Part shown: piece by piece, positions 1-64,000 of the stretch | Layout of the letters: each line of letters starts with the position of its first letter | Position numbering within the stretch: the first letter of the stretch is position 1 | NCBI GenBank assembly: GCA_963710685.1 | Contig: CAVQBH010000014.1 | Span: 16,724 to 80,723, forward strand | From: an uncultured Methanomassiliicoccales archaeon | GTDB taxonomy: Archaea; Thermoplasmatota; Thermoplasmata; Methanomassiliicoccales; UBA472 | Direction of reading: 5' to 3' | Length of the DNA stretch: 64,000 nucleotides | Notes under the pieces: generated by a model | The model's input: only the letters and a program-made list of their open reading frames with translations | Told to the model about the DNA's origin: nothing | The model's database searches: none | Position numbers and translations under genes: made by a program

Positions 1-14
1 AATGCCTTGGCGCC

Positions 15-1172
15 TTATTGGGTCCGGTTTGGCGTGCTGCGGGACGATTGCGCAGGCTTCCCAATGACTTCTGTGATGGGGGCGCCGCTGCGAGGAACTG
101 CCCGGCAATAATCCTCGCCGAGAAGGGCGGCGATGGTTGCGGCAAGCTGGCTCTCAGTTACGGACTGCGTCTGGCCGCGCTCCCCCAGCGCTGCCGTGTC
201 GGGGCCGATAATGGCAATCCAATCCCCTTGGGCCCCAGCCACCTTCTCGCCATGATCCTTCCAGGCCGTCAGGCCATCGCCGCGCCCATGATCGGCAGTG
301 AGGATGAATGTTGTCTTGCCGCGGTACTGCCGCAGAGACTGGGTGAGTTGCCAAAGCTGGCGGACAAAGTCATCCACCCGGTGGGCCGCGTGCAGGTATT
401 CGTCGTAACGGCCGGCGTGGGCCCATTCGTCCGTTTCGCCAAACCCGATAAAAAGCAAGCGGGGACGCTCCCGTTTTACGTAGTCGCGCACGGCGTGGAA
501 GAGGAAGGAATCCCACGTTAAATCCTCCCACATCGGCGGAGTTTCGCTGCGCAACTCCGTCAGGTAGGTCGGGGGCGAGATCTCCCAGTGGGCGAATTGC
601 GGTTCCCAGCCCGGCCAGATTGGCAAATGGCTGCGCTCGATATTGAAGATATAGGGAAAGACATCCCACGTGCCGAATACGGCGACGCGGCTCTTGAGTC
701 TGGCGGAACGGTTCAGCCATTCGAACACGCTCAGGTTCGGATTCGGCCGCTTGTCGTTGCTGTCCACGCGCGGGTCGCCTGAGCCGGTGAGGATTTCGTT
801 GTAGCCCGGGTAGGAGAACTTCTTCCCGTTAGTGACCGTGACGACACTGCCTTTGGCCTGATTGCCGAAAAGCTGGCCATTTTGGGCTATCTCCGTCCAG
901 ATGAAGGGCAACAACGCGGAGCGGCGCGCCTCCGGCGTCGGCCGCCAGTAAGCCCGGCCCAGTGCGTTGGTGTCCGTCACCCCACCATACTTTTTGCTAA
1001 AGAGCGATTCTTCCGCGCCGTTGAAGATCTCCTGCCATCGCAGGCCGTCACTGATGATCAAAAATACATTCTGCGTTTTCAGCGCCGCTCCCGGCGCGGT
1101 GTCCGGCCCGAACAACCACGCCAGCACCAGGCACAAGCAGGAAAGGGTGCGGGTTGACTCACTGAGTCTCAT
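15..1172 (-). CDS. Secreted alkaline-phosphatase-superfamily protein (phosphoglyceromutase/metalloenzyme-like)
   Basis: Signal peptide, then the motifs IISDGLRWQE, SYPGYNEILTG, ETDEWAH and TADHGRG. Start placed at ATG 1172 (MRLSEST); the ORF track extends to 1244. Confidence 0.85.
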   Translation of the reverse strand: MRLSESTRTLSCLCLVLAWLFGPDTAPGAALKTQNVFLIISDGLRWQEIFNGAEESLFSKKYGGVTDTNALGRAYWRPTPEARRSALLPFIWTEIAQNGQLFGNQAKGSVVTVTNGKKFSYPGYNEILTGSGDPRVDSNDKRPNPNLSVFEWLNRSARLKSRVAVFGTWDVFPYIFNIERSHLPIWPGWEPQFAHWEISPPTYLTELRSETPPMWEDLTWDSFLFHAVRDYVKRERPRLLFIGFGETDEWAHAGRYDEYLHAAHRVDDFVRQLWQLTQSLRQYRGKTTFILTADHGRGDGLTAWKDHGEKVAGAQGDWIAIIGPDTAALGERGQTQSVTESQLAATIAALLGEDYCRAVPRSGAPITEVIGKPAQSSRSTPNRTQ

Positions 1173-1467
1173 GCGGAAAGAGGTACAGAAAACCGGACGT
1201 GTCGCAAGAGCGGACCGCACGCCCGGGTAAACAAGCCAAGTCATCAGGTTGGCAGTGCGGCCACGTCGTGGCAGTCACCTGCAGCCCAATTCACTGCTGC
1301 GCCGGATGCGAGAGGCCCTGATGATGCGGCGCGATATGGACGCGTAGTGCTCCGAGATTTTGCACTTTATGCCTATTGGTCAGCCGGGCAGACTAGCTTG
1401 GAGCTGTGCCTGCCTAAGAGGATAGCGACAGCATACGCATATTTGTTATCAGAACCGAACAGCACCT

Positions 1468-2928
1468 ATGACGAACCCACGGAAGATAAAACCGCCCGCA
1501 GGCCACGACCCCGCCCTCGTCGATCGCCCCCACTACAGCCGAGCACTCTTTCTGCGCCTCCTGGTTGTCCTGGTTCTGATCGCCCTAGCGCCTCGAGCCG
1601 CGTTGTCTGCTCTTACAAACACCGATCGCATCGTCGTGATGATCTCCGTGGACGGCCTGGCCGGCTACTACCTGGACGACCCGAAGGCGGAAATGCCCAC
1701 GATCCGCGCGCTGGCTGCCGCCGGCGCACGGGCCACCATGATGAAGGCTTCAACCCCAACGGTTACCTGGCCCAACCACACCACCCTGGTGACCGGCGTG
1801 ACCCCCGCCCGGCATGGGGTGGTCGGGAATAACTACTTCGACCGCGCCACTGGCAAGAAGGTCACGCTGATCTCGGACCCCGTATACGACAAAGATCAGA
1901 TCGTGAGGGCCCCGACGCTCTATGACCTGGCCAGGACCGCCGGCATGAAAACAACTGCAATCCGCTGGCCCGCCACCCGCAATGCCAGCACGTTGGATTG
2001 GACCGTCCCTGATGTCGGTCCTCTCGAACTGCTTCGCAAATACACGACCCCGGCGCTCCTGGCCGAGTGCGAGAACGCCCACATAGACATCGGGGGCGGC
2101 CAAAGCGAGGACGAGGGCTCAACCAACGCCGCGCCCAAGCCAACCGACGAAACCGCGACCCGCGTCTTCAACCTCATCCTCCACGACCACCGCCCGAACC
2201 TGGCGTTGCTGCATCTGATTCATGTGGACCACACCGAGCACCTGAAAGGACCCAAGAGCCCCGCGGCTTACGCCGCGGTGAAGGCCGCCGACGAGCAGGT
2301 GCAGGAGGTGTGGGACGAGCTCAAGCGCGATTTCCCAGGCCAAGCCACACTGTTTGTTGTCTCCGACCATGGCTTTTCCCCCACCAAGCGCCTCATCCTG
2401 CCAAACGTGATTCTCCGCAAAGCCAAGCTCCTTGAATCCTCGGGTAAGAAGGGCACCACCGGCGCGATTCATGTGATCGTTCAAGGTGGTTCAGCAATGG
2501 TTTACGTACTGGACGAGGCCCGCCGCGCCGATCTCATCGCGCGCGTGCGGAAAGCCTTTGCCGGCATCCGAGGCGTTTCGAAGATCATCGGCGCCGACCA
2601 ATTCAGAGAATACGGCGTGGCCAATCCCAAGGATGACCCTCACGCCCCGGACCTGATCCTTTTCGCCGAAGAAGGTTGCGCGTTCGGTGACACCGCCGCT
2701 GGAGAACTGCCTTTCAACGAAAAACCGGAGCGCAAGGGTAGCCATGGCCACGACGCCAATCTGCCGGACCTCCATGCGACCTTCGTCGCATGGGGTGCGG
2801 GCGTCAGGCCCAGCGTCCGGCTGGGCGTGATCTCCAATCTGAGCGTCGCGCCCACCATCGCGAAGCTGTTGGGCATGTCAATCCCCGGTGCTGAAGGCAC
2901 GCCACTCTTGGCGCTGCTGACAGAATAA
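1468..2928 (+). CDS. Nucleotide pyrophosphatase/phosphodiesterase (AP superfamily), exported
   Basis: ISVDGL, nucleophile motif TVTWPNHTTLVTG, DHTEH, VSDHGF and GSHG; N-terminal hydrophobic segment. Confidence 0.9.
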   Translation: MTNPRKIKPPAGHDPALVDRPHYSRALFLRLLVVLVLIALAPRAALSALTNTDRIVVMISVDGLAGYYLDDPKAEMPTIRALAAAGARATMMKASTPTVTWPNHTTLVTGVTPARHGVVGNNYFDRATGKKVTLISDPVYDKDQIVRAPTLYDLARTAGMKTTAIRWPATRNASTLDWTVPDVGPLELLRKYTTPALLAECENAHIDIGGGQSEDEGSTNAAPKPTDETATRVFNLILHDHRPNLALLHLIHVDHTEHLKGPKSPAAYAAVKAADEQVQEVWDELKRDFPGQATLFVVSDHGFSPTKRLILPNVILRKAKLLESSGKKGTTGAIHVIVQGGSAMVYVLDEARRADLIARVRKAFAGIRGVSKIIGADQFREYGVANPKDDPHAPDLILFAEEGCAFGDTAAGELPFNEKPERKGSHGHDANLPDLHATFVAWGAGVRPSVRLGVISNLSVAPTIAKLLGMSIPGAEGTPLLALLTE

Positions 2929-3087
2929 CGAGCACGGCTGCGCGTCCCCCCAGCCCCGGCACTCACGAAAAGCATCCGCTGCGTCCGACCAGCTCACTCA
3001 CGGTTCGCGGACCCTCGCGCAGAGCCTGCCGGACCGCCAACTGGCTCGCTGCCGGAAGTCCCACCCGGCACCGCCGAACCGGCCAGC

Positions 3088-3115
3088 TTTACAACGGCTA
3101 CCCCCGGTCTATGCT
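3088..3115 (+). promoter_or_regulatory. Sigma70-type promoter TTTACA-N16-TATGCT
   Basis: Both hexamers read directly, upstream of the NTPase gene. Confidence 0.5.
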
Positions 3116-3145
3116 CTTCTCCGGAAATTGCTATCGGGAAGCGCG

Positions 3146-3703
3146 ATGCAACCACCCGGCGCCAACGCACACCTGATTTTGCTCACCGGCCCGCACGGGG
3201 CCGGCAAAACGACCCTGCTCGGACAACTGGTCCAGCAAGCCAAACAGGCCGACTGGACCGTGTGTGGCCTGTTGTCGCCCGCTCAAATCCACAATGGGCG
3301 AAAAATCCGCCTCCACGCGCTGGACGTGTATTCAGGAGGCCGCCGCTTGCTCGCCAGCCGGGTCGTCGGCGAACTTGACGGACCGCGCGTTGGCGATTGG
3401 ATTTTCGACAGCGACGCCCTCGCATGGGGGAACGCCCTTCTTGCACGGACCCCCCCGTGCGACCTCTTCGTCCTCGACGAGCTTGGTCCTCTTGAGTTCG
3501 ACCACCACCGGGGCTGGACCGTTGCCTTCGACCTCCTGGCAAAACCCATGCCCTGCCGGTTGGCCATTGTCGTCGTCCGCCCGGATTACGCGGAGAGCCT
3601 CCTACACCGCTGCCCTCAGGCGGAGACCGTGACGGCTTACAAACCTGCAGAGGCTGACGCACTGGCGCGCCAACTGTGGGAGATGTACCGGAACACACCG
3701 TAG
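3146..3703 (+). CDS. DUF2478/NTPase_1 (THEP1-like) P-loop NTPase
   Basis: Walker A TGPHGAGKTT and Walker B LFVLDELGPLE..GW, followed by IVVVR. Confidence 0.8.
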   Translation: MQPPGANAHLILLTGPHGAGKTTLLGQLVQQAKQADWTVCGLLSPAQIHNGRKIRLHALDVYSGGRRLLASRVVGELDGPRVGDWIFDSDALAWGNALLARTPPCDLFVLDELGPLEFDHHRGWTVAFDLLAKPMPCRLAIVVVRPDYAESLLHRCPQAETVTAYKPAEADALARQLWEMYRNTP

Positions 3704-3794
3704 AACGGGCCTGTGCCTCCCACCGCCTCACGAAGGCCTGCTTAATCTATTCATCACTATAGCTTAATACATCACATAGTTTCAAAAGTTTTCA

Positions 3795-3836
3795 TTGACC
3801 GCAAGCACCGGGCGATATATTTGTCGGAACATAACG
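3795..3836 (+). promoter_or_regulatory. Promoter (-35 TTGACC) overlapped by a ModE-box-like operator CGATATAT-N7-AACATAACG (3813-3836)
   Basis: Closely matches the E. coli modA-type ModE site CGTTATAT-N7-TACATAACG (recalled consensus). A ModE-family gene closes the operon at 10083. Confidence 0.75.
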
Positions 3837-3918
3837 CTAGTCCGCCGCTTGGCGCTGCGGGCGAAGACCAAAACCAGATTAGTAACCAACATTCGATCCG
3901 AAAGGCTCGCGATCAGAC

Positions 3919-4689
3919 ATGAATAGCTCCAGACACCTCGCCCTTGCCTGCCTCGTGGCGGCTCTCGCTGCCGGCCCCGCGGCTCTGGCCAGCAACACCT
4001 TCACCGACCAGATCACCACCGACACCTACCTTGACAGCAGCAGCCCTACCGCCAACTTCGGCCTGTCCGGCAACGACAAGGTAGTTATCAACAGTACCTC
4101 CATGTGCCGGACGCTGTTCGATCTTCCCACCAGCCTCTGGTCTTACGCCCCGGGCGACATCCTGTCAGCTTCCGTCTCCTTTTATGTCTGGAGCGACAGC
4201 TCGGCCACTTACAATGTTTCCCTCTTCCCCCTAACCACCGCATTTGTCGAAGGAACCGGCGGCAAGAACGGCAAGATCCCAGCCGACGGTGCCACCTGGC
4301 TCACCTACGACGGCACACACTCCTGGACCGCCGCCGGCGGCGACTTCGATTCCGCTTATTCTGTGGTTGGCACCAAAGGCCCCATCGGCGTCAACCCCAG
4401 CGATAGCAATGGCCGCTTCTTCACCTTCGACATCACGTCCCTGCTGTCCAACCCGACGGCCGCCTCTGAACTCGAAAACTTCGGCGCCATGTTGAGAATT
4501 GACGAGACGGTACCGCCCAGCGGCCAGCGTTACGACTCGTTTACCAGCGCCAACAGCACGAGCTATTCGATCCCGTACCTTCCTTCCATTGAAGTAACCG
4601 TCGTGCCGGAGCCCTCAATCTCGGCACTGGGCGCGCTCGGTCTCGCCGCACTTGCCTCCTTCTTCAAGCAACGCAAAACGCGGCCCTGA
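3919..4689 (+). CDS. DNRLRE-like domain protein with PEP-CTERM sorting signal
   Basis: Signal peptide; DTYLDS..PTANFG; GATW..YDG..W..AGGDF; C-terminal VPEPS + TM + basic tail. Confidence 0.85.
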   Translation: MNSSRHLALACLVAALAAGPAALASNTFTDQITTDTYLDSSSPTANFGLSGNDKVVINSTSMCRTLFDLPTSLWSYAPGDILSASVSFYVWSDSSATYNVSLFPLTTAFVEGTGGKNGKIPADGATWLTYDGTHSWTAAGGDFDSAYSVVGTKGPIGVNPSDSNGRFFTFDITSLLSNPTAASELENFGAMLRIDETVPPSGQRYDSFTSANSTSYSIPYLPSIEVTVVPEPSISALGALGLAALASFFKQRKTRP

Positions 4690-4700
4690 GCCAAGACCGG

Positions 4701-5561
4701 ATGGTGCAAGCGCCCAATGAGATAACAACCACCGCTGATGGCACCCGGCAGACCCCGCAGACCCCGCACCATCCCGCCGCGTTCACCCTTGTGGAGTTGC
4801 TGGTGGTCATTGCCCTGATCGCCTTTCTGGCCGCGTTGCTCCTCCCGGCGCTGTCCAAAGCCAAGGCGAAGGCCATGGAAGCGAAGTGCTCTGCCAACCT
4901 CCGCTCCTGGGGCCAGTCGTTTTACCTCTACGCCAACGATCACAACGGATACCTGCCGCACACCGACGACGAGGGCCGCAACGACCCTCCCTTCACCTTC
5001 GACCCCAAACACCCGGAACACGAGTGCGGCTACGTGGACGTCCTGCCCCCTTGCATGGGCCTGCCCGCTTGGCGCGACTACACTAACGGACAGAAGCCGA
5101 CCGCCGGTGTCTGGCAATGCCCCTCAGCCAAACCCCTGCCGGACTCGGCTTACAACGCCGCTTTCAAACCCTCCAGCCAGGGCTACCACAGCTACGTCAT
5201 GAACTCCTACCTGGAGCAGGACTTCCTTTACGGCCTACCGTTCGGTGTCAGCCCGCAGCCCAGTTTCTTGAAGTTGGAGAAATGCACCTGCCTGCCCATG
5301 ACCATCCTCATGTTCGAGCAAACCCTTGATCCGAGCCAGGGCTACGGCCAGGCGGGAGGCTTTGACACCGCCGGGTGCTACACCGCCGAGGACCCCCGAG
5401 CGCTTGGCGAACGCCACCCGCACGAGCGCCCCAGCCTCGCCGGCAACGTCCTCTACCTCGACACCCACGTCGGCTGGCGCGACGACCTGTGGAACAAGGC
5501 CCTCACCAACCCCCGCATTCCCAAGCGAGGCGACCTGACATGGTTCCCCTACTATTACTGA
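4701..5561 (+). CDS. Prepilin-type N-terminal cleavage/methylation protein (DUF1559/H-X9-DG type)
   Basis: [38 protein letters not shown] and C-terminal H...GNVLYLDTH. Confidence 0.9.
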   Translation: MVQAPNEITTTADGTRQTPQTPHHPAAFTLVELLVVIALIAFLAALLLPALSKAKAKAMEAKCSANLRSWGQSFYLYANDHNGYLPHTDDEGRNDPPFTFDPKHPEHECGYVDVLPPCMGLPAWRDYTNGQKPTAGVWQCPSAKPLPDSAYNAAFKPSSQGYHSYVMNSYLEQDFLYGLPFGVSPQPSFLKLEKCTCLPMTILMFEQTLDPSQGYGQAGGFDTAGCYTAEDPRALGERHPHERPSLAGNVLYLDTHVGWRDDLWNKALTNPRIPKRGDLTWFPYYY

Positions 5562-5608
5562 TGAAAGCGCAGCACCACGTCCGCAACCTTACCCTGTCCC
5601 GGTACCCC

Positions 5609-6508
5609 ATGAACACACCGGCTCTCCTATTGGCGCTCGCGTTAGCCGCCCAATCGGCTTGCGCCCTCACCAACACGCTCACCATCACCAACACCACGTA
5701 CCTCGACAGCCGCGTCTCGAACCAAACACTCAATTACGGACACGCCCACACCGTCAAGGCCCTCATCAATAACAACGTCACTAGCGACGGTTCCATGTGC
5801 CGGGGCCTCATTCAGCTTCCAGCGCAGATATGGGCCTATCCCCCGGAGCAGATCCTGTCCGCCACCGTCGTCTTCTACGTATGGCAGGACAACAGCGGCA
5901 CCCGCAACGTCACACTCTATCCATTGACCCAGACCTTCGTCCAGGGAACCGGCACGGGAACCGCGCCCGCCGACGGCGCCACCTGGCTCACCTATGACGG
6001 CATCAACCCTTGGACTAATCCCGGCGGTGACTTCGACTCCGCCAACCCGGTTGTCGGAGTCAAAGGTGACATCCTCGATGCGGACCTCAACGACCGCTTC
6101 TTCTATTGGGACATTACCCCATTGCTGAAAAACACCAGCCGGACAGAGCTGCAAAGTTATGGAGCCATACTCCGAATGGATGAAACGCCCGTGCCCACCA
6201 CCGGCTCGCCCCGCGCCCCTTTCACTAGTTCCTACGACCCCAGCTACACGCCGCCCTACTGGCCCTCTCTTCAGTTCACCATTGCACCCACGCTGGCCGG
6301 CGTCTTGGTGTCGGGCGGTGCCATATCGTTTACCATCAGCAATCTCACCCTCGGCGCCACCAACACCATCGAGCGCTCGCTAAACCTCGCCACCAACGAC
6401 TGGGCCGCGGTTTCTTCTTTCGTCGCCACCAGCACCTCGACAAATTGGTCCGAAACCCTGCAGCCCGGATGGACCAAAGCCTTCTACCGGCTCCAGACCC
6501 AGCAATGA
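5609..6508 (+). CDS. DNRLRE-like secreted protein, paralog of 3919-4689, with C-terminal FYRL domain
   Basis: Shares TYLDS, SMCR, ILSA.V.FYVW, PADGATWLTYDG and GGDFDSA with 3919-4689; ends IERSLNL..W...FYRL. Alternative start at 5561. Confidence 0.8.
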   Translation: MNTPALLLALALAAQSACALTNTLTITNTTYLDSRVSNQTLNYGHAHTVKALINNNVTSDGSMCRGLIQLPAQIWAYPPEQILSATVVFYVWQDNSGTRNVTLYPLTQTFVQGTGTGTAPADGATWLTYDGINPWTNPGGDFDSANPVVGVKGDILDADLNDRFFYWDITPLLKNTSRTELQSYGAILRMDETPVPTTGSPRAPFTSSYDPSYTPPYWPSLQFTIAPTLAGVLVSGGAISFTISNLTLGATNTIERSLNLATNDWAAVSSFVATSTSTNWSETLQPGWTKAFYRLQTQQ

Positions 6509-7122
6509 ACGCGAGCCCAGCCGAAGAACCCATCGCTCAAACCGCAACCGCTCAGCCCGTCACCCGCATGGGGACCAGGCACTGGGTCTTCATCGGCTCA
6601 ATGGTCGCGCTCGACTTCGCCACCGGCCAGCTCATCAAGTCCATCCTCCACGCCTCGGGGATTAGCAATTTCATCCGCCTTGACATGTTCATCCCGGTGA
6701 CCCTCTGGATGCTCACCCGGCTGGTCGTGGACCGCTTCGGCGTCCTCACCGCCTATCAATTCGCCTGGGGCGTGCTCGCCATCTTCGCCTTCCCCGGCGC
6801 AATGCTGCCCGGCCCCCTCAAGCTCATTCCCGCCGTCATGCAGGGCCTCATTCACGATGCCGGCTTCTCCCTGCTGCCCCGTTACCCTCGTGGGCGGGTT
6901 TTCGTCTCCGCCGTTGTCGGCGGCCTCGTCAGCAAAATCGTCGTCACCGCCCTGCGCGTCCAGGTCCTCGGCCTCCCGTGGACCAAAGTCACGCAGGCTC
7001 TGTTCGGCGTCCAGGCCCTGACTTCCATCCTCGTTAGCGCCGCGGCGGCCGGGTTGGCGCTGGTCGTATGGTCTCGCATCCGCAATCTGCACATCACCCG
7101 CTTGATGAGCGTTCGGGCCTGA
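6505..7122 (+). CDS. Putative ECF transporter S-component (integral membrane)
   Basis: About 205 aa with 5-6 TM segments, directly upstream of the duplicated ABC ATPase and EcfT. Confidence 0.65.
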   Translation: MNASPAEEPIAQTATAQPVTRMGTRHWVFIGSMVALDFATGQLIKSILHASGISNFIRLDMFIPVTLWMLTRLVVDRFGVLTAYQFAWGVLAIFAFPGAMLPGPLKLIPAVMQGLIHDAGFSLLPRYPRGRVFVSAVVGGLVSKIVVTALRVQVLGLPWTKVTQALFGVQALTSILVSAAAAGLALVVWSRIRNLHITRLMSVRA

Positions 7123-8518
7123 TCCGCACCTGGCAGTTGGCCTTCCAGCCCGCCGGCGCCGACGCCCCGCTCCTCCAGGACATCTCCCTCCACATCGAGG
7201 CGGGCGAGCGCGTCGGCATCATCGGCCCTTCAGGGTCGGGCAAGACTACTCTCGCCCTCCACCTCGCCGGCCTCCACCACGTCGCACTGCTCGGCCGCAG
7301 CTCTGGCTCCCTCTGGCTCCAGGGCCGCGACTGCACCTGCTCCGGCTCTGAAGGCTTCGCCGGCGTCGTCCTCCAAAACCCCGAAATCCAGCTCTTCGGC
7401 GAAACCGTTGAAGAGGAAGTTTCCCTCAGCCTCCAACAACAGCCTGCCGACGTTGACCGCCAGAGCGAACTGCGCCGTTGGCTCGACCTCTTCGGCCTCG
7501 ACACCGTGCGCGACCGCCGCGTAGCAACGCTCTCGCTGGGCTGGAAACAACGCCTCTCCATCGCCAGCATGTTGGCGCTCGAACCCAAGGTCCTCTTGCT
7601 CGACGAACCCACCAGCTACCTCGACGAGCCTACCGCCGACCTCCTTTTCGACCTGCTCGCCGTCCAGTCCAAGAACGCCGGCCTCACCGTCCTCGTCATC
7701 GAGCATGACCTTCCCCGCCTCACCCGCTGGGCTTCGCGCCTGGTGGCCATGCGCCAGGGCCGCATCGCCTTCGACGGCCCGCCGGCAAACTACTCGCCAC
7801 CCCAACCCCTCGCCCCGCCCCACCGCGTCTCCGAGCCGCCGCGCTCCCCTGCGCCGCCAACTCCCTCCTCTCGCTCGAAGGAGTCACCTTTGCCTACAAC
7901 GGCCACGGAACTGCGCTCGACAACGTCTCGCTCTCCGTGGCGCCGGGTGAGATCGTCGCCTTGGTCGGCCCGAACGGCTCCGGCAAAAGCACCCTGCTCA
8001 ACCTCGCCAAGGGCCTCCTTGAACCCGACCAGGGACGAATCTCCTGCGGCTCCGCGGCCCCGCGCATGGATGCCGTCGGCCTCGTGTTCCAGAACCCCGA
8101 CAGCCAAATCTTCGCCCACTCTGTCTTCGAGGAGTGCTCGTTCCTGCCTCGCAATCAGAACTTCCCACCGGACGAGGTCACCACTCGCACCCGGCAGGCC
8201 CTGACCCAGGTGGGGTTGCAGTCGCATGAAGACCGGGCCCCCTTTTCACTCAGCTACGGCGAAAAGCGGCGCCTCACCCTCGCCTCGACCCTGTCAGGGC
8301 GCTCCACCGTGCTCTGCCTCGACGAGCCCACCGTCGGACTCGACCGCGATTGCCTCGCCCAGGTGGCTGCCACCCTCAACCATGTCAGCGCCCAGGGCTC
8401 AGGCGTCCTGCTCGCAACCCATGATCACGAATTCGTCCGCGCCGTGGCCACTCGCGTCGTGTCGCTCCGCGCCGGCCGCATCGTGAGCGACACCGGCCCG
8501 CAAGGAGGCATCGTATGA
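7119..8518 (+). CDS. ECF transporter duplicated ATPase (EcfA-A' fusion), apparent frameshift near 7880
   Basis: Two NBDs: GPSGSGKT/LQNP/LSLGWKQR/LLDEPT and GPNGSGKS/FQNP/LSYGEKRR/LDEPT, split over two frames. Start uncertain. Confidence 0.85.
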
Positions 8519-9222
8519 CCCGCCCGCTGGTGGACCAGGCTCAACCTCCTGACCCGGCTGACACTGTTCCTGGTGCTCTGCCTGCACGCCGCCACGGGAC
8601 ACCACTTCCTCCCCCAGTTGCTCCTCTGCTCCGGCCTTCTCCTTCTCCTGTTCGCCAGCGGAGTCGCCGGGCCGCATGCTCGGCTCCTCCTCTGGGCGCA
8701 CTTGCTGGGGCTGCCTGCCACCGTCCTTCTCTTCCTCGCCATCGGGTACGAAGACCGCCCGCTCCTTCTCCGGAGCCGTATCCTGGGGCCTGGTCGAAGC
8801 TCTCCGCTACGCCCTGCGCATTGAGTGTCTCCTCCTTGCCAACCTCCTCTTCATCGGCATCACCACCCCGTTGGAGATCATCTCCCTCTTCAACGCGCCC
8901 GTGGATCCCGCCCGCCGTCGGCACGCTCCTGTCCACTGCCGTGCGCTTCCTTCCCCTCTCCCTGGCCGAAGCCCGCCGCATCTACGACATTCAGCGCTGC
9001 CGTGGCCTGCGCCTGCGTCCCTGGGCTCCACAAAGCTGCCTCCCTGTCATAGTGCCCCTGTTCGTATCGCAAATGTGCCGAGCCCACGACACCTCCGTAA
9101 TGCTCGTCGTACGGCGCATTGCCACCGTCACCCGGGGCGCGTCGCCCTGCAAAGTTCGGCCTCGGCGGACCTGGTCCTTCTCGGACTCGCCCTCGCCTCC
9201 TGCCTCTCCTATCCTGCTATAA
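8515..9222 (+). CDS. ECF transmembrane component EcfT/CbiQ (several apparent frameshifts)
   Basis: TTP.EI, A.RFLP....EARRI..IQRCRG and PVIVPLF spread across frames. Confidence 0.75.
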   Translation: MTRPLVDQAQPPDPADTVPGALPARRHGTPLPPPVAPLLRPSPSPVRQRSRRAACSAPPLGALAGAACHRPSLPRHRVRRPPAPSPEPYPGAWSKLSATPCALSVSSLPTSSSSASPPRWRSSPSSTRPWIPPAVGTLLSTAVRFLPLSLAEARRIYDIQRCRGLRLRPWAPQSCLPVIVPLFVSQMCRAHDTSVMLVVRRIATVTRGASPCKVRPRRTWSFSDSPSPPASPILL

Positions 9223-9233
9223 GGAATCAAACT

Positions 9234-10044
9234 ATGCCAATGAATCGCGAAATCCTGTCTCGCCTCCTGGCGCAACTGCCCGAGCCCGCGCCGCGGCTCG
9301 AGGACCTGCATATCTCCCTGCACTGGGTCATCGTCAATTGCCATCGCTACGCCATGGCCACCTTCATCCGCCCCAGCTAACCCCTTCGACGCCTGCTTCC
9401 AGCCGGCGTATCTCGGCGACCAGCTCGGCCGCCCCATCCCCGAAATCGCCGACCGCTTCGCCGATTCCGAAGACACTCTCCGCCTTGGCCTCATCAACGC
9501 CTGTCTCAACGGCTCCATTCCGCTCCCCCGGGATACGTTCGAGGCCAACGCCGTTGATCCCTTCGCCGACTTCATAAAGCACTCCCGCACTTGCTTCATC
9601 GGCCACTTTCCCCAGGCGGAAATCTGGCGCGCCCAGGGACACCCCGTTACCATCATCGAACTCCAGCCCCGCAACGGCGACATCTCCTGGGCCGACTCCA
9701 AGCCCGTCCTCCGCGAGGCCGAAATCGTTTTCATCACCGGCCTGACCCTCCTCAACAACACCTTCCTGGAAGTCCTCGACCGCACCCCCCGCGCCCGCTA
9801 CCGCGTCTTGCTGGGCCGTAGCGTTCCCTTCTCCTCCATGTTCTTCGACTATGGAATTCAGCTCGTCGGCACAACGCACATCGCCGACCCCGCTCTCGCC
9901 CTCCGCTATTGTCAACACGGAGGCACGAACGTTCACCAGGCCCCGCCGGGCGCCCTGCGCCTGGTCAACGTTACCAACCAGCCCGCCCTCAAGGCCGAAC
10001 TGGCCCGCCTACGCCAGCAACCCAAAGACCCTTCCCCCAAATAA
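9234..10044 (+). CDS. DUF364 (Rossmann-like, putative metal/pterin-binding) protein, frameshift near 9380
   Basis: Downstream frame reads GLINAC..., IGHFP, IIEL.P, ITGLTLLNNT and LLGRSVP, typical of DUF364. Confidence 0.75.
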
Positions 10045-10082
10045 CCCCGTCCCCTCGTCCCCTCGCCGCTTCTCGCCGCCGC

Positions 10083-10454
10083 TCAGCGCTTAAGCAGCCG
10101 GCGGAACTCCCGAAACCCTTCCTCAATGGCCGCCTGGCTCTGCTCCTCCATCCGCCGATACAACACCACCACCTCCCGCCCCACCTCGGTCAATACCGCG
10201 CCGCCACCCGTTTTACCTCCGCGCTTGCACACCACCGCCGGCGACCGAAACCGCGCGTTCAGACTCTTCACGTGCTTCCACGCCGTCAGGTAGGCCATCC
10301 CCATCCGTGCCGCCGCCGCCTGCAGGCTGCCGGTCTCTCCAATCAGCTCCAGCAACTGCACTCGGCCGGGTCCCAAAGCCGCGTCCCGGCCACACATGAC
10401 CCGCAGCCGCGGCAGCACTGATGCCGGCGGCCCCGCACATTTCTTCTTCCGCAT
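10083..10454 (-). CDS. modE: Short ModE-family winged-helix regulator (no TOBE domain)
   Basis: LGPGRVQLLELIGETGSLQAAAARMGMAYLTAW and RGGKTGGGAVLTEVG; about 123 aa. Confidence 0.85.
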   Translation of the reverse strand: MRKKKCAGPPASVLPRLRVMCGRDAALGPGRVQLLELIGETGSLQAAAARMGMAYLTAWKHVKSLNARFRSPAVVCKRGGKTGGGAVLTEVGREVVVLYRRMEEQSQAAIEEGFREFRRLLKR

Positions 10455-10587
10455 AAAGCTCCGGCACAAGATGGCGCCAAGCGTGCGAAGAAAGCGAATC
10501 CATTCTGCCAGGCACTCGGGTTGGGGCACCAAGGGGAATCCCTCTTTGCCCTCTACGAAAAGCCCGCCAATAAGCCGCGCTGGTGGT

Positions 10588-11745
10588 TCATGCACTGATT
10601 TCGGCCAGGCGATGGGTGGGGGTGGGCTTGCCGGGGCGGAAGTGGTCCAGTAGGTGGAGCGATACCACAAGAGTGTCAAACGGGGTAGCCGCGGCCTGCA
10701 ACCCCTCGCGCACGGCTGTGCCGAGCACTTCGGGCGCTGCCTCTGCCCGCAGGTTGATCATCAACTGCCCACCCGTCACCGGCACGCCCAAGCGAGCCCC
10801 TGCCTCCGGGGCGACATCGCTGCGAACAATGTTAATGCTGGCGACTTTGCCGCCACCGTCGTCCGGCACCAGTGTCATCTTCAGGTGGGCGATTTCTGCT
10901 TTGGCGGCGCAGAGGCGGTTGCGTAATTGGACCGCCAGCTCCAGCAGGAACAGGTCACCGTTAAACTTCTTCCTGGCCGCCAGCCGTGCCGTGCAGTTTG
11001 ACCAGCCCAGCCGCGCTTCGCCATCGGCATACACCTCGTAATCAACCTGCATCGCCCGGCCGGAGCGCTGTTCCTCGCGGGTGATCCTTTCGAACCACGC
11101 CTCCAAATTCGTGCTTTCGCGTGCTGACACGGCCAGGATCTCCTTGCGGGGGAAAGTGGCCGCGATGGCTTCCCGCAAAGACGCCAGCCGCCGCTCGTCC
11201 AACAGATCGCACTTGCTGATGACGATCAGGTCCGCCTCCTCAATTTGCTTCTGGTAAATGTAAAGCACCTTGTCGGAGAAGGTGCCGCCGGGCTCGACGC
11301 CGAAGGAGCGCAACGCCCGAACAGGATCCACCAGCACGCTGACCGGCGCGACCGTGAGGTTCGCGCCATGCAGCCGCCGCAGCGGGTAGGCCACGGTTGC
11401 GACCAGGTCGGTGCAACTGCCGACCGGCTCGGCAATGAAAACGTCAGGCCGGCTCCGCTGCGCCAGCTTGCGCGCGGCTTCCACCAACGCGTCGAACCGG
11501 CAGCAGAAACAGCCGCCGGGGATTTCTTCGGTCCGGAAGCCCTGGCAACGCAGCAGCGTCGTGTCAACGAGGTTACGGCCCTGGTCATTGGTGATGAGGC
11601 CCACCCGCAGGCCCTGGCGTGTAAGATGCGCGGCCAGACGACCCACGGCGGTAGTCTTGCCCGCACCCAGGAAGCCTCCGATCATGATGTAGCGAGGCTT
11701 GGGGGACCCCGCCGCCGTTCCTGGTTGAAATTCGGATGCTTTCAC
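10588..11745 (-). CDS. CobW/HypB/UreG-family (G3E) GTPase metallochaperone
   Basis: GGFLGAGKTT, ITNDQG, GGCFCC, EPVGSCTD and SKCD. Start (GTG 11745) uncertain. Confidence 0.85.
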   Translation of the reverse strand: MKASEFQPGTAAGSPKPRYIMIGGFLGAGKTTAVGRLAAHLTRQGLRVGLITNDQGRNLVDTTLLRCQGFRTEEIPGGCFCCRFDALVEAARKLAQRSRPDVFIAEPVGSCTDLVATVAYPLRRLHGANLTVAPVSVLVDPVRALRSFGVEPGGTFSDKVLYIYQKQIEEADLIVISKCDLLDERRLASLREAIAATFPRKEILAVSARESTNLEAWFERITREEQRSGRAMQVDYEVYADGEARLGWSNCTARLAARKKFNGDLFLLELAVQLRNRLCAAKAEIAHLKMTLVPDDGGGKVASINIVRSDVAPEAGARLGVPVTGGQLMINLRAEAAPEVLGTAVREGLQAAATPFDTLVVSLHLLDHFRPGKPTPTHRLAEISA

Positions 11746-11809
11746 CGAGACCCGACGTTCGCTTCCTCGGCTGTTTTTAGTGATTTGCGCTCCGACCACG
11801 ATCTCCCTT

Positions 11810-13024
11810 TCAGCTCTCCGGCCGTAGGCACAAGTCCCGGCACATGCACACATTCAACCCGGAGGCCCCCGGTGGTTCCAGCTTATACCTCCTGAACAAC
11901 TCCACAAATCCCGCTCGCGCCCGCCGGTAGTAGTCCAGGCCCGGCGGCGTGGTGGAGCCTCGCACCGGCCGGAAGTGCGGCAACCACACCGAGAACAGCG
12001 GCACGATCCCCCGCTCCGCCACATATTTGGCTCCCGCCAGCAAGCTTTCCACCGGTTCCAGCCCAACCACAAACGCGCTGCACACCTTGTTCGGCCCGTG
12101 CCGCTGCGCCGCATATTCCAACGCCCGCAGTTGCTGCTCCCGTCCCACGTGTCGCGAAATACCCGGGCATGCTTCCGCAAAAATCGCCTTGTCCCACACG
12201 TTCAGGTCGTAAGCTACCCGGTCCACTCCGGCCGCAAACAGCGCATCCACCGCCGCCGGGTCCCGCGGCGCGCTCGTGTAAACGTAAATCTCCCCCGGGA
12301 TATCCTTCAGCCCCAGCCTTCGGTCAATGGCCTTCAGCACCTCCACCACCAACGGGACCTCCCCGCACGCCGAATCCACCTCCGACCCGCCCGTCAACTG
12401 CACATCCCGGATGCCTTCACTGCGCACCCCGTATTCCACCGCTTCGGCCACATCTTCCGCTGTCGCGATCGGCGGCAGCGGCTGGCCGGCCCGTTTCATG
12501 TCCAGCGTCATGTTTCCCTGGTAGCAGAAGTCACACGGCTGGCCACCCAGCGCAAACTGGCACGGCCAAAGATACGGAAAGGACACTACGTCCAGCCCTT
12601 GTAGCACCGCCATCAACTGGAAGGGAAATCCCTTGCTCGTGCTCCGCTCGTAAAAACTCGTCGCTGGCGGGAAGTCCACCTTCGTAACCGCCTTTCCACG
12701 ATACGTCAGCCACGGTTCGCCCGCCGCGTCCACCATCAGGCTGAAGTCCGCCCCCGGCCCAACGTGAAACATATGCGTCGGCACCCGTCCCGGCAGCACC
12801 AGGCAGTTGCAGCAGAATGGATGGTTGGTCGGCGCCAGCCGGTGCGTCCGACCAAACCTCTTTACTATCTCCTCCGGCACGTTAATCCCCCGTGTCAGGA
12901 GCAGGGTCTTCAAGTCGAACACGTCCACCGCCTGCTCACCCACTCCAAAGCGGCGGTGTTTCGCCCGAAAGGCCTCCAGATTCCCAATCTGCGGACCAGC
13001 CGTGCTTTTCTTACTCTCACTCAT
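11810..13024 (-). CDS. Radical SAM protein with extended CX8CX2C motif
   Basis: CQFALGGQPCDFC, LTGGS, VVGLEP and C-terminal CMCRDLC; resembles MSMEG_0568-like rSAM architecture. Confidence 0.8.
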   Translation of the reverse strand: MSESKKSTAGPQIGNLEAFRAKHRRFGVGEQAVDVFDLKTLLLTRGINVPEEIVKRFGRTHRLAPTNHPFCCNCLVLPGRVPTHMFHVGPGADFSLMVDAAGEPWLTYRGKAVTKVDFPPATSFYERSTSKGFPFQLMAVLQGLDVVSFPYLWPCQFALGGQPCDFCYQGNMTLDMKRAGQPLPPIATAEDVAEAVEYGVRSEGIRDVQLTGGSEVDSACGEVPLVVEVLKAIDRRLGLKDIPGEIYVYTSAPRDPAAVDALFAAGVDRVAYDLNVWDKAIFAEACPGISRHVGREQQLRALEYAAQRHGPNKVCSAFVVGLEPVESLLAGAKYVAERGIVPLFSVWLPHFRPVRGSTTPPGLDYYRRARAGFVELFRRYKLEPPGASGLNVCMCRDLCLRPES

Positions 13025-13607
13025 TCTGCCGTCCATCATAGCAACGAGGTTCCTCCGTGCAAGTTAAGCAGCCCGTGTCGTCCATGCCGACCTCCCGCAG
13101 TGCGATCATCCGTAAGACAGTTCCAACACCGACGAATTCCGGGTGCGCGGTTTTAACCGAGTGCAGACAGCAACGGCTTTGGAAACCGACTGGATGGCTT
13201 GCGAATGCGCCTCCAAAAAACACGCGTCCACCGACACGAGGGGGTGGAGCGGCCAGAACTGAATGCCGAGAGAGGGGACGCGAATGATCAGGCACCGGAA
13301 ACAGAAGCAGCCTCGAGAACTCATAAATCGCCAGGGCGATGCACGTTCCCGCGATGAGCAAAGCCAGCGCTATCATTAAAGGGTGACTTCCCTCCTTGCT
13401 CGAAAACTTCTCTTCAACTTTCTGGCTAGTTTCACTCGTGAACTGCGACTTTGGTTTAGCGCCTTTTCCAGCATCCCGCTCCCCCTCAGATGTGCCGCCG
13501 AGTTCGCGTAACTTCTTCCAGCCGAGCACTACGACGATAAGCCCCATGACGATAACAATCCCTCCAGCACCCCAATGCCATATCATAGTCAGCTTCACAG
13601 GCGTCAT
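13017..13607 (-). CDS. Small two-TM hypothetical membrane protein (3' end uncertain)
   Basis: Two hydrophobic stretches flank a charged loop; lower GC; begins just after the cobN-like stop. Confidence 0.4.
   Translation of the reverse strand: MTPVKLTMIWHWGAGGIVIVMGLIVVVLGWKKLRELGGTSEGERDAGKGAKPKSQFTSETSQKVEEKFSSKEGSHPLMIALALLIAGTCIALAIYEFSRLLLFPVPDHSRPLSRHSVLAAPPPRVGGRVFFGGAFASHPVGFQSRCCLHSVKTAHPEFVGVGTVLRMIALREVGMDDTGCLTCTEEPRCYDGRQNE
13035..13062 (-). promoter_or_regulatory. Sigma70-type promoter TTGCAC-N16-TATGAT for the rSAM-GTPase pair
   Basis: Read on the minus strand about 10 nt upstream of ATG 13024. Confidence 0.55.
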
Positions 13608-13618
13608 GCTAATAGAAA

Positions 13619-16600
13619 TTATCGTGGAGCAGAGTAAGGCGGTTGAATCTCGCCGGGCGTGGAAAACTTCGATGAGATCTTCTCTTCGAAAGCCGCCTTA
13701 CCTTGCCACCACCAGCCAACGGCAATCAGCACGCATGCTAACAATCCCACGAAAGCGCGTTCCGACCACCGCGACCTCGCGACCGAAGGACGTGGGACAG
13801 GACGCGGCTTCTCCTCCAACAGCCGCCCTTTCACGACGGGCGTGGCGTTCGCCGCGGAACGCGGCGAGGCGGGGATGGCAGAGGCTGGACTTGGCCCTGG
13901 CGCGGGCTGCCAGTCCGCGCGCCTGGCGACACGTTCCGTTTCGGCAGCGACGGCAGGAGCGAGCTCAGCGTCCGTCCGGCGCAACTGAGCAACTGTTTCA
14001 GGCGCGGGTTGCCAGTAACCCTTGTTGATAACTGTCAGCATTCGTTCAACCATCGCTTGGTAGGCTGCAAGATTTTCCGCGCTGCGAAATCTCTCCCGAA
14101 TCCCCAGGTCATAGCGGTCCAATACATAGGTCTCGAACATTTCCTGCCATTTGGCCGCGTCCACGGCCTCCGGCACGGCGACCTGCCAGCCCCACAAGTT
14201 GTCGGTCACCTGCCGGATCATGCGCGCGCCGGCGTAGCCCTCCTTAAGCATCGCCTCGATCCACTTTGGGTTCAGATAGCGCGCCCGCATTTCGCGGCCC
14301 ATGTATCGTTCGAGGGTGACTGTCTCACCCGACCTGGGGTTGCTCAGGTCCGCGACCAGCGTGTCCACCGGTTTGCCATTCACCTCGCGAACGGCCATCG
14401 CGGTGCCGCCGAGGTATTGGTAGAAATCGTCGCTATCAATGGCGCCATAGACGTTCGACGAACGGCTGTGGATCACACCCTTTGCGCCCTTGAGCGCCAG
14501 TCGCAGAACCGTTGGTGATAGATCGGCGTTGGTGCCTGCCGCTGCCCGCGCGCCCCAAAAGCCTTGTCCGAACAGATGGCTCATGCGGTTGAAAAAGACC
14601 GCCGCGACCTGCTGCTCGTTGGTCCAACTATCCGCTTGCTGGATGGCATGATCCAGCCCTGCGCCGTAAGTTCCTGAAGGCACACTGAACAACCGCACTG
14701 ATGCCAGACGCTCGGCCTCGACTGGCGATACCCCTTGTGCTTCAAGGGCTGTGCGAGCCGCCGCAATGTTCCGCAGCAAAGGGTTGTCCGCGCTGGTGTC
14801 GGTCTTTACCAAGGTCACGGCTTGGTCGAGCAAAAGCATCAAGTTAGGAAATAAATCACGGTATAGCCCTGAAGGAATCACGGTTACATCCACGCGACGG
14901 CGACCCAACTCAGCGGGTGGAATCAAGTGCAACCCTTGCACCCGGCCACGAGCATCCCAATTGGGGCGCACCCCCATGAGCGTGAGGATCTCCGCCTCCA
15001 TTACCCCTTCGTGCCGGCTCGTCTCCGTGCCCCAAAGGTTGAATACCAGCCGGTCAGGGAACTGGCCATCGTGCCGTTTGCGATACGACGCGATGAGATC
15101 CACCGCCATCCGCGAGCCCGCAGCAAAAGTCGCCGCCGTCGGCAGCCGTGCTGGGTCGAAGCCATAGAAGTTCTTTCCCGTGGGCAATGCGTCTGGGTTG
15201 CGGATAGGGTCGTTTCCCGGTCCCGGCCAGGATGTAACGCCCGGCCAACCCAGCCGAAAGCGCATCCAATTCCGCCTGGGCTGAGGCTTCGATTCGTGCC
15301 ATCAACTCCGCTTTGCGCCTGGCGTGTTCTCCCGGAGACAGGTCGGGTTCGAGCGAGAGGATCGCTTCCGCTGTTGCCGCCCGCTTTGGCTCGTCGGGTG
15401 CGACGCCCAGCGTGTGCATGCCGAATGGCGTCATGCGTTCGCCAATCTTTCGGACGTGGTGCTCGATCTCCTCAATTTGATCGTCGTTCAACGACGCCCC
15501 AGGCGCGAGCGTAATGTCCAGGTCCTTGAAAAGCCCGCGCCGCTCGCAACGTTGCGCCAGCTCGCGAACCAGCTCGTCCCTGGCCGGCGAGCCTTTGTCC
15601 CGGGCGACGTGGTAATCGTTGATGAGTCCCGCAATCGCGTGGAGTTCCGGGCTCAAGCTCGCCCGATCCAGCGGCGGCGGCAGATGCGTGATGATGGCTG
15701 CCATCGCGCGGCGTTTGGCCTGCAGACCCTCCCCAACGTCGTCCACGATGAACGGATAAAACTGCGGCACAGCGCCGACCAGAACCTCGCCCGTGTCGGC
15801 GGCGGTGAAACCGACCTCCTTGCCCGGCAGCCATTCGTGGGTGGCGTGCGTGCCGACATGCACCATCGCATCGGCGTGAAAGTTCTTTTGCAGCCAGAGA
15901 TAGAAAGCGAGGTATTGATGATGCGGCGGCAGAGTTACGTCGTGGTAGATCGCCTCTATGTCCTGATCCCAGCCGCGCGTGGGCTGTGGGCCAAAAGCCA
16001 CGTTCCCCCAGCGCAGAATAGGCAGCACGAAGAACGGCGTCCCCGACGCATCTCGCCACACCATGACTTTGCTCTGCTCCGGTTCGCCCCACTTGGCCAC
16101 GATTTGCGCGCGCAAAGGCGCCGGCGCCTGATCGAACCATTGGCGGTATTCCGACATCGGGACCAGTTGGACGCGCCCCGAACGGGCCAATTGGTCGAGC
16201 TCCGTCGCGACGTTCGTGCCCGGTGTGGGGTTGTTCCCAAAGGTGCGGATAGCGGTGAACAGTTCGTCCGCGTTGGTGGGCGCACCGTCCGCAGCGAAAC
16301 CATCGGCCCGGAGCCGGTTGAGGATTTGCAGCAACGACTGCGGCAGCACGTTCAGATAGGAGGCGCCGATGGTTTCGCGTCCCGGCGGATAGTTGTAGTA
16401 GATCACGGCCACCCGTTTGTTGGCGGGTGGTTCGTGGCGCAAACGCACGAACGCCTGCACCCGATCGGCCAGGCGCTCGACCCGTTCGGCAATCGGCATC
16501 GTCATTACGTAAGTTTGGCCGGTGGCAACGTCCACGAGCTTTTCCTTGGAGGCGACAATGGTGGGCGCCACAGCACCCGCCAGTTCCGCGCTGCCGATCT

Positions 16601-17537
16601 GCCAGGAACGCTCGATGAAATCCAGACCGGAGGCGGAGCGTTCCCATTCGGCACGGCTTTGACTGTTCAGCGCGACGGCGTTGAGAATCGGCACGTCGAG
16701 CTGTGCCAGCAGCGGCGCCAGCTTGTCCGGAACATTACCGATTTTGAGCGTCAATCCGACCAGCGCTTCGATGCGGGGGTGGCCATTGGTACCGAGGAAC
16801 AAGAGCGGTAAGGCTGCGTGGCTCGGATAACCAAACCCGAACAGCGCATTAAACCCGCGCAGGTCCAAGGCGGTGTTGAGGGCGGACAACAACTCGGTCT
16901 GGCCGGACGTGGCGGTGTCGCGCGAGAAATACACCCCAATCCAGGGGCGCCTCTGGCGATCCGCTGCCCCGGCCAGATAGGCGGCGGCATAGTCCTCAAA
17001 TCGCGCGAATGCTCGACGGCCAGTGGGTTCGAAGAAGCCGAATTCCGGGAAGGGGGAAGGCGCGATCAAGTGCAAGCCGGGCTTGTAGTGCCGTGCGAGC
17101 GCGGCGCGCACAAGTTGTACCAGATTGGCCTGCCCACCCGCATCGAAGCAGGCTGCGAGTTCTGCATCGCGCTTGAACCCTAGGTCGGCAAACTCCGGGT
17201 CCAGTGTGCCGCCGACTCCCGCCAGCCAAGCGCCATGTGCCGAGGCGGCCTGAATTTCCGCCGCGAGCGCTCGCAGTAACGCACCGTAACGGGTGTAGCC
17301 GACTATAATGTCGCTTTTGCGAATGAACTGGCGGTCATTGTCGTCGAGTTCGACCCGCGGGAACGCCCGGACGGTAACATCGCTCAACTCGGGGTCCCGC
17401 CGCAACTCAGTGATGGCGCCAATGGCCGCGGCCGACTGTGCATCGCCTGTGAGCAGAGCAACCCTCACTTGGACAGCGTCTGAAGCGGTAACACTGAGGC
17501 AGCCGAGGCAAACGAGCAATGGAGTGAGGAACTTCAC
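13619..17537 (-). CDS. cobN: CobN/ChlH-family (HmuS-like) chelatase/dechelatase with signal peptide and C-terminal TM; frameshift near 15225
   Basis: YYNYPPG, PPHHQY, HVGTHATHEWLPGK, DPIRNPDALPTGKNFY, SGLYRD, RYLNPKWIEAM..GYAGA; formed by joining ORFs 15054-17576 and 13619-15265. Confidence 0.9.
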
Positions 17538-17544
17538 GCCACGC

Positions 17545-17907
17545 TCATTTGGGTTTTGTTTCTTCGTCCGGCACATAGACGACTTGGCCGTTGGCGAGGC
17601 GATAGGCCGTGCCGAGGCGTATGCCCTGGCCGGAGAGTGTCTTGTCGGTGACCTTCTGCACCTTAATCTGAGCTCCGTGCTTGGTGATGATCTCCATCTC
17701 GCCGGACTCGGTCTGCTTGACGAGCGTTACGTTGGACTTCTTGTCGAGCAATGTGCCGGACGAAAACAGGGCAAACAGCGCGATCAGCAGCGCGACGATG
17801 AACGCCACGCTCACATCGAACAGATTCGCGATGCCAGCCAGCGGGTCCTCGTCATGCCCTGGCGCCGGGCCGTGAGCCGAAATCCGATGCCGCTGAACGA
17901 AGCGCAT
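17545..17907 (-). CDS. DUF2149 protein (HmuV-like)
   Basis: EDPLAGIANLFDVSVAFIVAL and G.RLGTAYRL.NG.VVYVP. Confidence 0.9.
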   Translation of the reverse strand: MRFVQRHRISAHGPAPGHDEDPLAGIANLFDVSVAFIVALLIALFALFSSGTLLDKKSNVTLVKQTESGEMEIITKHGAQIKVQKVTDKTLSGQGIRLGTAYRLANGQVVYVPDEETKPK

Positions 17908-17910
17908 GGC

Positions 17911-18465
17911 TTACTCCTTTCCGTTGGCTTGGCGCAGGACGCGCTCGGCATGAAACGCAAGCGCCTGCGAGTCAGCGCGCACCCAGCTTTCGCGGGCGGC
18001 GGCAATCAGGTAGGCGGCTACGCTGATAGTCAGGCCAATGACCGTCGCGGCAAAAGCCGTGACCATGTTGCTGGCGAGCGCCGGCAGGTTGCCCTCAGCC
18101 AAACCCTGAAGCGCATCCGCCATCGGGATGAGCGTGCCCATCAGCCCCAGCGAAGGCCCCACGCGCACCGCCAGCCGCAAGCGCCCGAGAGCGCGCCACT
18201 GCTCCCGCTCGGTGTTTTGCAGACATTCTTCGAGCCGGAGATCCAGTCCCTCACCCGGCTGGGCGGCCGCGAGTTGATCCAGCGCTTTCTGCGCCCGCTC
18301 CAAAGCCCGCCGGCGACCGGAACGGCGATCCCACGCCTCACGCAGAAATGCGCCCAGGGCCACTAGCATGGCGGCCATCAAGCCGAGCAACCCCAGCAGC
18401 ACCGGCCAGACGAGAAAGGCAGCGATGTGATGAAACAATTCCCGAAGTTGATCAACGGCAGTCAT
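17911..18465 (-). CDS. MotA/TolQ/ExbB proton-channel family protein (HmuU-like)
   Basis: GPSLGLMGTLIPM and AFAATVIGL. Confidence 0.9.
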   Translation of the reverse strand: MTAVDQLRELFHHIAAFLVWPVLLGLLGLMAAMLVALGAFLREAWDRRSGRRRALERAQKALDQLAAAQPGEGLDLRLEECLQNTEREQWRALGRLRLAVRVGPSLGLMGTLIPMADALQGLAEGNLPALASNMVTAFAATVIGLTISVAAYLIAAARESWVRADSQALAFHAERVLRQANGKE

Positions 18466-18519
18466 GGGTAGTTCGATTTAGGCGATGTACTGCCAGGTGG
18501 CAGAGGAATTTAACCGAGG

Positions 18520-20811
18520 TCATTGGGTTTTCGCACGGTAAAAGCGGGTAGCACTATTGGTCACTGCGCCATCTGTAAATGTCATCGTGCCGCTGGTGCT
18601 GGTGAAATTGGTAACGGCACTCCAAGCGGCAGGCGACAGGTTGGTGGTGGATTCAATCGAATAATTTCCCAGCGTCGGGCCGGACCATGTCAGATGCGCG
18701 CCAGTGGCGTTGATGCCGGTGATGGCCAATTGTCCTGCCGTGCTGGGACTGGTGACGGCCAAGACGGCAAATTGCGGACGCAGGCTGGTTTCTTGGGGGG
18801 CAGGCACGTCCGCACCCACGGAGAAAGTGACGGCGTTGGTGGCAACCAGATTGGTCACGCTAAAGGTCACAACGCTGGGGCCGTAGTTGGCGATGCTCGT
18901 GTTCCACTGCGCAACGTCGTCGCCGCCGTATTGAACGCCGTTGAAGTAGAGACGGTCGTTCTGGCCGGTGTCGCCGTAGGTGTAAAGCGCGGTGAGCGTG
19001 GCGTTGGTCGCGTTCGCGGGATTGACCGGCGCGAACACGGCGATGCGCTGGCTGACTTCGCCCGATGCTGGCGAGCCGTAAATATCGCCGCTGCCCTCGG
19101 CAATCGAGTAAGCAAAAGCATTGGTCAACGCGCTGCTTTGATAAACGGCTGCGAGTGCGACGTATTGGATGCGTCCGTCAAAACTGTCCGGCGTCGTTTC
19201 GGTCACGCTGATGGTGTTGGGCGTGCCGTTGGTGAAAAGCATTCCCGCCGGAATGGGCATGGCCACCAGCCAGACGCCGTAGCCGGAGCCGTAAGCGCAA
19301 GGCGCGTCGCTGCTGAACAGGGCGTTCAAGTCGCCCGTGGTGCCGAACACGAACGGGTTTGCCACCGGCAAATTGGTGCCGTTCACTGTCACTGTCATGT
19401 CGCAGGTGTAATCATGCGTTCCGCCCCAAACCGTCATGAGCAGCCGGCTGGCGACGATGCGGTTGCAGGCCGGCATGGTCATGGTTTCCTGGTAGGTGTA
19501 AGGCAGGCTGGGCGCGACGTTCGGCCAAGTGTCAATGTTCGTCCAGAACAGACCGCCGTTGGCGATGTTGCCCGCAAGCACGTTGGTCATGCCCAATCCG
19601 CCAAAGGCAAAGCCACCCACGCCCATTGAAAACACCGTGCCGGAATTGTTTATGCCGCCGCTGGAAGTCCAGCCATAAAGCGTGTTGTTGGTGTAAGCCA
19701 GGTCACCATCAGGATTGGCTCCATCCGGGCCGGTGAAACTGTGAAGGATGCTGAAGCCGGTGCCATCAAGACCAATCTTGAACAACGTGCCGACGTTGGA
19801 ACTGCCGCCAATTTTGGTCGTGCCCACGAGAAAGGAACCGACCGAAGTCAGTGCGCCATTGGGATTGGCACCGTTGGTTGCGCCGCCGGTGAAGTTAAAC
19901 AAAACGCTGTAACCGCTGCCGTCGGTATTCAACGAATAAATGGTGCCCAAGTTCGCCGTGCCGCCAACGCGCGTCATGCCGTAAAATCTTGAACCGACCA
20001 ACGTCAACCCGCCGTAGGGGTTCGCGCCGTTGGTCGTGCCGCCGGTGAAGTTGACCAGATTGGTGTAGCCGCTGCCGTCGGGGTTGACGCTGAAAACCAC
20101 GCCATCATTGCCGGTGCCGATCAAGCTGCCGGTTCCTCCATGCACGGTCGTGCCGTAGAGCACGCCATTGTTCAGCAAGAGCGAGCCGCCCAACGGTCGC
20201 GAGCCGTCATTCGTTCCGCCAAGAAAAGTGTGCAAGTTGGTAAAGCCGCCACCGCTGGTGGGAAGCGAATAAATCGAACCGACGCCTGTGCCAGTGCCGT
20301 AGTAGGTCATTCCGTAAAGCGCGGAACCATCAACAATCACGGCACCGTAGGGTTTGTAGCCGGTGCTGGTGGTAAAGCTGTGCAAGTTTTGATAACCCGA
20401 GCCGTCCGCATCAACCGAAAAAACGGTGCCGTAGCCGGTTGTGCCATTGCCGCCGCCGCCGTAGTAGGTCGTGCCGTAAAGCGTCGAGCCGCTCAAGGCC
20501 AGCGAGCCGAGCGGTTGGTAGCCGTCGGGCGCAACGTTGGTGAACGTGTGCAGAACGGCGAAACCGGTGCCATCCATGTTGACTGAAAACACCACGCCGC
20601 CGCCCGCCGCGCCTTGATTAACCGTGCCGTAAATCGTCGAACCGGAAATGACCGGCGCGCCATAATACGGATTGGCTCCGTCCGCGCCGCCGGTAAAGGA
20701 GTGGAGCACGCTAAATTGGGCAAAAACGGTGCCGCCGCTCATCGCCAACACTGCGACCGCCAATTTGAGAATTGAACTTCTATTTAGTTTCGTTGTTTTG
20801 ACGTATTTCAT
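18520..20811 (-). CDS. Secreted protein: GloVer tandem-repeat propeller + DUF3344-like domain + C-terminal FYR domain
   Basis: Signal peptide; seven LH.FTGG..GA.P...LYG.T..GG repeats; then SRL..TVWGG, GSGYGVW, FDGRIQYVAL.AVY and AEG (DUF3344-like); ends YSIESTTNL..W...RFYRA. Confidence 0.75.
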   Translation of the reverse strand: MKYVKTTKLNRSSILKLAVAVLAMSGGTVFAQFSVLHSFTGGADGANPYYGAPVISGSTIYGTVNQGAAGGGVVFSVNMDGTGFAVLHTFTNVAPDGYQPLGSLALSGSTLYGTTYYGGGGNGTTGYGTVFSVDADGSGYQNLHSFTTSTGYKPYGAVIVDGSALYGMTYYGTGTGVGSIYSLPTSGGGFTNLHTFLGGTNDGSRPLGGSLLLNNGVLYGTTVHGGTGSLIGTGNDGVVFSVNPDGSGYTNLVNFTGGTTNGANPYGGLTLVGSRFYGMTRVGGTANLGTIYSLNTDGSGYSVLFNFTGGATNGANPNGALTSVGSFLVGTTKIGGSSNVGTLFKIGLDGTGFSILHSFTGPDGANPDGDLAYTNNTLYGWTSSGGINNSGTVFSMGVGGFAFGGLGMTNVLAGNIANGGLFWTNIDTWPNVAPSLPYTYQETMTMPACNRIVASRLLMTVWGGTHDYTCDMTVTVNGTNLPVANPFVFGTTGDLNALFSSDAPCAYGSGYGVWLVAMPIPAGMLFTNGTPNTISVTETTPDSFDGRIQYVALAAVYQSSALTNAFAYSIAEGSGDIYGSPASGEVSQRIAVFAPVNPANATNATLTALYTYGDTGQNDRLYFNGVQYGGDDVAQWNTSIANYGPSVVTFSVTNLVATNAVTFSVGADVPAPQETSLRPQFAVLAVTSPSTAGQLAITGINATGAHLTWSGPTLGNYSIESTTNLSPAAWSAVTNFTSTSGTMTFTDGAVTNSATRFYRAKTQ
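19620..20720 (-). repeat. Seven ~50-55-aa protein-level GloVer repeats
   Basis: Repeat anchors LHSFTGG, LHTFTNV, LHSFTTS, LHTFLGG, LVNFTGG, LFNFTGG and LHSFTGP. Confidence 0.8.
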
Positions 20812-20837
20812 AAATGATTTAACGGTGTGGGAGTGAT

Positions 20838-21515
20838 TTATTGGGAAGCGTCCCATTCGTTTTGGGTGGTGATTGTTTTGAATTCGACGTGGTCGTCGCA
20901 ATACGCGGCCACAAAACCCTTCTTCGAGTGGCGATAATCCACATACGGAACCGGGTTGGTGAACGAACTGCCGCTGCCGCACCAGTAATCGCCCGGCGTG
21001 CAATCCCCATAAATAATGGTGCCCGAAGGATGGCGAATGTTGTTCGCTTGAACGCCATACCAGAAGCAATAAGCGTTACCCGCGAAGTTGAACGTGTTGA
21101 TGCCGTAGCTCAAAAAGATGTTCGTGTCCCAGGTCACGGGAATCTTTTTCAAATCCGAAGGGCACAGATAGACGCCGGAAGTTTTGCCAATGAATGGCTT
21201 CAACAAATCCATCCAGCGCGTGGTGGAATCAATCCAAGCCGGCGGGTAACTCTTGGCTTCATCCACGTACATCTGGGTGGCCAACCCGATTTGCCGGAGA
21301 TTGCTTTCGCAGCCTGCGCGTTTACCGCGTTCTTTCGCATTCGCCAATGCGGGCAACAGCAACGCGGCCAAAATCGCAATGATGGCGATGACCACCAGCA
21401 GTTCAATCAGCGTGAACGCCGCCTCTCCTCGATGCTGACCCAGGCAATGCGCATCCTTGCTCCAGGCTCTTAACGGTCTGCCTGGATGCAGCGGCTCTGC
21501 CCACGGTGCTTTCAT
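20838..21515 (-). CDS. Prepilin-type N-terminal cleavage/methylation protein (DUF1559/H-X9-DG type)
   Basis: [39 protein letters not shown] and RH....AAYCDDHVE. Confidence 0.9.
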
Positions 21516-21516
21516 G

Positions 21517-21562
21517 AGATTACGAATATATGAAATCGTAATACTGGCATCTCTGCCGTCAA
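21517..21562 (-). promoter_or_regulatory. Promoter TTGACG-N16-TACGAT overlapped by a 28-bp NikR-type operator (AGATTAC-N14-GTAATAC, 21517-21544)
   Basis: Perfect inner inverted repeat ATTACGA-N10-TCGTAAT at 21519-21542, adjacent to the divergent nikR. Confidence 0.75.
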
Positions 21563-21629
21563 GCCCATTCGAAAAAAGACCGCAATGCTGCAAAACGCCC
21601 CCATGCGGCGAACCTTGCTTGGAACCAGT

Positions 21630-21657
21630 TTGACACATCCTGTATGGTGCCTACCAT
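21630..21657 (+). promoter_or_regulatory. nikR promoter TTGACA-N16-TACCAT
   Basis: Consensus -35 hexamer; the -10 lies about 20 nt before ATG 21678. Confidence 0.6.
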
Positions 21658-21677
21658 TGCCGAGGAACTGTCACGCC

Positions 21678-22106
21678 ATGAAGCAAGAATTGGTTGAGCG
21701 GTTCACCGTGTCGGTGCCGGCGGCGCTTCTGCGCCAGTTTGACGGCATGGTGAACCAGAAGGGATACGAGAATCGTTCGCAGGCTATCGCCGATCAGATG
21801 CGCGACGCCCTCGTCGAGCACCAGCAAGAGTACGGCTCCGGCGAAATTGCCGGCACCATTACGCTCCTTTACGACCATCACAAGCAGCACGTCCAAGCAA
21901 CTCTCACCGACATCCAGCATGACCACCATGAGGTGATCGTCTCTACCCTCCACGTCCATCTCGACCACCATAATTGCCTGGAGGTCCTCGTCGTGCGCGG
22001 CCAGGCCAAAACCGTCAAGAAGATCGCCGACGAACTGATCGCCGCCAAGGGCGTTAAACATGGCAAGCTTACGGTCACCTCCACTGGCAAGGACCTTCCG
22101 GGCTGA
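21678..22106 (+). CDS. nikR: Nickel-responsive regulator NikR
   Basis: Ribbon-helix-helix RFTVS..GYENRS; YDHH; QH; HVHLDHHNCLEV; KGVKHGKL. Confidence 0.95.
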   Translation: MKQELVERFTVSVPAALLRQFDGMVNQKGYENRSQAIADQMRDALVEHQQEYGSGEIAGTITLLYDHHKQHVQATLTDIQHDHHEVIVSTLHVHLDHHNCLEVLVVRGQAKTVKKIADELIAAKGVKHGKLTVTSTGKDLPG

Positions 22107-22379
22107 CCCCGCGTAGCCCGGCACAATGCACTCTTCTCTCCGAACCGCCTCCGACCGTTGTAGTCAATGGAAGCTTCCTCCGCTTCAATTCCGACTCTAC
22201 CACCGCCCGTTGCCCAGGCTGGAGCAACCAAGGATTTGACCTGCTGCCGGTTCGACGTATGGTGCTGTTATGCTTCAGCGATTTCCCGGGCTGCTGATCG
22301 CCGTGTTGTTGGCCCTTTTCATGGGCCAACACAGGTCATTCCTTCGGTCAATCACTGGCATACAAATCCGCGATACCAA

Positions 22380-23113
22380 ATGAACAAGAACACTTGATTC
22401 GCTCACCCGACGTGAGGCTATCCGACGCACTGCGCTCCTGAGCGGCCGTGGCGAGCTTTTGCTCCGCGGCTTTCCGTCGCATTCCGGCGCGGAACCGCCG
22501 GGGGCCTTTTCTCTGCCGCCGCTCGGCTATGCATTCGATGCGCTCGAACCTTACATCGACGCCCAGACGATGCAGATTCATCACGACAAGCACCACGCCG
22601 CCTACGTCGCCAACCTGAACAAGGCCTTGACCGAAGCACCTACGCTTCCGGCAAGCCCATCGAGTCCATCTTCCGCGACCTTGAAGGCGTTCCCGAACCA
22701 ATCCGCACCGCCGTGCGCAACAACGGTGGGGGCCATGCCAACCATTCGTTTTTCTGGCCGCAACTCAAGAACAACCAAGGGCATGGTCCTTCAGGCGAAC
22801 TGGCCAGGGCCATAGACAGCAGGTTTGCCGGCTTTGCCGGGTTTCAGCGCCAGTTCACCGAGGCAGCCACCAAGCAGTTTGGGAGTGGCTGGGCATGGCT
22901 CACGATTAGCGCCGACAAGCAACTTGCGGTTGAGTCCACGCCCAACCAGGACACGCCTCTGTCCAAAGGGCGCACGCCACTGCTTGGCATTGACGTTTGG
23001 GAGCACGCTTACTACCTCAAATACCAAAACCGCCGACCGGAATATATCGCGGCATTCTACGCGTTATCAATTGGGACGTAGTGGCTGACCGGTTCCAAAA
23101 GGCGACAGGCTGA
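22380..23113 (+). CDS. sodA: Mn/Fe superoxide dismutase with Tat-like signal (several apparent frameshifts)
   Basis: [36 protein letters not shown] and DVWEHAYY; TRREAI twin-Arg near the N-terminus. Confidence 0.9.
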
Positions 23114-23213
23114 AGGGCATCGCCTGCGCCTGCAACGGCACCACAGCTCCATCGTCAGACCTTAACCGGCTGGCCGGTTGACGTTTCGCGTGGTTAGTTT
23201 ATTGTCGATCCGG

Positions 23214-23594
23214 ATGCGCGCCGCTATCCGATTTGTCACCGTGCTTGTGCTGGTCCTCTCGCTGGGCCTGCATTGGGCCTTCCTGCAATCGGTGGCCTGG
23301 GTGAGCATGATCGTCACTTACTCGCAAGACGCCTCCTTCACAGAAGCTGTGAGCAAGACTTTTGATGGCAAACATCCTTGTTGCATGTGCAAAGCCATCG
23401 CAAAGGCCCGCGCTGAACAGAAGCAAAAGGAACAGAAGCAGAACGTAAAGCCCGGTTCCAAGATGGATCCGGGGTTGGTTTGGCAGGCATCGCTCGTCGC
23501 TTTTTCATCGGCTGGCGAACGGATTCCCTGCGCAAACTCGGAAGCCTCCCTTCGGTCTTACGAACCTCCCAAGCCGCGCCCTCGCCCGGCTTAG
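23214..23594 (+). CDS. DUF2946-like CxxC leader protein with Pro/Arg-rich C-terminus
   Basis: N-terminal TM, FDGKHPCCMCK and C-terminal EPPKPRPRPA; promoter TTGACG-N16-TATTGT at 23178-23205. Confidence 0.65.
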   Translation: MRAAIRFVTVLVLVLSLGLHWAFLQSVAWVSMIVTYSQDASFTEAVSKTFDGKHPCCMCKAIAKARAEQKQKEQKQNVKPGSKMDPGLVWQASLVAFSSAGERIPCANSEASLRSYEPPKPRPRPA

Positions 23595-23775
23595 TCTCCC
23601 ACTCTATTCCGGGCGTCGGTGTAGATACCGATTCCCAAAGTGCTCTGCTGATTGCCTCAGCAGGCAATTCCATGTTCGTGAGACCCGTTCTCAGCGCGTG
23701 GCGCATTGGCGCGCACACGGTGTAAACCAGAGCTTAGATACAAGATCAATTAAAAACCATAAAAGTAATCAAAAT

Positions 23776-24600
23776 ATGAAAAGTCAGATTAATTCGGCAG
23801 CCAAAACTAAATTGCGAAATCGTGTAGTCAATATTCTTGGATCCGCTGTGTTGGCGGGGTCTGTGCTCCCTGCTTCGGCCGACCTTTATCAAGTCACCGG
23901 CGGTTCAGTTTCGATGACAATCACGGAAGGCCTGGCCAGCAGCGTTGACAATTTTGACGCTTATTTTGACGCGACCGCCACCCGTGCCCAGACGCTCAGC
24001 GATCCGGCCCCGGGTAATGCGCCCTTCGCTGTTAATGGAGCGACTGTCACCGTGGTGGATCCGATTCGTCCCTACGGCGTTGTCCCCAGTCCGTACCCGG
24101 GCACTCCCGGTTCGACACGAAGCCCCCAGATGACAACACTCGAATTCGATTCCAACGATGTCCTTGGCAGTTGGAGTCTTTCCAATGACTCTTTTGGTTT
24201 TGTCGGAAATACGACACTGGGAGAGCAAATTGCGCTGACCAGTATGCAGCGCTGGACCGGGCCGTTCAGCGGCGCCTTGCTTTACGGTGATTTCGGACTT
24301 CGGCGGGTGTCGGCAACAGAGTTGGCGCTGACCAGCAACATTGACTTCCTGAATGCTGATTTCGCCGACATCGTAAACCCGACCATTTCAGTAACAGACG
24401 ATACGCTGACGATCAGCGGCGACCTGCTCATGGGCAATGGGCTTTACCTGTTGGACCCAAGCGTGGTGCCCGGCACCGATTTCGGTACGTTCACAATGAC
24501 CGCGGGGATAGCGGCCGTTCCGGAGCCATCTGCTCTAGCCCTGCTCGGTCTTGGCGCGGTGGTCCCGTTGCTGCGCCGCATCCCCAGGTTAAACCGCTAA
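23776..24600 (+). CDS. PEP-CTERM surface protein of unknown domain
   Basis: Signal peptide; C-terminal VPEPSAL + TM + RR; paralog of 24671-25714. Confidence 0.85.
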   Translation: MKSQINSAAKTKLRNRVVNILGSAVLAGSVLPASADLYQVTGGSVSMTITEGLASSVDNFDAYFDATATRAQTLSDPAPGNAPFAVNGATVTVVDPIRPYGVVPSPYPGTPGSTRSPQMTTLEFDSNDVLGSWSLSNDSFGFVGNTTLGEQIALTSMQRWTGPFSGALLYGDFGLRRVSATELALTSNIDFLNADFADIVNPTISVTDDTLTISGDLLMGNGLYLLDPSVVPGTDFGTFTMTAGIAAVPEPSALALLGLGAVVPLLRRIPRLNR

Positions 24601-24670
24601 CACGCCATGGATATCCCGTGCGGATTGGGTTGGTAGCAATCCAATCCGCGACGTGAATTCGTTTAAATAC

Positions 24671-25714
24671 ATGAAGCTGCGTTTGCCTTCGCTTATGGCG
24701 ATGTTCCCCATCGTCCTCGGCATGGCGATAAACTCCGCTCGCGCACTGACGATCACCGGTGGCACCGCTACCCTGACTCTGGAGGAGGGCAAAGCCGACA
24801 GTATTAGCTGGCTGGACGCCTATTTCAGCGACGCCAAAACCCGGGGGCAAACCCTGTCGGACCCAGCTCCGGGCGACGCACCGTATGTCCGTCTGTCGGG
24901 AACACCCGGCACCATCGGAACGGGCTCGACATCGGGTGTGCTGGGCGTTCCCGGGATCGTTCAGGTCACGGATACGATCCGCCCTTTCGGAGTGATTCCC
25001 ACCCCGCCAGCGCCGGACACCTATCCCGGCACCCCGGGGTCTTCACGCTCGAGGCAAGTCACGACGCTTGATTTTAGCCCGACCAACATTCTGGGCAGTT
25101 GGACCGCATCGACCGACCTGGTTGGCGTATTCGTCACCACCGACGCCTTGAGTGAGCAAATCGCTTTTACCTGTATGCAACGTTGGGGAGGGCCATTTAC
25201 TGGCGTGCTGATCTACGGCGATTTTGCCTTGCGTTACGTGCCCACCCGTGCGGGGACTGTGGCTCCGGGTGGAACCCTGTCGGGGCTGGCGATGGTAAGT
25301 AACATCGACTTCCTCGATTCATCCTGGGCCGACCTGGCCAATGCTTCCATCACTTTCAGCAACAATACGCTGAACATATCAGGCGACCTGTTGATTTCCG
25401 GCGCGCTCAACCTGCTTGACCCGACAGCGACGGTGGGAACGAAATTTGGAACGTTCAGCATGAACGCCACCGTCTTACTCCCCACTCCGCTCATCCATCG
25501 CTTCGCCAGGAATGGCGGCATGGTAACGTTAGAGGCCATGAATGGCCTGCCGAACGGCGGCTACACCGTGCTTTCCTCCACAAACCTCGCGCTGCCGCTC
25601 GCTGCCTGGAGTGTGAGCGCAACGGGCTCGTTCGACGCGAGCGGAACCTGTTCAAACTCCATTCCAACACTGCCGGGGGAAAGCGCACGATTCTTCCGGC
25701 TGCAGCAGCCGTGA
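24671..25714 (+). CDS. Secreted paralog of 23776-24600 with C-terminal FFRL domain
   Basis: Shares [37 protein letters not shown] and SNIDFL; ends [15 protein letters not shown]. Confidence 0.8.
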
Positions 25715-26514
25715 GTTCTGCGTTACAGGATCAAAGCCGGACCGTTGCTGCGGAAGTCCCCGGCGGCGGTCCGGGCTTGTGCCTGCGCGCATTCACCTTG
25801 ATCGAACTGCTCGTGGTCATCGCCGTCATTGCAATTCTGGCAGCGTTGCTATTGCCGGCTTTGGGCAAGGCAAAGCACCGTTCCAAGCGCACCGTCTGCC
25901 TGAACAATCTCCGGCAGATGACCCTCGCCGACACGATTTATTGCAACGACAACGGCCAATTGCCGGCGCCGAGCGACTACGTTCCGAGCAGCATTTCCGT
26001 CGCGCGGCTCACCCAAATGGCGCAGACCATCGGCATGACCGTGCCACCGGGTCCAGCCTCAGCGTGGCCGCCGCGCGCACAGCAACCACAGTGGTTCAAC
26101 TGTCCGCTGGCGACGGAATCCGGTTACGCCGAAGGGGTGACGCTCGGCGGCGGACTTTACACTGGTTATGTTTACGTCGGCGGCATCGAAAGATCCCAGA
26201 TGATCACGTTGGGGTTTGCCACGCTCGTAAACCCCGGCCAGGCAGCCGATTACAAAAACACCCGGCGCGGCGTCTTATGGGCTGACATTTTGGATGAGTA
26301 CCTCATGGCCGATCCACGCCGCTTTGAATATTTCCATCCCATCAAACAAATCAAATACCCTGATTTTCGCTTCGAGGCGAACGACCTCGAAGGCATCAAC
26401 CGCGCGTGGTCCGATGGCTCAGTGGAGTGGACAGGCGGCAAACGCCTCGACTTGACCGGTGCAAATAGTTCCGACCTGCGCATCAAACACATTCTCGGCA
26501 ACTACTACTTCTGA
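25711..26514 (+). CDS. Prepilin-type N-terminal cleavage/methylation protein (DUF1559/H-X9-DG-like)
   Basis: [36 protein letters not shown] and [13 protein letters not shown]. Confidence 0.9.
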
Positions 26515-26527
26515 AACCAAAACATTT

Positions 26528-27367
26528 ATGAACCAGCAAGTCTTTTCCCGTCGCGAGGCTTTGAAACTTCTGACGCTCGCTTCCGCCGCCGGCGCGATTG
26601 CCCCGCAAGTTGTTACCGGCGCGGAGACACATTCCTTGCATGGCCAAGCTCAGGAACAACTTCGCATGGGCAGTGAGCAAATTGCGATTCTCGTTTATCC
26701 TGAATTCACCGCACTCGACGCGCTCGGCCCGCACTACGCACTTTCCGGCATGATGGGCGCGACGGTGCGGTTCGTCGCCAAAACGCTCGACCTCGTTCCG
26801 TGCGAAGGCGCGAGCAAGGGCGGTTATTGCGTGAAGCCGCAACTGACCTTTGCCGACTGCCCCAACCATCTGGACTTGCTGCTCGTGCCCGGCGGACTCG
26901 TCGGAACGCTCGCCGCCATCGAAGATAAAGAGACGATTCAATTTTTGCAAAGCAGCGCCACGAGGACGAAACTCATGAGCAGCGTTTGCACGGGATCACT
27001 CCTGCTCGGCGCGGCGGGTCTGCTCAAAGGCCGCAAAGCCACCAGCCACTGGCAAATGCTCGAAGTTTTGAAAGATGTCGGGGCAACGCCGGTCGCGGAG
27101 CGCGTTGTCTTCGACGGCACCGACCGAGTAACCGCCGCTGGTGTCAGCGCCGGCTTGGATTTGGGTTTTGAACTCGTCCGCCACTATCGCGGCGATTTTT
27201 ACGCGAAGGGAATGCAGTTGCTAGGCGAATATGATCCACATCCACCATTCCCTGGCGGTGGCAATCCCAAGACCGCCGATTCAACCGTAGTGAACATGCT
27301 CAACATGATGCACGCACCCCTGGCGGAGAAATTCAAAGCCGCCATCGCCCATGCCACAACGAAATAG
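26528..27367 (+). CDS. Tat-exported DJ-1/PfpI protein, isonitrile hydratase (InhA)-like
   Basis: SRREALK Tat motif; FTALDALGP, SVCTGS, ATSHW, TAAGVSAGLD and EYDP.PPF..G.P. Confidence 0.85.
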   Translation: MNQQVFSRREALKLLTLASAAGAIAPQVVTGAETHSLHGQAQEQLRMGSEQIAILVYPEFTALDALGPHYALSGMMGATVRFVAKTLDLVPCEGASKGGYCVKPQLTFADCPNHLDLLLVPGGLVGTLAAIEDKETIQFLQSSATRTKLMSSVCTGSLLLGAAGLLKGRKATSHWQMLEVLKDVGATPVAERVVFDGTDRVTAAGVSAGLDLGFELVRHYRGDFYAKGMQLLGEYDPHPPFPGGGNPKTADSTVVNMLNMMHAPLAEKFKAAIAHATTK

Positions 27368-27414
27368 ACACAACGCTGACAATTAATTCCGAACAACCGA
27401 AACACCAAAAGCAA

Positions 27415-27764
27415 ATGAGCACCAATTCAGTCATCAAGAAGCTCCTCAGACTTGAGCTGCAGCCGCCTTAACCCTTTTCTGGTCAGCCAGCTTAACGCGT
27501 GGAGCGGATGCGCCCGCGTTCATCTCGAACGCCACCAACCAATTCACAATTACTGGCATGAGTTGCGACGGCTGCGCGCGGGGTATCGCCTCTGAGCTGA
27601 AGCGAGCCCCCGGCGTGGTGTCGGCGGGAGTATGCTTCAGCAACAGGCTGGCGACAGTGGTCTATGATACAAACCGCATTTCAGTCGCCGGCTTAAAGAA
27701 GGCAATCGTTGAAGCTGGCTATGGAGCCAAACTTGTTAAATCTGAAACAGCAAAGCGGCGGTGA
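27415..27764 (+). CDS. Heavy-metal-associated (HMA/CopZ/MerP-like) protein, likely exported; frameshift in the signal region
   Basis: GMSCDGC..I..EL...PGV...GY. Confidence 0.8.
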
Positions 27765-28425
27765 CTCGAAAGGTCATCCGTCGAATCGCCCGAGAGACGG
27801 GTTTGTCTCGGCGAGAACTCTGGGCACGCTGTTGCTCGGCCTCGCCATCGCCAGCGTGGCGGCCGTAGTCGCTCTTCTCCTAAGCCAGCGGGACAAGGCG
27901 GCCGGTCCTTCAAAGCCGGATCACCCACGTCGCCTAGTGGACTTCACTCTCACCGACCGAACTGGCCGGACGGTCACGCAGGCCGACCTGGCCGGGAAGA
28001 TTCTGGTTGTCAATTTCGTGTTCACCAGTTGCTTGTTGAGCTGCCGGGCCGTCAATGACCGCATGGCGGAGATTCAAGGTCTTCTCGGTGATGCCGAGGA
28101 CGTTCGATTGGTGTCGCTGACCGTTGACCCGCGCACCGACACACCCTCGGTCCTCTCGAAGTTTGCAGATGGCTTTCATGCAGACACAAATCGCTGGCTG
28201 TTCCTGACCGGCAACAAAACCGAGCTTTACGGCCTCATCGAGACCAGCTTCATTTCCAAAGCGCCCGAGTTGGAACCATTCATTCCGGGTGGATTCGCCA
28301 GCACGGACCGCATCATGCTGGTTGATGGGAATGGTTTGGTCCGTGGTTCCTTCAACGGATTGAAGCGGGGTGTGGCCGATGCCGTGGTCAGCGAGATTAG
28401 GAAACTCCGCATAATACCAACCTGA
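27761..28425 (+). CDS. SCO1/SenC family protein (start uncertain)
   Basis: DFTLTD..G, NFVFTSCLLSC, SLTVDP.TDTP and WLFLTG. Confidence 0.85.
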
Positions 28426-28426
28426 G

Positions 28427-28783
28427 ATGAAACACAGATTCCTCCTGCTCATCACCACCTTGAGCTTCAGCCTTTTCGATCTGCAATCCCGCCCGCGCGC
28501 ACGAATCTGCCCTTGCACAACAACCCGGTCCACTACGTCAGTGGCGTTATTCGGGAAATCGGCTCCGGACCGAACGAAGGCCGTAATCCGACATGAAGCC
28601 ATTCCGGATTACATGCCCGCAATGACCATGGAATTCAACGTGCACAACACGAACGAACTCAGCGGCTTGCGTCCAGGCGATGCCATCACCTTCCGGCTAA
28701 CCACCACAGACGATGCGCACTGGATCGACCTGGTTCGCAAGACTGGCATTGCGACAAATGGCCTGGCCGATGTGCCGACGTAG
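28427..28783 (+). CDS. CusF-like copper-binding protein (probably a CusF-SCO fusion cut at the junction)
   Basis: [17 protein letters not shown] and L.PGD.I.F.L; the stop coincides with the genome junction. Confidence 0.75.
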
Positions 28784-28790
28784 CGGACTA
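28775..28790. other. Junction between bacterial (Verrucomicrobiota-like) and archaeal (Methanomassiliicoccales-like) sequence
   Basis: The CusF-like gene stops and a 5'-truncated archaeal thiolase starts mid-gene (ADYSG). Codon usage switches (AGG, ATA) and all downstream marker genes are archaeal. Confidence 0.9.
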
Positions 28791-29747
28791 CTCGGGCATG
28801 GCCCGGGACAACATCCCGGCGACCCGGGTGGAAGCGGCCGGGGCGTCCGGCGGCCTGGCCCTGCGCCAGGGGTACATGGCGGTAGCGTCCGGCATGCACG
28901 ACATCGTGGTCGTCGGCGGTGCGGAGAAGATGACCGACGTGGGTGACAACGAATCGAACGAGATCCAGTCGTCGGCGGCGGACGAGCAGTGGGAGGTGAC
29001 GTTCGGAGCGACGTTCCCCTCGCTGCACGCCATGATCGCTCGGCGGCATATGCACGATTTCGGCACCACCCGGGAGCAGATCGCCCAGGTGGCGGTCAAG
29101 AACCACAAGCACGGGTCGTTGAACCCCAAGGCCCAGTACCAGAAGGAGATCAGCCTGGACACGGTGCTCAGGTCGCCCCTGGTCTCCGACCCGCTGGGCA
29201 TGTTCGACTGCGCCCCCAACTCGGACGGTGCGGCGGCGGTCGTGCTGTGCGCCATGGAGAAGGCAAGAAGTACACCGAGACGCCGGTCAAGATACTGGCA
29301 TCCGGACAGGCGTCCGACACGCTGGCGTTGCACCACCGCAACAGCATCGTCGGGTTCGCCGCCACCAGGGTCGCGGCGGACCGGGCGTTCAAGCAGGCCA
29401 GGCTGACGCCGAAGGACGTCAACTTCGCCGAGGTGCATGACAACTTCACCATATCGGAGATACTGGCGATCGAGGACCTGGGCTTCTTCCAGAAGGGAGA
29501 GGGCGGAAAGGCCACCATGGACGGGCAGACGCTGCTGGGCGGAAAGATCGCCATCAACACCTCCGGCGGCCTGAAGGCCCGGGGAGACCCGATCGGCGCC
29601 ACCGGGGTCGCGCAGATCGTCGAGGTCGTCACCCAGCTGCGCGGGCAGGCGGGAAAGCGCCAGGTGGCCGACGCCAAGGTCGGTCTGGCCCAGAACGTCG
29701 GAGGCACCGGCGCGACCGCCGTCGTCCACATCCTGGGGGTGGCCTGA
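28781..29747 (+). CDS. Archaeal thiolase-family protein, 5'-truncated, frameshift near 29262
   Basis: [53 protein letters not shown] and NVGG. Confidence 0.9.
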
Positions 29748-30151
29748 TGGCGACCGCCAGGTTCTGGAGGGAGAACGCCTCCCGGTACAACATGACCGGC
29801 GCGCAGTGCACCGTCTGCGGGAAGGTCCATTTCCCCCCGCGTTCGGTCTGCCCGACCTGCCACCGCAAGTCCATCGGGAAGATCGTGCCGCTCAAGCTGA
29901 AGGGCGAGGGCGAGGTCTTCTCCTACACGGTGGTGCACGAGGCGCCGAGCCAGTTCGAGATGCAGAAGCCCTACATCATGGCCATCATCCGCATGAAGGA
30001 GGGGGTCATGGTGACCGGGCAGCTCATCGACGTGGAGGCGGACGAACTGGCCATCGGGATGAAGGTGAAGGCCACCTTGAGGAAGCTGGGATCGGACGGG
30101 CCGGGCGGGGTCATCCACTACGGCTACAAGTTCGCCCCGGTCAGGCAATAA
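29747..30151 (+). CDS. DUF35 Zn-ribbon/OB-fold protein (thiolase partner)
   Basis: CTVCG..FPPRSVCPTC and YGYKF.P; translationally coupled to the thiolase. Confidence 0.9.
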   Translation: MATARFWRENASRYNMTGAQCTVCGKVHFPPRSVCPTCHRKSIGKIVPLKLKGEGEVFSYTVVHEAPSQFEMQKPYIMAIIRMKEGVMVTGQLIDVEADELAIGMKVKATLRKLGSDGPGGVIHYGYKFAPVRQ

Positions 30152-30340
30152 GCACCTCGGTACGGCGAAACATTTCCCTTTCATTTTTTTCTCGTGAACT
30201 ACCATCTACGCATCACGTTGCGGTCCAGTTACCGTCCAGGAAAGGCAATGGCCGCCGCCGGTAAGGCCGAAGAGGTCCGACCCCCGGGAACCGATGGTGT
30301 TCATTTCGCCGGACGGATCTGTACCCTTCAGGGATGTCCT

Positions 30341-30802
30341 ATGATGCCTGAGCTCAAGACCGTGGACCACGTGGACGTGGCAAGGTACATGGGGACATGG
30401 TACGAGATAGCGAAGTTCCCGCAGAGGTTCGAGAAGGGTCTGGTCGGCGTGACGGCGGACTATACGCTGCTTCCGAACGGCAAGGTCCAGGGTCCTGAAC
30501 GGCGGATACGGGGGGACTTCAACGGCAAACTCAGGTCCGCCAAGGGCAAGGCGTGGATCGTCGACCGGGCGTCCAACGCCAAGCTCAAGGTGAGCTTCTT
30601 CTGGCCCTTCGCCGCCGACTACTGGATACTGGAGCTTGGAAACGACTACGAATACTCGGCGGTGGGCGAACCGGTCGCGCAGATATCTCTGGATCCTGTC
30701 CAGGACGCCGCAGATGGACAACGCCGTCTACGAGGACCTGCTCGAACGGCTAAAAGAAAAGGGTTCGACGTTTCCAGGCTGGAAAAGAACCCGCAAAAGT
30801 AG
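30341..30802 (+). CDS. Blc-type lipocalin without signal peptide (frameshifted)
   Basis: VDVARYMGTWYEIA, AKLKVSFFWPF.ADYWIL and YLWILSRTP. Confidence 0.85.
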   Translation: MMPELKTVDHVDVARYMGTWYEIAKFPQRFEKGLVGVTADYTLLPNGKVQGPERRIRGDFNGKLRSAKGKAWIVDRASNAKLKVSFFWPFAADYWILELGNDYEYSAVGEPVAQISLDPVQDAADGQRRLRGPARTAKRKGFDVSRLEKNPQK

Positions 30803-30871
30803 GCGAGGTCTCGCCTGATGGCGGTCATCCCAAGGTTGAGCAGGACCGGACCGGAAAACCATCTGGCCGTT

Positions 30872-33800
30872 CTATTCGACCGTCAGCTCGAACTCTGATT
30901 CGAAGCCGACCAGCTCCTCCGAGGCGACCGACTTGCAGGACAGCATGAGCCTGAGGACCGACGGTGCCGGAGATTTCGGCCTGATCGACACCTCGATGGT
31001 CCTCTTCTCGTCCTTGGGCAGCCTGTCGATGCCGGTGAGGCCCTTGACCTCGACATCCCCGAGCGATCTCGATGTTGATCTCCCTGGCCACCGCGGTTGC
31101 CGTCGTTGCTGACGTGCAGCCGCACCTTGGCCCATGCGCCTTTCTTCGGTTCGTCCAGGAAATCGATGTCGATGCCGATGTCAGGCATCATGAGCTGTTT
31201 CTGCTCCTCCACCTTGGCCACCGCCTCGCTCAGTAGCTCCAGACGCCTGCTTGGTGTCGATGTTGCGCAGGGCGTCCGCCTTCTTCAGCATCTGTTCCGC
31301 CGCCACGACCGGCATGCCCGCGGCCCTGAGCTTGTCCAGCTCCGCCTTCAGCTTGGTGCGGGACTGGCCGGAACTCCTCGTTCGCGACGCGCTGGCCGTC
31401 CCGATGAGGAGCTCGCTATTGCTCCAGCGTCCGGAACGCCTCCCCGATGTCCTGGGTCAGCATGACCCCGGTGGCGCTGGTGTACAGCCCCTCGCTGATG
31501 TTGACCTCCAGGCCGGACCTCCTTGGCCTTGGCGATCTCGTCCGCCACCTTCATGCGTTTGCGGTCGAACTCCTCGAGGACCACCTGGCGCAGCGTGCGG
31601 ATGCCCGCGTTCAGGGCCTCCAGCTCCTTGGAGCCGTAGTTCCCGGCCTTGATCTCCTGCAGGCGCAGCACGCCGGGCGGCAGTTTCGACCGGGCGTAGC
31701 CGATCTCGTTCAGCAGCTTGTAGAGCGACTGTCAGCTCCTCATGGTCCCGGGCCGATTCCTGCGGACGACCGCTCTGGCACCTGGGCCTTAGCCCGGCGC
31801 AGGAAGAGCGACGATCTCTCGAAATCCATCGCCAGCAGCGCCTCGTCCGCCTGGTCCAGCAGCGTCCCGATGTTGGCCTGCTCGTCGCTCTCGTCCAGGT
31901 ACTGGAAGTCATGCCGGAGCGATTGCAGCTCGGTCATCCTGGCCTCGAACATCTCGCGCAATTGGCCCAGTTCGTCCCGGCAGCGCATGGCCAGTGCGCT
32001 GGCCTCCGCGAAGGCCCGTGGCCTTCATGCTTGTCCTCGGCCTTGGCCATGCAGCTGCCTCAGCTCCTCCGAGTACACCCCGGAGGCGGCCGCCTCGTCG
32101 AACTTGGAGCGCACCTCGGCTATGCGTCCGCTGGGCGGAGTCCCGGATGTCCTTGACCTTGACCAGCTCCTCCTCGTAGGTGCGGACCAGCGGCAGCACG
32201 TCCCGGAACCGGCGCTGGTTGATGCGCTCGTTGACGTCCCGGCGTATCCGGTCCACGATGACCAGGTCCGGTCCCTCCATCTCCTCCCGCCGCAGCCTGA
32301 GGTCGACCTCCTCCAGCTTCCGGGAGGCCATCATGTCCATGAGATGGGCCGCCTGGTCCACCGCACGCTTGGAGAGCTCCATGGCCAGCGGGTGGTTGCC
32401 CTGCTTCTGGATGATGCGGGCCTGGTTCATCATCTCCACCGCCGGCGAGACGTTCACCCCCAGGTCCTGTATCGCCTTGAGCGTGGCCATGGTGCGGTCG
32501 ATCTGCTCGGTGGCCTTCTGCTCCATGAGCATGAGCTGGTCCAGTTCGCCGCGTGCCATCTGGGATGCCCTGAGCGCGTCCAGGTAGCGTTTCTCGGCCA
32601 GCAGGCTGGATGGACTTGGCCAGTATCTGCTGCGGCGAGCTGATGTCGATGCCGGCCGCCTTGGTCCGGTCCATCAGCGCGCGGCAGAGCCCGATCTCCC
32701 GGGAGATCCCGGCGGCCAGCTGGTCCTTGATCATGTCGATGCCGCTGTTCATCGTCTTGAGCGCCGTCAGGTGCTCCTTCCTTCTCCTCCAGCTCCGATG
32801 CCGCCGGATGACGCCTGTGCCGACGACGTGTCCACGCCCAGTGTGTCCATGGCCAGGACCAGCTCCTTGGCCTCCTGTACCTTCCTTGCCGCCATGAACG
32901 GGGCCACGATGACCTCCGTCTCGGCGTAGGCTGCCGCGGAGGTGGCCCTGGCATCCGCATACCGGCCGCTCTCGAACATGCGCTTCGTCCGCAGCAGGAG
33001 GTCGGTGGCCTTCCGGGTGTCGATGCCCTTGCGAGTCCGCCTCTTCCAGCAGGTTGGATATCTCCACGATCGGTCGTAGATCTCCACGTGCAGGCTGACA
33101 GCTGCTTCAGGCTGGTACGATGCCTCCTTCAGGTTCTGGTAGGCCTTTTCGAACCCCCCTTCCTTGAGCGCCTGGCCCGCCTCCTCCAGGAGGTGCTCGG
33201 GCTTCATGACCTCGACCCCCTTCTTGCGCTCCAGGGAGATCGAGCGGGAGGTGGTGGCCATCTCCCTGGTGAGCTCGTCCATCATGATCGAATGGGAGAA
33301 CTGGATGACATCGTTGGCGGTGCGCAGGGCCTGCATGGTGCTGTTCTTGCCCTCAGTTCGTCCGCCTTGGACATCTTGTCCTTGAGCGTGACGCTCTCGC
33401 AGTTGAGCTCCTTCAGGATGCCCAGCATGGAGCGGGCCTCTCCCAGCCTGGTCTCCAGGGCCTGCTTCTCCTCCCGGTTCAACGACTCGGCCGACTCCGC
33501 CGCCAGATCAAAGGCGTTCACGAACTCCTTCTTCTCCATCGCCATCCTCGCCTGCTCCAGCATGGCCGCGGCGCTGCTCACGTCCATGGACCCCTTGTAC
33601 GCCTCGACGTTCGCCCGGCCCTCGTCCAGCGCCTTCTGGACCTGGAACCGGAGCTTGGCGTCGGTGGTGTCAGCGCATTTCGCCAGCAGTTCCGGGGCCA
33701 CCGAGAACTCGCCCCGCTTGATGAGGTCCACGATCTTCTCCAGCATGCCCGTTTCTTCGGCGACGTCGACACCGATGCGGGCCGCCCCGGCGAACTTGAT

Positions 33801-35222
33801 CTCGATCGCCATCACGTCCTTGGCGTAATGCTCCTCCAGCTGCTTGTTGAGCTCCGACTGGGCCTCCTTGAGCAGTCCCGCGGCGCTGATGAACTCCTGC
33901 GCCAGGGTCGCCCTCCTCGCCGAGTCCATGAAGCTCTTGGCGGTGGCCGTGTCCAGCTTCAGGTTCTCCGCGCTGGTCATGGCGGACCTGGTCCTGGCCA
34001 GCTCGGATTCCAGGTCGGCCAGCCCCTTTAATGCGGTCTCGATCTCGGTTTCCGCCGCCGCCACCTGATCCATCGCCTCGGCGATCTCCGAGTCGGCCAG
34101 GGCCGCCCTCGCCGCCTCTATCTTCTTCGACGCGCCGCCGAGGTCGATGCTCAGGCGCTTGGCGATGAGCAGTTTCGGGCGTAGCTTCTGCAGCGCCTCG
34201 GTGATCAGTGCGGTCTCCTTCTCATGGAGCATGGCCTTCACCAGCCTGGCGCCCTCCACCGTTTCGGCGAACCTGGAATCCTTCAAGCAGGTCCTTCTGC
34301 AGGGCGATGTGGGAGGCGATCTCCTTCACATCGACGCCGTTCTCCTTCAGGACCGTGCTCCTCTTCCGCAGCGACAGAAGTTCCGCGGCGAATCCCTTGG
34401 AAACCGCCTTCAGCTGCTCCGCCTCGGCCGCCGAGAGGGCGGCGAACGCTTCCTCGAACGAGCCCTGCTGCCAGCAGCGCCTGGGCCTTCTTCAGCGACC
34501 TCTCCACCTTGGACAGGTCGATGGCCACCTCGACGTGGTACTGGGAGACGTCCATCATGCTGTCAGCCCGGTTCTGGAACTTCTCCCCGAGCGCTGACTC
34601 CAGCGATTCCAGGCAGGATGCCAGCTTCTCCATCGACGAGGGCACCTGGGCTTTCTTCGAGCGAGTCCCTGGCCTCGGCCAGCTACTGCCGCTCGGCATC
34701 GACCGGGATGCCCTGCCCCTCGGCCAGGAGCAGCACCGTCTGGGCTTCCCCGAAGGCCGTTGCCATGTAGCGGTTGACCAGCTTCTCCACCTTGTCCCAG
34801 AGGTCCTTGGACATGGCGAAGGCGTCCTCCAGGGATCCCCTGGTCAGTGCGGACCTGGCCTCCTGGGACAGGCGGGAGAGGTCATCGGCCTTGGTGCCCC
34901 TCTTCTCCACCAGCGTCCTCAGCTCGTCCGCGTCGTCGAGCATGGAGGCGACCCGGTCCCTCTGGGCCCTGTGCGACGCCTCCAGGCTCTTGGTGGACAG
35001 CCCGACGGATGAACGGTAATCCTTTTCCTTGAAAAACGAGCTCGCCTCGGTCAGGAACTTCTCCGCCTCCGCCGCTGGGGCGTCCATCCTCTTCACCAGC
35101 TTGAGAGAGTCCTCTGCCTGGACCAGCTTCTCCTCCGCTGCCTCGCGGCTTTTAGCTGCCTCCTTTGCCTTCTGCTCAATCTGCTTCTTGAGCTGCAGCT
35201 GTTTTATGTAATCTCCAGTCAA
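30872..35222 (-). CDS. Very large (~1,450 aa) helical-repeat/coiled-coil protein, many apparent frameshifts
   Basis: Successive minus-strand ORFs (34683-35222, 33282-34286, 32767-33336, 31909-32559, 30872-31221) share a (K/R).G(I/V)D(V/T)..A..(L/M)..A pattern; beta-rich C-terminus. Confidence 0.65.
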
Positions 35223-35350
35223 ACGAAATCAGCCCCGAGAGCCGATATGACCGCCATTTCCTGCGACATGGGAAGGGTTGTTGCGCGATTAGGCCTATAC
35301 GGATATACCTTTTCCCAGGATTCCGAAATAATGGTAATTTGTGCGCCCGG

Positions 35351-35840
35351 TCAGCGCTTCAGGATCTCGACGAAGGCCACCCGCTCCAGCACGAGGTCGG
35401 TCGGCCTGCTCCTCCGGGACGGTCCCAAGCTCCCCGCTCTCGATGCCGTAGGCGATGGCCTTTTCTTGTGAGGGGAGCAGCACCAGGTCGTCCTTTATCA
35501 ACCCCAGCCGCCGCAGGACCTCTCCGGGGGCTTCACAGTCGAACAGGACCAGGGCGAAGTTCTTGGTCCCGTTCTTGATCCCCATCTTCACCTTGGCCTT
35601 GGATATCTGGCGTTCGCCGGAGGCGAACAGCATGGTCTCCATGGAGACCGCGCGGAGGCGTTGGTGCCTTGCTCGATGGCCCGCTTGGCATGGGCCACCG
35701 CCGCCTCCAGATGCGCCTTCCCGCAGACCATGTCCGCGTCCATCGGGAGCACCTCGCAGGGGAGCGACTGGACCTGTGCCATGAAGTCCGCGGCGCTGCA
35801 CGCCTCGCCCCTCGCACCCAGTATGAAGTACCGAGCTCAT
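35351..35840 (-). CDS. cgi121: KEOPS complex subunit Cgi121 (frameshifted)
   Basis: DADMVCGKAHL..A..HA.RA, ET.LFASGERQISKA...GIK and ERVAFVEI. Confidence 0.85.
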
Positions 35841-35999
35841 ATGCCGGTCCAACGGCAGGAGCGTATATATTGGTTTTTCCGGGCCGGAACGGGGCGCGAC
35901 CGCTTCTCCCAGCACTTCGTCCACGTCCCGGTTCAGCAGCTAGAAAGCATTATTAGGGCAAACGGGTTTTGTGGGCTCGTCTAGTTCATCGATACATGA

Positions 36000-36956
<957 letters not shown>

Positions 36957-36960
<4 letters not shown>

Positions 36961-38178
36961 GCTACACGGTCAAGTGCTTCGATTGCGGCAAGACCGTCAC
37001 CGACAACTACGCCGACGCCTGTCCGCACTGCGGGGGGCTGCTCAACGTCGAGATGGACCTGGAAAGGCTGTCCGACCTGACCCCGGCGGACCTGAGGAAG
37101 CGGCCGATGGGGGTCTGGCGCTACGCCCCGCTGCTCCCGGCCTGCGAGGCCAGGGCGATCACCCTGAAGGAGGGTGGCACCCCGCTCTACGACTGCCAGG
37201 CGATTGCCGCCAGGGCCAAGCTGAACAAGGTGTACGTCAAGTTCGAGGGGGCGAACCCGACCGGTTCGTTCAAGGACCGGGGCATGACCGTAGGCGTCAC
37301 CCGGGCGGTCGAGCTGGGCTGCAAGGTGGTGGGATGCGCCTCCACCGGCAACACCTCGGCGGCGCTTGCGGCGTACGCGGCCAAGGCAGGTCTGGAGTGC
37401 GTCGTGCTGCTGCCTTCCGGAAAGGTGGCCGCCGGCAAGCTGGCCCAGGCCATGTTCTACGGGGCCAAGGTCATATCGGTGGACGGCAACTTCGACGACG
37501 CCCTGAACATCGTCAAGAAGCTGGCGGCGGAAGGGGAACTGTACCTGCTGAACTCCATCAACCCGTTCCGGCCGGAGGGGCAGAAGACCGTGGCCTTCGA
37601 GATCATCGACCAGCTGGACTTCGAGCTGCCGGACCGGATCATCCTCCCGGTGGGCAATGCCGCCAACATCTGGGCGGTTTACAAGGGGTTCACCGAGTAC
37701 CGGCGGCTGGGCTGGATCGACCAGATCCCGAAACTGACCGGGGTCCAGGCGGCCGGCTCCGCACCGATCGTGGATGCGTACCGGCACGGCAAATCGGACT
37801 TCGTGCCGGAAGAGCACCCGGAGACCATCGCCACGGCCATCCGCATCGGCAACCCGGCATCGGGAAGGAAGGCGCTGAAGGCCATCTACGGCACCGGAGG
37901 CAGCGCCGTCGACGTCACCGACGACGAGATACCTCGCGGCCCAGCGCATCCTCGGCCGGTCCGAGGGCATCGGCGTGGAGCCGGCCAGCGCCGCCTCGAT
38001 CGCCGGGATGCTCAAGCTGGCGGAGATGGGGGAGATCGACAAGGACGAACGCGTCGTCTGCATCTGCACCGGCCACGTGCTCAAGGACCCGGACACGATC
38101 ATCAAGTCGTTCGGCAAGGTGCACCAGGCCAAGGCGGACCTGGCCTCGGTCAAGGCCTGCATCAACGCGAAGGTCTGA
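36957..38178 (+). CDS. thrC: Threonine synthase (frameshift near 37931)
   Basis: NPTGSFKDRG, CASTGNTSA, EGQKT, PVGNAAN, EPASAA and TGH.LKD. Confidence 0.93.
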
Positions 38179-38272
38179 ATCCCGCCCTCCTCACGTCCAG
38201 CAATTTAATCGCCGGGGCCGTAACAAAATCTATTACCCACAGGGCCGATACTTAGCAACGTCAGGGATTCAA

Positions 38273-38977
38273 ATGGACCATAGGCCGAGATACAGGACGC
38301 ACGTGCATGGGCTGGACGAGAACATCGGCGGGGGCATCCCGGAGGGAAGCGTGGTGCTCCTCTGCGGGACCGCCGGAACGATGAAATCGTCCCTCGCCTA
38401 CTACATGCTGTACACGAACGCCAAGGACGACGCGGTCCCCGGTCTCTACATCTCACTGGAGCAGTCGAGGGACAGCCTGCTGCGGCAGATGCACGGCCTG
38501 GGATTCGAGGGCAAGCTGAAGGCCAACCTGGACGTCCTGGACCTGGGCGAGCTGAGGAGGAAGACCGACGGCGCCAACTGGCTGGACACCTTCAAGTACG
38601 CCATCGAGGAGACCCGCAGGCGGTTGAAGTACGACCTGCTGGTGATAGACTCGCTGGGGGCCCTCACCCTGATATCGGAGTTCCAGCGTCCCCGGGAGGA
38701 GATCTTCCGGCTCTTCGAATGGCTGCGCTCCATGAACATCACCACCCTGGTGATCTCGGAGATGCCCGTGGGCACGTTCCAGTATTACGGCGGGGAGGAC
38801 ACGGACTTCCTGTCCGACGGGATACTGCACCTGAGGATGGTGGAGGTGGGGGAGACCGATGTGCAACGACGGCTTCGCTGTGTGAAACTGCGGGAAACGG
38901 ACCATTCGAGCAGCTACTTCTCCTTCTACTACAAGGATGCCAGCTTCTTCATCACCCGGGCCATAAGCGACATCTAG
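38273..38977 (+). CDS. KaiC/RAD55-family ATPase
   Basis: GLD..IGGGIP, GTAGTMKSS, YISLEQ, VIDSL and VKLR.T.H. Confidence 0.85.
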   Translation: MDHRPRYRTHVHGLDENIGGGIPEGSVVLLCGTAGTMKSSLAYYMLYTNAKDDAVPGLYISLEQSRDSLLRQMHGLGFEGKLKANLDVLDLGELRRKTDGANWLDTFKYAIEETRRRLKYDLLVIDSLGALTLISEFQRPREEIFRLFEWLRSMNITTLVISEMPVGTFQYYGGEDTDFLSDGILHLRMVEVGETDVQRRLRCVKLRETDHSSSYFSFYYKDASFFITRAISDI

Positions 38978-41190
38978 AAGTCCAGCAGACTGCTCTGGCC
39001 CCGGTCCTTTCCCTTCTTCTGCGTTCCCGGCTCTTCCTCGGTCTCTTCCCCGATCGGTGCCAGCGGCGCCCTGGTGGGGGCTCCCACCTGCTTCTTGATG
39101 CTGGTCGCCAGCACGTCGCCTATGCCGATGACCCGTGATATCTGCCCCATCTCGGACTGGCGCAGCGCCTCGAGCGTCGTGAACCCTCGCCGGAACAGTG
39201 AACGGGCCCTGATCCTGCCCACCCCCTTGAGCTTCACCAGGTCGAGCAGTTCCGCCTTCACCCCGTAGTTCAGGCGGGTCATGAGCTCGGTCAATGGTGG
39301 GTAGGCGTCCTTGTTGAAGATGTTGGACATCTCCCGCATCGAGTACAGCAGCCATCCCCCGATCTCGACCTTGTTCCTCAGGTCGCCCGGCCCGATGCCC
39401 AGTTTTTCCAGTATCTTGTCCTCCTCGATCTCCTGGGTCCAGTCCTCCAGGATGGTGGCGGTCTTCAGCTCCGCCAGGAAGAACTCGTACTCGGTCTCGT
39501 CGTCCTCGGGTGGATCGAACACCAGCTCGCCTTCCCTCCTCATCACCAGGTCCTCCAGCCACTCCTTGTCGTTGCGCCGGATGAACATGGTCCTCATGTC
39601 GGGGGTCGAACAGACAGCGTGGAGCAGGCCGAACTCCTTGCCCGGTTTGTACTTCTCCAGGGCCTGGCGCATGCGCACCGCGGACATCGGATCGATGTAC
39701 AGGTCGGAGACCCGGCGGCCGAAGAAGGTGGCCTTGATGGTCTGGTCCGGACCGGTCTTGATCATCCCTTCCTTCTCCAGGAACTCCAGGATGTTGGTCG
39801 CCGCTTCCTCGATGCCTACGATGTTCGCCTGGTGGGCGAAGAACGTGGAACCCAGGAAGTCCATCAGCCCCTCCCAGCTGCTGGCGGTCCCGCTGGCGAT
39901 GGTGGAAAGGACGTGGCTGCGCATCACCGCCTCGTTGCTCAGCTTGGAAATGATGTCCTCCGGCTCCCCCAGGAGATAGTTGTCGCGGAGGAAGGTCAGC
40001 TCCTCCTCGGACTTCGCCAGCAGGATCGCCTCCCCGTACGGGTCGTATCTGGGGCGGCCCGCCCTCCCGCACATCTGCTTGATCTCCATGACCGGGATGG
40101 GGACGTTCATGCCGTTGTCGAAACGGTAGACGTCGCGGATGATCACCCGGCGGGCGGGCAGGTTGATGCCGGCGGCGAGCGTCGGCGTGGCCACGATGCA
40201 TTTGATCTTGCCCTTCTTGAACGAGCTCTCCACCATCCGCCGCTGCTCGTTGGTCAGGCCGGCGTTGTGGAAGGCGATGCCTCTCCTGACGCACGATTTC
40301 AAGGTGCGTCCGACGGAGGTGTGCTCCCCCTCCCCGTCGATCATCCTTTCCGTTTCCGCATCCAGCTCCACCCCCTCGGCCAGGTCCTTGGTGAGCTTGG
40401 AGAACTTGACCGCCAGCGATTCGGTGGATTTGCGGGTGTTGACGAACACCAGGGCCTGCCCGCCCTCCTTGATGGCATCCTTGACCAGGCTCCACACCGG
40501 GTCCTCCTCGAAGACGATCTTCCGGGTGCTGTTGTCGGTGAACCGGACCGCGCCGTCCAGGTACACGCCCTCCTTGAGCTTGACCGGCCTCCAACGGTTG
40601 GCGATGTGAACGGCATCAAGCCATTCCGCCAGCTCCCGGGAGTTGTTGACCGTCGCGGAGAGGGCGATGATCTGAAGGTCGGTGTTGAAACGCTTGAACT
40701 TGGCCAGGGTGACCTCCAATGTCGGCCCCCGGTCCGGGTCGTTGATGAGATGGACCTCGTCCGCGACCACCAGCGTGACCTCCCGGAGCCAGTCCGACTG
40801 GTGCCTTAAGAGCGAGTCAGCCTTCTCCGAGGTGGCGACGATGACGTCATAGGACTGCAGGCGCGAATCGGGCGAGTCGAAGTCGCCGACCGAGATGCCC
40901 ACCTTGACGCCGAGCGGCTCGAACTTCCTCAGGTCGTCGTACTTCTCCGTGGCCAGGGCCCGCAGCGGCACGATGTAGAGGACCTTGCCGTGGCGTTCCA
41001 GTATGTGCTTCATCGCGGCCAGGTAGGCGATCAGGGACTTGCCCGAGGCGGTGGGCACGGCCAGGACCAGGTTCTTTCCGGCCACGGCCACCGGGGCGGC
41101 CTCCGCCTGGGGCGGATAGAGCTCGGTGATGCCGTCCTTTTCCAGGATCTCGATGACCCCCGCCGGAAGATCTAGGTCCTTGACGTGCAT
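38974..41190 (-). CDS. hel308: Hel308/Hjm Ski2-like DNA helicase
   Basis: PTASGKS, DEVH, LSAT, AFHNAGL, TLAAGINLPA and QMCGRAGRP; C-terminal QSSLLDF PIP-box. Confidence 0.93.
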   Translation of the reverse strand: MHVKDLDLPAGVIEILEKDGITELYPPQAEAAPVAVAGKNLVLAVPTASGKSLIAYLAAMKHILERHGKVLYIVPLRALATEKYDDLRKFEPLGVKVGISVGDFDSPDSRLQSYDVIVATSEKADSLLRHQSDWLREVTLVVADEVHLINDPDRGPTLEVTLAKFKRFNTDLQIIALSATVNNSRELAEWLDAVHIANRWRPVKLKEGVYLDGAVRFTDNSTRKIVFEEDPVWSLVKDAIKEGGQALVFVNTRKSTESLAVKFSKLTKDLAEGVELDAETERMIDGEGEHTSVGRTLKSCVRRGIAFHNAGLTNEQRRMVESSFKKGKIKCIVATPTLAAGINLPARRVIIRDVYRFDNGMNVPIPVMEIKQMCGRAGRPRYDPYGEAILLAKSEEELTFLRDNYLLGEPEDIISKLSNEAVMRSHVLSTIASGTASSWEGLMDFLGSTFFAHQANIVGIEEAATNILEFLEKEGMIKTGPDQTIKATFFGRRVSDLYIDPMSAVRMRQALEKYKPGKEFGLLHAVCSTPDMRTMFIRRNDKEWLEDLVMRREGELVFDPPEDDETEYEFFLAELKTATILEDWTQEIEEDKILEKLGIGPGDLRNKVEIGGWLLYSMREMSNIFNKDAYPPLTELMTRLNYGVKAELLDLVKLKGVGRIRARSLFRRGFTTLEALRQSEMGQISRVIGIGDVLATSIKKQVGAPTRAPLAPIGEETEEEPGTQKKGKDRGQSSLLDF

Positions 41191-41414
41191 GCGTTCGCTC
41201 GGTCTCCTTGGCCTGTGCTTTCGCAAGGGATGTCGGGCATAAAGCGTTGTCGATTGGAGGATTCGTCCAGGAAATGTCCTTTCTGAGGTGCGTTCCGGAA
41301 TGGAGTGGCGAAACCCCGCATAATGAGTGCTGGACAGACTCAGAAGATGATGATTTTTTAAAATAGTGTTATATAGCAGCGCTGTTATGGGATGAATTTG
41401 GAAGCCGGTGTAGT

Positions 41415-43382
41415 ATGGTTGAAGAGAAGCCAAAGGAAATAGCGAATCTTCCGGACGCAGAGGCGTGGATAGAGACGCAGGATTTCACTACCACAGCGGA
41501 CATCAAGGTCCCGGACAAGCTAGCCGACCAGGTCATCGGTCAAGAGGCGGCTGTAGAAGTGGTCAAGAAGGCCGCCGAACAGAAGCGCCACGTGATGCTG
41601 ATCGGGGAGCCAGGAACCGGGAAGTCGATGCTCGCGAAATCCATGACGGAGTACTTGCCGAAAAGCGAGCTCCAGGATGTTGTGGCGTATCATAACCCAG
41701 ATGATTCAAACGAGCCGAAGATCCGGGTGGTCCCGGCCGGCAAGGGAAGGGAGATCGTCGCGGCCCAGAAACGGGAGGCCATGCAGCGCAAGCAGCAGAA
41801 GACCTCCATGGTGACCATCATGGTCTTCATGATCGTGGCGCTGACGCTGGTATTGTATATCGCCAGCGGAATGAAGGACACGAACATAATACTGATCGGT
41901 ATCATCGCGGCGGCGATCATCTTCTTCGCGATGCGCTACTCGGGCACCAGGCAGGAAAGCTATATGGTGCCTAAGTTGCTCATCACGCACGATGACAAGG
42001 ACACTGCCCCGTTCATCGACGCCACCGGGGCGCACGCCGGTTCACTGCTGGGAGACGTCAAGCACGACCCCTTCCAGAGCGGTGGCCTGGAGACCCCGGC
42101 CCACGAGAGGCTGGAGGTCGGTGCGATCCACAAGGCGTCCAAGGGAGTCCTGTTCATCGACGAGATCAACATGCTGAGGATGGAATCGCAGCAGTCGCTC
42201 CTCACGGCATTGCAGGAGGGAAAGTTCTCCATAACCGGCCAGAGCGAGCGCTCTTCCGGCGCCATGGTGAAGAGCGAGCCAGTTCCATGCGACTTCGTCA
42301 TGGTGTGCGCGGGCAACATGGATGCCATCCAGGGCATGCACCCGGCGCTGAGGTCCAGGATACGCGGCTACGGTTACGAGGTGTACATGCGCTCCACGAT
42401 GGACGACACCGACGAGAACCGCAAGAAGCTGGTCCGGTTCGTGGCCCAGGAAGTGGCCAAGGACAAGAAGATCCCGCACTTCGACAAGAAGGCGGTGGCC
42501 GAGATCATCAAGGAAGCCCAGCGGCGCGCTGGAAGGCGGGGCCAGCTCACATTGAGGCTGAGGGAGCTCGGCGGCTTGATCCGCGTTTCCGGCGATATCG
42601 CCCGGGAAGAGAACAAGCCGGTCGTCACCCAGCAGCACGTGTTCAGCGCCAAGAGGATCGCCCGGAGCCTTGAACAGCAGATCGTCGACAGGTACATCCA
42701 GGCGAGGAAGGACTACAAGAGCTTCAACGTCGAAGGGGACCTGGTCGGCGTCGTGAACGGTCTGGCGGCTTTGAACTCCGGCTCCAGCATGACCGAATTG
42801 TCGGGAGTGGTGCTACCGATAGTGGCGGAGGTGACACCGGCCCAGATCAAGAACGCCGGCAAGATCATCGCCACCGGCAAGCTCGGCGAGATCGCCAAGG
42901 AGGCGGTGGAGAACGTCTCCGCGCTGATCAAGAAGTACACCGGCGAGGACATCTACAACCACGACGTCCACATACAGTTCATCGGAACGTACGAGGGGGT
43001 CGAGGGTGACAGCGCTTCGATATCGGTCGCCACGGCGGTCATATCGGCGCTGGAGGAAGTTCCGGTGGACCAGACGGTAGCCATGACCGGCAGTCTCAGC
43101 GTCCGGGGTCAGGTGCTCCCGGTCGGTGGAGTGACCGCCAAGATCGAGGCCGCGGCAGAGTCCGGGATCAAGCGGGTGCTCATTCCCCGGGCCAACATGA
43201 ACGACATCGTGCTCGAGGAGAAGTACGTCGGCAAGATCGAGATCATCCCGGTGACGAACATGGGCGAGGTCCTCAAATACGCGCTCGTCGGAGGCGTCAA
43301 GAAGGAGAGCCTGCTCAAGAAGCTGGCCGAGCTCCTGGAGCACAGTGCTCCGGTCATCGCGGCGAAGCCTAACCTGCACTAA
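41415..43382 (+). CDS. lonB: Archaeal membrane-anchored Lon protease
   Basis: GEPGTGKS, two TM helices within the AAA+ domain, EGDSAS and [12 protein letters not shown]. Confidence 0.97.
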
Positions 43383-43397
43383 CCCCACTTCAAACCC

Positions 43398-43426
43398 ATT
43401 CCCTTTCCGTTTTTTTGTTTCTTTCA
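43398..43426 (+). terminator. Oligo-T archaeal terminator after lonB
   Basis: Pyrimidine/T tract immediately after the stop codon. Confidence 0.5.
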
Positions 43427-43543
43427 AATCGTCAGAACTCAGATGCTGAAGAGAACGCGGTCCCGGTCCAGCATAAGATGACCGGCCCGGAACCTCTCGA
43501 ACCTCACCGATTTCATTTTATCCGGCCATTCGATTGGCCCTTC

Positions 43544-43885
43544 ATGGCAAGGGAGAACAAGGTCATCAGAGTGTTCCGGTTCCTGGTCGATGGATATGGC
43601 GCCGAGGTCCAATACGACCCCGACCGGCCGCGGGACGATGTTCCTGACCTGATCGTGACGTTGAGGGTCGACGAACAGGAGATGAGGTTAAGTTCGAAGG
43701 GCCCTCAATTCAAACTATTCTGTGTCGAACTAGCAAGGGAGGAACTTGGTGAAGCTTTCACCCTGGCCGACATGAAGGCGCTGAACCTCCAGCTGGAAAC
43801 GGTCATCCCCCGGAACGAGGCGGTCAGGAAAAGCGGATCCTGCTGCGCCTGCGCGGAGGACACCTTCGAAATGGACGATGAGTAA
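43544..43885 (+). CDS. Hypothetical protein with Cys-rich C-terminus (CCAC)
   Basis: ORF with archaeal codon usage; no family recognised. Confidence 0.5.
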   Translation: MARENKVIRVFRFLVDGYGAEVQYDPDRPRDDVPDLIVTLRVDEQEMRLSSKGPQFKLFCVELAREELGEAFTLADMKALNLQLETVIPRNEAVRKSGSCCACAEDTFEMDDE

Positions 43886-44098
43886 GTCCTTTTTAAGCCT
43901 CGTGGACCAGCCTTCCGAAAGGGGTTGGTCATCATTATCTATCTCCATCGCCCCAGGGGAGGTATTGAGCTCATCGCGATGTTGTTCATCGTCTTTTATC
44001 GGAAGCGGCGGTTCCACAACTGAACATTCCTCTGAACGCCGACCATGACCCCAAGAATAGAATGTTCAATGAGCGGATGTCTGGATGAAAAACGATCC

Positions 44099-44126
44099 GG
44101 CCCCAATTGGGGCCTCTTTTCTTTTA
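44099..44126. terminator. Hairpin GGCCCC-AATT-GGGGCC followed by a T tract
   Basis: Inverted repeat just downstream of the archaellin stop, in the gap between convergent genes. Confidence 0.45.
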
Positions 44127-44145
44127 TTGACGATCTTACAACCAC

Positions 44146-44691
44146 TTACATGAGCACGGCGAACTCGTTGCCCAGGCTGTCCGGGACGGTGAACTGCATG
44201 CTCAGGATCTGGCCCATCTCGGGGACCACTTTTACGATGACCTGGTCGTTGGGCGGAACGTTCAGGTCCGGAAGGGCCAACATGATAAGCTCTCCCTTCT
44301 GAACGATGGTATCGTTCGTTCCGGTGTAGGTGACGGTGGAAAAGAGATGCGTGCTGTTCTCGTACATGTACGGCGTCTCACCGTACTGGGTGGTCACGAA
44401 GACGACGATCTTCGTCAGGTCGATGGGGTTGCTGCCCGGGGACAGTTTCATCAGGAACTGCAGCTCCGTCAGATTGTTCTGGGTATATTGTCCGGTGGCG
44501 CCCACGACCATGAGGCCGTCGCAGAGGTTGCTGACCGTGTCCGCCGCCACAGCGGTCGCCTGGTCGGCGGTGCTGTTGGCCGTGCTCAGAAGTACCGTGC
44601 CCGCGGCTCCGGATGTCAGTATCGAGGCGATGACGATCATCATCGACCCGGTCGCCATCGTCCCCCTCTTGTTATAAGACGCCTTCGTCAT
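44146..44691 (-). CDS. Archaellin (ArlB/FlaB)-like protein
   Basis: Class III signal KRG/TMATGSMMIVIASIL...VLL; KLSPGSNPIDL; IVQKGE; VVPEMG. Confidence 0.75.
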   Translation of the reverse strand: MTKASYNKRGTMATGSMMIVIASILTSGAAGTVLLSTANSTADQATAVAADTVSNLCDGLMVVGATGQYTQNNLTELQFLMKLSPGSNPIDLTKIVVFVTTQYGETPYMYENSTHLFSTVTYTGTNDTIVQKGELIMLALPDLNVPPNDQVIVKVVPEMGQILSMQFTVPDSLGNEFAVLM

Positions 44692-44768
44692 GATTATCAT
44701 GTTCGGTTTTAATCTAGATAAGTTATTCGGACAAACAAAAATCCTATTATCATTGTTGATAATTATAA

Positions 44769-45885
<1,117 letters not shown>

Positions 45886-45964
45886 ACGCTCAGACCGATG
45901 ATCATGAGACAGACCAAAACACTTTTAATCCAAGTAGCAATATAATGGTATAGGATGGAAGGGT

Positions 45965-46810
45965 ATGGATGCACCAGTGAAACGGATTCCCACGGGAGTA
46001 GCTGACTTCGACAATATCATCAGGGGCGGCATGCCCCTTGGGTCCGTGGTATTGCTCCTGGGCGACCTGGGGGCGGGCCAGCAGGAGTACGCCCTGACGT
46101 CCGCGGCCAAGATATCCCTGATCAAGGAGAACCCGGATTCGGCGGAGTTCTTCCTCGGGCACAGCGTCGTGGGCCAGATGATGCCGGAATCGATCCATTA
46201 CATCACATTCTCAAGGTCCAAGGAGGACATCCTGCAGGAGCTGGAGATGTCCTTCAACGAGGATTTCTTCGAAGCGTTCGCCCGGAACGTCATATTCAAG
46301 GACTTTTCATCAAAATACTTCCGCCAGACGCTGGTCCCCAAGAGCTGGTCCGGCGACACCTCGTCCGCCCTGTTCTCCAACAACAGCGACGAGGAGGGCG
46401 TGCTCGAGGGGCTGGTCAACTATCTGGACCAGAACGCCCCCCGAAGCATGGTGATCATCGATTCCCTCACCGACCTGGTGCTCAACCAGAAGATCGACAG
46501 CAAGGACCTGGTGGCCGTGCTGCGCGGAATGCAGCGGGTGAGCAAGAAGTGGGGGGGAGTGGTGTATCTGTTGTTGACCAAGGACATCATCGACGATCGG
46601 CTCCAGCGCATGATCATGGACTCGGTGGACGGGGCGTTGGTCTTCGAGTGGAGCCGTTTCGTCAACTCCTCGAAGCGGCAGCGCTACCTCTACGTCGAGA
46701 AGTTCATGAGCATCCTGCCCCACCTGGACAGGGGGCGCATCGCAAGGTTCGCGACCACGGTCACCGCGCAGAGCGGTCTGGTGGTCATCGATACGGAAAG
46801 GATCGGGTGA
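45965..46810 (+). CDS. RAD55/KaiC-family protein with degenerate Walker A
   Basis: RIPTGV.DFD..I.GG.P.GS, GDLGAGQQE, IIDSLTDL and VEKF. Confidence 0.8.
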   Translation: MDAPVKRIPTGVADFDNIIRGGMPLGSVVLLLGDLGAGQQEYALTSAAKISLIKENPDSAEFFLGHSVVGQMMPESIHYITFSRSKEDILQELEMSFNEDFFEAFARNVIFKDFSSKYFRQTLVPKSWSGDTSSALFSNNSDEEGVLEGLVNYLDQNAPRSMVIIDSLTDLVLNQKIDSKDLVAVLRGMQRVSKKWGGVVYLLLTKDIIDDRLQRMIMDSVDGALVFEWSRFVNSSKRQRYLYVEKFMSILPHLDRGRIARFATTVTAQSGLVVIDTERIG

Positions 46811-46815
46811 GCTAA

Positions 46816-47511
46816 ATGGACCGAGTAAAGACCGGAATAGAAGGACTGGACGAGCTCCTGGAGGGCGGTGTGCCGAAGTCGCACACGTTCGTGGTCATGG
46901 GATCGTTCGGTACGGGCAAGACGACGTTCGGACTGCAGTTCCTCAATCAGGGTTTGGCCAATGGGGAGAAGGGGATCTACATCTCCTTGGAAGAGGACCA
47001 GAACTCGATCATCGAGGACGCCAAATCGCACGGCTGGGACCTGAAACCTATGATCGACGCGCAGAAGATGGTGATCGTGAAGCTGGAGCCCAGCGACGCC
47101 AAGACTACCATCTCCCGGATCAAGAGCGAACTGCCAGACTTCATCTCGAAGTTCGGTGCCACCAGGATCGTGTTCGATTCGGTGTCGCTCCTGAACATGC
47201 TGTTCGACGACGAGCATGAACGAAGGATCAACCTGTTCAACCTGTCCCAGATGATCAAGAGAACGGACGCCACCTGTCTGATGACCGCGGAGACCAAGGA
47301 CGAGAACCCCCTGGCCTCGAGGGACGGGCTGGTAGAATACGTCGCGGACGGCGTCATATCGCTGCGCTATGTGGACCGGGTGGAGCGGAGCGAGATGCAG
47401 CTGTCGCTGCGCATCATCAAGATGAGGCGGACGTCACATTCGAGGAAGATCACGCCCTACGAGATCACCAACAAGGGGATCGTGGTCCACGCCGGCTCCG
47501 AGATGATATGA
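46816..47511 (+). CDS. KaiC-domain ATPase
   Basis: GSFGTGKTT, YISLEE, FDSVS and IIKMRRTSHS. Confidence 0.9.
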   Translation: MDRVKTGIEGLDELLEGGVPKSHTFVVMGSFGTGKTTFGLQFLNQGLANGEKGIYISLEEDQNSIIEDAKSHGWDLKPMIDAQKMVIVKLEPSDAKTTISRIKSELPDFISKFGATRIVFDSVSLLNMLFDDEHERRINLFNLSQMIKRTDATCLMTAETKDENPLASRDGLVEYVADGVISLRYVDRVERSEMQLSLRIIKMRRTSHSRKITPYEITNKGIVVHAGSEMI

Positions 47512-47577
47512 GCGGACTGGCACACATGCATGGGTGATACCAAAAAGGCTATTAGCGGCGTCCTGATTAAAGGCCCG

Positions 47578-48492
47578 ATGTCAGAAAAGAGGCTCTTCCG
47601 GGTCGGCAAGGTCAAGAAGGTCTACGAGGTCGACGCTCACACGCTGGAGTTCGAGTTCACTGACAACATTTCCGTTTTTGACAAGATCATTCCCTCGGAC
47701 ATTCCGTTCAAGGGGGAGACGCTCTGTCGCACCTCCGCCCATTGGTTCAAGCTCCTGAAGGAGAACGGGATCCGCTCCGATTTCATCGAGGTCAACGGGC
47801 CGAACCGCATGCTGGTGAAACGTGTCGACGTGATACCGGACTATAGCAAGCTGAACCATGGGACCACCAACTACCTCATCCCGTTGGAATTCATTTGCCG
47901 GCATTACAACGCCGGTTCACTGAACGACCGGGTCAAGGAGGGCCAGGTCACCCCGGAGATGATGGGTTTCCCGAAGGGGCATTCACCGGCGTACGGGGAA
48001 AGGCTTCCGAAGGACTTCATCGAGACCACCACGAAGCTGGAGGAGACCGACCGGGAGCTGACCTACGAGGAGGCCATCCGCATCTCCGGCCTGACCGAGA
48101 AGGAGTATGCCCATGTGTTCGAGGTGATCGGAAAGATCGACGCCATCATCGCCAGCGAGGTCGGCAAGAGGGGTCTGATCCATGTCGACGGAAAGAAGGA
48201 GTTCGCCTACGACGAGAAGCGTCGGCTCATGATCGTGGACACCTTCGGAACCGCCGACGAGGACCGCTGGTGGGATTCCGCCCAGTATGCCCAGGGCAAG
48301 ACCATCGAGCTTTCCAAGGAGATGGTCCGGCAATACTACCGGGACATCGGGTACCACGAGAAACTGTATTCCGCGAGGAAGAACCACACCGCCGAGCCGG
48401 ACATCCCGGCCCTGCCGGTGGAGATGGTGGACAAGGTCTCGCAGATGTACATCGGCCTGTACGAACGCCTCACCGGAGAGAAGTTCCGGTAG
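47578..48492 (+). CDS. purC: SAICAR synthase
   Basis: GKVKKVY, FTDNISVFD, PLEFICR, ETTTK, VDGKKEF, DEDRWW and LSKE..RQ. Confidence 0.93.
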   Translation: MSEKRLFRVGKVKKVYEVDAHTLEFEFTDNISVFDKIIPSDIPFKGETLCRTSAHWFKLLKENGIRSDFIEVNGPNRMLVKRVDVIPDYSKLNHGTTNYLIPLEFICRHYNAGSLNDRVKEGQVTPEMMGFPKGHSPAYGERLPKDFIETTTKLEETDRELTYEEAIRISGLTEKEYAHVFEVIGKIDAIIASEVGKRGLIHVDGKKEFAYDEKRRLMIVDTFGTADEDRWWDSAQYAQGKTIELSKEMVRQYYRDIGYHEKLYSARKNHTAEPDIPALPVEMVDKVSQMYIGLYERLTGEKFR

Positions 48493-48508
48493 GCTGCTTT
48501 GCCTCCGA

Positions 48509-48937
48509 TCAAACATAACCGGGCATCGTGCCGATGATGCCCGGCCGACCGTCATCATCGAAAGGACATCCGATCTTTTTCGGATTGCCTTCGCCGTCGC
48601 AGGAGTAGACCTGATAGTAGAACAGCCACCGCTGGTTGAACTCGAGCAATTTTAGCCTGGCCCGCATGGCATGCTCGCTCGGGACGATGACCCCGAGCCG
48701 GCATTTGTTGACCAATGTGATGTAGTGATCCCGCTGACGGTTCGGATCATCCGAGGTGGAGCCGGTCTCCACGAACACCATGCCGATGACCGATCCCTCC
48801 TCCAACAGCCTGATCACCGCCCGGCCGCTCCTGTCGCTGACGACCTCGATGCTGGCCCGATGGAAGAATCCGGATATCTCGTCCCTGATCATCCCGACGC
48901 GGGTCTCCACCACCCTTTCAACCAAATGGGTGGTCAT
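48509..48937 (-). CDS. Hypothetical protein
   Basis: Co-oriented and tightly packed with the UPF0179 and egsA genes. Confidence 0.6.
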   Translation of the reverse strand: MTTHLVERVVETRVGMIRDEISGFFHRASIEVVSDRSGRAVIRLLEEGSVIGMVFVETGSTSDDPNRQRDHYITLVNKCRLGVIVPSEHAMRARLKLLEFNQRWLFYYQVYSCDGEGNPKKIGCPFDDDGRPGIIGTMPGYV

Positions 48938-48958
48938 TTAGGCCCCTGCCGATCGTAA

Positions 48959-49384
48959 TTATTCGAAGACCACTTCGACCAGTTTGTTCCCTTCGGCGCA
49001 CGTCAGGTCCCCCCGGATCTTGGAGATGCGCATCTTGGTGTGCTTCTCCAGTCCGATGGGGTGGCAGAGGCGGTAGTGCGCGCAGCCGAGGGTGCGGCAT
49101 TTGATGTCCTCAAAGGAAATGGTGGAACCCTCCAGGGCCGCCTTCTTGCTGACCGATCCCTGGATCTTGACCCGCTCGACCTCGGCGACCCTAACGCCGT
49201 CCTCGTGCATCTTGCACTCGTGGTGGACATCCCGGACCGACCTGATCCGATACCGTCCTCCAACGTCGAGATTGAAGCATACCGTCTTCAGTTTGCACTC
49301 CTTGCACTCCGTCAACGGCCCCCGGTAGACGAATTCGATGCCTTCCTTCGCCTGTCTCTCTCCTATCAATGTGACTATGACCAT
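48959..49384 (-). CDS. UPF0179 family protein
   Basis: VTLIG..QA..G.EF...C.EC...VC.NL and H.C..HE.GV. Confidence 0.85.
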   Translation of the reverse strand: MVIVTLIGERQAKEGIEFVYRGPLTECKECKLKTVCFNLDVGGRYRIRSVRDVHHECKMHEDGVRVAEVERVKIQGSVSKKAALEGSTISFEDIKCRTLGCAHYRLCHPIGLEKHTKMRISKIRGDLTCAEGNKLVEVVFE

Positions 49385-49401
49385 CAAACTCACCCGTCCA
49401 A

Positions 49402-50466
49402 TCAGATAACCTTCGTTATCGTGGCGATCCTCTCGGCCGCCTCGTAGGTCAAGCCCATTCCCAGGATCGTGAACCGGTCCTTCCGGATCTTGTGGGCTGT
49501 CACCAACGCCTGGATCACCTGTTCTCTGGAGATGCCCAATTCCTTCGCCGAGGTGGGCGCTCCAATCTTCATCAACGCGTTCCTGATGCGGACCCAATCT
49601 CCGCCATGCAGGTACATCATCATTATGCAACCGACCCCGCATTGCTCACCATGCAGTGCCTTCCCCGGTGCTATCAGGTCCAACGCATGGGAGAACATGT
49701 GCTCGGAACCGCTGGTCGGTCTAGAGCTTCCCGCCACGCTCATCGAGATCCCCGAGATTATTATCGGCCTGATGGCGATCCAGACGGATTCCTCCAGATT
49801 CGGTTTGATCAGGTCCGCGTTATCTATGATAGTTTGAGCGGTGTAGTTCGAGAGGGCATATGCCGACCGGCTGAAGCTCTCATACCGCAGCCTCCTGGCG
49901 AACTCCCAGTCCATTAAAGCGGTGGAGTTGGAGATGACGTCCGCGCATCCCGATGCCAGCAGCCGATACGGCGATTTCGAGATGATGTAGGTGTCAGCGA
50001 TCACCCCCAGCGGGACCTTGGCATCCAGGGACATGGGCCCCTTGTCATTGCGGATCGAAGCCCTGCCTGATGCGATACCATCGTGAGAAGCAGAGGTGGG
50101 GACGGATAGGAATTCGCTCTTGGTGTTGTACGCCGCCATTTTTGCCAGGTCTATTTTGCTGCCGCCTCCGACCCCCAGGAGGAATCTGGCCTTGGCCTCC
50201 CTGGCAGCCTGTTCCACCTTCTTCAAGTTGTCTTCGGTGGCCTCTCCGACCATGATGAACTGGACCTCATAGCCGTTCTTGGTCAATCCTTCGGATACGA
50301 TATCTCCCGCGACCCTCATGGTCTTGTCACCGGCGACGATCAAAGCCGTTCCAGTCAGACCGAAATCCTTGCACATTTGGGGTATTGCCTCGATAGCGCC
50401 GTGCCCCGCAAGAACCTGTCTGGGAAAAAGCATCGAACGAGCCTTGGTGAAGTCACCTTCATCCAT
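49402..50466 (-). CDS. egsA: sn-Glycerol-1-phosphate dehydrogenase
   Basis: GVGGG..ID, PTSASHDGIAS, SGSEHMFSHALD and HGEQCG. Confidence 0.95.
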   Translation of the reverse strand: MDEGDFTKARSMLFPRQVLAGHGAIEAIPQMCKDFGLTGTALIVAGDKTMRVAGDIVSEGLTKNGYEVQFIMVGEATEDNLKKVEQAAREAKARFLLGVGGGSKIDLAKMAAYNTKSEFLSVPTSASHDGIASGRASIRNDKGPMSLDAKVPLGVIADTYIISKSPYRLLASGCADVISNSTALMDWEFARRLRYESFSRSAYALSNYTAQTIIDNADLIKPNLEESVWIAIRPIIISGISMSVAGSSRPTSGSEHMFSHALDLIAPGKALHGEQCGVGCIMMMYLHGGDWVRIRNALMKIGAPTSAKELGISREQVIQALVTAHKIRKDRFTILGMGLTYEAAERIATITKVI

Positions 50467-51080
50467 CCAAGCACCCTGAACGGAGGTTTATACAGATGCA
50501 ATATATTCAAGTTATCGGTAGGGCGCCCGCCAGCAGGGTAAAAATCGGTTCCCGGGGAACACCAGTCAGTGCCATTTCCTTGGGAGATCATTTAGAAAAG
50601 AGGCCCCGGGAAGGTTTCGCAAGGTGGAATATCAATGCTATTCTTAGGAGGAGAATAGGGGGGTGAACCTTCACCGGATGCCTCTATGCTCTTCTAACAT
50701 AATATTAGTATATGAACATACTGAATCTTAAGATAATCATCAGATTATTAAAGAGACTCATTATTATCAGCTTTATACTTTTTACTGGCTATGATAATTA
50801 GTGATGAAATCATCATTGAAATTAAGATAACAATTGAGTATAATGATACATCATCTATAAAATGTACTCAGGAGCGATCGATACATCGACGGATCAGCAT
50901 CTTGAAGACCCTCGGGCCGATGAAATGAGGCACTCCTGACCGGTTCGGCGATGTGAGGTCCTGTTGAGGTGCTTCGTCCGTTTCCTGACGGTCTGGTGCA
51001 ACTTCGTAATTCGTAGTACGGAACATGATTTCCATATCGATGCCTTCATAGGCCAGAAGGTGATTGGTAGTTCGATCTTC

Positions 51081-53579
51081 TTGTTGGAACAGGACGAGTC
51101 GAATAAAAGCGTCGAGCCAGAGGATTTGCCCATTCCCCCGGAGAAGAAGGTCCAGGTTTCTGATTCTACTCCAGTTCTCATGTGCTCTCTCGACCGGGAG
51201 GGGCAGCTGAGATATTACAACAAGGCGTTCGAGTCCGCCATCGAATGCGAGGAACATCCGATGCTCGGGACCAGACTCGCCGGGCTGGCCATCCCGTCCG
51301 ATGTGGAACCGTTCTCCGAGATAATCCATCGATGCGCGGCGGATGCCGCTGCCTCGGGCAACATGACCGTCAGGTTAAGGTCGGCCAGCGGCTCGGAGGT
51401 CGTTTGCCAGCTGAACATCAGCCCGGTGGTGGAAAAGGGCATCGTGGCAGGGGTGAGCGTCTTTGGGCGCAGAGTGCAGGCGGAGAACGCCATCATGGGG
51501 TCCATGCGGCTGTCGTCGCAGCTGATGGACGAGCTGCTCACGTTCGTCCACCTGATGGTCATTGCCTTTGACCAGAACGGAAGGATCATCGTCTACAACA
51601 AGACCGTGGAGGACGTCGTGTCCCGTTCCAGCACCGAGGTTCTCGGTTCCCAGCTCATGGACATCCTGGACCCCAAGGAGGTCCAAGAAGCGGAGGTACT
51701 GCATGCCATCCAGGAGGTCCTGGCCGGGAAGACGCACATGCTGAGGCTGCCTCTGCTGTCGGCCAAGGGAACGCTTTTCATGAACTGGAGGCTGACCCCA
51801 CTCAAGGATGAGCTGGGCAACACGACCGGCGTCCTGGCTTTGACCAACGACCCCTCCCAGGCAGTGAGGATGGAAAAGGAGATCGAGCAGCTGGGCCGCC
51901 ACATGGAGATACTGGCGGAGACCACCCGGGACATCAGTGATAATCTCGACCCCACCGAATCGATAGACCAGGAACTCATCCGGATGGTAAAGGCGCTGGA
52001 CTTCGATTTTGCCGTGTTCCGGCTGATCGATGAGGGGAACATCCCCCAAATGTTCTGCTCGGGGATCGATTTCCGCAACGGCAGGGCTCTGCTGGAATCC
52101 CCGCTGGAGAACGGCATCTCGTTGTACCTGGGCGTGGAGAGCGGTAACGTCTTCGCGTCGGAGGACCTGCTGAACGACCGCAGGATATCGATACAGTTCG
52201 AGAAACCCAGGGCGATCATCTGCCTTCCGGTCCATTTCCGCCGCGAATCCTATGGATGTGCGATCTTCGGCAGCTATCATGCGATGTCGGACATCATGGG
52301 CAAGGAGACCGTCCTTCAGGTGTTCTGCAACCAGGTTGCCATATCCCATCGCAATGGCAAGCTGCACCGCCGGCAGGTGCGCAGCAATAACGAGTTCCAG
52401 ATACTGTATGACGCGTCGAAGGTTCTGTCCAGCACCCTCGATTACAAGGAGGTTATCATCGCCATCCTTCAAAAGGTGAGGCAGCTGGTGAGCGCCGAGA
52501 ACTGCCTTCTGTTCGAGATGGATCACCGCAGCGGCAAGCTGCGCTGCACCCAGAATGCATGCCAGACCCCCATGAACATGGTGGGGATGGAGGTTGACCT
52601 CGGTGTCGGCATCACCGGGCTGGTGGCCAAGACCGGCCAGGGAATGCTCCTGGAGCGGGCCGACCTTGATGAACGGTCGGCCCTGGTGGGCGGTACCCTG
52701 GACGAGCCCAGCTCACTGATATGCGTCCCGATGAAGTTCGGGGACGAGCTGCTCGGGGTAATCACCCTGGAAAAGAGACCGGGGTTGCCCTTCACCATGA
52801 GGGAGTACAACCTGGTGGAGATGTTCTCGGTGCTGGCAGCAGCCGCCATCAAGAACGCCAGCACCTATTCCCGGGTCAAGGAGAAGGCATCGCGCCAGCA
52901 GGTCTACAACATCCTGCTGACCCACGACGTGGCGAATTACAACGTCCCCATCCACGGGTTCCTGGAGATGCTTCTGACCGATCCCAAGCTGGATGAACGG
53001 CAACGACGATACGTGAAGAGCGCCCTGGCCCAATCGGAGAACATTTCCTCGCTGATATCCGATGTGCGCAAGCTGTGGAAGCTGAAGGCGACCGAACAGA
53101 GCCCTCTGCTGGACATCGACCTGTCGCCGATCCTCGCGGAGGCCATCCACGATATCCAGATGAATGCCCTGTATGGGGACATCCAGATCATCTTTCACTG
53201 TCCTCCCGGAAGGCTCATGGTCAAGGCGGACGGTTTCCTCAAGGACGTGTTCTACAACCTGCTGAGCAACTCCTGCAAATATGGCGATCAGAAGCCGGTC
53301 GAGGTGACCGTTTCGGAACACAAGGAGAGCGGGCAGGCGTTCTACCGGGTCTCGGTGGCGGACTACGGCCACGGAATTCCGGAGGAGAGGAAGAACTTCC
53401 TGTTCAGAAGGTTCGACCAGCTCGATTCGGAATCGGCCGCGGAGGGACACGGGCTCGGCCTTTCGGTGGTCAACGCGCTGGCGGACCGGTACGGCGGCAG
53501 GGTTTGGGTGGACAATCGCGTGAGCGGCGACTTCACGAAGGGCTCGATCTTCTCCCTGATCATTCCAAGGGTAAGGTGA
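51081..53579 (+). CDS. PAS-PAS-GAF-GAF sensor histidine kinase (cytoplasmic)
   Basis: H-box LTHDVANY, N-box NLLSNSCKY, D.G.GIP and GLGLSVV; start uncertain. Confidence 0.9.
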   Translation: MLEQDESNKSVEPEDLPIPPEKKVQVSDSTPVLMCSLDREGQLRYYNKAFESAIECEEHPMLGTRLAGLAIPSDVEPFSEIIHRCAADAAASGNMTVRLRSASGSEVVCQLNISPVVEKGIVAGVSVFGRRVQAENAIMGSMRLSSQLMDELLTFVHLMVIAFDQNGRIIVYNKTVEDVVSRSSTEVLGSQLMDILDPKEVQEAEVLHAIQEVLAGKTHMLRLPLLSAKGTLFMNWRLTPLKDELGNTTGVLALTNDPSQAVRMEKEIEQLGRHMEILAETTRDISDNLDPTESIDQELIRMVKALDFDFAVFRLIDEGNIPQMFCSGIDFRNGRALLESPLENGISLYLGVESGNVFASEDLLNDRRISIQFEKPRAIICLPVHFRRESYGCAIFGSYHAMSDIMGKETVLQVFCNQVAISHRNGKLHRRQVRSNNEFQILYDASKVLSSTLDYKEVIIAILQKVRQLVSAENCLLFEMDHRSGKLRCTQNACQTPMNMVGMEVDLGVGITGLVAKTGQGMLLERADLDERSALVGGTLDEPSSLICVPMKFGDELLGVITLEKRPGLPFTMREYNLVEMFSVLAAAAIKNASTYSRVKEKASRQQVYNILLTHDVANYNVPIHGFLEMLLTDPKLDERQRRYVKSALAQSENISSLISDVRKLWKLKATEQSPLLDIDLSPILAEAIHDIQMNALYGDIQIIFHCPPGRLMVKADGFLKDVFYNLLSNSCKYGDQKPVEVTVSEHKESGQAFYRVSVADYGHGIPEERKNFLFRRFDQLDSESAAEGHGLGLSVVNALADRYGGRVWVDNRVSGDFTKGSIFSLIIPRVR

Positions 53580-53641
53580 AATATGTTGAATGGGTTATGC
53601 AACCATCAGTGCGGGAGGGGATGGTTTTGGGAGGTGAATCA

Positions 53642-54016
53642 GTGATCAAAGTGCTCATGGTGGACGACAACGTGGAACATATTCAGCTGTGCTCGGAGTT
53701 CTTGCCAGAGGATGAGTTCGAGGTTGATGCCGCCTATACCGGTGGTCAGGCCATTGAGATGCTGAAGACCAAACATTACAACATCGTGATCCTGGACTAC
53801 AAGCTGCCGGACATCAACGGGATCGATCTGTTGAAGAAGGTCAGGCCGCTGGGGCTGAAGGTGCCGGTCCTTTTCGTGTCCGCCATGGATGACGCGGACC
53901 TCAGCTTCGAGGCGATGAAAGAAGGGGCATGCGATTACATCGTCAAGACCTTCCAGTATTACAGCAAGCTCCGTGAGCGCATCCTCGAGAACCTGGAAAG
54001 CTGCGAAGCGAAATGA
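53642..54016 (+). CDS. Single-domain response regulator
   Basis: VDDN, LDYKLPD..G and GA.DYIVK; SD GGAGGTGA upstream of the GTG start. Confidence 0.9.
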   Translation: MIKVLMVDDNVEHIQLCSEFLPEDEFEVDAAYTGGQAIEMLKTKHYNIVILDYKLPDINGIDLLKKVRPLGLKVPVLFVSAMDDADLSFEAMKEGACDYIVKTFQYYSKLRERILENLESCEAK

Positions 54017-54056
54017 TGACCTGGTCGCTGTGGGCCGCCGATGGAGGCGGGCATCG

Positions 54057-54620
54057 ATGACGGTGGTCCTGGGTATACTGGGAAGCCCCCGCCCCCGGGG
54101 AAATACGGCGCTTTTGCTGGAATCGTTCTTGGAAGGGGCAAGGGAGGCAGGGGCGGAGGTGGTCCTGCTCGACGTCACCAGAATGTTCATCTCCGGGTGC
54201 AGGGCCTGCAACGATTGTCAGGACAACGGAGTATGTGTGGTCGACGATGATATGAGGACGTTCTACGACGCCCTCCGGCGTGCGGACGTCCTGGTCTTGG
54301 CCACTCCCCTTTACTTTTCCGGGATGAGCAGCCAGTTGAAATCGGTTATCGATCGGTGCCAGTGCCTGTGGCAAATGGTCAGCAAAGGCAAACTGCCCGG
54401 GGCCAAACATGGTTATCTGCTGAGCGTGGGGGCGATGAGGAACGCGAACTTCAAGAACGTCTCATCGGAGGTGCGTTCCTTCTTCATCGGCGTGGGCATC
54501 TCCTTCAGGGGCGAGGTGACCGTTCCCGGTGTGGAATCCGAGGGGGACATCCGATCCCATCCAGAGGCGTTGGCGCGGGCCTATCGGATGGGACAGGGAG
54601 CGGTCCCCTCGATCACCTGA
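54057..54620 (+). CDS. Iron-sulfur flavoprotein / flavodoxin family
   Basis: GSPR..GNT, CRACNDC.....C and TPLYF..MS.QLK..IDR. Confidence 0.9.
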   Translation: MTVVLGILGSPRPRGNTALLLESFLEGAREAGAEVVLLDVTRMFISGCRACNDCQDNGVCVVDDDMRTFYDALRRADVLVLATPLYFSGMSSQLKSVIDRCQCLWQMVSKGKLPGAKHGYLLSVGAMRNANFKNVSSEVRSFFIGVGISFRGEVTVPGVESEGDIRSHPEALARAYRMGQGAVPSIT

Positions 54621-55395
54621 GACACCCGTTGACCCTGTCCAGCCGTTTGATGCTGGAATGGATCCAAGTGAACACTATCCAGGCCAGCAGGGCGCTGAGT
54701 ATGAACCCGATCAGGGACACGAACCCGACATCGGAGGCGAAGTTCCCCATGATCGCGAACAGGTTGAAGGCGGCATGCAGCAGCACCGCCCCCGCGTAAT
54801 ACAGGGCCCAGGATTGGGGGTGCCCGGCCATTTTATGGAACTTCGAGAGAGCTATCCCATACCCGGTAACGGCGGTCGCCGAGGCATGCAGCAGGGTCGA
54901 TGTCAATGCCCGGCTGATGGCGATGACCAAGAACACCTCGGTCCCGGCCACCAGTCCAGAGCCGTTGTAGAGGATGTTCTCCACCGCGGCAAATCCCAGA
55001 CCGGCCGCCGCTCCATAGACCAGGCCGTCCTCGACCTCGTTCAGCCTTGGCAGCATGAACAACACCGCCCACGACTTGGTGAACTCCTCGACCACCGGGG
55101 CGATGAACACTGCCAGGATGAGCAATTGCACGTTCTCGTCGTTGGGCTGGATGCCCCAGAAACCCTGGGTCAGGACGCTGCCGGGACTGAAGAGCCCATC
55201 GACCAACAGGGTCTCGATGACGTATGCCGCCCCCAACGAGGCGACCGCGGCAAAAGCGAAGGCCATCAGGACCGAGCTCATCGATTCCCGGCGGCAAACC
55301 TCCGCGTCCCGTATCCAGACCAGATAGATGATCGGAGGTAGGATCGATACCATGACGATCAGTACCAGGCCAACAAAATCCATCATGCTGCTCAT
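54613..55395 (-). CDS. PrsW-family intramembrane metalloprotease
   Basis: APVVEEFTK, GLGFAAVEN..Y, LLHA and H..FN. Confidence 0.9.
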   Translation of the reverse strand: MSSMMDFVGLVLIVMVSILPPIIYLVWIRDAEVCRRESMSSVLMAFAFAAVASLGAAYVIETLLVDGLFSPGSVLTQGFWGIQPNDENVQLLILAVFIAPVVEEFTKSWAVLFMLPRLNEVEDGLVYGAAAGLGFAAVENILYNGSGLVAGTEVFLVIAISRALTSTLLHASATAVTGYGIALSKFHKMAGHPQSWALYYAGAVLLHAAFNLFAIMGNFASDVGFVSLIGFILSALLAWIVFTWIHSSIKRLDRVNGCLR

Positions 55396-55454
55396 CGGAC
55401 CATGCGAGCCCCCACTTTATTAAGGTTCTCCGATGCCGGCCAAGCCCCCTGAAG

Positions 55455-56153
55455 CTACTGAGGGGACAGGTTCTGCCGGTTCTTTACCGTCTTGAACGTG
55501 ATCGCCAAGGCCACGATGAAGACCGCTCCCAAGACCGCGAACACCGAGGCCCAAACCCTTCCAGGCAGGGAATTGTCCAGGTCGGTTATGATGGAAAGGG
55601 GCAGATGTATGTTGCCGTAGAAGACCATGAACCACCAGGCGGCCACGACCGAGAGCACCAGGGTCAGTTGCAGCACCTTCAGGGGCCACCTCCCATGGAT
55701 CACCAATCCCCACGAGCCGGCCAATATCCCCCATATGAGCAGCGCGAAACCAGCGTCCGCGGGGAATCCCCAGTACACCGCATAAGGGATCATGACCATC
55801 TGGGCGACGGAGGCCGCGATGGCCATGTTACCGATAGGCTTCCAGTCCCACCCTTTCACCGCCACCACCGCGGTGCCGATGAAGAGCAGACCGTTCACGA
55901 TGCCGGAGACCGCCATCACCAGGAACTGGTTCGAGCCCGGGTTCACCACGAGCCAGAATGCGAACAGGAAAAGGCTGATGCCTGCCACGAGCGAGCCCAT
56001 GGCTCCGATCGGCTGTTCCGGCACCATGTCTTCCGGGAGGGCCTTCTTCTTCCACCACGTCGGTCCTTCCTCGGTACCGCTGCAGAAGAAGATCCAATGG
56101 CACAGCCCATAGACCAGACCGATCATTGCGAAGGCTATGCCGTTCAATTCCAT
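55455..56153 (-). CDS. Multi-pass membrane protein, possibly AmiS/UreI-like channel
   Basis: About 7 TM segments; GWDWKPIG resembles the AmiS/UreI G.D.K.LG loop. Confidence 0.5.
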   Translation of the reverse strand: MELNGIAFAMIGLVYGLCHWIFFCSGTEEGPTWWKKKALPEDMVPEQPIGAMGSLVAGISLFLFAFWLVVNPGSNQFLVMAVSGIVNGLLFIGTAVVAVKGWDWKPIGNMAIAASVAQMVMIPYAVYWGFPADAGFALLIWGILAGSWGLVIHGRWPLKVLQLTLVLSVVAAWWFMVFYGNIHLPLSIITDLDNSLPGRVWASVFAVLGAVFIVALAITFKTVKNRQNLSPQ

Positions 56154-56341
56154 CGTTGCCCACCTCGAGCCGCTCAGTGTTGCGGATTTCAGCAGTCAAC
56201 CTGATTGGGCATACATAATCCTAACGTCTGTGTCCTGGCTGCCGGCCGAAGATATGGTCGGCTATTTTGTCCGGCTCCGATCGTTTCCTTTCCAAGAGAG
56301 CGGGGATCTCGGTGCGTCCGTTGTCCCATAACGATGTGGGC

Positions 56342-57376
56342 TCAGGTCGTGTTGCTCGAGGAAGTGCCCGTGGGCGCATCAAGCCGGGTGGGTGCCGACG
56401 TCACCGTGGCGGCCGGGCTGCCTTCCGGCAGTTCGACGATGTCCTCGATGATGGGTGTGAAGGGGTCGACCAGCGCTCCGGCGACACCTATTTTCTCCAG
56501 GGATTCGAAGTCTTTCTCCGTGATGCCGCCCCCCACGTGGATGGCGACCCCGTGGCCCAGTGCCCTGGCGACCATCTCCATCGAATAGCCGGACCGGGTG
56601 CCGAGCCGGGGAAGGTCGATGATTGCGATCTCGTCGAACCCGATCGCCTTCAGCGCCTCGATGGCCTCCTCCAGATCGGCGGGTCCCGCCCCCGGTCTCT
56701 CCCAGACCACCTGCTGGTCCAGGTATAGGCAGGGGATGCACTTGTCCGAGAGCTCGAAGATCACCTTGAACATGTCCATGCTCCGGCAGCAGAGGCTGCC
56801 GGCCACGGCATGGGAGACGCCCATGGCGAAGGCGTCGAAAAGGTCATCCTCGTTCCTCATGCCGATCTCGAGCCAGACGTTATTCTTCCTTTTCAGGAGC
56901 TGCCTCAGGACCTCGAAGTTGGGGTGGGCCTCCATGATCCCCGCCAGGTCCATCATCATGACCTCCGAGGCGTTGTAGCGCTGCCCCGACACCGCCTTCC
57001 AGTATTTGCTGAACTTGACAGAGTACTCGGTCCGGACTAGCCGCTCGCCGTTCCATTTGACGCTGACCACCTCCGCCACGCTCCCCAAGGGAATGTCGAT
57101 GCCGGCCAGGGAGAAGATCGACCGGGTATCGACTGGCATGATCGGGACGTGCATGAACGATTTGGATGGTTGGTCTTGCTCCATGTTATCTTCCTTGAAC
57201 GCTCTCAACTCTGATTGACTGACGAAATCCAAGGGAACGGCCGTTTTTCCGCACGAGTGGCAGATGTACCCTTCATCCTTGTTATCCACGCCCGCCATAG
57301 GTCCGCCGAATATCACTTTGGGCTCGATGTCCCGGCTTCCGCAATGCGGGCAGGCGCTGATTCGTTTAGAAGTCAT
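56342..57376 (-). CDS. Zn-ribbon + HisA/HisF-like TIM-barrel protein
   Basis: CPHCGS...CHSCG, then MMDL.GI, IIDL.RLGT.SG, VGGGI and GALV. Confidence 0.7.
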   Translation of the reverse strand: MTSKRISACPHCGSRDIEPKVIFGGPMAGVDNKDEGYICHSCGKTAVPLDFVSQSELRAFKEDNMEQDQPSKSFMHVPIMPVDTRSIFSLAGIDIPLGSVAEVVSVKWNGERLVRTEYSVKFSKYWKAVSGQRYNASEVMMMDLAGIMEAHPNFEVLRQLLKRKNNVWLEIGMRNEDDLFDAFAMGVSHAVAGSLCCRSMDMFKVIFELSDKCIPCLYLDQQVVWERPGAGPADLEEAIEALKAIGFDEIAIIDLPRLGTRSGYSMEMVARALGHGVAIHVGGGITEKDFESLEKIGVAGALVDPFTPIIEDIVELPEGSPAATVTSAPTRLDAPTGTSSSNTT

Positions 57377-57551
57377 CTCGTTGCTACGAGCATGCATGCA
57401 TAGCGATTAATACTTTCCATGGGACGTTCGCACCGGTTCCAGTGATTTGGCGGCGAGGGTTCTTGTTGGAACTCGAGCGAAAAGGCTATTGGCGGTTCAT
57501 CGTAGGTGGGCCACACAACCGATATGTATGCGGTCGACCTTCTTTTTGTCC

Positions 57552-58445
57552 GTGAGCAAGGTCGCGGTAATCGGAGGATCAGGTTTGCTCGGCCAGTACC
57601 TGGTCGGAGAGGCGGTGTCCCGGGGTCACGAGGTGGTCTCCACCTACAACGGCGGAAATCCCTGTCCGGGCGGCAAGGCCATTTCATTGGACATGACCGA
57701 TCAGGCGGCGGTGGAATCCTTCTTTTCCAGGGAGGCGCCCGACCGGGTCCTGCTCCCGGCCGCCATGACCGACGTCGAAGAATGTGAGAAGAAGCCGCAG
57801 CTGGCCTTCTCCGTGAACGTGGAAGGGACCATGAACGTGGCCATGGCCTGCAAGTCCAGCGGAGCGCCCTTGCTGTACGTCTCGACCGACTATGTGTTCA
57901 ACGGGCTCAAGGGTTCGAAATACTACGAGTTCGAGACGCCCGACCCGCTCAGCATCTACTCCAAGACCAAGCTGGAAGGGGAGCGGCTCACGATCGATTC
58001 TTCCAAGCGGAACGCGGTGTGCCGGGTGGCGGTGCTGTACGGCTGGAACAGGCTGTCCGCCAAGGACAACTTTGTCAGCTGGGTGGTCCGTTCGGTCAGG
58101 GCCGGGAAGGAGGTCAGGCTGTTCGAGGACCAGTTCGTCACCGCCACCTACGCGCCTCATTGCGCCAAGGTGCTCACGGAGGTGTCCGAGCGGGGCCTGA
58201 AAGGATTGTTCCATGCCAGCGGTCCCGATTGCCTCAGCCGCTTCCAGATGGGTAAGGTCATCGCTGAGGTGTTCGGACTTGAGGGTTCCCTGTTGAGGCC
58301 GTCAAGGTTGCAGGAGGCAAAGCTCATGGCCAAGAGGGCCGAGAACTCCTGCCTCAACGTGGAGAACCTGGAGGCCCAGCTGGACATGTCCATGATGTCG
58401 TTCCGGGCCGGGGTCGAGGACATGAAGGCGACCGAACCTGGTTAA
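57552..58445 (+). CDS. rfbD: dTDP-4-dehydrorhamnose reductase family SDR
   Basis: GGSGLLG, AAMTDVEECE, STDYVFNG and YSKTKLEGE. Confidence 0.85.
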   Translation: MSKVAVIGGSGLLGQYLVGEAVSRGHEVVSTYNGGNPCPGGKAISLDMTDQAAVESFFSREAPDRVLLPAAMTDVEECEKKPQLAFSVNVEGTMNVAMACKSSGAPLLYVSTDYVFNGLKGSKYYEFETPDPLSIYSKTKLEGERLTIDSSKRNAVCRVAVLYGWNRLSAKDNFVSWVVRSVRAGKEVRLFEDQFVTATYAPHCAKVLTEVSERGLKGLFHASGPDCLSRFQMGKVIAEVFGLEGSLLRPSRLQEAKLMAKRAENSCLNVENLEAQLDMSMMSFRAGVEDMKATEPG

Positions 58446-58575
58446 TGCGGTCGACATCGATACGTCCCGGCGTTGCTCACGGTCCCGATGTTTCGTCCAT
58501 CCCGAGCAAATTTCTGAGCAAGATTAATATCCGGGCCTTCATCAATACTTGCATCGATTTGTGGAGGAGATTACT

Positions 58576-59707
58576 TTGGATCAAGCCATCAATCAGAGGA
58601 TAGGCGTGTTCGTTTGCCGCTGCGGCGGGGACATCGACAATAACATCGATACCGATGCGATCGTCGGTTCTGTGCGTTCGGAGGCCGGCGTCGTTCACAG
58701 CAGCATACACGACTTCCTCTGTTCCAAATCATCACGGGAGAAGATGACCAGGACGATCAGGGAAGAAGCGGCTTGACCGGGTCGTGGTCTCGGCCTGCTC
58801 CCCCCGGCTGTACCTTCAGGATTTCCAGCAGGCCGTGGTCGACGGCGGTCTCGACAAATGCATGCTGGAGATGTCCAACATCCGGGAGCAGTGCTCCTGG
58901 ATACACTGGAACGACAAGCAGCTCCAGACCGGTAAGGCCATGGACATGACCTCCATGGCGGTGGCCAAAATGCGCAACCAGTTTCCCTCGGAGAAAGGGA
59001 ACATCGCGATCGTGAACAAGGTCCGGTGCACCGGCTGCGGGGTCTGCGAGGCGGTCTGCCACGTCAATGCCATCAAGGTCGCGGAGGATCCAGACGCCGG
59101 CGGGAAAAGAAAGGCGACGGTCAATCCGAAGAGCTGCGAGGGGTGCGGCGCGTGCGTGTCCGCCTGTCCCAGCGCCGCCATGGACCAGACCTGCTTCTCC
59201 AACGCCCAGGTAGTGGCGGAGATCGAGACGGCGCTGCGCGGTTCAATGGAGGTGAGCACATTCCCGAACATCATCATCTTTTCATGCCACCACTGCTCCT
59301 ATGCGGCCGCGGACGTGGCCGGACTGAAACGCTTGGGCAACGACGTCCACTTCCGGGCCATCAGGACCATGTGCTCGGCCCGGGTGGACCCGGAGTGGGT
59401 GCTAAAGGCATTGTCCAGCGGGGCCGACGGAGTGCTGGTGCTGGCCGGGTCCCCAGGCCGGTGCCATTACGAGACCGGTAACCTGCGCACCCGCAAGCGG
59501 ATGACGCTCCTGAAGATCGTTCTTCAGCAATTGGGCTTTGACGATGACCGCTTCCTGATCGAGTTCGTGGACGAGGAGCAGCCGGAGAAGTACCGGAGCA
59601 CGATCGAGGAGTACGTGGAGAAGATCAGGGAACTGGGCCCCAACCCGATAGTGCCGTCGAAGAGGCCGGAGCAGAAGAGGTATGAGATACCGGGATTGAA
59701 GCTCTGA
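58576..59707 (+). CDS. Fusion of HdrA N-terminal domain + 2x[4Fe-4S] ferredoxin + MvhD (no FAD domain); frameshift near 58770
   Basis: IGVFVCRCG.DI, FLCS, ACSPR and NIREQCSWIH; two CxxCxxC...C(P) motifs; CSYAAAD, CSARVDP and CHY..GN. Confidence 0.85.
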
Positions 59708-59740
59708 AACTTTTCTCTCGACCGGATCGGAAAAAGATGG

Positions 59741-59769
59741 AAGGGGGAGGGGCCTTTCCCTCCCCCCTA
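59741..59769. terminator. GC-rich hairpin between convergent genes
   Basis: AGGGGGAGG...CCTCCCCCT inverted repeat. Confidence 0.5.
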
Positions 59770-59843
59770 AATGTTTTATCTGCCTGACCTACCGAATTTC
59801 CAAACCATTCACGATGCTCCGGACGCACGGACCGCCGAGGTCA

Positions 59844-60473
59844 TCAGATCTCATCCATTCCCTTGAGTTTGTTCGCTTCGCTCAGCGTCCTTACCGGGAA
59901 GATCGGAAGTATGGTGCGTCCGAACGATTCGTTAAGGACGAGCGCGATCCCCGTGTACATGGCCGAGAATCCGACCACCAGCCCTTCCCAGCCCCCCAGG
60001 TGGGTGATGTCCGCATTTCCCGTCAGGTCTCCCATCCCCAGGATCAGGAACAGTATCGCCAGCGATCCGAACACGAACATGGTGGCAACGTTCGTCCTCA
60101 ATGTTCCGAAGAACATCAGCGCGGTGAATATGCCCCACATGAACAGGTAGGAGGCCATGGCCGAGGAATTGTTCGTGGTCGTGGTCGCTATTCCTATCAT
60201 CGGTAGGAGTATGAGTCCAGCTAGGCTGAGCCAGAAGAACCCGAAGGACGTAAAGGCCAACGTTCCGAAGGTATTCCCGTTCTTCCATTCCATGATTCCG
60301 GCGATCACCTGAGCTAAACCACCATAGAATATTCCCATGGCCAGTATCATGCTGCCCAGGCCGAACAGTCCGGTGTTGTGCAGATTCAGCAGGACCGTCG
60401 TCATCCCAAAGCCCATTAGTCCGAGCGGAGCCGGGTTAGCGGTCAAGACCTTGTTTATTGTTTGCTCACTCAT
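59844..60473 (-). CDS. satP: GPR1/FUN34/YaaH acetate uptake transporter
   Basis: ANPAPLGLMGFGMTT, YGGLAQ and NTFG..AF.S.G.FW. Confidence 0.92.
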   Translation of the reverse strand: MSEQTINKVLTANPAPLGLMGFGMTTVLLNLHNTGLFGLGSMILAMGIFYGGLAQVIAGIMEWKNGNTFGTLAFTSFGFFWLSLAGLILLPMIGIATTTTNNSSAMASYLFMWGIFTALMFFGTLRTNVATMFVFGSLAILFLILGMGDLTGNADITHLGGWEGLVVGFSAMYTGIALVLNESFGRTILPIFPVRTLSEANKLKGMDEI

Positions 60474-60474
60474 C

Positions 60475-60843
60475 TTAATCAGACTCCTTTTTGTTGTTCT
60501 CCGAACTCTCGTTTCCAATGCCTGCTGATATGTTAGAGAAGGCAAACGGACAGGAGGAGGAGAATGTGCTTCTTCCTCCCCTGCCCGTCTCCGGTCCGCC
60601 CCCTCTAACGGCGGTCCTGTGCGGTCGGTTCCAACGGTGGGGTGCCATGATATCGGGGCAATGGAAGTGCACCCGGGGCATGTTCTGGCTTAGCCGTTCG
60701 AACCCGATCAATGGCATTTGCTCGGTGACGTTCAGCACCACCAATGTGGAATCGTTTGCCCTTGCCATATCCACGGCCTTGATGTTGGCCACTGGTTCCG
60801 GTAGTGAGCTGGCCGTCGGTAGCAGGATATTGTCGGTCATCAT
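60475..60843 (-). pseudogene. Universal stress protein N-terminal fragment
   Basis: NILLPT.....A...A...A......LVVLNV resembles a USP N-terminus; similarity is lost after about 50 aa. Confidence 0.4.
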
Positions 60844-61508
60844 TGCATCCTCCTACCGAACGGTCCGCGGACTGCTCGGCCTTCGATCCAAACGACGGTG
60901 GCCCTGTCCACCGAACATGTCGGTGGCTCTGGGATCCGTCTCGCCCTGTCAATCCTTCCGCCTGCGGGCGGGTGGTCGGCGTCGGCGAGGAAGCGCCTCT
61001 TTCTTCTTCGTTCCGGGTTGGGGAATGAGTCCCGCATGTTTGGAACAATTTCGAAATTCGATACTTAAAGTTTATTCATCTACGCTACGATAATTGTCGA
61101 TATATTACAAACATATTACGTTAATCGTAAAAATAATGCTTATAGAACCAATACTACAACTATTTTATGAATAAAACGACAAATATCGATGAAATACGAC
61201 TATTATGAAAGCATAATCGTTAGTTATATTTGAATAATCGCAATGGTAGTTCATAGAATTGGGCAAATGATAGAGATATAAATGCAATTCATACCAACTG
61301 ATATTCTGAAAGGAATTGCATGTATTCATTTGTAATAATTATGACGTTTGTAAAAAAACCGGCCATATTGTCGATGTTTGACATCTTTCCAAACCGCGAT
61401 TGCGCTATGGGCTGATATTTCCGGCCAATGGGCAGTTCATCTAGAGAAGATGGAGTGCGGTTCTCAGACAAAGATGAGGGGAATCATCCCAGGAGACGAT
61501 CCGTCAGA

Positions 61509-61832
61509 TCATTTCGGATGTCGTCTGTTAAAGCGCTCGATGGCCTCTTTGACCGTTCCCTCTTCATCGGCCACCACCTTTATGTTCTTGGATTGGAGCT
61601 TTTTGATCCCGTGCGGCCCGATGAAACCGGTGATCACCACATCAGGCCCCAATCTGATCAGGTTCTCGGCCGTCTGAATTCCATAACCGATATCGGTGTC
61701 CTCCAGGACGTTGTCATGGACGGTGAAGGCCATCGTTTCCGGGTCAACACAGATGAATAGCGGGGAGTGCCCGAACTCCTCCTCCACTTCGGCATTCAGG
61801 CTTCCCTCGGATACCGTCACGCAAATCTTCAT
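61509..61832 (-). CDS. NifB/NifX-family (FeMo-cofactor-binding domain) protein
   Basis: MKICV, FGHSP.F, GIQTA and VITG.IGP; SD AGAGGTGA upstream. Confidence 0.85.
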   Translation of the reverse strand: MKICVTVSEGSLNAEVEEEFGHSPLFICVDPETMAFTVHDNVLEDTDIGYGIQTAENLIRLGPDVVITGFIGPHGIKKLQSKNIKVVADEEGTVKEAIERFNRRHPK

Positions 61833-61836
61833 CCGA

Positions 61837-62688
61837 TCACCTCTTCCGCTTCTGCTCGTTCTCTTCGGAGGCAGCAACCAATTTGTCCACGATCTCCTCG
61901 AAGGCTTTGGATGCGGGCGAATCCCGTTTCGACAGAACGATGGGCTTCCCATCATCTCCACTGTTGACCACGCCGGGGTCGATCGGTATCCGGCCCAGGA
62001 ACGGGACCCCCATCTCATGCGCGGCCTTTTCCCCGCCACCCATCTTGAACAGGTCGATCTCCTTGCCGCAGTGCGGACAAATCAGCCCGCTCATGTTCTC
62101 CACCATGCCCAGTACCGGCATCTTGAGCGACCTGGCGAAGGTGACCGACTTCCTGGAGTCGAGCAAGGCCACGTCCTGCGGGGTGGTCACGACGACCGCA
62201 CCGTCCGCCTCGGGCATGAGCTGTGCGATGGTGAGGGGTTCGTCACCCGTTCCCGGAGGCAGATCGACGATGAGGAAGTCCAGCTCTCCCCACTTGACAT
62301 CCGCCACGAACTGCCTCAGGGCGCCCATCTTCATGGGTCCCCTCCAGACGATGGGGGTGTCCCGGTCTCCCAGCAGGAAGGCCGTCGACATCACCTTCAA
62401 ATGTGGCGGGACCTGGACCGGGTAAAGTCCATCCTGGTCCCCCTGGATCTGGGCGTCCTCGATGTTCAGCATCTTCGGTATGTTCGGACCGTGTATATCG
62501 GCGTCCAGTATGCCGACCTCATATCCCCGCATGGCCAAGGCCACCGCCAGGTTCACGGTCACGGTGGACTTGCCCACGCCCCCTTTTCCGCTCATGACGA
62601 TGATCTCGTGCTTGATCTTGGCCAGGCTCTTCAGTACCTTGACGTCCTCTTCCTTCACCGTACGCAGTTCAATGTTGTCGTTCTCCAT
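61837..62688 (-). CDS. mrp: Mrp/NBP35 (ApbC) Fe-S cluster carrier ATPase
   Basis: [29 protein letters not shown] and ENMS...CPHC. Confidence 0.95.
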
Positions 62689-63013
62689 GATGATCCCTCG
62701 TAAATTTTATGCTCTAGATCAAGACTTGACCCCAGGCATATCGGAACTACTCGGTAATAAGGGATATGGCGGTTCGGAGGCATTTCCATGGACAATCGTT
62801 ACTATTTCATTGAAGGACGACGTCCTCCGATTCGATGCCCGGACCATAGGACGTGGCTCAGTTTCTTGTCCGGAGCTGTTCACCTAGGATTCGCCGGTCT
62901 CGATTTCAGTTACGCAATTCTTCCAACGACCGTTCGATCGATAAAGGTCCGGTCCCCTTGGAAATATTTTAGGCATTTTCGTCGTTCTGTCTAGATCGGT
63001 GCCTGGACGCCGA

Positions 63014-63574
63014 TCATGACGGGTGGAACCTCATTCTGCTCTCGACCTCGTTGAGACATGGGGCCCGGGAGTCCCTTTCCGATACCACTGGTTCCCGGAT
63101 CCCCCATTCTATACCTATTACAGGGTCATCGTATCGGATTATGCGTTCGTGGTCTTTGGAATAGGGCCGGTCAACCTTGTACTGCACCTCGGTTTCGTCC
63201 TCCAGGGTCACGAACCCGTGGGCATATCCGTGCGGGATGAACAGTTGGGTCATGTTCGTCGAGGAAAGCTGGATGCTGAACCATTTTGCGTATCTTGGCG
63301 AATCGATGCGTACGTCCACGGCAAAATCAAGAATGGATCCCCGGCTGCACCTAACCAATTTCGCCTGTTCCATCGGGCTGTCTTGGAAATGGAGACCTCT
63401 GATCACCCCTTTCTTGGCGGAGAACGAATGGTTGTCCTGGACGAACACCGTTTCTATGCCGATCTCCCTCATCTTGCCCCGGGAGTAGGTTTCCATGAAC
63501 CATCCACGCTCATCCCGGAACAGGTCCGGTTCAATGACCATGATACCATCAAACCCAGTCGATCTGCCGATCAA
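63014..63574 (-). CDS. rfbC: dTDP-4-dehydrorhamnose 3,5-epimerase
   Basis: DERGWFMETY, VQDNHS, RGLHFQ and AHGF; start uncertain. Confidence 0.92.
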   Translation of the reverse strand: MIGRSTGFDGIMVIEPDLFRDERGWFMETYSRGKMREIGIETVFVQDNHSFSAKKGVIRGLHFQDSPMEQAKLVRCSRGSILDFAVDVRIDSPRYAKWFSIQLSSTNMTQLFIPHGYAHGFVTLEDETEVQYKVDRPYSKDHERIIRYDDPVIGIEWGIREPVVSERDSRAPCLNEVESRMRFHPS

Positions 63575-63578
63575 GTTT

Positions 63579-64000
63579 TCAACCCTTCCGCTCTTCCTCG
63601 GCCTCAAGTACGGAGGCGATGTGCTTCCCATATTCTGTCTTCGCGTACTTTGAAAGGAATTCCCCAAGGTCTCCTCGGTCGATCCAACCGTTGATGATCG
63701 CTATCTCCTCGGGATATCCCACCTTGACGTTCTGGTACTTCTCAAGTGTCTGGACGTATTTGCCGGCTTCGATCATCGCGTCTGGAGTGCCCGCGTCCAT
63801 CCAGGTAAAACCGCTGTCCAGTTTGATCGCCTCGAGACTTCCTTCCGAAAGATAGAGATTATTGACATCGGTGATCTCCAGTTCATTCCGCCATGATGGT
63901 TTCACGTTCTTGGCGAAGTTCACGACCCGGTTATCGTAGAAGTATAGGCCGGCGGCCGCATAGTTCGATTTCGGGTCCTTGGGCTTTTCGTCGATCGATA
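63579..64000 (-). CDS. rfbA: Glucose-1-phosphate thymidylyltransferase, 3' part (runs off the window end)
   Basis: KP..PKSNYA..GLYFYD, R.ELEITD.N and W.DAGT. Confidence 0.92.
   Translation of the reverse strand, partial: SIDEKPKDPKSNYAAAGLYFYDNRVVNFAKNVKPSWRNELEITDVNNLYLSEGSLEAIKLDSGFTWMDAGTPDAMIEAGKYVQTLEKYQNVKVGYPEEIAIINGWIDRGDLGEFLSKYAKTEYGKHIASVLEAEEERKG

Follow-up and report, generated by a model that had tools for sequence, protein, structure and literature searches.

The window – the whole 64,000-nt stretch of DNA that was analysed – contains an operon for an ECF transporter, envelope proteins and a DUF364 protein, preceded by a ModE-type palindrome. The gene order is that of the initial annotation: an NTPase, a PEP-CTERM protein, a pilin-like protein, a ‘FYRL’ protein, an S-component, a fused EcfAA’ ATPase, EcfT, DUF364 and a convergent ModE-like gene. 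The NTPase gene (3146–3703, + strand) is 5’ of the palindrome and outside the regulated unit. It encodes a P-loop NTPase of the NTPase_1/THEP1-like type (PF03266, 59 bits, E 6.8e-16); DUF2478, the identity first proposed for it, was rejected, as the 17 Pfam families that match at E≤0.01, the best of them NTPase_1, do not include it. Orthologs of this gene are found 5’ of the operon in L002, L004, L019, L053 and L055; L002 and L004 also have an XdhC gene, divergently oriented, between it and the palindrome.

The first three genes of the operon, all on the + strand, encode envelope proteins. Protein A (3919–4689) is a secreted DNRLRE-domain protein (NF033679, E 1.3e-9, above the cut-off) with a putative PEP-CTERM anchor (PF07589, 18.8 bits, below the cut-off). 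The pilin-like protein (4701–5561) has a prepilin-type N-terminal methylation motif (PF07963, E 9e-6; TIGR02532). Protein B, the ‘FYRL’ protein (5561–6508, with an uncertain start at 5561 or ca. 5609), is a paralog of protein A with another C-terminal domain – it is 53% identical to the DNRLRE-type domain of protein A over about 200 aa, and its last ca. 46 aa resemble the C-terminus of an 849-aa ORF at 18523–21069.

The next three genes, also on the + strand, encode the transporter. The S-component (6505–7122) has no match in Pfam, NCBIfam or PDB families by sequence search, and its homologs form 68 clusters, every one unnamed or ‘hypothetical’. An AF2 model (pLDDT 83.9, pTM 0.78) predicts six long helices, with A-x-x-x-A in helix 1. 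The best Foldseek matches in the PDB were ECF S-components (TM 0.5–0.63, probability 0.9–1.0, all with E>0.001), led by 5edl, 3rlb, 6zg3_C and 5kbw_B (TM 0.56–0.63). Among its neighbours by Atlas features are clusters with the names or annotations Thia_YuaJ, ABC_cobalt and Trep_Strep. Judged from the model, the protein is a new family with the S-component fold. The fused EcfA-EcfA’ ATPase (7068–8518) has two ABC_tran domains, for which the best NCBIfam models, ECF_ATPase_2/1, gave E-values of 3e-40 and 5e-50, under the equivalog cut-off; the domains are fused in a single frame in 17 orthologous loci. EcfT (8515–9222) is of the CbiQ family (PF02361, 27.6 bits against a cut-off of 25, on the third and largest fragment), and is intact, at 233 aa, in contig L019. 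With its S fold, two ABC_tran domains and CbiQ-family T component, the transporter is of genuine ECF type, as first annotated. The operon ends with the DUF364 gene (9234–10044, + strand; PF04016, E 1.4e-29, 103.1 bits against a gathering cut-off of 23). There is no gene for a ModA/TupA/WtpA-type SBP in the operon, and SBP_bac_11 has no match in the genome that contains the window (G000).

The six-helix S fold, the EcfA/A’ ATPase domains, the CbiQ-type T component and the helix-1 A-x-x-x-A, a motif whose role we take from general knowledge, are all shared with the vitamin ECF transporters (ThiT, RibU, PanT, BioY and YkoE S-components with EcfAA’T). The window module differs from these in that its S-component has no sequence match to known families, that it is dedicated and encoded in a single operon with fused A-A’, and that it has a ModE-type operator and DUF364 and envelope proteins alongside. 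CbiMNQO and NikMNQO are likewise dedicated trace-metal ECF modules in one operon with a metal regulator, and TonB-dependent receptors are sometimes associated with them. However, the window operon has no CbiN/NikN-like gene, and its S-component matches the fold of CbiM (5x3x_m; TM 0.48/0.43) less well than that of the vitamin S-components. MolBC-A (HI1470-1472) is a type II ABC importer of molybdate/tungstate with a binding protein, whereas the importer described here is of the ECF type.

Several operon genes are split in the assembly. EcfAA’ has one base missing near 7847, EcfT has six extra single bases (8527, 8754, 8891, 9149, 9162 and 9207) and DUF364, a single frame in its orthologs, has one extra base at 9376. 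With one intergenic site, this makes nine single-base indels within 1.5 kb relative to L019, which is 98.6% identical. The operon is on a strain-specific island in G000: the first ca. 28.7 kb of the window has no DNA homolog in seven same-genus genomes, the part at 28.8–48 kb is syntenic, and there is a gene for a large serine recombinase just upstream. The indels and the island, in a host lineage without ModA-type or Moco-synthesis genes, could mean that the frameshifts are real and that the ECF part, a passenger on a mobile island, is in decay and no longer functional. This is unlikely, as at all nine sites the frame is restored in contigs of four public wetland/peat runs, some of these contigs being otherwise nearly identical to the window. 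Most codons that differ from L019 do so synonymously (75, against 34 non-synonymous), and the CobN, Fe/Mn SOD and aldehyde dehydrogenase genes are also split, which points to consensus errors throughout the assembly. Because the public contigs lack them, the frameshifts are probably assembly errors.

The operator at 3813–3836 is a 24-bp imperfect palindrome with no strand of its own, formed by two 8-nt arms around an 8-nt spacer and reading CGATATATTTGTCGGAACATAACG on the + strand, 82 nt 5’ of the first operon gene (ATG at 3919). There was one match to it in the window and none in 100 shuffles, and it is the sole match at 0–1 mismatch in the 2.84-Mb genome, which bears out the ModE-like box of the initial annotation. 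It presumably resembles the E. coli ModE site; the ModE-modABC operator is likewise an AT-rich 8-nt inverted repeat with CG at both outer ends. A -35-like TTGACC is found at 3795–3800 (+ strand); its first five bases, TTGAC, 13 nt before the box, do not vary among the orthologous upstream regions aligned (10 of 10). The box had also been said to overlap the promoter: the position of the invariant TTGAC makes an overlap with the -10 region plausible, but a sigma-70 scan with a 16–18 nt spacer rule called no + strand promoter at the box or the TTGAC. No Moco riboswitch is present, a point against the cofactor reading.

The convergent gene (10083–10400, - strand) encodes a short ModE-like regulator of ca. 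105 aa, the N-terminal winged-helix DNA-binding domain alone (TIGR00637, E 2.8e-21, 75.4 bits, below the 98.5 cut-off; HTH_1 PF00126; PRK10676, E 4.5e-12), so that its annotation as ModE holds for that part only. No other gene of G000 matches the ModE family strongly. E. coli ModE has a similar N-terminal domain, to judge by the TIGR00637 and PRK10676 matches, but also has two molybdate-binding Mop subdomains, both of which the window regulator lacks, and the TOBE domain has no match anywhere in G000. The single ModE genes of G041–G044 have open frames of 117–161 aa. No ligand-binding domain is known in the short ModE, which counts against a Mo-cofactor reading. The logic of uptake repression would be the same as that of E. 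coli ModE-modABC (PMC11672702), although E. coli ModE controls modABC and the counterpart in the window is an ECF transporter that has no periplasmic binding protein.

A scan upstream of orthologous operons found the box conserved. It is kept in 21 of the 22 orthologous loci that retain the upstream region (10 of 10 genome_contigs loci and, among distinct loci of this type from metagenomes, 11 of 12), some of which duplicate others. The pattern CGWTATAYN8RYATAWCG was scanned for at ≤1 mismatch, with no matches to a reversed-pattern control. In G041, G042 and G043, which are larger Verrucomicrobial genomes, it matched exactly at two sites only per genome – one before the ECF operon, the other before a ModA-like/MOT1 operon that adjoins the sole ModE gene and encodes SBP_bac_11 and/or MFS_MOT1 for molybdate uptake. 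In Holophaga-type, PVC and Deltaproteobacterial loci the S gene is preceded by variant palindromes of the CGATGTAT-N8-ATACATCR type, and L017 has a ModE-like gene immediately upstream. Membership of the ECF operon in a ModE regulon, as originally suggested, is well supported, because the box is conserved before orthologous operons and is common to a molybdate-uptake operon. The suggestion that the ECF system is there instead of ModABC does not hold in relatives that have both: ModA-type SBP_bac_11 matches were found in all four other genomes tested (G041–G044), and in G041–G043 the oxyanion operon is under the same box.

Several genes recur beside the transporter. XdhC adjoins or is fused with DUF364, or diverges from the box, in L002, L004, L013, L018 and L087. 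Of the 12 distinct loci from outside the Verrucomicrobia, 7 have FmdE and 9 have a TonB-dependent receptor. The ECF loci often have more than one copy of DUF364, with a ModE gene or box nearby, and some operons contain a methyltransferase-FmdE fusion. DUF364 alone is no pointer to a cofactor, because it is also within oxyanion operons of Moco-making organisms, where two sources place it beside ordinary molybdate ABC transporters (modABC/wtp-type operons; PMC2954201; bioRxiv 10.1101/2024.03.05.583561).

MoaC is absent in 7 of the 20 operon-bearing genomes and present in 13, the latter a point against a cofactor cargo. MoeA_N is absent in all 7 genomes without MoaC, and is present in the 6 MoaC-positive carriers tested (6/6), where the two genes are on different contigs. 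G000 has no matches to Mob_synth_C, MoaE or MoCF_biosynth. Five of the seven carriers without MoaC and MoeA_N still have genes for molybdoenzyme-family proteins. That of G000 is a SUOX-fold protein in which a Cys, which we take to be the Mo ligand, is retained in the segment aligning around the SorA CSGNSRG stretch; those of G049 are a fused XdhAB (985 bits, above the cut-off) and an Fdh-alpha-like protein; and G050, G053 and G058 have one Fdh-alpha-like protein each (475–574 bits, below the equivalog cut-off). The remaining two, G057 and G060, had no match among the three molybdoenzyme families tested. Since the completeness of G049–G063 is not given, some of these absences of Moco genes may be gaps in MAGs. 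A PF00174 search found a SUOX-fold gene, without MoaA or MoaC, in 11 of 25 relatives in the family of G000; none of 40 relatives gave a match in a search with the S-component, so the cofactor source of the SUOX-bearing relatives is not this ECF system. Cofactor salvage gained support from the joint absence of MoaC and MoeA_N in these carriers, the molybdoenzyme genes in most of them, and the recurrence of XdhC and FmdE beside the transporter. On the other side, free Moco is very labile, which counts against it as cargo.

Free molybdate and/or tungstate is a serious rival cargo, though in our estimate a somewhat unlikely one. A high-affinity ECF-type importer of these anions would work beside ModA/MOT1, with DUF364 as a cytoplasmic oxyanion handler, and would be the counterpart of the CbiMNQO/NikMNQO metal ECF systems. 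Oxyanion uptake is classically under ModE regulons, according to a review (PMC11672702), and the protein A/pilin/protein B envelope module also heads the ModA/MOT1 oxyanion operon, which would fit a similar small anion. In Methanococcus maripaludis, DUF364 is likewise inside a Mo-uptake operon, and this modABC-DUF364 operon was cofit with nifH in the fitness assays of bioRxiv 10.1101/2024.03.05.583561; that transporter is a classical oxyanion ModABC in a host that makes its own cofactors, whereas the window has an ECF. Against an oxyanion, the 7 carriers lacking MoaC and MoeA_N could not build it into Moco, and no nitrogenase was found in G000, where the nitrogenase-like matches are CfbD-like or fragments. 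The S-component is of the plain solitary six-helix type with no CbiN-like partner seen in the operon, a TonB-dependent receptor would be unexpected for an anion of ca. 160 Da, and the import would duplicate that by ModA/MOT1, which the same operator controls.

The TonB-dependent receptors flanking most non-Verrucomicrobial loci, and the methyltransferase-FmdE fusion in some operons, would also suit import of Mo/W bound to a secreted chelator of molybdophore or siderophore type, with DUF364 releasing or processing the complex. The DUF364 structure paper proposed chelate or siderophore chemistry and also predicted a pterin- or flavin-like ligand, the latter in favour of a cofactor (PMC2954201). 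We consider a chelate improbable: none of the annotated loci showed genes for chelator biosynthesis, and the carriers without Moco synthesis could not use the imported metal. A cargo unrelated to Mo/W, with the ModE-like protein and box recruited to another signal, is just as improbable. It would fit a regulator without molybdate-binding Mop domains and an S-component without an assigned substrate, but the box is common to the operon with ModA-type and MOT1-type molybdate transport proteins, and each of the neighbours XdhC, FmdE and DUF364 has a link to Mo/W uptake or Mo/W enzymes. Overall, something else as cargo is unlikely.

The system is very probably a Mo/W-linked, ModE-controlled ECF importer; that its cargo is of the cofactor type falls a little short of an even chance. 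The best full explanation, a ModE-repressed, group-I-like ECF importer of preformed Mo-pterin cofactor, stands at about even. The operon would be part of a recurrent molybdenum/tungsten acquisition set. Capture at the outer envelope would be by the secreted DNRLRE protein, the pilin-like protein and the paralog in Verrucomicrobia, and by the TonB-dependent receptor elsewhere. The dedicated importer – the new S-component, fused EcfAA’ ATPase and EcfT – would carry out the inner-membrane step, presumably inward, and DUF364, often with XdhC and FmdE, would be the cytoplasmic handlers. The cargo would most likely be preformed molybdenum-pterin cofactor of Moco or molybdopterin type, crossing via the S-component to be received by DUF364 or XdhC-type proteins, and would save or replace de novo Moco synthesis. 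Because the ModE-type operator appears to cover the promoter -10 region, the short ModE-like repressor should shut the operon off at a high cellular molybdenum signal.

BtuB-BtuCDF cobalamin salvage offers a functional analogy only, without sequence relationship: a TonB-dependent outer-membrane step and an ATP-driven inner-membrane importer take up a costly metal-organic cofactor, in producers and auxotrophs alike. We know of no bacterial importer of ready-made molybdenum cofactor, and the S-component is possibly, though with rather more doubt than confidence, the capture subunit of the first described prokaryotic Moco/molybdopterin importer. If cofactor salvage is true, bacteria without moaA, moaC and moeA would keep xanthine-dehydrogenase-, formate-dehydrogenase- and sulfite-oxidase-type enzymes on scavenged cofactor, and DUF364, XdhC and FmdE would be its cytoplasmic receiving chaperones.

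The 24-bp candidate ModE operator (the box) that the initial annotation had placed upstream of the ECF operon is present at 3813–3836 of the window, and the gene order that it gave matches the order found here. An NTPase (3146–3703) is followed by a DNRLRE-domain PEP-CTERM protein, protein A (3919–4689); a prepilin-type protein (4701–5561); protein B, a paralog of protein A with 53% identity and a different C-terminus (about 5561–6508); the S-component (6505–7122); a fused EcfAA' (7068–8518); EcfT (8515–9222); DUF364 (9234–10044); and, convergent with the operon on the minus strand, a ModE-like gene (10083–10400). The NTPase had been called DUF2478-like, but its Pfam match is to NTPase_1. The ModE-like gene is where it was claimed to be, though it encodes only a DNA-binding domain of ca. 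105 aa. The box has a single match in the window and none in 100 shuffles, and it is the sole site at 0 or 1 mismatch in the 2.84-Mb source genome, G000. The observation of box plus operon is real and far beyond chance. Just before the window, a stretch at 16439–16553 of the contig, like L019:970–1050 in a public contig, is similar to the beginning of the ModE-like gene (72% identical at the DNA level to window 10310–10424), and may be a partial duplicate of it.

Homologs of the S-component fall into 68 clusters, none of them named, and scanning with an S-component alignment gave 19 loci in genomes and 43 in metagenomes. Conservation of the box upstream of orthologous operons, a check proposed in the initial annotation, was found in each of the 10 genome loci where the region before the first gene is kept, and in 11 of the 12 distinct metagenome loci that share this architecture (L063 lacks it, and L054 has it with 3 mismatches), though several loci are near-duplicates and these counts are not independent. 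The consensus across loci is CGTTATATTTC-N2-GAAATATAACG, a near-perfect palindrome. Related palindromes with the arm CGATGTAT lie upstream of the S gene in Holophaga-type, PVC and Deltaproteobacterial loci, and in one locus (L017) a ModE-like gene is immediately upstream of the S gene. A TTGAC 13 nt upstream of the box is invariant in 10 of 10 upstream regions, and the left arm therefore covers the likely -10 region. The sigma-70 scan called no plus-strand promoter at the box; TTGACC and the best -10-like hexamer are separated by 15 nt, a spacer that the rule of that scan does not admit. Directly before the -35 TTGAC in six orthologs (L006, L008, L009, L010, L012 and L020; columns 28–43 of the upstream alignment) there is an inverted repeat, TGTGAAAC-TTTTCAC, degenerate in the window itself, which resembles the consensus of a CRP/FNR-family site.

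The degenerate box pattern was also searched at no more than one mismatch in five whole genomes, with the reversed pattern as a control, which gave no matches. In G041, G042 and G043 (Verrucomicrobia with genomes of 4.2–5.0 Mb) exact matches occur in two places only in each – at the ECF operon, and adjoining the genome's single ModE-family gene. The second boxed operon opens with a DNRLRE/CBM96-like secreted protein and a DUF1559 pilin-like protein, and also encodes SBP_bac_11 (ModA-type) protein(s), the first protein's paralog and/or an MFS_MOT1 molybdate permease. These two places indicate that the ModE regulon in these three genomes consists of an oxyanion-uptake operon and the ECF operon. 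The proposal that the ECF operon stands in place of ModABC is literally so in G000, which has no ModA-type match, but G041–G044 have both, and it does not hold for the system as such. Taken across the loci, membership of the ECF operon in a ModE regulon is well supported and very probable. Two weaker box-like sites, near 61098 and 62500, were set aside as chance, having other spacings and no match to the degenerate pattern at one mismatch or fewer; the ORFs beside them had no family match. In an ortholog, a regulator with HTH_3 and PBP_like (PF12727) domains (L004:9379–10428, minus strand) adjoins the short ModE. This architecture occurs in tungstate- or molybdate-responsive regulators, and the protein could supply the sensor domain missing from the short ModE.

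Both the ATPase and the T component have matches to ECF families in Pfam and NCBIfam, while the S-component has no match in either, and its alignment profile had 0 matches to PDB sequences at E≤10. Its AlphaFold model (pLDDT 83.9) has six long helices, and the best structural matches in Foldseek are ECF S-components (YkoE-type 5edl, ThiT, PanT, RibU and BioY) at TM 0.5–0.63, all with E-values above 0.001. An A-x-x-x-A motif in helix 1, which presumably docks the S-component to EcfT, is nearly invariant. The S-component is a new family within a known transporter class; no account of Mo transport by an ECF system, or of a transporter of molybdenum cofactor (Moco), was found in the literature searched.

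Known neighbors were mapped onto the 62 loci by tblastn, with Pfam scans as support. In the Verrucomicrobial type, the module of protein A, pilin-like protein and protein B is always in front, and in two loci (L002 and L004) an XdhC gene on the far side of the box is transcribed divergently from the operon. The other type comprises 12 distinct loci from Victivallales, Holophaga, a PVC bacterium, Deltaproteobacteria and unbinned contigs. Nine of these have a TonB-dependent receptor; seven have FmdE, sometimes as a methyltransferase fusion; four have DUF364, in up to three copies; and three have XdhC, once fused to DUF364. The ECF module appears to be one of the alternative inner-membrane engines in a single recurrent system for acquiring Mo/W, in which the recurrent Verrucomicrobial envelope module fills the place that TonB-dependent receptors have in other phyla. 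Eight loci (L007, L059–L062, L064, L066 and L067) open with the pilin-like gene. Among them only L062 has the box, the annotated ones (L062 and L064) have a DNA methylase gene inserted after the S gene, and EcfA is truncated in L064; they are read as a degraded variant sub-lineage.

The first ca. 28.7 kb of the window had no DNA homolog in seven same-genus genomes, while 28.8–48 kb is syntenic with all seven at 81–90% identity. A large serine recombinase of 646 aa is encoded just upstream of the window (13678–15615 of the contig), and the window start with its upstream region resembles a genomic island at least 30 kb long. The break in homology thus puts the ECF operon on a strain-specific island, a chimeric join being less likely. 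A cluster on the minus strand between 10588 and 17576 encodes a CobW-like G3E GTPase, a protein matching 'variant radical SAM' (NF045502, 198 bits), an unknown protein of 196 aa and a chelatase of CobN type that falls into two ORFs; it is possibly related to nickel or tetrapyrroles. A NikR gene is at 21585–22106. Next to it, 23698–26514 encodes a PEP-CTERM protein together with its paralog (44% identity) and a pilin-like protein, and 18520–21638 encodes an 849-aa protein with the 'FYRL' C-terminal domain of protein B and a DUF1559 pilin-like protein. These are additional copies of the envelope module, which seems to go along with metal-related loci generally. Elsewhere on the contig (about 131800–136750, minus strand, outside the window; L044:2835–7750) this Verrucomicrobial MAG has a complete coenzyme F430 biosynthesis-like gene set. 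CfbA (139.6 bits), CfbD (415.7 bits) and CfbE (295.4 bits) are above NCBIfam cut-offs, CfbB (509.8 bits) and CfbC (360.9 bits) are just below them, and the set adjoins CbiE, CbiD and CbiH-like genes. The matches to nitrogenase families in G000 are not NifDK but CfbD-like proteins or fragments.

Three-frame translation of the window showed frame changes in each of EcfAA', EcfT and DUF364. In L019, which has 98.6% identity to the window over 10.2 kb, each is in one frame. There are nine single-base indels between the two, all between 7847 and 9376 (one in EcfAA', six in EcfT, one intergenic and one in DUF364). The proteins upstream are 98.9–100% identical to their L019 counterparts; the ECF part is a diverged allele, with 75 synonymous and 34 non-synonymous codon differences. 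Covering contigs from four public wetland/peat runs, the best of which contains at most 63% of the window's words, have the frame-restoring state at all nine sites, and some of them are otherwise only 1–3 letters off the window. CobN (13619–17576), an Fe/Mn superoxide dismutase (22459–23081) and an aldehyde dehydrogenase (945–2512 of the contig) are each split into two overlapping ORFs, and frameshifts in the assembly are therefore not confined to the ECF genes. Because public contigs restore the frames and other genes are also split, the frameshifts probably arose as errors in the assembly's consensus sequence; otherwise they would be private to the strain of G000.

MoaC was matched in 13 of 20 operon-bearing genomes. 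MoeA_N is also missing from all seven genomes without MoaC (these are MAGs, and some absences may be gaps), and it is present in all six MoaC-positive genomes tested, on another contig than MoaC. G000 also has no match to the MoaA C-terminal domain, MoaE, MoCF_biosynth, ModA-type SBP or TOBE. Five of the seven genomes nonetheless encode molybdoenzymes. The G000 protein has the SUOX fold and joins Oxidored_molyb to a DUF4079 membrane domain (contig C9, 271875–272306, minus strand; L043:8426–9448), with a Cys within the segment aligning around the CSGNSRG stretch of SorA, whose Cys we take to be the Mo ligand. In G049 a fused xanthine dehydrogenase scores above the equivalog cut-off, and G049, G050, G053 and G058 have Fdh-alpha-like proteins. 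The other two, G057 and G060, matched none of the three molybdoenzyme families tested, and AFOR_C (tungsten aldehyde oxidoreductase) was not found in five genomes tested. Rfam scans of window 1–30000 (E≤0.1) and of 11 related loci (gathering score) found no family, the Moco riboswitch included. In the family of G000, 12 of 26 genomes, G000 included, have a SUOX-fold gene and none has MoaC or the MoaA C-terminal domain, making the SUOX-fold bearers candidate Moco auxotrophs that keep a Moco enzyme. A homolog search found no S-component in any of 40 relatives at genus, family and order level; the cofactor of these relatives therefore comes another way, if at all.

The cargo ranked first, tentatively, would be a preformed Mo-pterin cofactor. 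The gene census favors it because an oxyanion or a chelate is useless without molybdopterin synthesis or metal insertion, while a ready-made cofactor is usable; the ECF S-component, the TonB-dependent outer step and the XdhC- and FmdE-type maturation proteins would likewise suit a cofactor more than an anion. Against it, some of the missing genes may be MAG gaps, 13 carriers make their own Moco, the oxyanion operon is headed by the same envelope module, G057 and G060 lack an enzyme of the families tested, SUOX-fold-bearing relatives lack the S-component, and no Moco riboswitch was found in the regions searched.

Free molybdate or tungstate ranks second and is rather doubtful, since the seven of 20 carriers without MoaC and MoeA_N would have no use for an imported oxyanion. 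The literature links DUF364 to molybdate, tungstate and vanadium ABC transporters, and the paper on its structure also predicts a pterin- or flavin-like ligand (PMC2954201). In Methanococcus maripaludis a modABC-DUF364 operon is cofit with nifH (bioRxiv 10.1101/2024.03.05.583561), which would suit plain oxyanion uptake. A chelated metal, ranked third, is quite improbable, being of no use where molybdopterin is not made or the metal is not inserted; some other cargo is unlikely.

Molybdenum uptake is viewed as oxyanion transport, by ModABC, Tup, Wtp, MolBC or MOT1. Most organisms are generally held not to take up Moco as a nutrient (PMC9026282). An ECF importer conserved in the ModE regulon would be a new transporter class in molybdenum homeostasis, whichever the cargo. 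If the cargo is the cofactor, this would explain how genomes with molybdoenzymes function without a Moco pathway, and would give a role to DUF364, FmdE and some XdhC-like proteins – and Moco cross-feeding in anoxic peat and wetland communities would become directly testable.

Follow-up and report, generated by a model that had tools for sequence, protein, structure and literature searches.

In the portions of PMC8567305 available, the pairing of DUF1559 pilin genes with secreted-protein genes appears in Planctomycetes as a general arrangement and not a metal-specific one. In Tuwongella, signal-peptide genes often flank DUF1559 pilin genes, and proteins that combine both domains were recovered from membrane fractions soluble in detergent (same portions of PMC8567305). 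The window analysed here, a stretch of 64,000 nucleotides, carries between positions 3795 and 28780 three cassettes, each made up of one prepilin-type gene, one gene for a secreted protein with an FYR-type tail, and metal-linked genes. We give an even chance to the reading that these are three independent, modular, metal-regulated acquisition cassettes in which a pilin-like protein would act as receptor or delivery component.

Origin and conservation of the bacterial fragment

Up to position 28780, the window comes from a Verrucomicrobiota bacterium of wetland origin, a piece of whose DNA was mis-joined to a methanogen contig. The Verrucomicrobiota fragment, of 45.5 kb, is fused to the archaeal contig at the following point.

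28780..28781, no strand: chimeric join, bacterial DNA on the left and archaeal DNA on the right, a thiolase gene being entered in mid-frame

Composition, the synteny of three congeners and comparison with public contigs all place the join there. Across the whole assembly, the tetranucleotide profile broke at about 45 kb of contig C14, and no such block was present in the other contigs. The three congeners aligned to C14 from 45504 and then ran without a gap into position 1 of contig C2. Public contigs part from the window exactly at 28780|28781: an archaeal one corresponds past the join to C2 positions 31 to 2 with 100 % identity, and contig X1 continues differently after 28780. The region described in the first-pass annotation ended at 28783, that is, at the join, its last three bases (the stop codon that closes the CusF-like frame) being archaeal. 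As the fragment is mis-joined, whole-genome statements for this assembly are meaningless.

This chimerism, the indel errors present in the window and the abundance of DUF1559 candidates (up to 313 in one genome at a first look) would suit a reading in which the pilins are incidental in three metal loci and share no function with their neighbours, or in which the block is a mosaic artefact. We regard this as very improbable. Three independent metagenome contigs (L104, L118 and L120) matched the bacterial block at 95–100 % identity, which rules out an assembly artefact as the source of the cassettes themselves. Orthologous pilins, not just any pilin, keep the same partners across two phyla (43–100 % identity), operators lie directly upstream of pilin genes, and the conserved synteny already largely refutes an incidental association. 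The three cassettes are real and are conserved in Verrucomicrobia and Planctomycetes. The first-pass annotation had tied its reading to co-conservation of pilin and secreted-protein genes with regulator or transport genes; for each of the three cassettes, such co-occurrence was seen again in further genomes.

Layout common to the three cassettes

The prepilin-type genes start where the first-pass annotation had placed them and lie at 4701–5561 (+), 21515–20838 (−) and 25711–26514 (+); their products, pilins A, B and C, matched PF07963 N_methyl (E 9e-6, 2e-7 and 2.7e-5, respectively) and TIGR02532. Its further label of DUF1559/H-X9-DG proteins held for pilin B only and in part, since among the three only B matched PF07596 (DUF1559), over profile positions 2–44 only; the strict H-X9-DG motif and a TIGR04294 match were found in none of the three pilins.

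One secreted protein per cassette closes with the tail FYRLQTQQ, RFYRAKTQ or RFFRLQQP, a type found in only three of the 102 open frames of at least 150 aa in the bacterial block. The last 75–95 or so residues of these proteins are homologous (32–35 % identity, E 1e-5 to 1e-8) and form an FN3-like domain. The secreted neighbours were correctly described as carrying PEP-CTERM and/or F(Y/F)R tails, the two PEP-CTERM matches scoring 18.8 bits (under the cut-off) and 22.9 bits (over it). The best explanation is a set of secreted or cell-anchored partners with a common core and alternative C-terminal anchors, either PEP-CTERM or the FN3-like 'FYR' domain. Metal-handling genes, also claimed for each cassette, were recovered by Pfam matches (ABC/CbiQ in A, CobN-like and CobW-like in B, SCO1 and CusF-like in C).

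That every cassette pairs a single pilin with a single FYR-domain protein would also be expected if the pilin were a minor pseudopilin dedicated to one cargo in a type II secretion system, with no role in import, that recognizes and expels the neighbouring FYR-domain or PEP-CTERM protein; metal regulation would then follow from the secreted protein being a metal scavenger. The flanking signal-peptide genes of Tuwongella point the same way. We consider such an export role unlikely, at roughly half the weight of the acquisition reading. PEP-CTERM proteins are expected to be sorted by exosortase, which speaks against it.

Gene content and control of the individual cassettes

Cassette A comprises the following features.

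3813..3836, no strand: ModE-type dyad CGATATAT-N8-ACATAACG, located 83 bp ahead of the cassette's first gene
3919..4689, +: secreted protein of 256 aa with a DNRLRE domain and a tail resembling PEP-CTERM (NF033679 DNRLRE, E 1.3e-9)
4701..5561, +: prepilin-type protein A, 286 aa
5609..6508, +: second DNRLRE protein, a paralogue of 299 aa that ends in an FN3-like 'FYR' domain (translation, cross-matches, tail homology)
6445..7122, +: multi-pass membrane protein, possible ECF S component (distant cluster likeness)
7068..8518, +: two ABC ATPase domains in two frames (PF00005, E 1.9e-27 and 2e-26)
8515..9380, +: CbiQ/EcfT-like T component, interrupted, its parts lying in two or more frames (PF02361, E 1.3e-5)
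10086..10460, −: regulator of about 125 aa resembling the ModE N-terminal domain (TIGR00637, E 8.8e-22; HTH_1, E 2.8e-7)

The dyad, which we take to be of ModE type from the ModE consensus, was the sole match to its own pattern in the 64 kb. Full-length orthologues of pilin A (43–59 % identity) were present in five of 301 Verrucomicrobiota genomes. At three of these five loci (L099–L101), pilin A, two DNRLRE genes and the ModE-like regulator occurred together, and the same 8-N8-8 dyad preceded the opening gene of the cassette at all three; the homologues in L102 and L103 lacked the cassette. Orthologues of the first DNRLRE protein, whose PEP-CTERM match fell below the cut-off of 20.7 bits, were found in L099 and L100 (59–60 % identity). 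The ModE-like box was upheld as a conserved dyad with a regulator nearby, but molybdenum control was not: the regulator scored 77 bits against TIGR00637, below the cut-off of 98.5, and has no molybdate-binding (metal-sensing) domain. On this sequence evidence, cassette A may be under Mo or W control.

The transport genes are less uniform. The membrane protein had no Pfam or NCBIfam match, and its nearest Atlas clusters (0.90–0.92), part of which carry ABC_cobalt or Trep_Strep, give a lead only. An assembly indel probably accounts for the frame change in the ABC gene, which falls somewhere from about 7790 to 7937, and the T component passed PF02361 at 25.4 bits (cut-off 25). Elsewhere, cassette A had no adjoining transporter, the ABC gene neighbouring it in L099 being of the housekeeping ABC-F type.

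Cassette B comprises the following features.

10588..11853, −: CobW/HypB/UreG-family GTPase (PF02492, E 4.5e-25)
11810..13039, −: radical SAM protein (NF045502 variant_rSAM, 198 bits against a cut-off of 125; PF04055)
13619..17576, −: CobN/HmuS/ChlH-type class I chelatase large-subunit homologue (PF02514, E 3.6e-150 and 1.2e-134)
17545..17907, −: DUF2149 protein (PF09919, E 3.7e-27)
17911..18465, −: MotA/TolQ/ExbB-family proton-channel protein (PF01618, E 1.8e-13)
18520..20856, −: secreted 778-aa protein combining seven GloVer repeats with a DUF3344 part and, at the C-terminus, an FN3-like 'FYR' domain (TIGR03803, E 5.3e-49; PF11824, E 7.7e-15; tail homology)
20838..21515, −: prepilin-type protein B, 225 aa, partial DUF1559 (PF07596, E 3.6e-8)
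21518..21544, no strand: NikR-type dyad GATTACGA-N10-TCGTAATAC, between pilin B and nikR, immediately before the pilin start
21678..22106, +: nickel-responsive regulator NikR, gene divergent from that of pilin B (NF003381, 198.9 bits against 105; PF08753, E 1.7e-33)

The NikR-like palindrome of the first-pass annotation was confirmed next to a NikR gene. The predicted NikR site has the form GTATTACG-N10-12-CGTAATAC. A dyad with the same half-sites as in the window was clear in five of 12 metagenome loci (L104, L109, L112, L118 and L126) and also occurred in L085 and L087; both the ModE-type and the NikR-type operators are kept upstream in orthologous loci. Nickel-responsive control of cassette B is likely. 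The CobN-like gene occupies two frames in the window and a single frame in L105 and L109; its product, with a signal peptide, is about equidistant from the CobN, HmuS and ChlH structures.

The GloVer protein was found at 37 metagenome loci. A pilin B orthologue lay directly upstream of its gene in all 17 with upstream DNA, and an ExbB gene followed in 15 of the 18 with downstream DNA. The pilin B and GloVer genes overlap, and this constant adjacency again favours an export adaptor. It is countered by the six of 10 fetched genome loci in which pilin, DUF2162, ExbB, DUF2149 and CobN-like genes share a strand (nikR being directly upstream in two), as these hold no secreted partner except the membrane-anchored CobN-like protein. 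In L090 and L091 the pilin was distant or on the opposite strand, and L084 had a CobN-like gene and no pilin. In L118, nikR, pilin B and the GloVer gene are 100 % identical to those of the window, yet the copper cassette is a different one with another pilin, indicating that the cassettes are modular.

The position of the pilin directly before DUF2162, an inner-membrane transporter-like protein, in cassette-B orthologues would also fit a pilin that forms no pilus and, once its signal is cleaved, remains anchored through the N-terminal helix in the inner membrane as a solute-binding-like periplasmic protein, feeding the ECF, DUF2162 or copper handlers, with the outer membrane crossed by diffusion or unrelated channels. 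The Pfam name of the family, SBP_bac_10, and the recovery of the Tuwongella two-domain proteins in membrane fractions accord with this. We hold it to be improbable; the strict pairing with surface-anchored proteins would be left unexplained.

Cassette C comprises the following features.

23214..23594, +: 'C0', membrane protein of 126 aa with an HPCCMC motif (conserved homologues)
23698/23773..24600, +: Y-family protein with PEP-CTERM (22.9 bits against 20.7; aligned with homologues)
24671..25714, +: Y', a Y-family paralogue with an FN3-like 'FFR' C-terminal domain (141 homologues)
25711..26514, +: prepilin-type protein C, 267 aa
26528..27367, +: DJ-1/PfpI-family protein with a twin-arginine-like signal, SRREALK, read by eye (PF01965, E 6.7e-25)
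27721..28425, +: SCO1/SenC-family protein (PF02630, E 8.6e-22)
28427..28780, +: CusF-like protein, 3' end cut by the chimeric join (PF11604, E 7.9e-13)

C0 had been read as a DUF2946-like CxxC leader, and this was rejected: it had no Pfam match even at E ≤ 5 and no NCBIfam match, and it is a conserved membrane protein, not a leader, whose family has the Cys motif HPCxMC. Homologues were present at four of the 17 Y-family genome loci (L005, L007, L009 and L011) and at metagenome loci L106, L109, L110, L114, L118 and L121.

The 141 Y-family homologues are spread over Verrucomicrobiota and Planctomycetota. A pilin gene lay within 2.3 kb at 16 of the 17 genome loci and a DJ-1 homologue at 15, with Y, pilin and DJ-1 together at 14; CusF and SCO1 both occurred at three. 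A copper link is likely. Orthologues of pilin C aligned over their full length at 52–69 % identity; its structure model was poor (pLDDT 55), with no pilin fold or ligand site visible beyond the N-terminal helix. The Y' model was better (pLDDT 84). The top five structure-search rows for its core all belonged to the CR-domain family (Z 11.4, 11.1, 10.5, 9.8 and 7.8), led by the heme-binding domains of HtaA, HtaB and ChtA in that order, the best CR-domain row having an rmsd of 2.6 Å over 144 of 167 residues; the C-terminal part was FN3-like. As modelled, the Y proteins are hemophore-like, sharing their fold with corynebacterial heme-binding CR domains.

TonB-dependent receptors and the proposed uptake route

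No TonB-dependent receptor (TBDT) lies within any of the three cassettes, as the first-pass annotation stated, and no TBDT barrel or plug was found anywhere in the assembly, bacterial block included. No TBDT barrel was found in any of the seven whole genomes searched whose fetched neighbourhood holds a pilin alongside ExbB-DUF2149-CobN; in six of these, the pilin is upstream and shares the strand. Among the 301 Verrucomicrobiota genomes, TBDTs occurred in four of 49 rich in DUF1559, compared with 184 of 252 others, by loose first-look counts that are uncorrected for phylogeny. The proposed exclusion of TBDTs is not strict: cassette A genomes had one to three TBDT matches and two cassette C genomes nine (G333) and one (G336), all on other contigs, so the systems coexist. 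Five TBDT-free cassette-B genomes had 8–13 secretin-domain matches each. Many secretins in pilin-rich genomes fit export and import alike, but an export-only role leaves the near-absence of TBDTs there unexplained. A purely membrane-anchored binding protein accounts neither for the secretin expansion nor for the passage of chelated or protein-bound ligands across the outer membrane of TBDT-free cells.

To return to acquisition, the cassettes may constitute a metal uptake route without the usual outer-membrane receptors. Each would combine a dedicated type-IV-pilin-like protein (a pseudopilin of DUF1559 type), one or two secreted or cell-anchored binding proteins, and periplasmic or inner-membrane handlers. 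The handlers would be an ECF-type ABC importer in A; ExbB-DUF2149, a CobN/HmuS-like chelatase or dechelatase, a radical SAM enzyme and a CobW GTPase in B; and a periplasmic DJ-1/PfpI protein, SCO1 and a CusF-like protein in C. Under metal shortage the repressor would leave its operator, the surface proteins would bind metal or metallo-cofactor, and the pilin-like protein, as an envelope-side receptor or delivery component, would pass the ligand to the handlers, either on a short pseudopilus through a secretin or held by its own N-terminal helix.

Predicted metal-regulated capture modules are well supported, and we infer that uptake could be driven by a pseudopilus. The original observation stands in its architecture, though not in its H-X9-DG label, DUF2946 leader or molybdenum control, and the window is chimeric; its pilus-based uptake reading is partly supported, in that it survived the refutation checks it had named and the Y proteins have a heme-binding-type fold, the pilus step and the inward direction of transport being the conjectural parts. 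In other phyla, hmu-, nik- and copper-type loci use a TBDT for the step proposed here for the pilin.

Origin of the cassette-bearing DNA

Genes were called from open frames and codon-position GC, followed by Pfam and NCBIfam scans. The source assembly (G000) encodes McrA, the right half of the window carries an archaeal Hel308-type helicase, LonB, archaellin and MvhD, and the other contigs are archaeal; G000 is a methanogenic archaeon, whose relatives have genomes of 1.2–2.7 Mb with several CobN paralogues each. Its contig C14, which holds the window, is composite. The tetranucleotide profile of C14:1–45503, which ends at window position 28780, deviates from that of the rest of the genome (correlation 0.5–0.7, compared with 0.8–0.92 past the break), and no block with a similar deviating profile was found on any other G000 contig. 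At the join (window 28780/28781, C14:45503/45504) an archaeal thiolase gene is entered mid-frame. This gene is uninterrupted in three congeners (97–99 % amino-acid identity) and its absent 5' part is the start of another G000 contig, C2; the DNA of all three congeners aligned to C14 from 45504 and, on the other side, ran gaplessly into C2 at position 1.

Public sequencing runs gave the same picture. A wetland contig (run X1) matched 28673–28780 without difference before diverging into unrelated letters; in a freshwater contig (run X12), 237 unlike letters came before a match to 28781–29018, and the 30-letter consensus preceding 28781 in public contigs was identical (100 %) to C2:31–2. Sampled words of 26800–30800 reached a maximum share of 0.31 in any of the 20 public runs listed, and no contig piece spanning the join occurred among the pieces listed from four of these runs. 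The profile break, the congener synteny into C2 and the diverging public contigs therefore identify the join as an assembly artefact, and the cassettes as the property of an unsampled bacterium. Horizontal transfer into the archaeon was rejected, since the join cuts an otherwise intact, highly conserved gene, C2 begins exactly at the breakpoint and none of the listed public contig pieces bridges it. A homologue of pilin B (the prepilin-type protein of cassette B) was found in none of 40 relatives of G000.

The bacterial part of C14, to the left of the join (hereafter the block), is itself genuine. Parts of it recur in metagenome contigs, with 100 % identity over nikR, pilin B and the start of the GloVer gene (the 778-aa secreted protein of cassette B) in locus L118, 98–100 % from the end of the GloVer gene to CobN in L120, and 95 % in L104. 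Wetland metagenomes containing the block are runs X1–X11. Striking counts for G000 as a whole (three prepilin matches, all in the window, with no secretin match anywhere and none to TonB-dependent receptors) were dropped, as they describe a methanogen with a foreign 45.5-kb block.

Several genes were split over two frames, namely those for an ABC ATPase (7790–7937), CbiQ (8515–9380), CobN (15057–15265), an Fe/Mn superoxide dismutase (22713–22815) and the archaeal thiolase (~29267). Compared with the window, public contigs differed by single-base indels; one of these, an added base behind 29267, restores the thiolase frame, and the CobN-like gene is a single frame in metagenome loci L105 and L109. 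The split frames in the block are thus most likely assembly errors; pseudogene decay of the ABC, CbiQ, CobN and superoxide dismutase frames is unlikely given the intact CobN-like genes and the thiolase frame restored by one base. Pilins, NikR-regulated uptake and PEP-CTERM proteins should accordingly not be attributed to the methanogen assembly, whose contig is a chimera with indel errors.

Outside the cassettes, the rest of the block (window 15–3703 and C14:1–16723) contained two type I phosphodiesterase/sulfatase-like genes and an NTPase_1 gene, for which no link to the cassettes was seen; phytoene-desaturase-like flavoproteins were recognized there by eye.

Gene content and conservation of the three cassettes

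Features of cassettes A, B and C (window coordinates, strand, description)
3813–3836, cassette A: dyad
3919–4689, +, cassette A: DNRLRE-domain protein with PEP-CTERM-like tail
4701–5561, +, cassette A: prepilin A
5609–6508, +, cassette A: DNRLRE paralogue ending in FYRLQTQQ
6445–7122, +, cassette A: membrane protein
7068–8518, +, cassette A: two ABC ATPase domains
8515–9380, +, cassette A: CbiQ-like T component
10086–10460, − (opposite strand), cassette A: ModE N-domain-like regulator
21678–22106, +, nikR, divergent from pilin B
21518–21544, cassette B: dyad between nikR and the pilin start
21515–20838, −, cassette B: prepilin B
20856–18520, −, cassette B: 778-aa secreted (GloVer) protein with seven GloVer repeats, DUF3344 part and RFYRAKTQ tail
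18465–17911, −, cassette B: MotA/ExbB
17907–17545, −, cassette B: DUF2149
17576–13619, −, cassette B: CobN-like protein, two frames
between the CobN-like and CobW-like genes, −, cassette B: membrane protein with no assigned family, then radical SAM protein
11853–10588, −, cassette B: CobW-like GTPase
23214–23594, +, cassette C: C0, 126-aa membrane protein with HPCCMC
23773–24600, +, cassette C: Y-family protein with PEP-CTERM
24671–25714, +, cassette C: Y', a paralogue ending in RFFRLQQP
25711–26514, +, cassette C: prepilin C
26528–27367, +, cassette C: DJ-1/PfpI protein with twin-arginine-like signal
27721–28425, +, cassette C: SCO1
28427–28780, +, cassette C: CusF-like protein

The cassettes are real, modular and conserved units. 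The first-pass annotation had described three groups of pilin and secreted-protein genes joined to metal regulators or metal handlers; the cassette cores were recovered in three of five comparison loci for cassette A, in six of 10 neighbourhoods for cassette B (with the pilin–GloVer pair in 17 of 17 metagenome loci) and in 14 of 17 loci for cassette C.

Cassette B was compared at two depths. Among 301 sampled Verrucomicrobiota genomes, 42 had a CobN-type match, eight of them near full-length with ~32 % identity, and ten neighbourhoods were fetched. ExbB, DUF2149 and CobN occurred together in eight of the ten. A pilin-type gene with 30–35 % identity to pilin B over 170–230 residues lay upstream on the same strand in six (L085–L089 and L093), each time followed directly by a gene for a DUF2162 membrane protein; in L090 and L091 the pilin gene was farther off or on the other strand, and the L084 and L092 neighbourhoods contained none. 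For the shallow comparison, metagenomes were scanned with the GloVer protein, which yielded 37 loci. A pilin B orthologue (58–100 % identity) stood directly upstream of the GloVer gene in all 17 loci with upstream DNA, and ExbB followed the GloVer gene in 15 of the 18 with downstream DNA (the exceptions being L111, L115 and L119; in L106 it came only past a 4.7-kb insert). Eleven low-identity hits covered the repeat part only and had no pilin, and nikR was present in eight of the 37 loci.

The window NikR matched NF003381 with 198.9 bits (cut-off 105), and the palindrome beside its gene, reported in the first-pass annotation as NikR-like, held up in relatives. NikR box types and a consensus are known from published work. 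The half-sites of the NikR-type dyad are GTATTACG-N10-12-CGTAATAC. In L085 and L087, where nikR lies directly upstream of the pilin gene, the intergenic DNA carries TATTACG-N11-CGTAATA (one mismatch in L087), the half-sites of the window dyad. A clear dyad was also found within 260 bp upstream of the pilin in five of 12 metagenome loci examined (L104, L109, L112, L118 and L126), with a doubtful pattern match in L111; it was absent upstream of the pilin in L105, L106, L110 and L114, where the pilin follows another gene.

Full-length orthologues of pilin A were found in five of the 301 Verrucomicrobiota genomes. In three of the five loci (L099–L101) two DNRLRE genes came after the pilin, one for a PEP-CTERM and one for an FYR-tailed protein, and then a convergent gene for a ModE-like regulator; the other two homologues (43 % identity) had longer frames and were not accompanied by cassette A genes. 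The 8-N8-8 dyad of the window (CGTTATAT-N8-ATATAACG) recurred upstream of the first cassette gene in all three loci, as CGTTATGT-N8-ACCATACG in L099 and L100 and as the perfect palindrome GTTATATCCAATTGGATATAAC in L101. An operator consensus is known for E. coli ModE. The proposal of a ModE-like box under molybdenum control was thus borne out for the box at 3813–3836, which is kept in L099–L101, but not for the metal: the regulator (a frame of ~125 aa) matched only HTH_1 and ModE_repress, with no molybdate-binding (Mop/TOBE) domain, and its TIGR00637 match (E 8.8e-22, 77 bits) was below the cut-off of 98.5. A transcriptional tie of the cassettes to NikR and to a ModE-type regulator is strongly supported.

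The transport genes of cassette A resemble parts of an ECF importer, with two ABC_tran matches (E 1.9e-27 and 2e-26) and a CbiQ match of 25.4 bits (cut-off 25) in broken frames; the sole lead to a candidate S component was an Atlas lead of 0.90–0.92. No transporter stood beside the L099 cassette, whose neighbouring ABC gene belongs to the ABC-F type; the putative ECF-type importer is accordingly a feature of the window version of cassette A alone.

Conservation of cassette C was followed by a species-genome scan that gave 17 loci, with partner genes sought by tblastn. A pilin-type gene lay within 2.3 kb of the Y gene in 16 of the 17 (undetected in L012), in 15 of these within ~1 kb downstream on the same strand, and a DJ-1 homologue was present in 15 (L016 and L020 gave weak, distant hits only); all three genes occurred together in 14. 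Full-length orthologues of pilin C (52–69 % identity) were found in verrucomicrobial and phycisphaeral loci, and in Pirellulales a different pilin-type gene occupied the same place. C0 preceded the module in four of the 17 loci, and CusF and SCO1 followed it in three. The verrucomicrobial locus L005 (3156–18507) contained two C0-like genes, a MauG/CCP-like protein, a two-component system and a CusF–SCO1 fusion; C0, pilin and PEP-CTERM genes were present there as a second set. A 912-aa secreted protein in the same neighbourhood weakly matched the copper(I)-binding CorA-like family (25.6 bits, cut-off 27). Cultured carriers of the cassette include Aquisphaera insulae (L017) and Roseimaritima multifibrata (P0119). 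In one Pirellulales locus (L013:11820–12263) the pilin-type gene and DJ-1 were separated by a gene for a small lipoprotein that matched no Pfam family.

ORF 23214 had been read as a DUF2946-like CxxC leader. This reading was abandoned, as C0 had no Pfam match at E ≤ 5 and no NCBIfam match, and it is a membrane protein of 126 aa that is conserved as a protein.

The secreted proteins of the Y family were assigned a fold by modelling. Y' had 141 homologues at E ≤ 1e-3, the named ones all from Verrucomicrobiota or Planctomycetota, and no Pfam domain was found on Y homologues besides PEP-CTERM. The family alignment comprised one core of ~230 residues, in which Y182 was invariant, and three alternative C-termini (PEP-CTERM, an FN3-like FFRLQQP domain and a dockerin-like segment). 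The AlphaFold model of Y' (pLDDT 84, pTM 0.78) found nothing in the PDB at E ≤ 1e-3 with Foldseek; when aligned to 48 161 chains with VIA-align, its top five matches were corynebacterial heme-binding CR-domain proteins, namely HtaA-C (6jsc, Z 11.4), HtaB (6jsb, 11.1), ChtA (9o0k, 10.5), HtaA CR1 (9o0j, 9.8) and HbpA (9bcj, 7.8). These covered model residues 21–274 (core ~25–271), followed by the FN3-like C-terminal domain (Z ~7–7.8). The Y-family core is accordingly predicted to adopt a CR-domain, hemophore-like fold.

The FYR tails of the three cassettes are homologous FN3-like domains, forming the last ~80 residues of the proteins at 5609–6508, 18520–20856 and 24671–25714. PEP-CTERM (PF07589, cut-off 20.7) scored 22.9 bits for the 23698–24600 frame and 18.8 bits, below the cut-off, for the 3919–4689 protein. 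The same cores can end in the FN3-like (F/Y)(F/Y)R domain, in PEP-CTERM or in a dockerin-like segment; in PVC bacteria the FN3-like domain may serve as a module for sorting or anchoring.

Further observations concern the order of the cassettes. Beside nikR, L118:1–6870 carried a different copper cassette (C0 68 %, SCO1 84 % and CusF 61 % identity, with another pilin) that had no Y or DJ-1 genes; the copper cassette had thus been exchanged next to DNA identical to the window, which suggests cassette swapping between close strains. A CobN-like gene was followed directly by nikR, C0, SCO1 and CusF in L110:11184–14827 and L114:17193–20838, and by C0, Y' and pilin C in L121:5703–8276; by these gene orders, several relatives likewise have their nickel and copper cassettes side by side. 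Between cassettes B and C of the window, the next gene downstream of nikR encodes an Fe/Mn superoxide dismutase, split over two frames (22459–23081).

Pilin-like proteins and TonB-dependent receptors

All three pilins had a prepilin-type N-terminus, with PF07963 scores of 25.5, 30.7 and 24.0 bits for A, B and C (cut-off 21.2) and TIGR02532 also above its cut-off. The description as DUF1559/H-X9-DG prepilin-type genes was thus sustained for its prepilin part. PF07596 matched pilin B in part (E 3.6e-8, 34.2 bits, profile positions 2–44 of 268) and gave no match on pilins A and C at E ≤ 0.01, and the strict H-X9-DG motif (H.{9}DG) and TIGR04294 were absent from all three; variants of the H-X4-DG type were read in pilin C, and H-X9-DG occurs in cassette B orthologues such as L085. 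The model of pilin C had a pLDDT of 55 and was confident in helix 30–81 alone. A complex prediction for pilin C (52–267) with Y' (24–347) scored 0.15 against a mark of 0.32, which speaks neither for nor against pairing.

The barrel (PF00593) and plug (PF07715) domains of TonB-dependent receptors (TBDTs) had no match in the block or elsewhere in the assembly, in agreement with the first-pass annotation that no cassette contains one. On the wider question of whether TBDTs are excluded from carriers of such cassettes, the three cassettes differed. Seven of the 10 genomes behind the fetched neighbourhoods were searched (G419, G455, G434, G512, G392, G377 and G389), all with ExbB–DUF2149–CobN and a pilin nearby (on the other strand in G389, locus L090), and none had a barrel match. 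Their absence was not general among cassette C genomes, which had 9, 0, 0, 1 and 0 matches, and cassette A genomes had 3, 2 and 1, on other contigs. Among the 301 Verrucomicrobiota genomes, 188 had a TBDT match and 154 a DUF1559 match; TBDTs were found in four of the 49 genomes with at least 50 first-look DUF1559 candidates compared with 184 of the 252 others (Fisher 5e-18, with loose counts and kinship ignored). Five of the TBDT-free, DUF1559-rich cassette B genomes (G419, G455, G434, G512 and G392) had 8–13 secretin-domain matches each, many more than typical model bacteria.

The most likely reading is that the cassettes are acquisition systems in which the pilin-like protein would act as an envelope-side receptor or delivery part and would work with surface capture proteins. 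Alternatively, it might be an export adaptor, or a binding protein anchored in the inner membrane. In the fullest form of the acquisition reading, which we consider possible though rather unlikely, TBDT-free PVC bacteria would import metals or metallo-cofactors across the outer membrane by secretin/pseudopilus machines, each substrate being served by a metal-regulated cassette that supplies hemophore-like proteins for capture at the surface and a pilin-like receptor specific for that substrate. On that reading the DUF1559 pilin genes, which number in the hundreds in these phyla, would form a modular set of receptors, the counterpart of the TBDT repertoires found in Proteobacteria and Bacteroidota.

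In Planctomycetes and many Verrucomicrobia, the DUF1559-type pilin-like proteins rank with the largest gene families. In the literature searched no paper was found that links them to NikR, ModE, copper or metal regulons, and papers beyond it are possible. Three handles on their function are now available. Orthologous pilins are linked to recognizable regulators with their operators and to metal-handling genes, one partner family has a predicted hemophore-like fold, and the distribution among genomes is nearly complementary to that of TBDTs. Together these make an old question directly testable, that of the role of these pilins and of the chelated-metal supply of TBDT-free diderm bacteria.

Comparison with known systems

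In the accessible part of PMC12583661, the hmu operon of Bacteroidota comprises the HmuY hemophore, the HmuR TBDT, HmuS (a CobN-like dechelatase with heme ligands Met-79 and His-254) and HmuT/U/V, and on this description it is the closest functional template for cassette B. Cassette B shares with it a signal-peptide-bearing homologue of class I chelatases of the CobN/HmuS type (PF02514), MotA/ExbB (PF01618), DUF2149 (PF09919), a DUF2162 membrane protein in the orthologues, and a secreted binding protein and envelope component upstream, in the HmuY/HmuR position (PMC12583661). Unlike hmu, cassette B has no TBDT or HmuY, with a pilin-like gene and the GloVer/DUF3344 protein in their place, has radical SAM and CobW genes next, and would be controlled by NikR rather than by iron or heme. 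Against solved structures its CobN-like protein matched CobN with E 2.4e-57, HmuS with 3.6e-49 and ChlH with 1.2e-47; being about equally distant from all three, and no closer to HmuS than to the others, it cannot be called HmuS.

Copper-regulated TBDT loci of the cruR-bfrG type reportedly have upstream ORFs of the DUF2946 type. Cassette C is similar in that a small Cys-motif protein heads a copper-linked, putative uptake locus, but C0 differs from those ORFs in its missing DUF2946 match and its conservation as a membrane protein of 126 aa, and no TBDT follows it. The corynebacterial proteins HtaA, HtaB, ChtA and HbpA resemble the Y proteins in predicted fold, in a presumed surface-anchored binding role and in having genes beside uptake genes; a sequence-family match is absent. 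In contrast to them, the context of the Y proteins is copper-linked (SCO1, CusF) rather than heme-linked, and the hosts are diderm PVC bacteria.

Retractile competence pili, which import DNA through a secretin, are a precedent for pilus-driven uptake. The window pilins share with type IV competence pili and type II secretion pseudopili the N-terminal cleavage/methylation motif, the matches to GspG, ComGC and GspH models being weak, confined to the N-terminal ~30–60 residues and all far below cut-offs. They differ in that the cassettes have no assembly ATPase, platform or secretin gene, that the globular parts are unrelated in sequence to known pilins, and that the proposed cargo would be a metal complex or loaded binding protein.

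An expanded pilin-like family of Planctomycetes that combines N_methyl with SBP_bac_10 (DUF1559), its genes often flanked by signal-peptide protein genes, resembles the window pilins in the prepilin-type N-terminus, the expansion and the gene neighbours; the accessible part of the report gives no function or metal-regulator link (PMC8567305). Unlike the family in that report, the cassettes offer specific orthologous pilins that appear linked to metal handlers and to operators of the NikR and ModE types.

Follow-up and report, generated by a model that had tools for sequence, protein, structure and literature searches.

What might a CobN-like protein, predicted to be exported, do in an operon that begins beside a gene for the nickel regulator NikR? 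In the window, by which we mean the whole 64,000-nucleotide stretch of DNA that was analysed, the original prediction had described five tightly spaced genes divergent from nikR, and searches against Pfam and NCBIfam located every one of them. On the minus strand the order is pilin, DUF3344, MotA, DUF2149 and cobN, with spacings of 26 nt, 54 nt and 3 nt and, at the last junction, a 32-nt overlap. The features are as follows.

20838-21515, minus strand: protein with prepilin-type N_methyl (2e-7, Pfam; TIGR02532, NCBIfam) and DUF1559 (3.6e-8, Pfam) domains, first gene of the operon
18520-20811, minus strand: secreted GloVer/DUF3344 protein (TIGR03803, 1.3e-48 in seven stretches; DUF3344, 5.2e-15 and 56 bits, seen only when the C-terminal part was scanned alone)
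17911-18465, minus strand: MotA/TolQ/ExbB-family proton-channel protein, 184 aa (PF01618, 1.8e-13)
17545-17907, minus strand: DUF2149 protein, 120 aa, counterpart of HmuV (PF09919, 3.7e-27)
13619-17576, minus strand: CobN/HmuS-superfamily protein, about 1,300 aa (CobN-Mg_chel, PF02514, 3.6e-150 and 1.2e-134 in two ORFs)
21678-22106, plus strand: nikR, 142 aa, divergent from the operon (NF003381, 198 bits; NikR_C, 1.7e-33)
21517-21544, no strand assigned: NikR-type operator by sequence pattern, a 28-bp inverted repeat
21535-21562, minus strand: operon promoter-like site TTGACG-16-TACGAT, by consensus match only (9/12)
21630-21657, plus strand: nikR promoter-like site TTGACA-16-TACCAT, by consensus match only (10/12)
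10588-13607, minus strand: possible operon extension of three genes (11-nt gap, then 23- and 44-nt overlaps)

The nikR product scored above the NF003381 equivalog cut-off of 105 bits (NCBIfam), and its best PDB relative is the nickel-responsive regulator 2bj1 (2.5e-48). It carries H, H, H and C at the positions aligned to H76, H87, H89 and C95, the nickel ligands of E. coli NikR. All NikR models align starting at residue 37 of the ORF at 21585, and the most likely start codon is the ATG at 21678. The palindrome ATTACGA-N10-TCGTAAT (21519-21542) extends to the 28-bp repeat, whose minus-strand sequence is GTATTAC-N14-GTAATCT and which stops a single nucleotide short of the pilin ATG. As anticipated, it covers the -10 hexamer of the predicted operon promoter, the sole promoter-like site on that strand. 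The published NikR consensus is GTGTTAC-N13/14-GTAACAC (Rodionov et al. 2004, in the accessible part of PMC545781), and the copy in the window has a weak right half, GTAATCT. Searched with the pattern GTRTTAC-N14-GTAAYAC at up to two mismatches, the window gave 2 matches against 0.12 expected, and the 2.84-Mb genome gave 10. The palindrome is the sole exact copy in that genome, in which no clean second copy of the operator was found, and the site upstream of the genome's own nikM has only a partial likeness to it.

The five-gene cluster was found again in eight Verrucomicrobiota MAG loci, in which pilin orthologues (69-83% identity) stand first; the MotA-family protein is 78-90% identical across the Verrucomicrobiota loci. 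Footprinting covered 1.29 Mb of related loci, with the window's own ten-locus Verrucomicrobiota clade making up 14% of that DNA, yet 11 of the 13 N14 box matches (at up to two mismatches) sit in those ten loci, each preceding the pilin gene, MotA (L034) or nikM. The box precedes the orthologous pilin gene in six of eight loci, the pilin promoters of L017 and L020 having none at that threshold, and in both L015 and L017 two tandem boxes precede nikM of an adjacent nikMQO transporter. Genes for nikM/Q/O abut the cluster in L015, L017, L019 and L037. Within the fetched DNA nikR is present in 8/10 clade loci, and its position changes: it may follow cobN, lie upstream of and divergent from the pilin gene, or separate the DUF3344 gene from MotA. 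Together, an operator that fits the published class, its recurrence before orthologous operons and nikM, and a nikR that travels with the cluster argue for NikR control and hence for the proposed nickel link. An orthologue was found in none of the 40 relatives of this genome searched with this query (best match, 33% identical), and the cluster is therefore an accessory trait, probably acquired by transfer. The sequence occurs in wetland and peat metagenomes (13 runs with at least a fifth of the sampled words), and contigs from four runs (X1-X4) carry relatives about 93-97% identical.

In this assembly the CobN-like gene is split into overlapping ORFs in different frames (15054-17576 and 13619-15265, minus strand) by a single additional base at about 15222-15226. 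L013, a 98% identical contig, has the gene in frame, the extra base is missing from all six bridging metagenome contigs, drawn from four runs, and a gene for an Fe/Mn superoxide dismutase 0.4 kb beyond nikR is likewise split between two frames. These three observations make an assembly indel error likely. That the insertion is real, the gene a recent pseudogene and the system dead in this strain is unlikely: the two overlapping ORFs would be expected of such a gene, and the contigs from other samples, being similar rather than identical, do not test this strain, but both halves are full-length with no further stops or decay, and the intact relatives and the split dismutase gene all point toward the assembly.

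The genome has no CobN-family gene besides the one for the repaired protein. Hydropathy gave a hydrophobic N-terminal segment and a C-terminal membrane helix, in agreement with the signal peptide and anchor proposed earlier, and its grouping with MotA-like and DUF2149 proteins matches the HmuS/HmuU/HmuV trio, also as proposed (accessible part of PMC11681262). The phylogeny that had been suggested against HmuS and CobN placed it, with full support, in a superclade whose 67 rows are MotA/DUF2149-linked proteins, a bona fide HmuS (L097) among them, with canonical CobN outside; within the superclade its own clade is long-branched and separate from HmuS. The C-terminal half is closest to HmuS (257 bits vs 207 for CobN), and the two halves scored 387 and 461 bits with the best CobN equivalog model, whose cut-off is 1248 (NCBIfam). 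Membership of the HmuS family itself was considered and rejected. The HmuS-defining motif LSLDHxxEFMGG reads AIDSDDFYQYLGG here, which is CobN type; HmuS residues S1014, Q1198, W1202, H1209 and E1212 correspond to G, S, Y, D and Q; and the Met-rich insertion of the haem site is absent, there being no space to accommodate it. The motif DSDD-aromatic-aromatic-Q-aromatic-x-GG and a WGT motif are present as in cobaltochelatases, and the H-x-G-T-H motif retains the His found throughout the superfamily.

Several known systems resemble the operon in part. HmuS is described as the haem dechelatase of the Bacteroidota haem-utilisation operon hmuYRSTUV (PDB 9d26; accessible part of PMC12583661), and like that operon the window combines a CobN-superfamily protein, hydrophobic at both ends and predicted to be exported, with MotA/ExbB-family and DUF2149 proteins. 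The gene order differs, however, the HmuY hemophore and HmuR receptor are replaced by pilin-like and DUF3344 proteins, and the operon adjoins nikR and a NikR box whereas hmu responds to haem or iron. Non-iron metal starvation induces the Zur-regulated operon PA1922-PA1925 of P. aeruginosa, which encodes a TonB-dependent receptor, a CobN-like protein, an ExbB/D-like protein and a hypothetical protein (PMC4542158), and whose function is left open in the accessible parts of two reports (PMC4542158; PMC13083405). It shares with the window a CobN-like gene, a MotA/ExbB-type partner and a small hypothetical protein, but pairs them with Zur, zinc and a TonB-dependent receptor rather than with NikR and nickel. 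Clusters in Desulfobacterota and allies (L036-L055) have the same MotA-DUF2149 pair and a CobN-like protein of the sister clade, but differ in carrying genes for DUF2162, a BtuF-like Peripla_BP_2 protein and CbiK, often two CobN-like paralogues, and neither nikR nor an N14 box at up to two mismatches; cobalamin riboswitches were found in 15 of the 19 sister-clade loci scanned.

The regulator family and operator architecture are those of the NikR-NikMNQO regulon (accessible part of PMC545781), and in L015 and L017 the nikM and pilin-operon boxes form one motif family, although the genes regulated in the window encode no known nickel transporter. No CobN-like target of NikR was found in the literature searched. 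With the class I cobaltochelatase subunit the protein shares its Pfam family and the DSDD-type and WGT motifs, but unlike CobN that works with CobS/CobT it is predicted to be exported and membrane-anchored, and it falls outside the canonical CobN clades. Among the ORFs scanned, at about 4.7-27.4 kb of the window, no gene for a ChlI/D- or CobS/T-type ATPase was found. The expectation that no such ATPase or other cob gene lay nearby held for these types; it did not hold for a CobW/COG0523-type GTPase, encoded on the same strand 1.8 kb downstream. In Methanothermobacter marburgensis, CobN1 and a NikR homologue are reported to be made only under nickel limitation (accessible part of PMC12350162), which resembles the window in bringing a CobN-type protein together with NikR; the likeness is by annotation, and that CobN1 is archaeal. 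By locus tag it is close to the induced 'transporter' MTBMA_c10530 and to the CobN-like genes c10550-10570, an observation that is a lead only.

These data suggest that the operon serves NikR-controlled nickel acquisition, a reading to which we assign a probability of roughly 65% from sequence. An adjacent nickel-sensing repressor very probably switches it off, so that the operon resembles metal-harvesting machinery already known to serve haem iron or to answer zinc starvation, here in a form for nickel starvation. At high nickel, the neighbouring NikR would bind the 28-bp operator over the -10 box and block transcription; at low nickel the operon would be expressed. Its core is a cassette that occurs in many phyla, consisting of the CobN/HmuS-superfamily protein, the proton channel and the DUF2149 protein. 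The CobN-like protein, predicted to be exported and anchored in the inner membrane through its C-terminal helix and a Pro-rich linker, would, by analogy with HmuS, most likely act in the periplasm on an environmental complex that binds nickel tightly, freeing or capturing its Ni(II), with the MotA/DUF2149 pair supplying proton-motive energy and the released nickel passing to the NikMQO importer. In this Verrucomicrobiota lineage, a pilin-like DUF1559 protein and a secreted DUF3344 protein stand where the cassette elsewhere has a TonB-dependent receptor, and presumably carry out outer capture or entry. That the CobN-like protein in particular carries out a dechelation step is a tentative element, somewhat short of even odds, drawn from its characterized relative. 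The nickel sinks sought in the genome are there, as NiFe-hydrogenase large subunits and urease alpha, alongside which the genome carries a further nikR and a gene of NikM type.

The original prediction had been more specific, with F430 from methanogens as one plausible nickel source. In that form, the CobN-like protein would be a periplasmic dechelatase of Ni-tetrapyrroles, such as F430 or its breakdown products from nearby methanogens, and proton-motive force would stand in for the ATPase subunits of class I chelatases. HmuS, of the same superclade, removes iron from haem, and its authors themselves mention F430 for archaeal homologues (accessible part of PMC12583661); the retained H-x-G-T-H His, the wetland and peat runs and the mainly methanobacterial DUF3344 clusters of the Atlas (scores below 0.9, a lead only) would also be consistent with it. 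We nevertheless consider it quite improbable. The HmuS cleft residues and Met-rich insertion are missing, the Verrucomicrobiota clusters lack the tetrapyrrole importer genes (BtuF-like, CbiK) of the B12-controlled sister clade, homologous cassettes answer to zinc, a metal without a common tetrapyrrole source (PMC4542158), and nickel limitation induces a CobN-like protein in a methanogen able to synthesise F430 itself (PMC12350162). The Zur- and riboswitch-controlled cassettes and this methanogen protein show the cassette to be a general metal-starvation device, so that the data do not require a tetrapyrrole substrate. Such a device might involve no dechelation at all: the CobN-like protein could be a high-affinity periplasmic Ni(II) binder that hands its metal over, while MotA/DUF2149, in the manner of ExbB/ExbD, energises outer-membrane entry, the route being the pilin/DUF3344 module here and TonB-dependent receptors in sister loci. 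These receptors flank the cassette in all five sister loci tested (L029, L030, L031, L033 and L035), COG0523 metallochaperone genes lie near it in the window, L028 and L030, the PA1922-25 operon has been read as a metal-uptake route (PMC4542158), and the methanogen proteome study names CobN1 a 'possible metal-chelating protein' (PMC12350162). For a simple ion binder, however, a 1,300-residue chelatase fold that conserves the His of the central cleft is large; the sole family member of proven activity acts on a tetrapyrrole (accessible part of PMC12583661); and DUF2149 shows no BLAST similarity to ExbD, nor is a TonB encoded in the cluster. We regard this alternative as possible but on the unlikely side.

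Cobalt or a corrinoid may still be the substrate, given the DSDD..Q..GG motif as in cobaltochelatases and the B12-controlled sister clade with its BtuF-like and CbiK genes. A wider form of this argument, in which the cluster handles cobalt, corrinoid or haem like its relatives, nikR is a mere neighbour and the palindrome is unrelated or idle, could also point to the imperfect operator, unique in its genome. It is very unlikely in view of the retention of nikR through several rearrangements and the recurrence of the box before six of eight pilin genes and before nikM. In addition, a search of the window region to E 0.1 detected no riboswitch, nor did a scan of seven Verrucomicrobiota loci, and the few Fur-box-like sites in related loci each had four mismatches, none upstream of any cassette.

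Downstream, the three genes at 10588-13607 are possibly a lineage-specific extension of the operon, shared only with the near-identical L013 and absent from the other Verrucomicrobiota loci. They encode, all on the minus strand, a 196-aa membrane protein with two helices (13017-13607), a variant radical SAM protein (11810-13039; NF045502, 2.1e-58) and the COG0523-type (CobW/HypB/UreG-type) GTPase (10588-11853), with a CxCC motif and a cobW domain (4.5e-25). The DUF2149 gene is the only one in the genome, and its product has one N-terminal membrane helix (residues 29-47). In the Atlas, DUF3344 clusters are mostly from Methanobacteriota, with scores below 0.9 that make this a lead only. Most DUF3344 orthologues (about 410-420 aa) consist of the DUF3344 part with no GloVer part, whereas the window's protein has a signal peptide, seven GloVer repeats, DUF3344 and a C-terminal beta domain of about 70 residues, and its AF2 model is all-beta with a pLDDT of 89.

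The cluster spans positions 13619-22106 of the window and consists of a tight run of five genes on the minus strand, with nikR diverging from them. The named genes were found in place, so the gene description in the original prediction was correct. The genes, a possible extension of the operon and the elements of its upstream region are listed here.

Features of the cluster and its upstream region (window positions)
20838-21515, minus strand: pilin-like gene, first of the operon; prepilin-type N-terminal methylation motif, then the start of DUF1559
18520-20811, minus strand: GloVer/DUF3344 gene, second; signal peptide, seven GloVer repeats (TIGR03803, 1.3e-48), C-terminal DUF3344
17911-18465, minus strand: gene for a MotA/ExbB-family protein; MotA_ExbB domain, 50.8 bits
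17545-17907, minus strand: gene for a DUF2149 protein, by Pfam
Two ORFs from 13619, minus strand: CobN/Mg-chelatase-family gene, last; the ORFs span profile positions 3-603 and 696-1089
10588-13607, minus strand: possible operon extension; 196-aa two-helix membrane protein, variant radical SAM protein (NF045502) and COG0523-type GTPase with a CxCC motif
21519-21542, no strand: palindrome ATTACGA-N10-TCGTAAT, read from the sequence
21517-21544, no strand: predicted NikR operator, 28-bp box; the operon coding strand reads GTATTAC-N14-GTAATCT

Successive genes of the cluster are separated by 26, 54 and 3 nt, the last two overlap by 32 nt, and the CobN-like gene is the sole member of the CobN family in the genome from which the window derives. 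The trio downstream of it (membrane protein, radical SAM protein and COG0523 GTPase) begins after an 11-nt gap and continues with overlaps. This trio is common only to the window and the near-identical contig L013, and is therefore listed as a possible extension of the operon. The DUF3344 domain of the second gene was missed in a full-length scan and scored 56 bits when the C-terminal part was scanned alone. When the DUF3344 model was compared by fold with PDB entries, only generic jelly-roll matches came up (such as PNGase F, BcsB and capsid proteins, TM <=0.25), with no HmuY-like match and no functional lead; matches of the protein in the ESM Atlas were to DUF3344 clusters at scores <0.9, which we treat as a lead only. 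The DUF2149 protein is of ExbD-like size with one N-terminal helix, and BLAST gave no alignment between it and an ExbD. No TonB gene is located within the cluster. The flanks of the window also contain two further prepilin-type (N_methyl) genes and a PEP-CTERM protein (4701-5561, 25711-26514, 23698-24600 (+)), as well as an ABC ATPase and a CbiQ-like gene at 7068-9222 that resemble an ECF transporter module.

The divergent regulator matches the NCBIfam equivalog for NikR (NF003381, 198 bits against a cut-off of 105), and the profile match and alignment together revealed an N terminus of the ribbon-helix-helix type, a NikR_C domain and the nickel-binding residues. Specifically, H, H, H and C align with E. 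coli NikR positions 76, 87, 89 and 95, which we take to be the nickel ligands of that protein. Since NikR models align from residue 37 of a long ORF, the nikR start is probably at 21678. The predicted operator has two mismatches to the NikR pattern GTRTTAC-N14-GTAAYAC, covers the -10 hexamer of the sole promoter-like site on the operon strand (TTGACG-16-TACGAT) and ends one base ahead of the pilin ATG. Its architecture is the same as that of the delta-proteobacterial NikR signal, given as GTGTTAC-N13/14-GTAACAC in excerpts of Rodionov and colleagues (PMC545781).

At two or fewer mismatches, the NikR pattern occurred twice in the window against an expectation of 0.12. Genome-wide, 10 matches with N14 and 6 with N13 or N15 were found in 2.84 Mb, and the window's alone is clearly promoter-linked. 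No second plausible copy of the palindrome, either exact or with up to two changes, was present in the genome. The arms of the palindrome are 7 nt long, and an inverted-repeat search that required arms of at least 8 nt returned none. A site located approximately 190 nt upstream of the genome's own nikM resembles the window operator on one half only. With respect to other regulatory elements, no riboswitch or other Rfam family was detected in the window region or in seven Verrucomicrobiota loci, and a Fur-box scan gave only 4-mismatch matches, mostly within genes. Further matches to the NikR pattern lie elsewhere in the same genome at G000:C13:20957-20983 and G000:C8:75136-75163, at 1 and 2 mismatches, the first being about 3 kb from a urease alpha gene (C13:17771-18133).

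Relatives of the cluster were collected by scanning one genome per species and then running tblastn with the window's proteins. The same order of pilin, DUF3344, MotA, DUF2149 and CobN-like genes was recovered in eight MAG loci (L015, L017-L021, L034 and L037) labelled Verrucomicrobiota, several of them as subdivision 3, whose CobN-like proteins are 69-80% identical to that of the window. A nikR gene was present in the fetched DNA of 8/10 loci of this Verrucomicrobiota clade, at varying positions: immediately behind the CobN-like gene in L015 and L016, ahead of the pilin gene in divergent orientation in L018 and L020, between DUF3344 and MotA in L034, or a few kb off in L017, L019 and L037. 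Genes for NikM (CbiM + PDGLE), NikQ and NikO-type transporters adjoin the cluster in L015, L017, L019 and L037, with nikM and nikQ confirmed by Pfam.

The N14 pattern at <=2 mismatches gave 13 matches in the 1.29 Mb of fetched loci, 11 of them in the ten loci of the Verrucomicrobiota clade, which constitute 14% of that DNA. Six of these boxes lie upstream of the pilin gene at a distance of no more than about 170 nt (in L015, L018, L019, L021, L034 and L037, or six of the eight loci), one precedes MotA in L034, and four form tandem pairs before nikM in L015 and L017; at this threshold no box was found before the pilin gene in L017 or L020. The operator is thus conserved before orthologous genes and is common to known nickel-uptake genes (nikM). 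In combination, these comparative findings make it well supported, for a computational claim, that the cluster is a member of a NikR regulon. The original prediction of a NikR-linked palindrome over the -10 box was thereby confirmed, in that a box of a published class sits on this element and recurs before orthologous pilin genes and nikM. The cluster was not detected in the 40 relatives of the window's genome that were searched with this query, only five of which had any CobN-family match (identity <=33%), and it is probably an acquired accessory trait.

The two CobN-like ORFs overlap in different frames. Compared with L013, a 5.4-kb contig that is 98% identical, the window contains one extra base near 15222-15226, within a short run of G/C. 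This base is missing from each of the six contigs, from four wetland metagenome runs, that span the break; they are only about 93-97% identical to the window, and thus come from related strains and not from the window's own. The CobN-like orthologues in related loci are all in a single frame by tblastn. Just past nikR, an Fe/Mn superoxide dismutase gene (22459-23081, plus strand) has its N-terminal and C-terminal domains in different frames. Two frame breaks inside 8 kb point to indel errors introduced during assembly. An assembly indel is the most likely explanation for the CobN-like break as well, ahead of a private mutation of the strain, which we consider less likely.

When the CobN-like protein was compared with solved structures, its C-terminal half scored higher against HmuS, the haem dechelatase of Bacteroidota (257 bits; PDB 9d26), than against M. 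tuberculosis CobN (207), and its N-terminal half was slightly closer to CobN (198) than to HmuS (171). We constructed a maximum-likelihood tree from the C-terminal 420 columns of 81 rows (quick search, SH-aLRT only). The CobN-like protein fell into a 67-row superclade (support 100%, stem 0.87) that includes most MotA/DUF2149-linked proteins, among them that of the Bacteroidia locus L097, which has the exact HmuS motifs; canonical CobN proteins from Streptomyces, Rubrobacter and the window's own order fell outside. The window protein groups with Opitutaceae, Pirellula, alpha-/beta-proteobacteria and Sphingobacterium in a clade of 23 rows, and HmuS forms a separate long branch in the superclade. 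The L097 anchor (genome G074) was obtained from a class-wide search, in the class of the Chitinophaga genome G041, that matched 2/61 genomes. The original prediction had matched the CobN-like/MotA/DUF2149 trio to HmuS-HmuU-HmuV; in the tree this relationship holds for the CobN-like protein at the level of the superclade, to the exclusion of canonical CobN, but not at that of the HmuS branch.

The same likeness is partial at the level of individual features, for which we used those that define HmuS in excerpts of Nath et al. 2025 (PMC12583661). The superfamily fold and the domain III motif H-F-G-(T/A)-H-G (His-538) are present here (PF02514 at 3.6e-150 and 1.2e-134; motif HVGTHA), as are hydrophobic segments at both ends and counterparts of the partners HmuU (MotA/ExbB family) and HmuV (DUF2149). 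However, the Domain V motif LSLDHxxEFMGG (His-1209, Glu-1212) reads AIDSDDFYQYLGG in the window protein, with Asp and Gln at those positions as in the cobaltochelatase type. This D-x-DD motif type is found in most of the window's and sister clades, and L097 alone showed the true HmuS motif. The other cleft residues strictly conserved in HmuS, Ser-1014, Ser-1067, Gln-1198, Ser-1199 and Trp-1202, are G, S, S, S and Y here in a phmmer alignment, with two of the five kept. The Met-rich insertion of HmuS domain IV, about 120 residues long, has no space here either, as HmuS 701-951 corresponds to about 40 residues here; any 120-aa stretch of the CobN-like protein has at most 8 Met. With regard to the head/neck haem ligands Met-79 and His-254 of HmuS, the phmmer alignment with 9d26 begins at residue 250 of HmuS and residue 275 of the query, and the first 270 residues are unaligned. 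The HmuY hemophore and the HmuR TonB-dependent receptor have no counterparts here, the upstream genes being instead prepilin/DUF1559 and GloVer/DUF3344. The protein likewise differs from class I CobN: its two halves score 387 and 461 bits with the best-scoring model, NF004644, below the equivalog cut-off of 1248, and its N terminus is signal-like and its C terminus has a membrane helix, whereas CobN is cytoplasmic. No AAA+ partner of the CobS/CobT-type was found among the neighbouring ORFs scanned.

We then examined the genomic context of the cassette, that is, its CobN-like/MotA/DUF2149 core, in other lineages. A TonB-dependent receptor gene flanks MotA-DUF2149-CobN in all five loci tested among the nearest non-pilin relatives. 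Isolates with this receptor-type cassette include Rhodoblastus acidophilus DSM 142 and Sphingobacterium endophyticum NYYP31. In the Verrucomicrobiota clade the receptor position is taken by the DUF1559 pilin-like and DUF3344 genes, which looks like a module swap. Pirellula has a full DUF1559 gene after its CobN-like gene. A 36-row sister clade, mostly Desulfobacterota, has the cassette together with DUF2162, a BtuF-type binding protein and CbiK.

Receptor genes and example riboswitches in related loci
L029:4325-6631: TonB-dependent receptor gene
L030:5424-7691: TonB-dependent receptor gene
L031:5938-8250: TonB-dependent receptor gene
L033:4486-6822: TonB-dependent receptor gene
L035:4458-6758: TonB-dependent receptor gene
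L048:2995-3203: cobalamin riboswitch, sister clade
L048:13104-13309: cobalamin riboswitch, sister clade

Cobalamin riboswitches lie ahead of the cassette in 15 of the 19 sister-clade loci scanned (L036, L039-L046, L048, L050, L052-L055), some of the four riboswitch-free loci being cut at the operon start. This indicates that the exported 'CobN' systems of Desulfobacterota and allies are B12-controlled. Neither eight loci of the clade to which the window belongs nor one Chitinophaga locus yielded a cobalamin riboswitch. COG0523 metallochaperone genes (CobW + CobW_C in L028) are located a few kb from the cassette in two proteobacterial loci, at L028:4143-5375 and L030:2874-4109 and echo the downstream COG0523 gene of the window; a Fur/Zur-family gene considered beside the L028 cassette was not borne out by Pfam, which confirmed the COG0523 gene alone.

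Similar gene sets have been described in print. According to excerpts of PMC11681262, hmuS, hmuU and hmuV of P. gingivalis are annotated as CobN, MotA-family and DUF2149. The P. aeruginosa operon PA1922-PA1925 (receptor, CobN-like, ExbB/D-like and hypothetical) is described, in the accessible part of PMC4542158, as Zur-regulated and 45- to 147-fold up on zinc depletion, and its role was still unsettled in 2025 in the portion available of PMC13083405. In Methanothermobacter marburgensis, a protein annotated as CobN and a homologue of NikR reached a high level only when nickel was limiting, according to the available sections of PMC12350162. A full-text literature search returned no CobN-like cassette under NikR control, nor one with a pilin/DUF3344 module. 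We file the cluster as a variant form of a known metal-starvation cassette, in which the NikR control and the pilin/DUF3344 module are new in the literature searched.

From the observed parts, operator and linkage, we infer the likeliest mode of action, with its chemistry and energy coupling. Nickel-bound NikR would sit on the -10 region, and nickel scarcity would free the promoter. The exported CobN-like protein, presumably anchored at the inner membrane through a Pro-rich linker plus its C-terminal helix, would strip nickel from a stable complex or capture Ni(II), and the MotA/DUF2149 pair may link the proton gradient to this step or to entry. As an outer module, the pilin-like and DUF3344 proteins would stand in for the receptor, and NikMQO would import the nickel ion. 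The genome has both importers and sinks for nickel, namely a NikM-type gene whose operon includes a second nikR, NiFe-hydrogenase large subunits and urease.

The original prediction also proposed F430 as a plausible source of the nickel. The sequence of the cluster occurs in wetland and peat metagenomes, and F430 is a possible substrate. A tetrapyrrole substrate, however, is not required by these findings, and the zinc- and nickel-limitation precedents favour a broader reading. The cassette could be a general, pmf-driven periplasmic metal extractor whose sensor is swapped by phylum: for haem iron in Bacteroidota, Zur for zinc in Pseudomonas, a B12 riboswitch for cobalt or corrinoid in Desulfobacterota, and NikR for nickel in the window. 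The Verrucomicrobiota version would then harvest nickel from very stable natural nickel complexes of methanogenic peat (for instance F430-derived or other Ni-tetrapyrroles) via a pilin-like/DUF3344 route and not a TonB-dependent receptor. We give this reading as a whole roughly one chance in five.

Nickel limits hydrogenases, urease and methanogenesis in wetlands and, to our knowledge, only a few types of transporter account for known bacterial nickel uptake. A NikR-controlled cassette of the HmuS/PA1923 type would, if true, add a new nickel route. The zinc-regulated Pseudomonas operon and many 'orphan CobN' genes would also gain a common logic, that of one machine with different metal sensors. 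The substitution of a DUF1559 pilin-like and a DUF3344 protein for the TonB-dependent receptor provides a rare functional handle on two very large uncharacterised families of Planctomycetota and Verrucomicrobiota.

The second nikR of the genome (G000:C14:149453-149884) is located downstream of the NikM-type gene (152126-153034) in a region outside the window (146003-153034). ORFs near it resemble hemL, hemC and a uroporphyrinogen methyltransferase, as judged from N-terminal sequences only.
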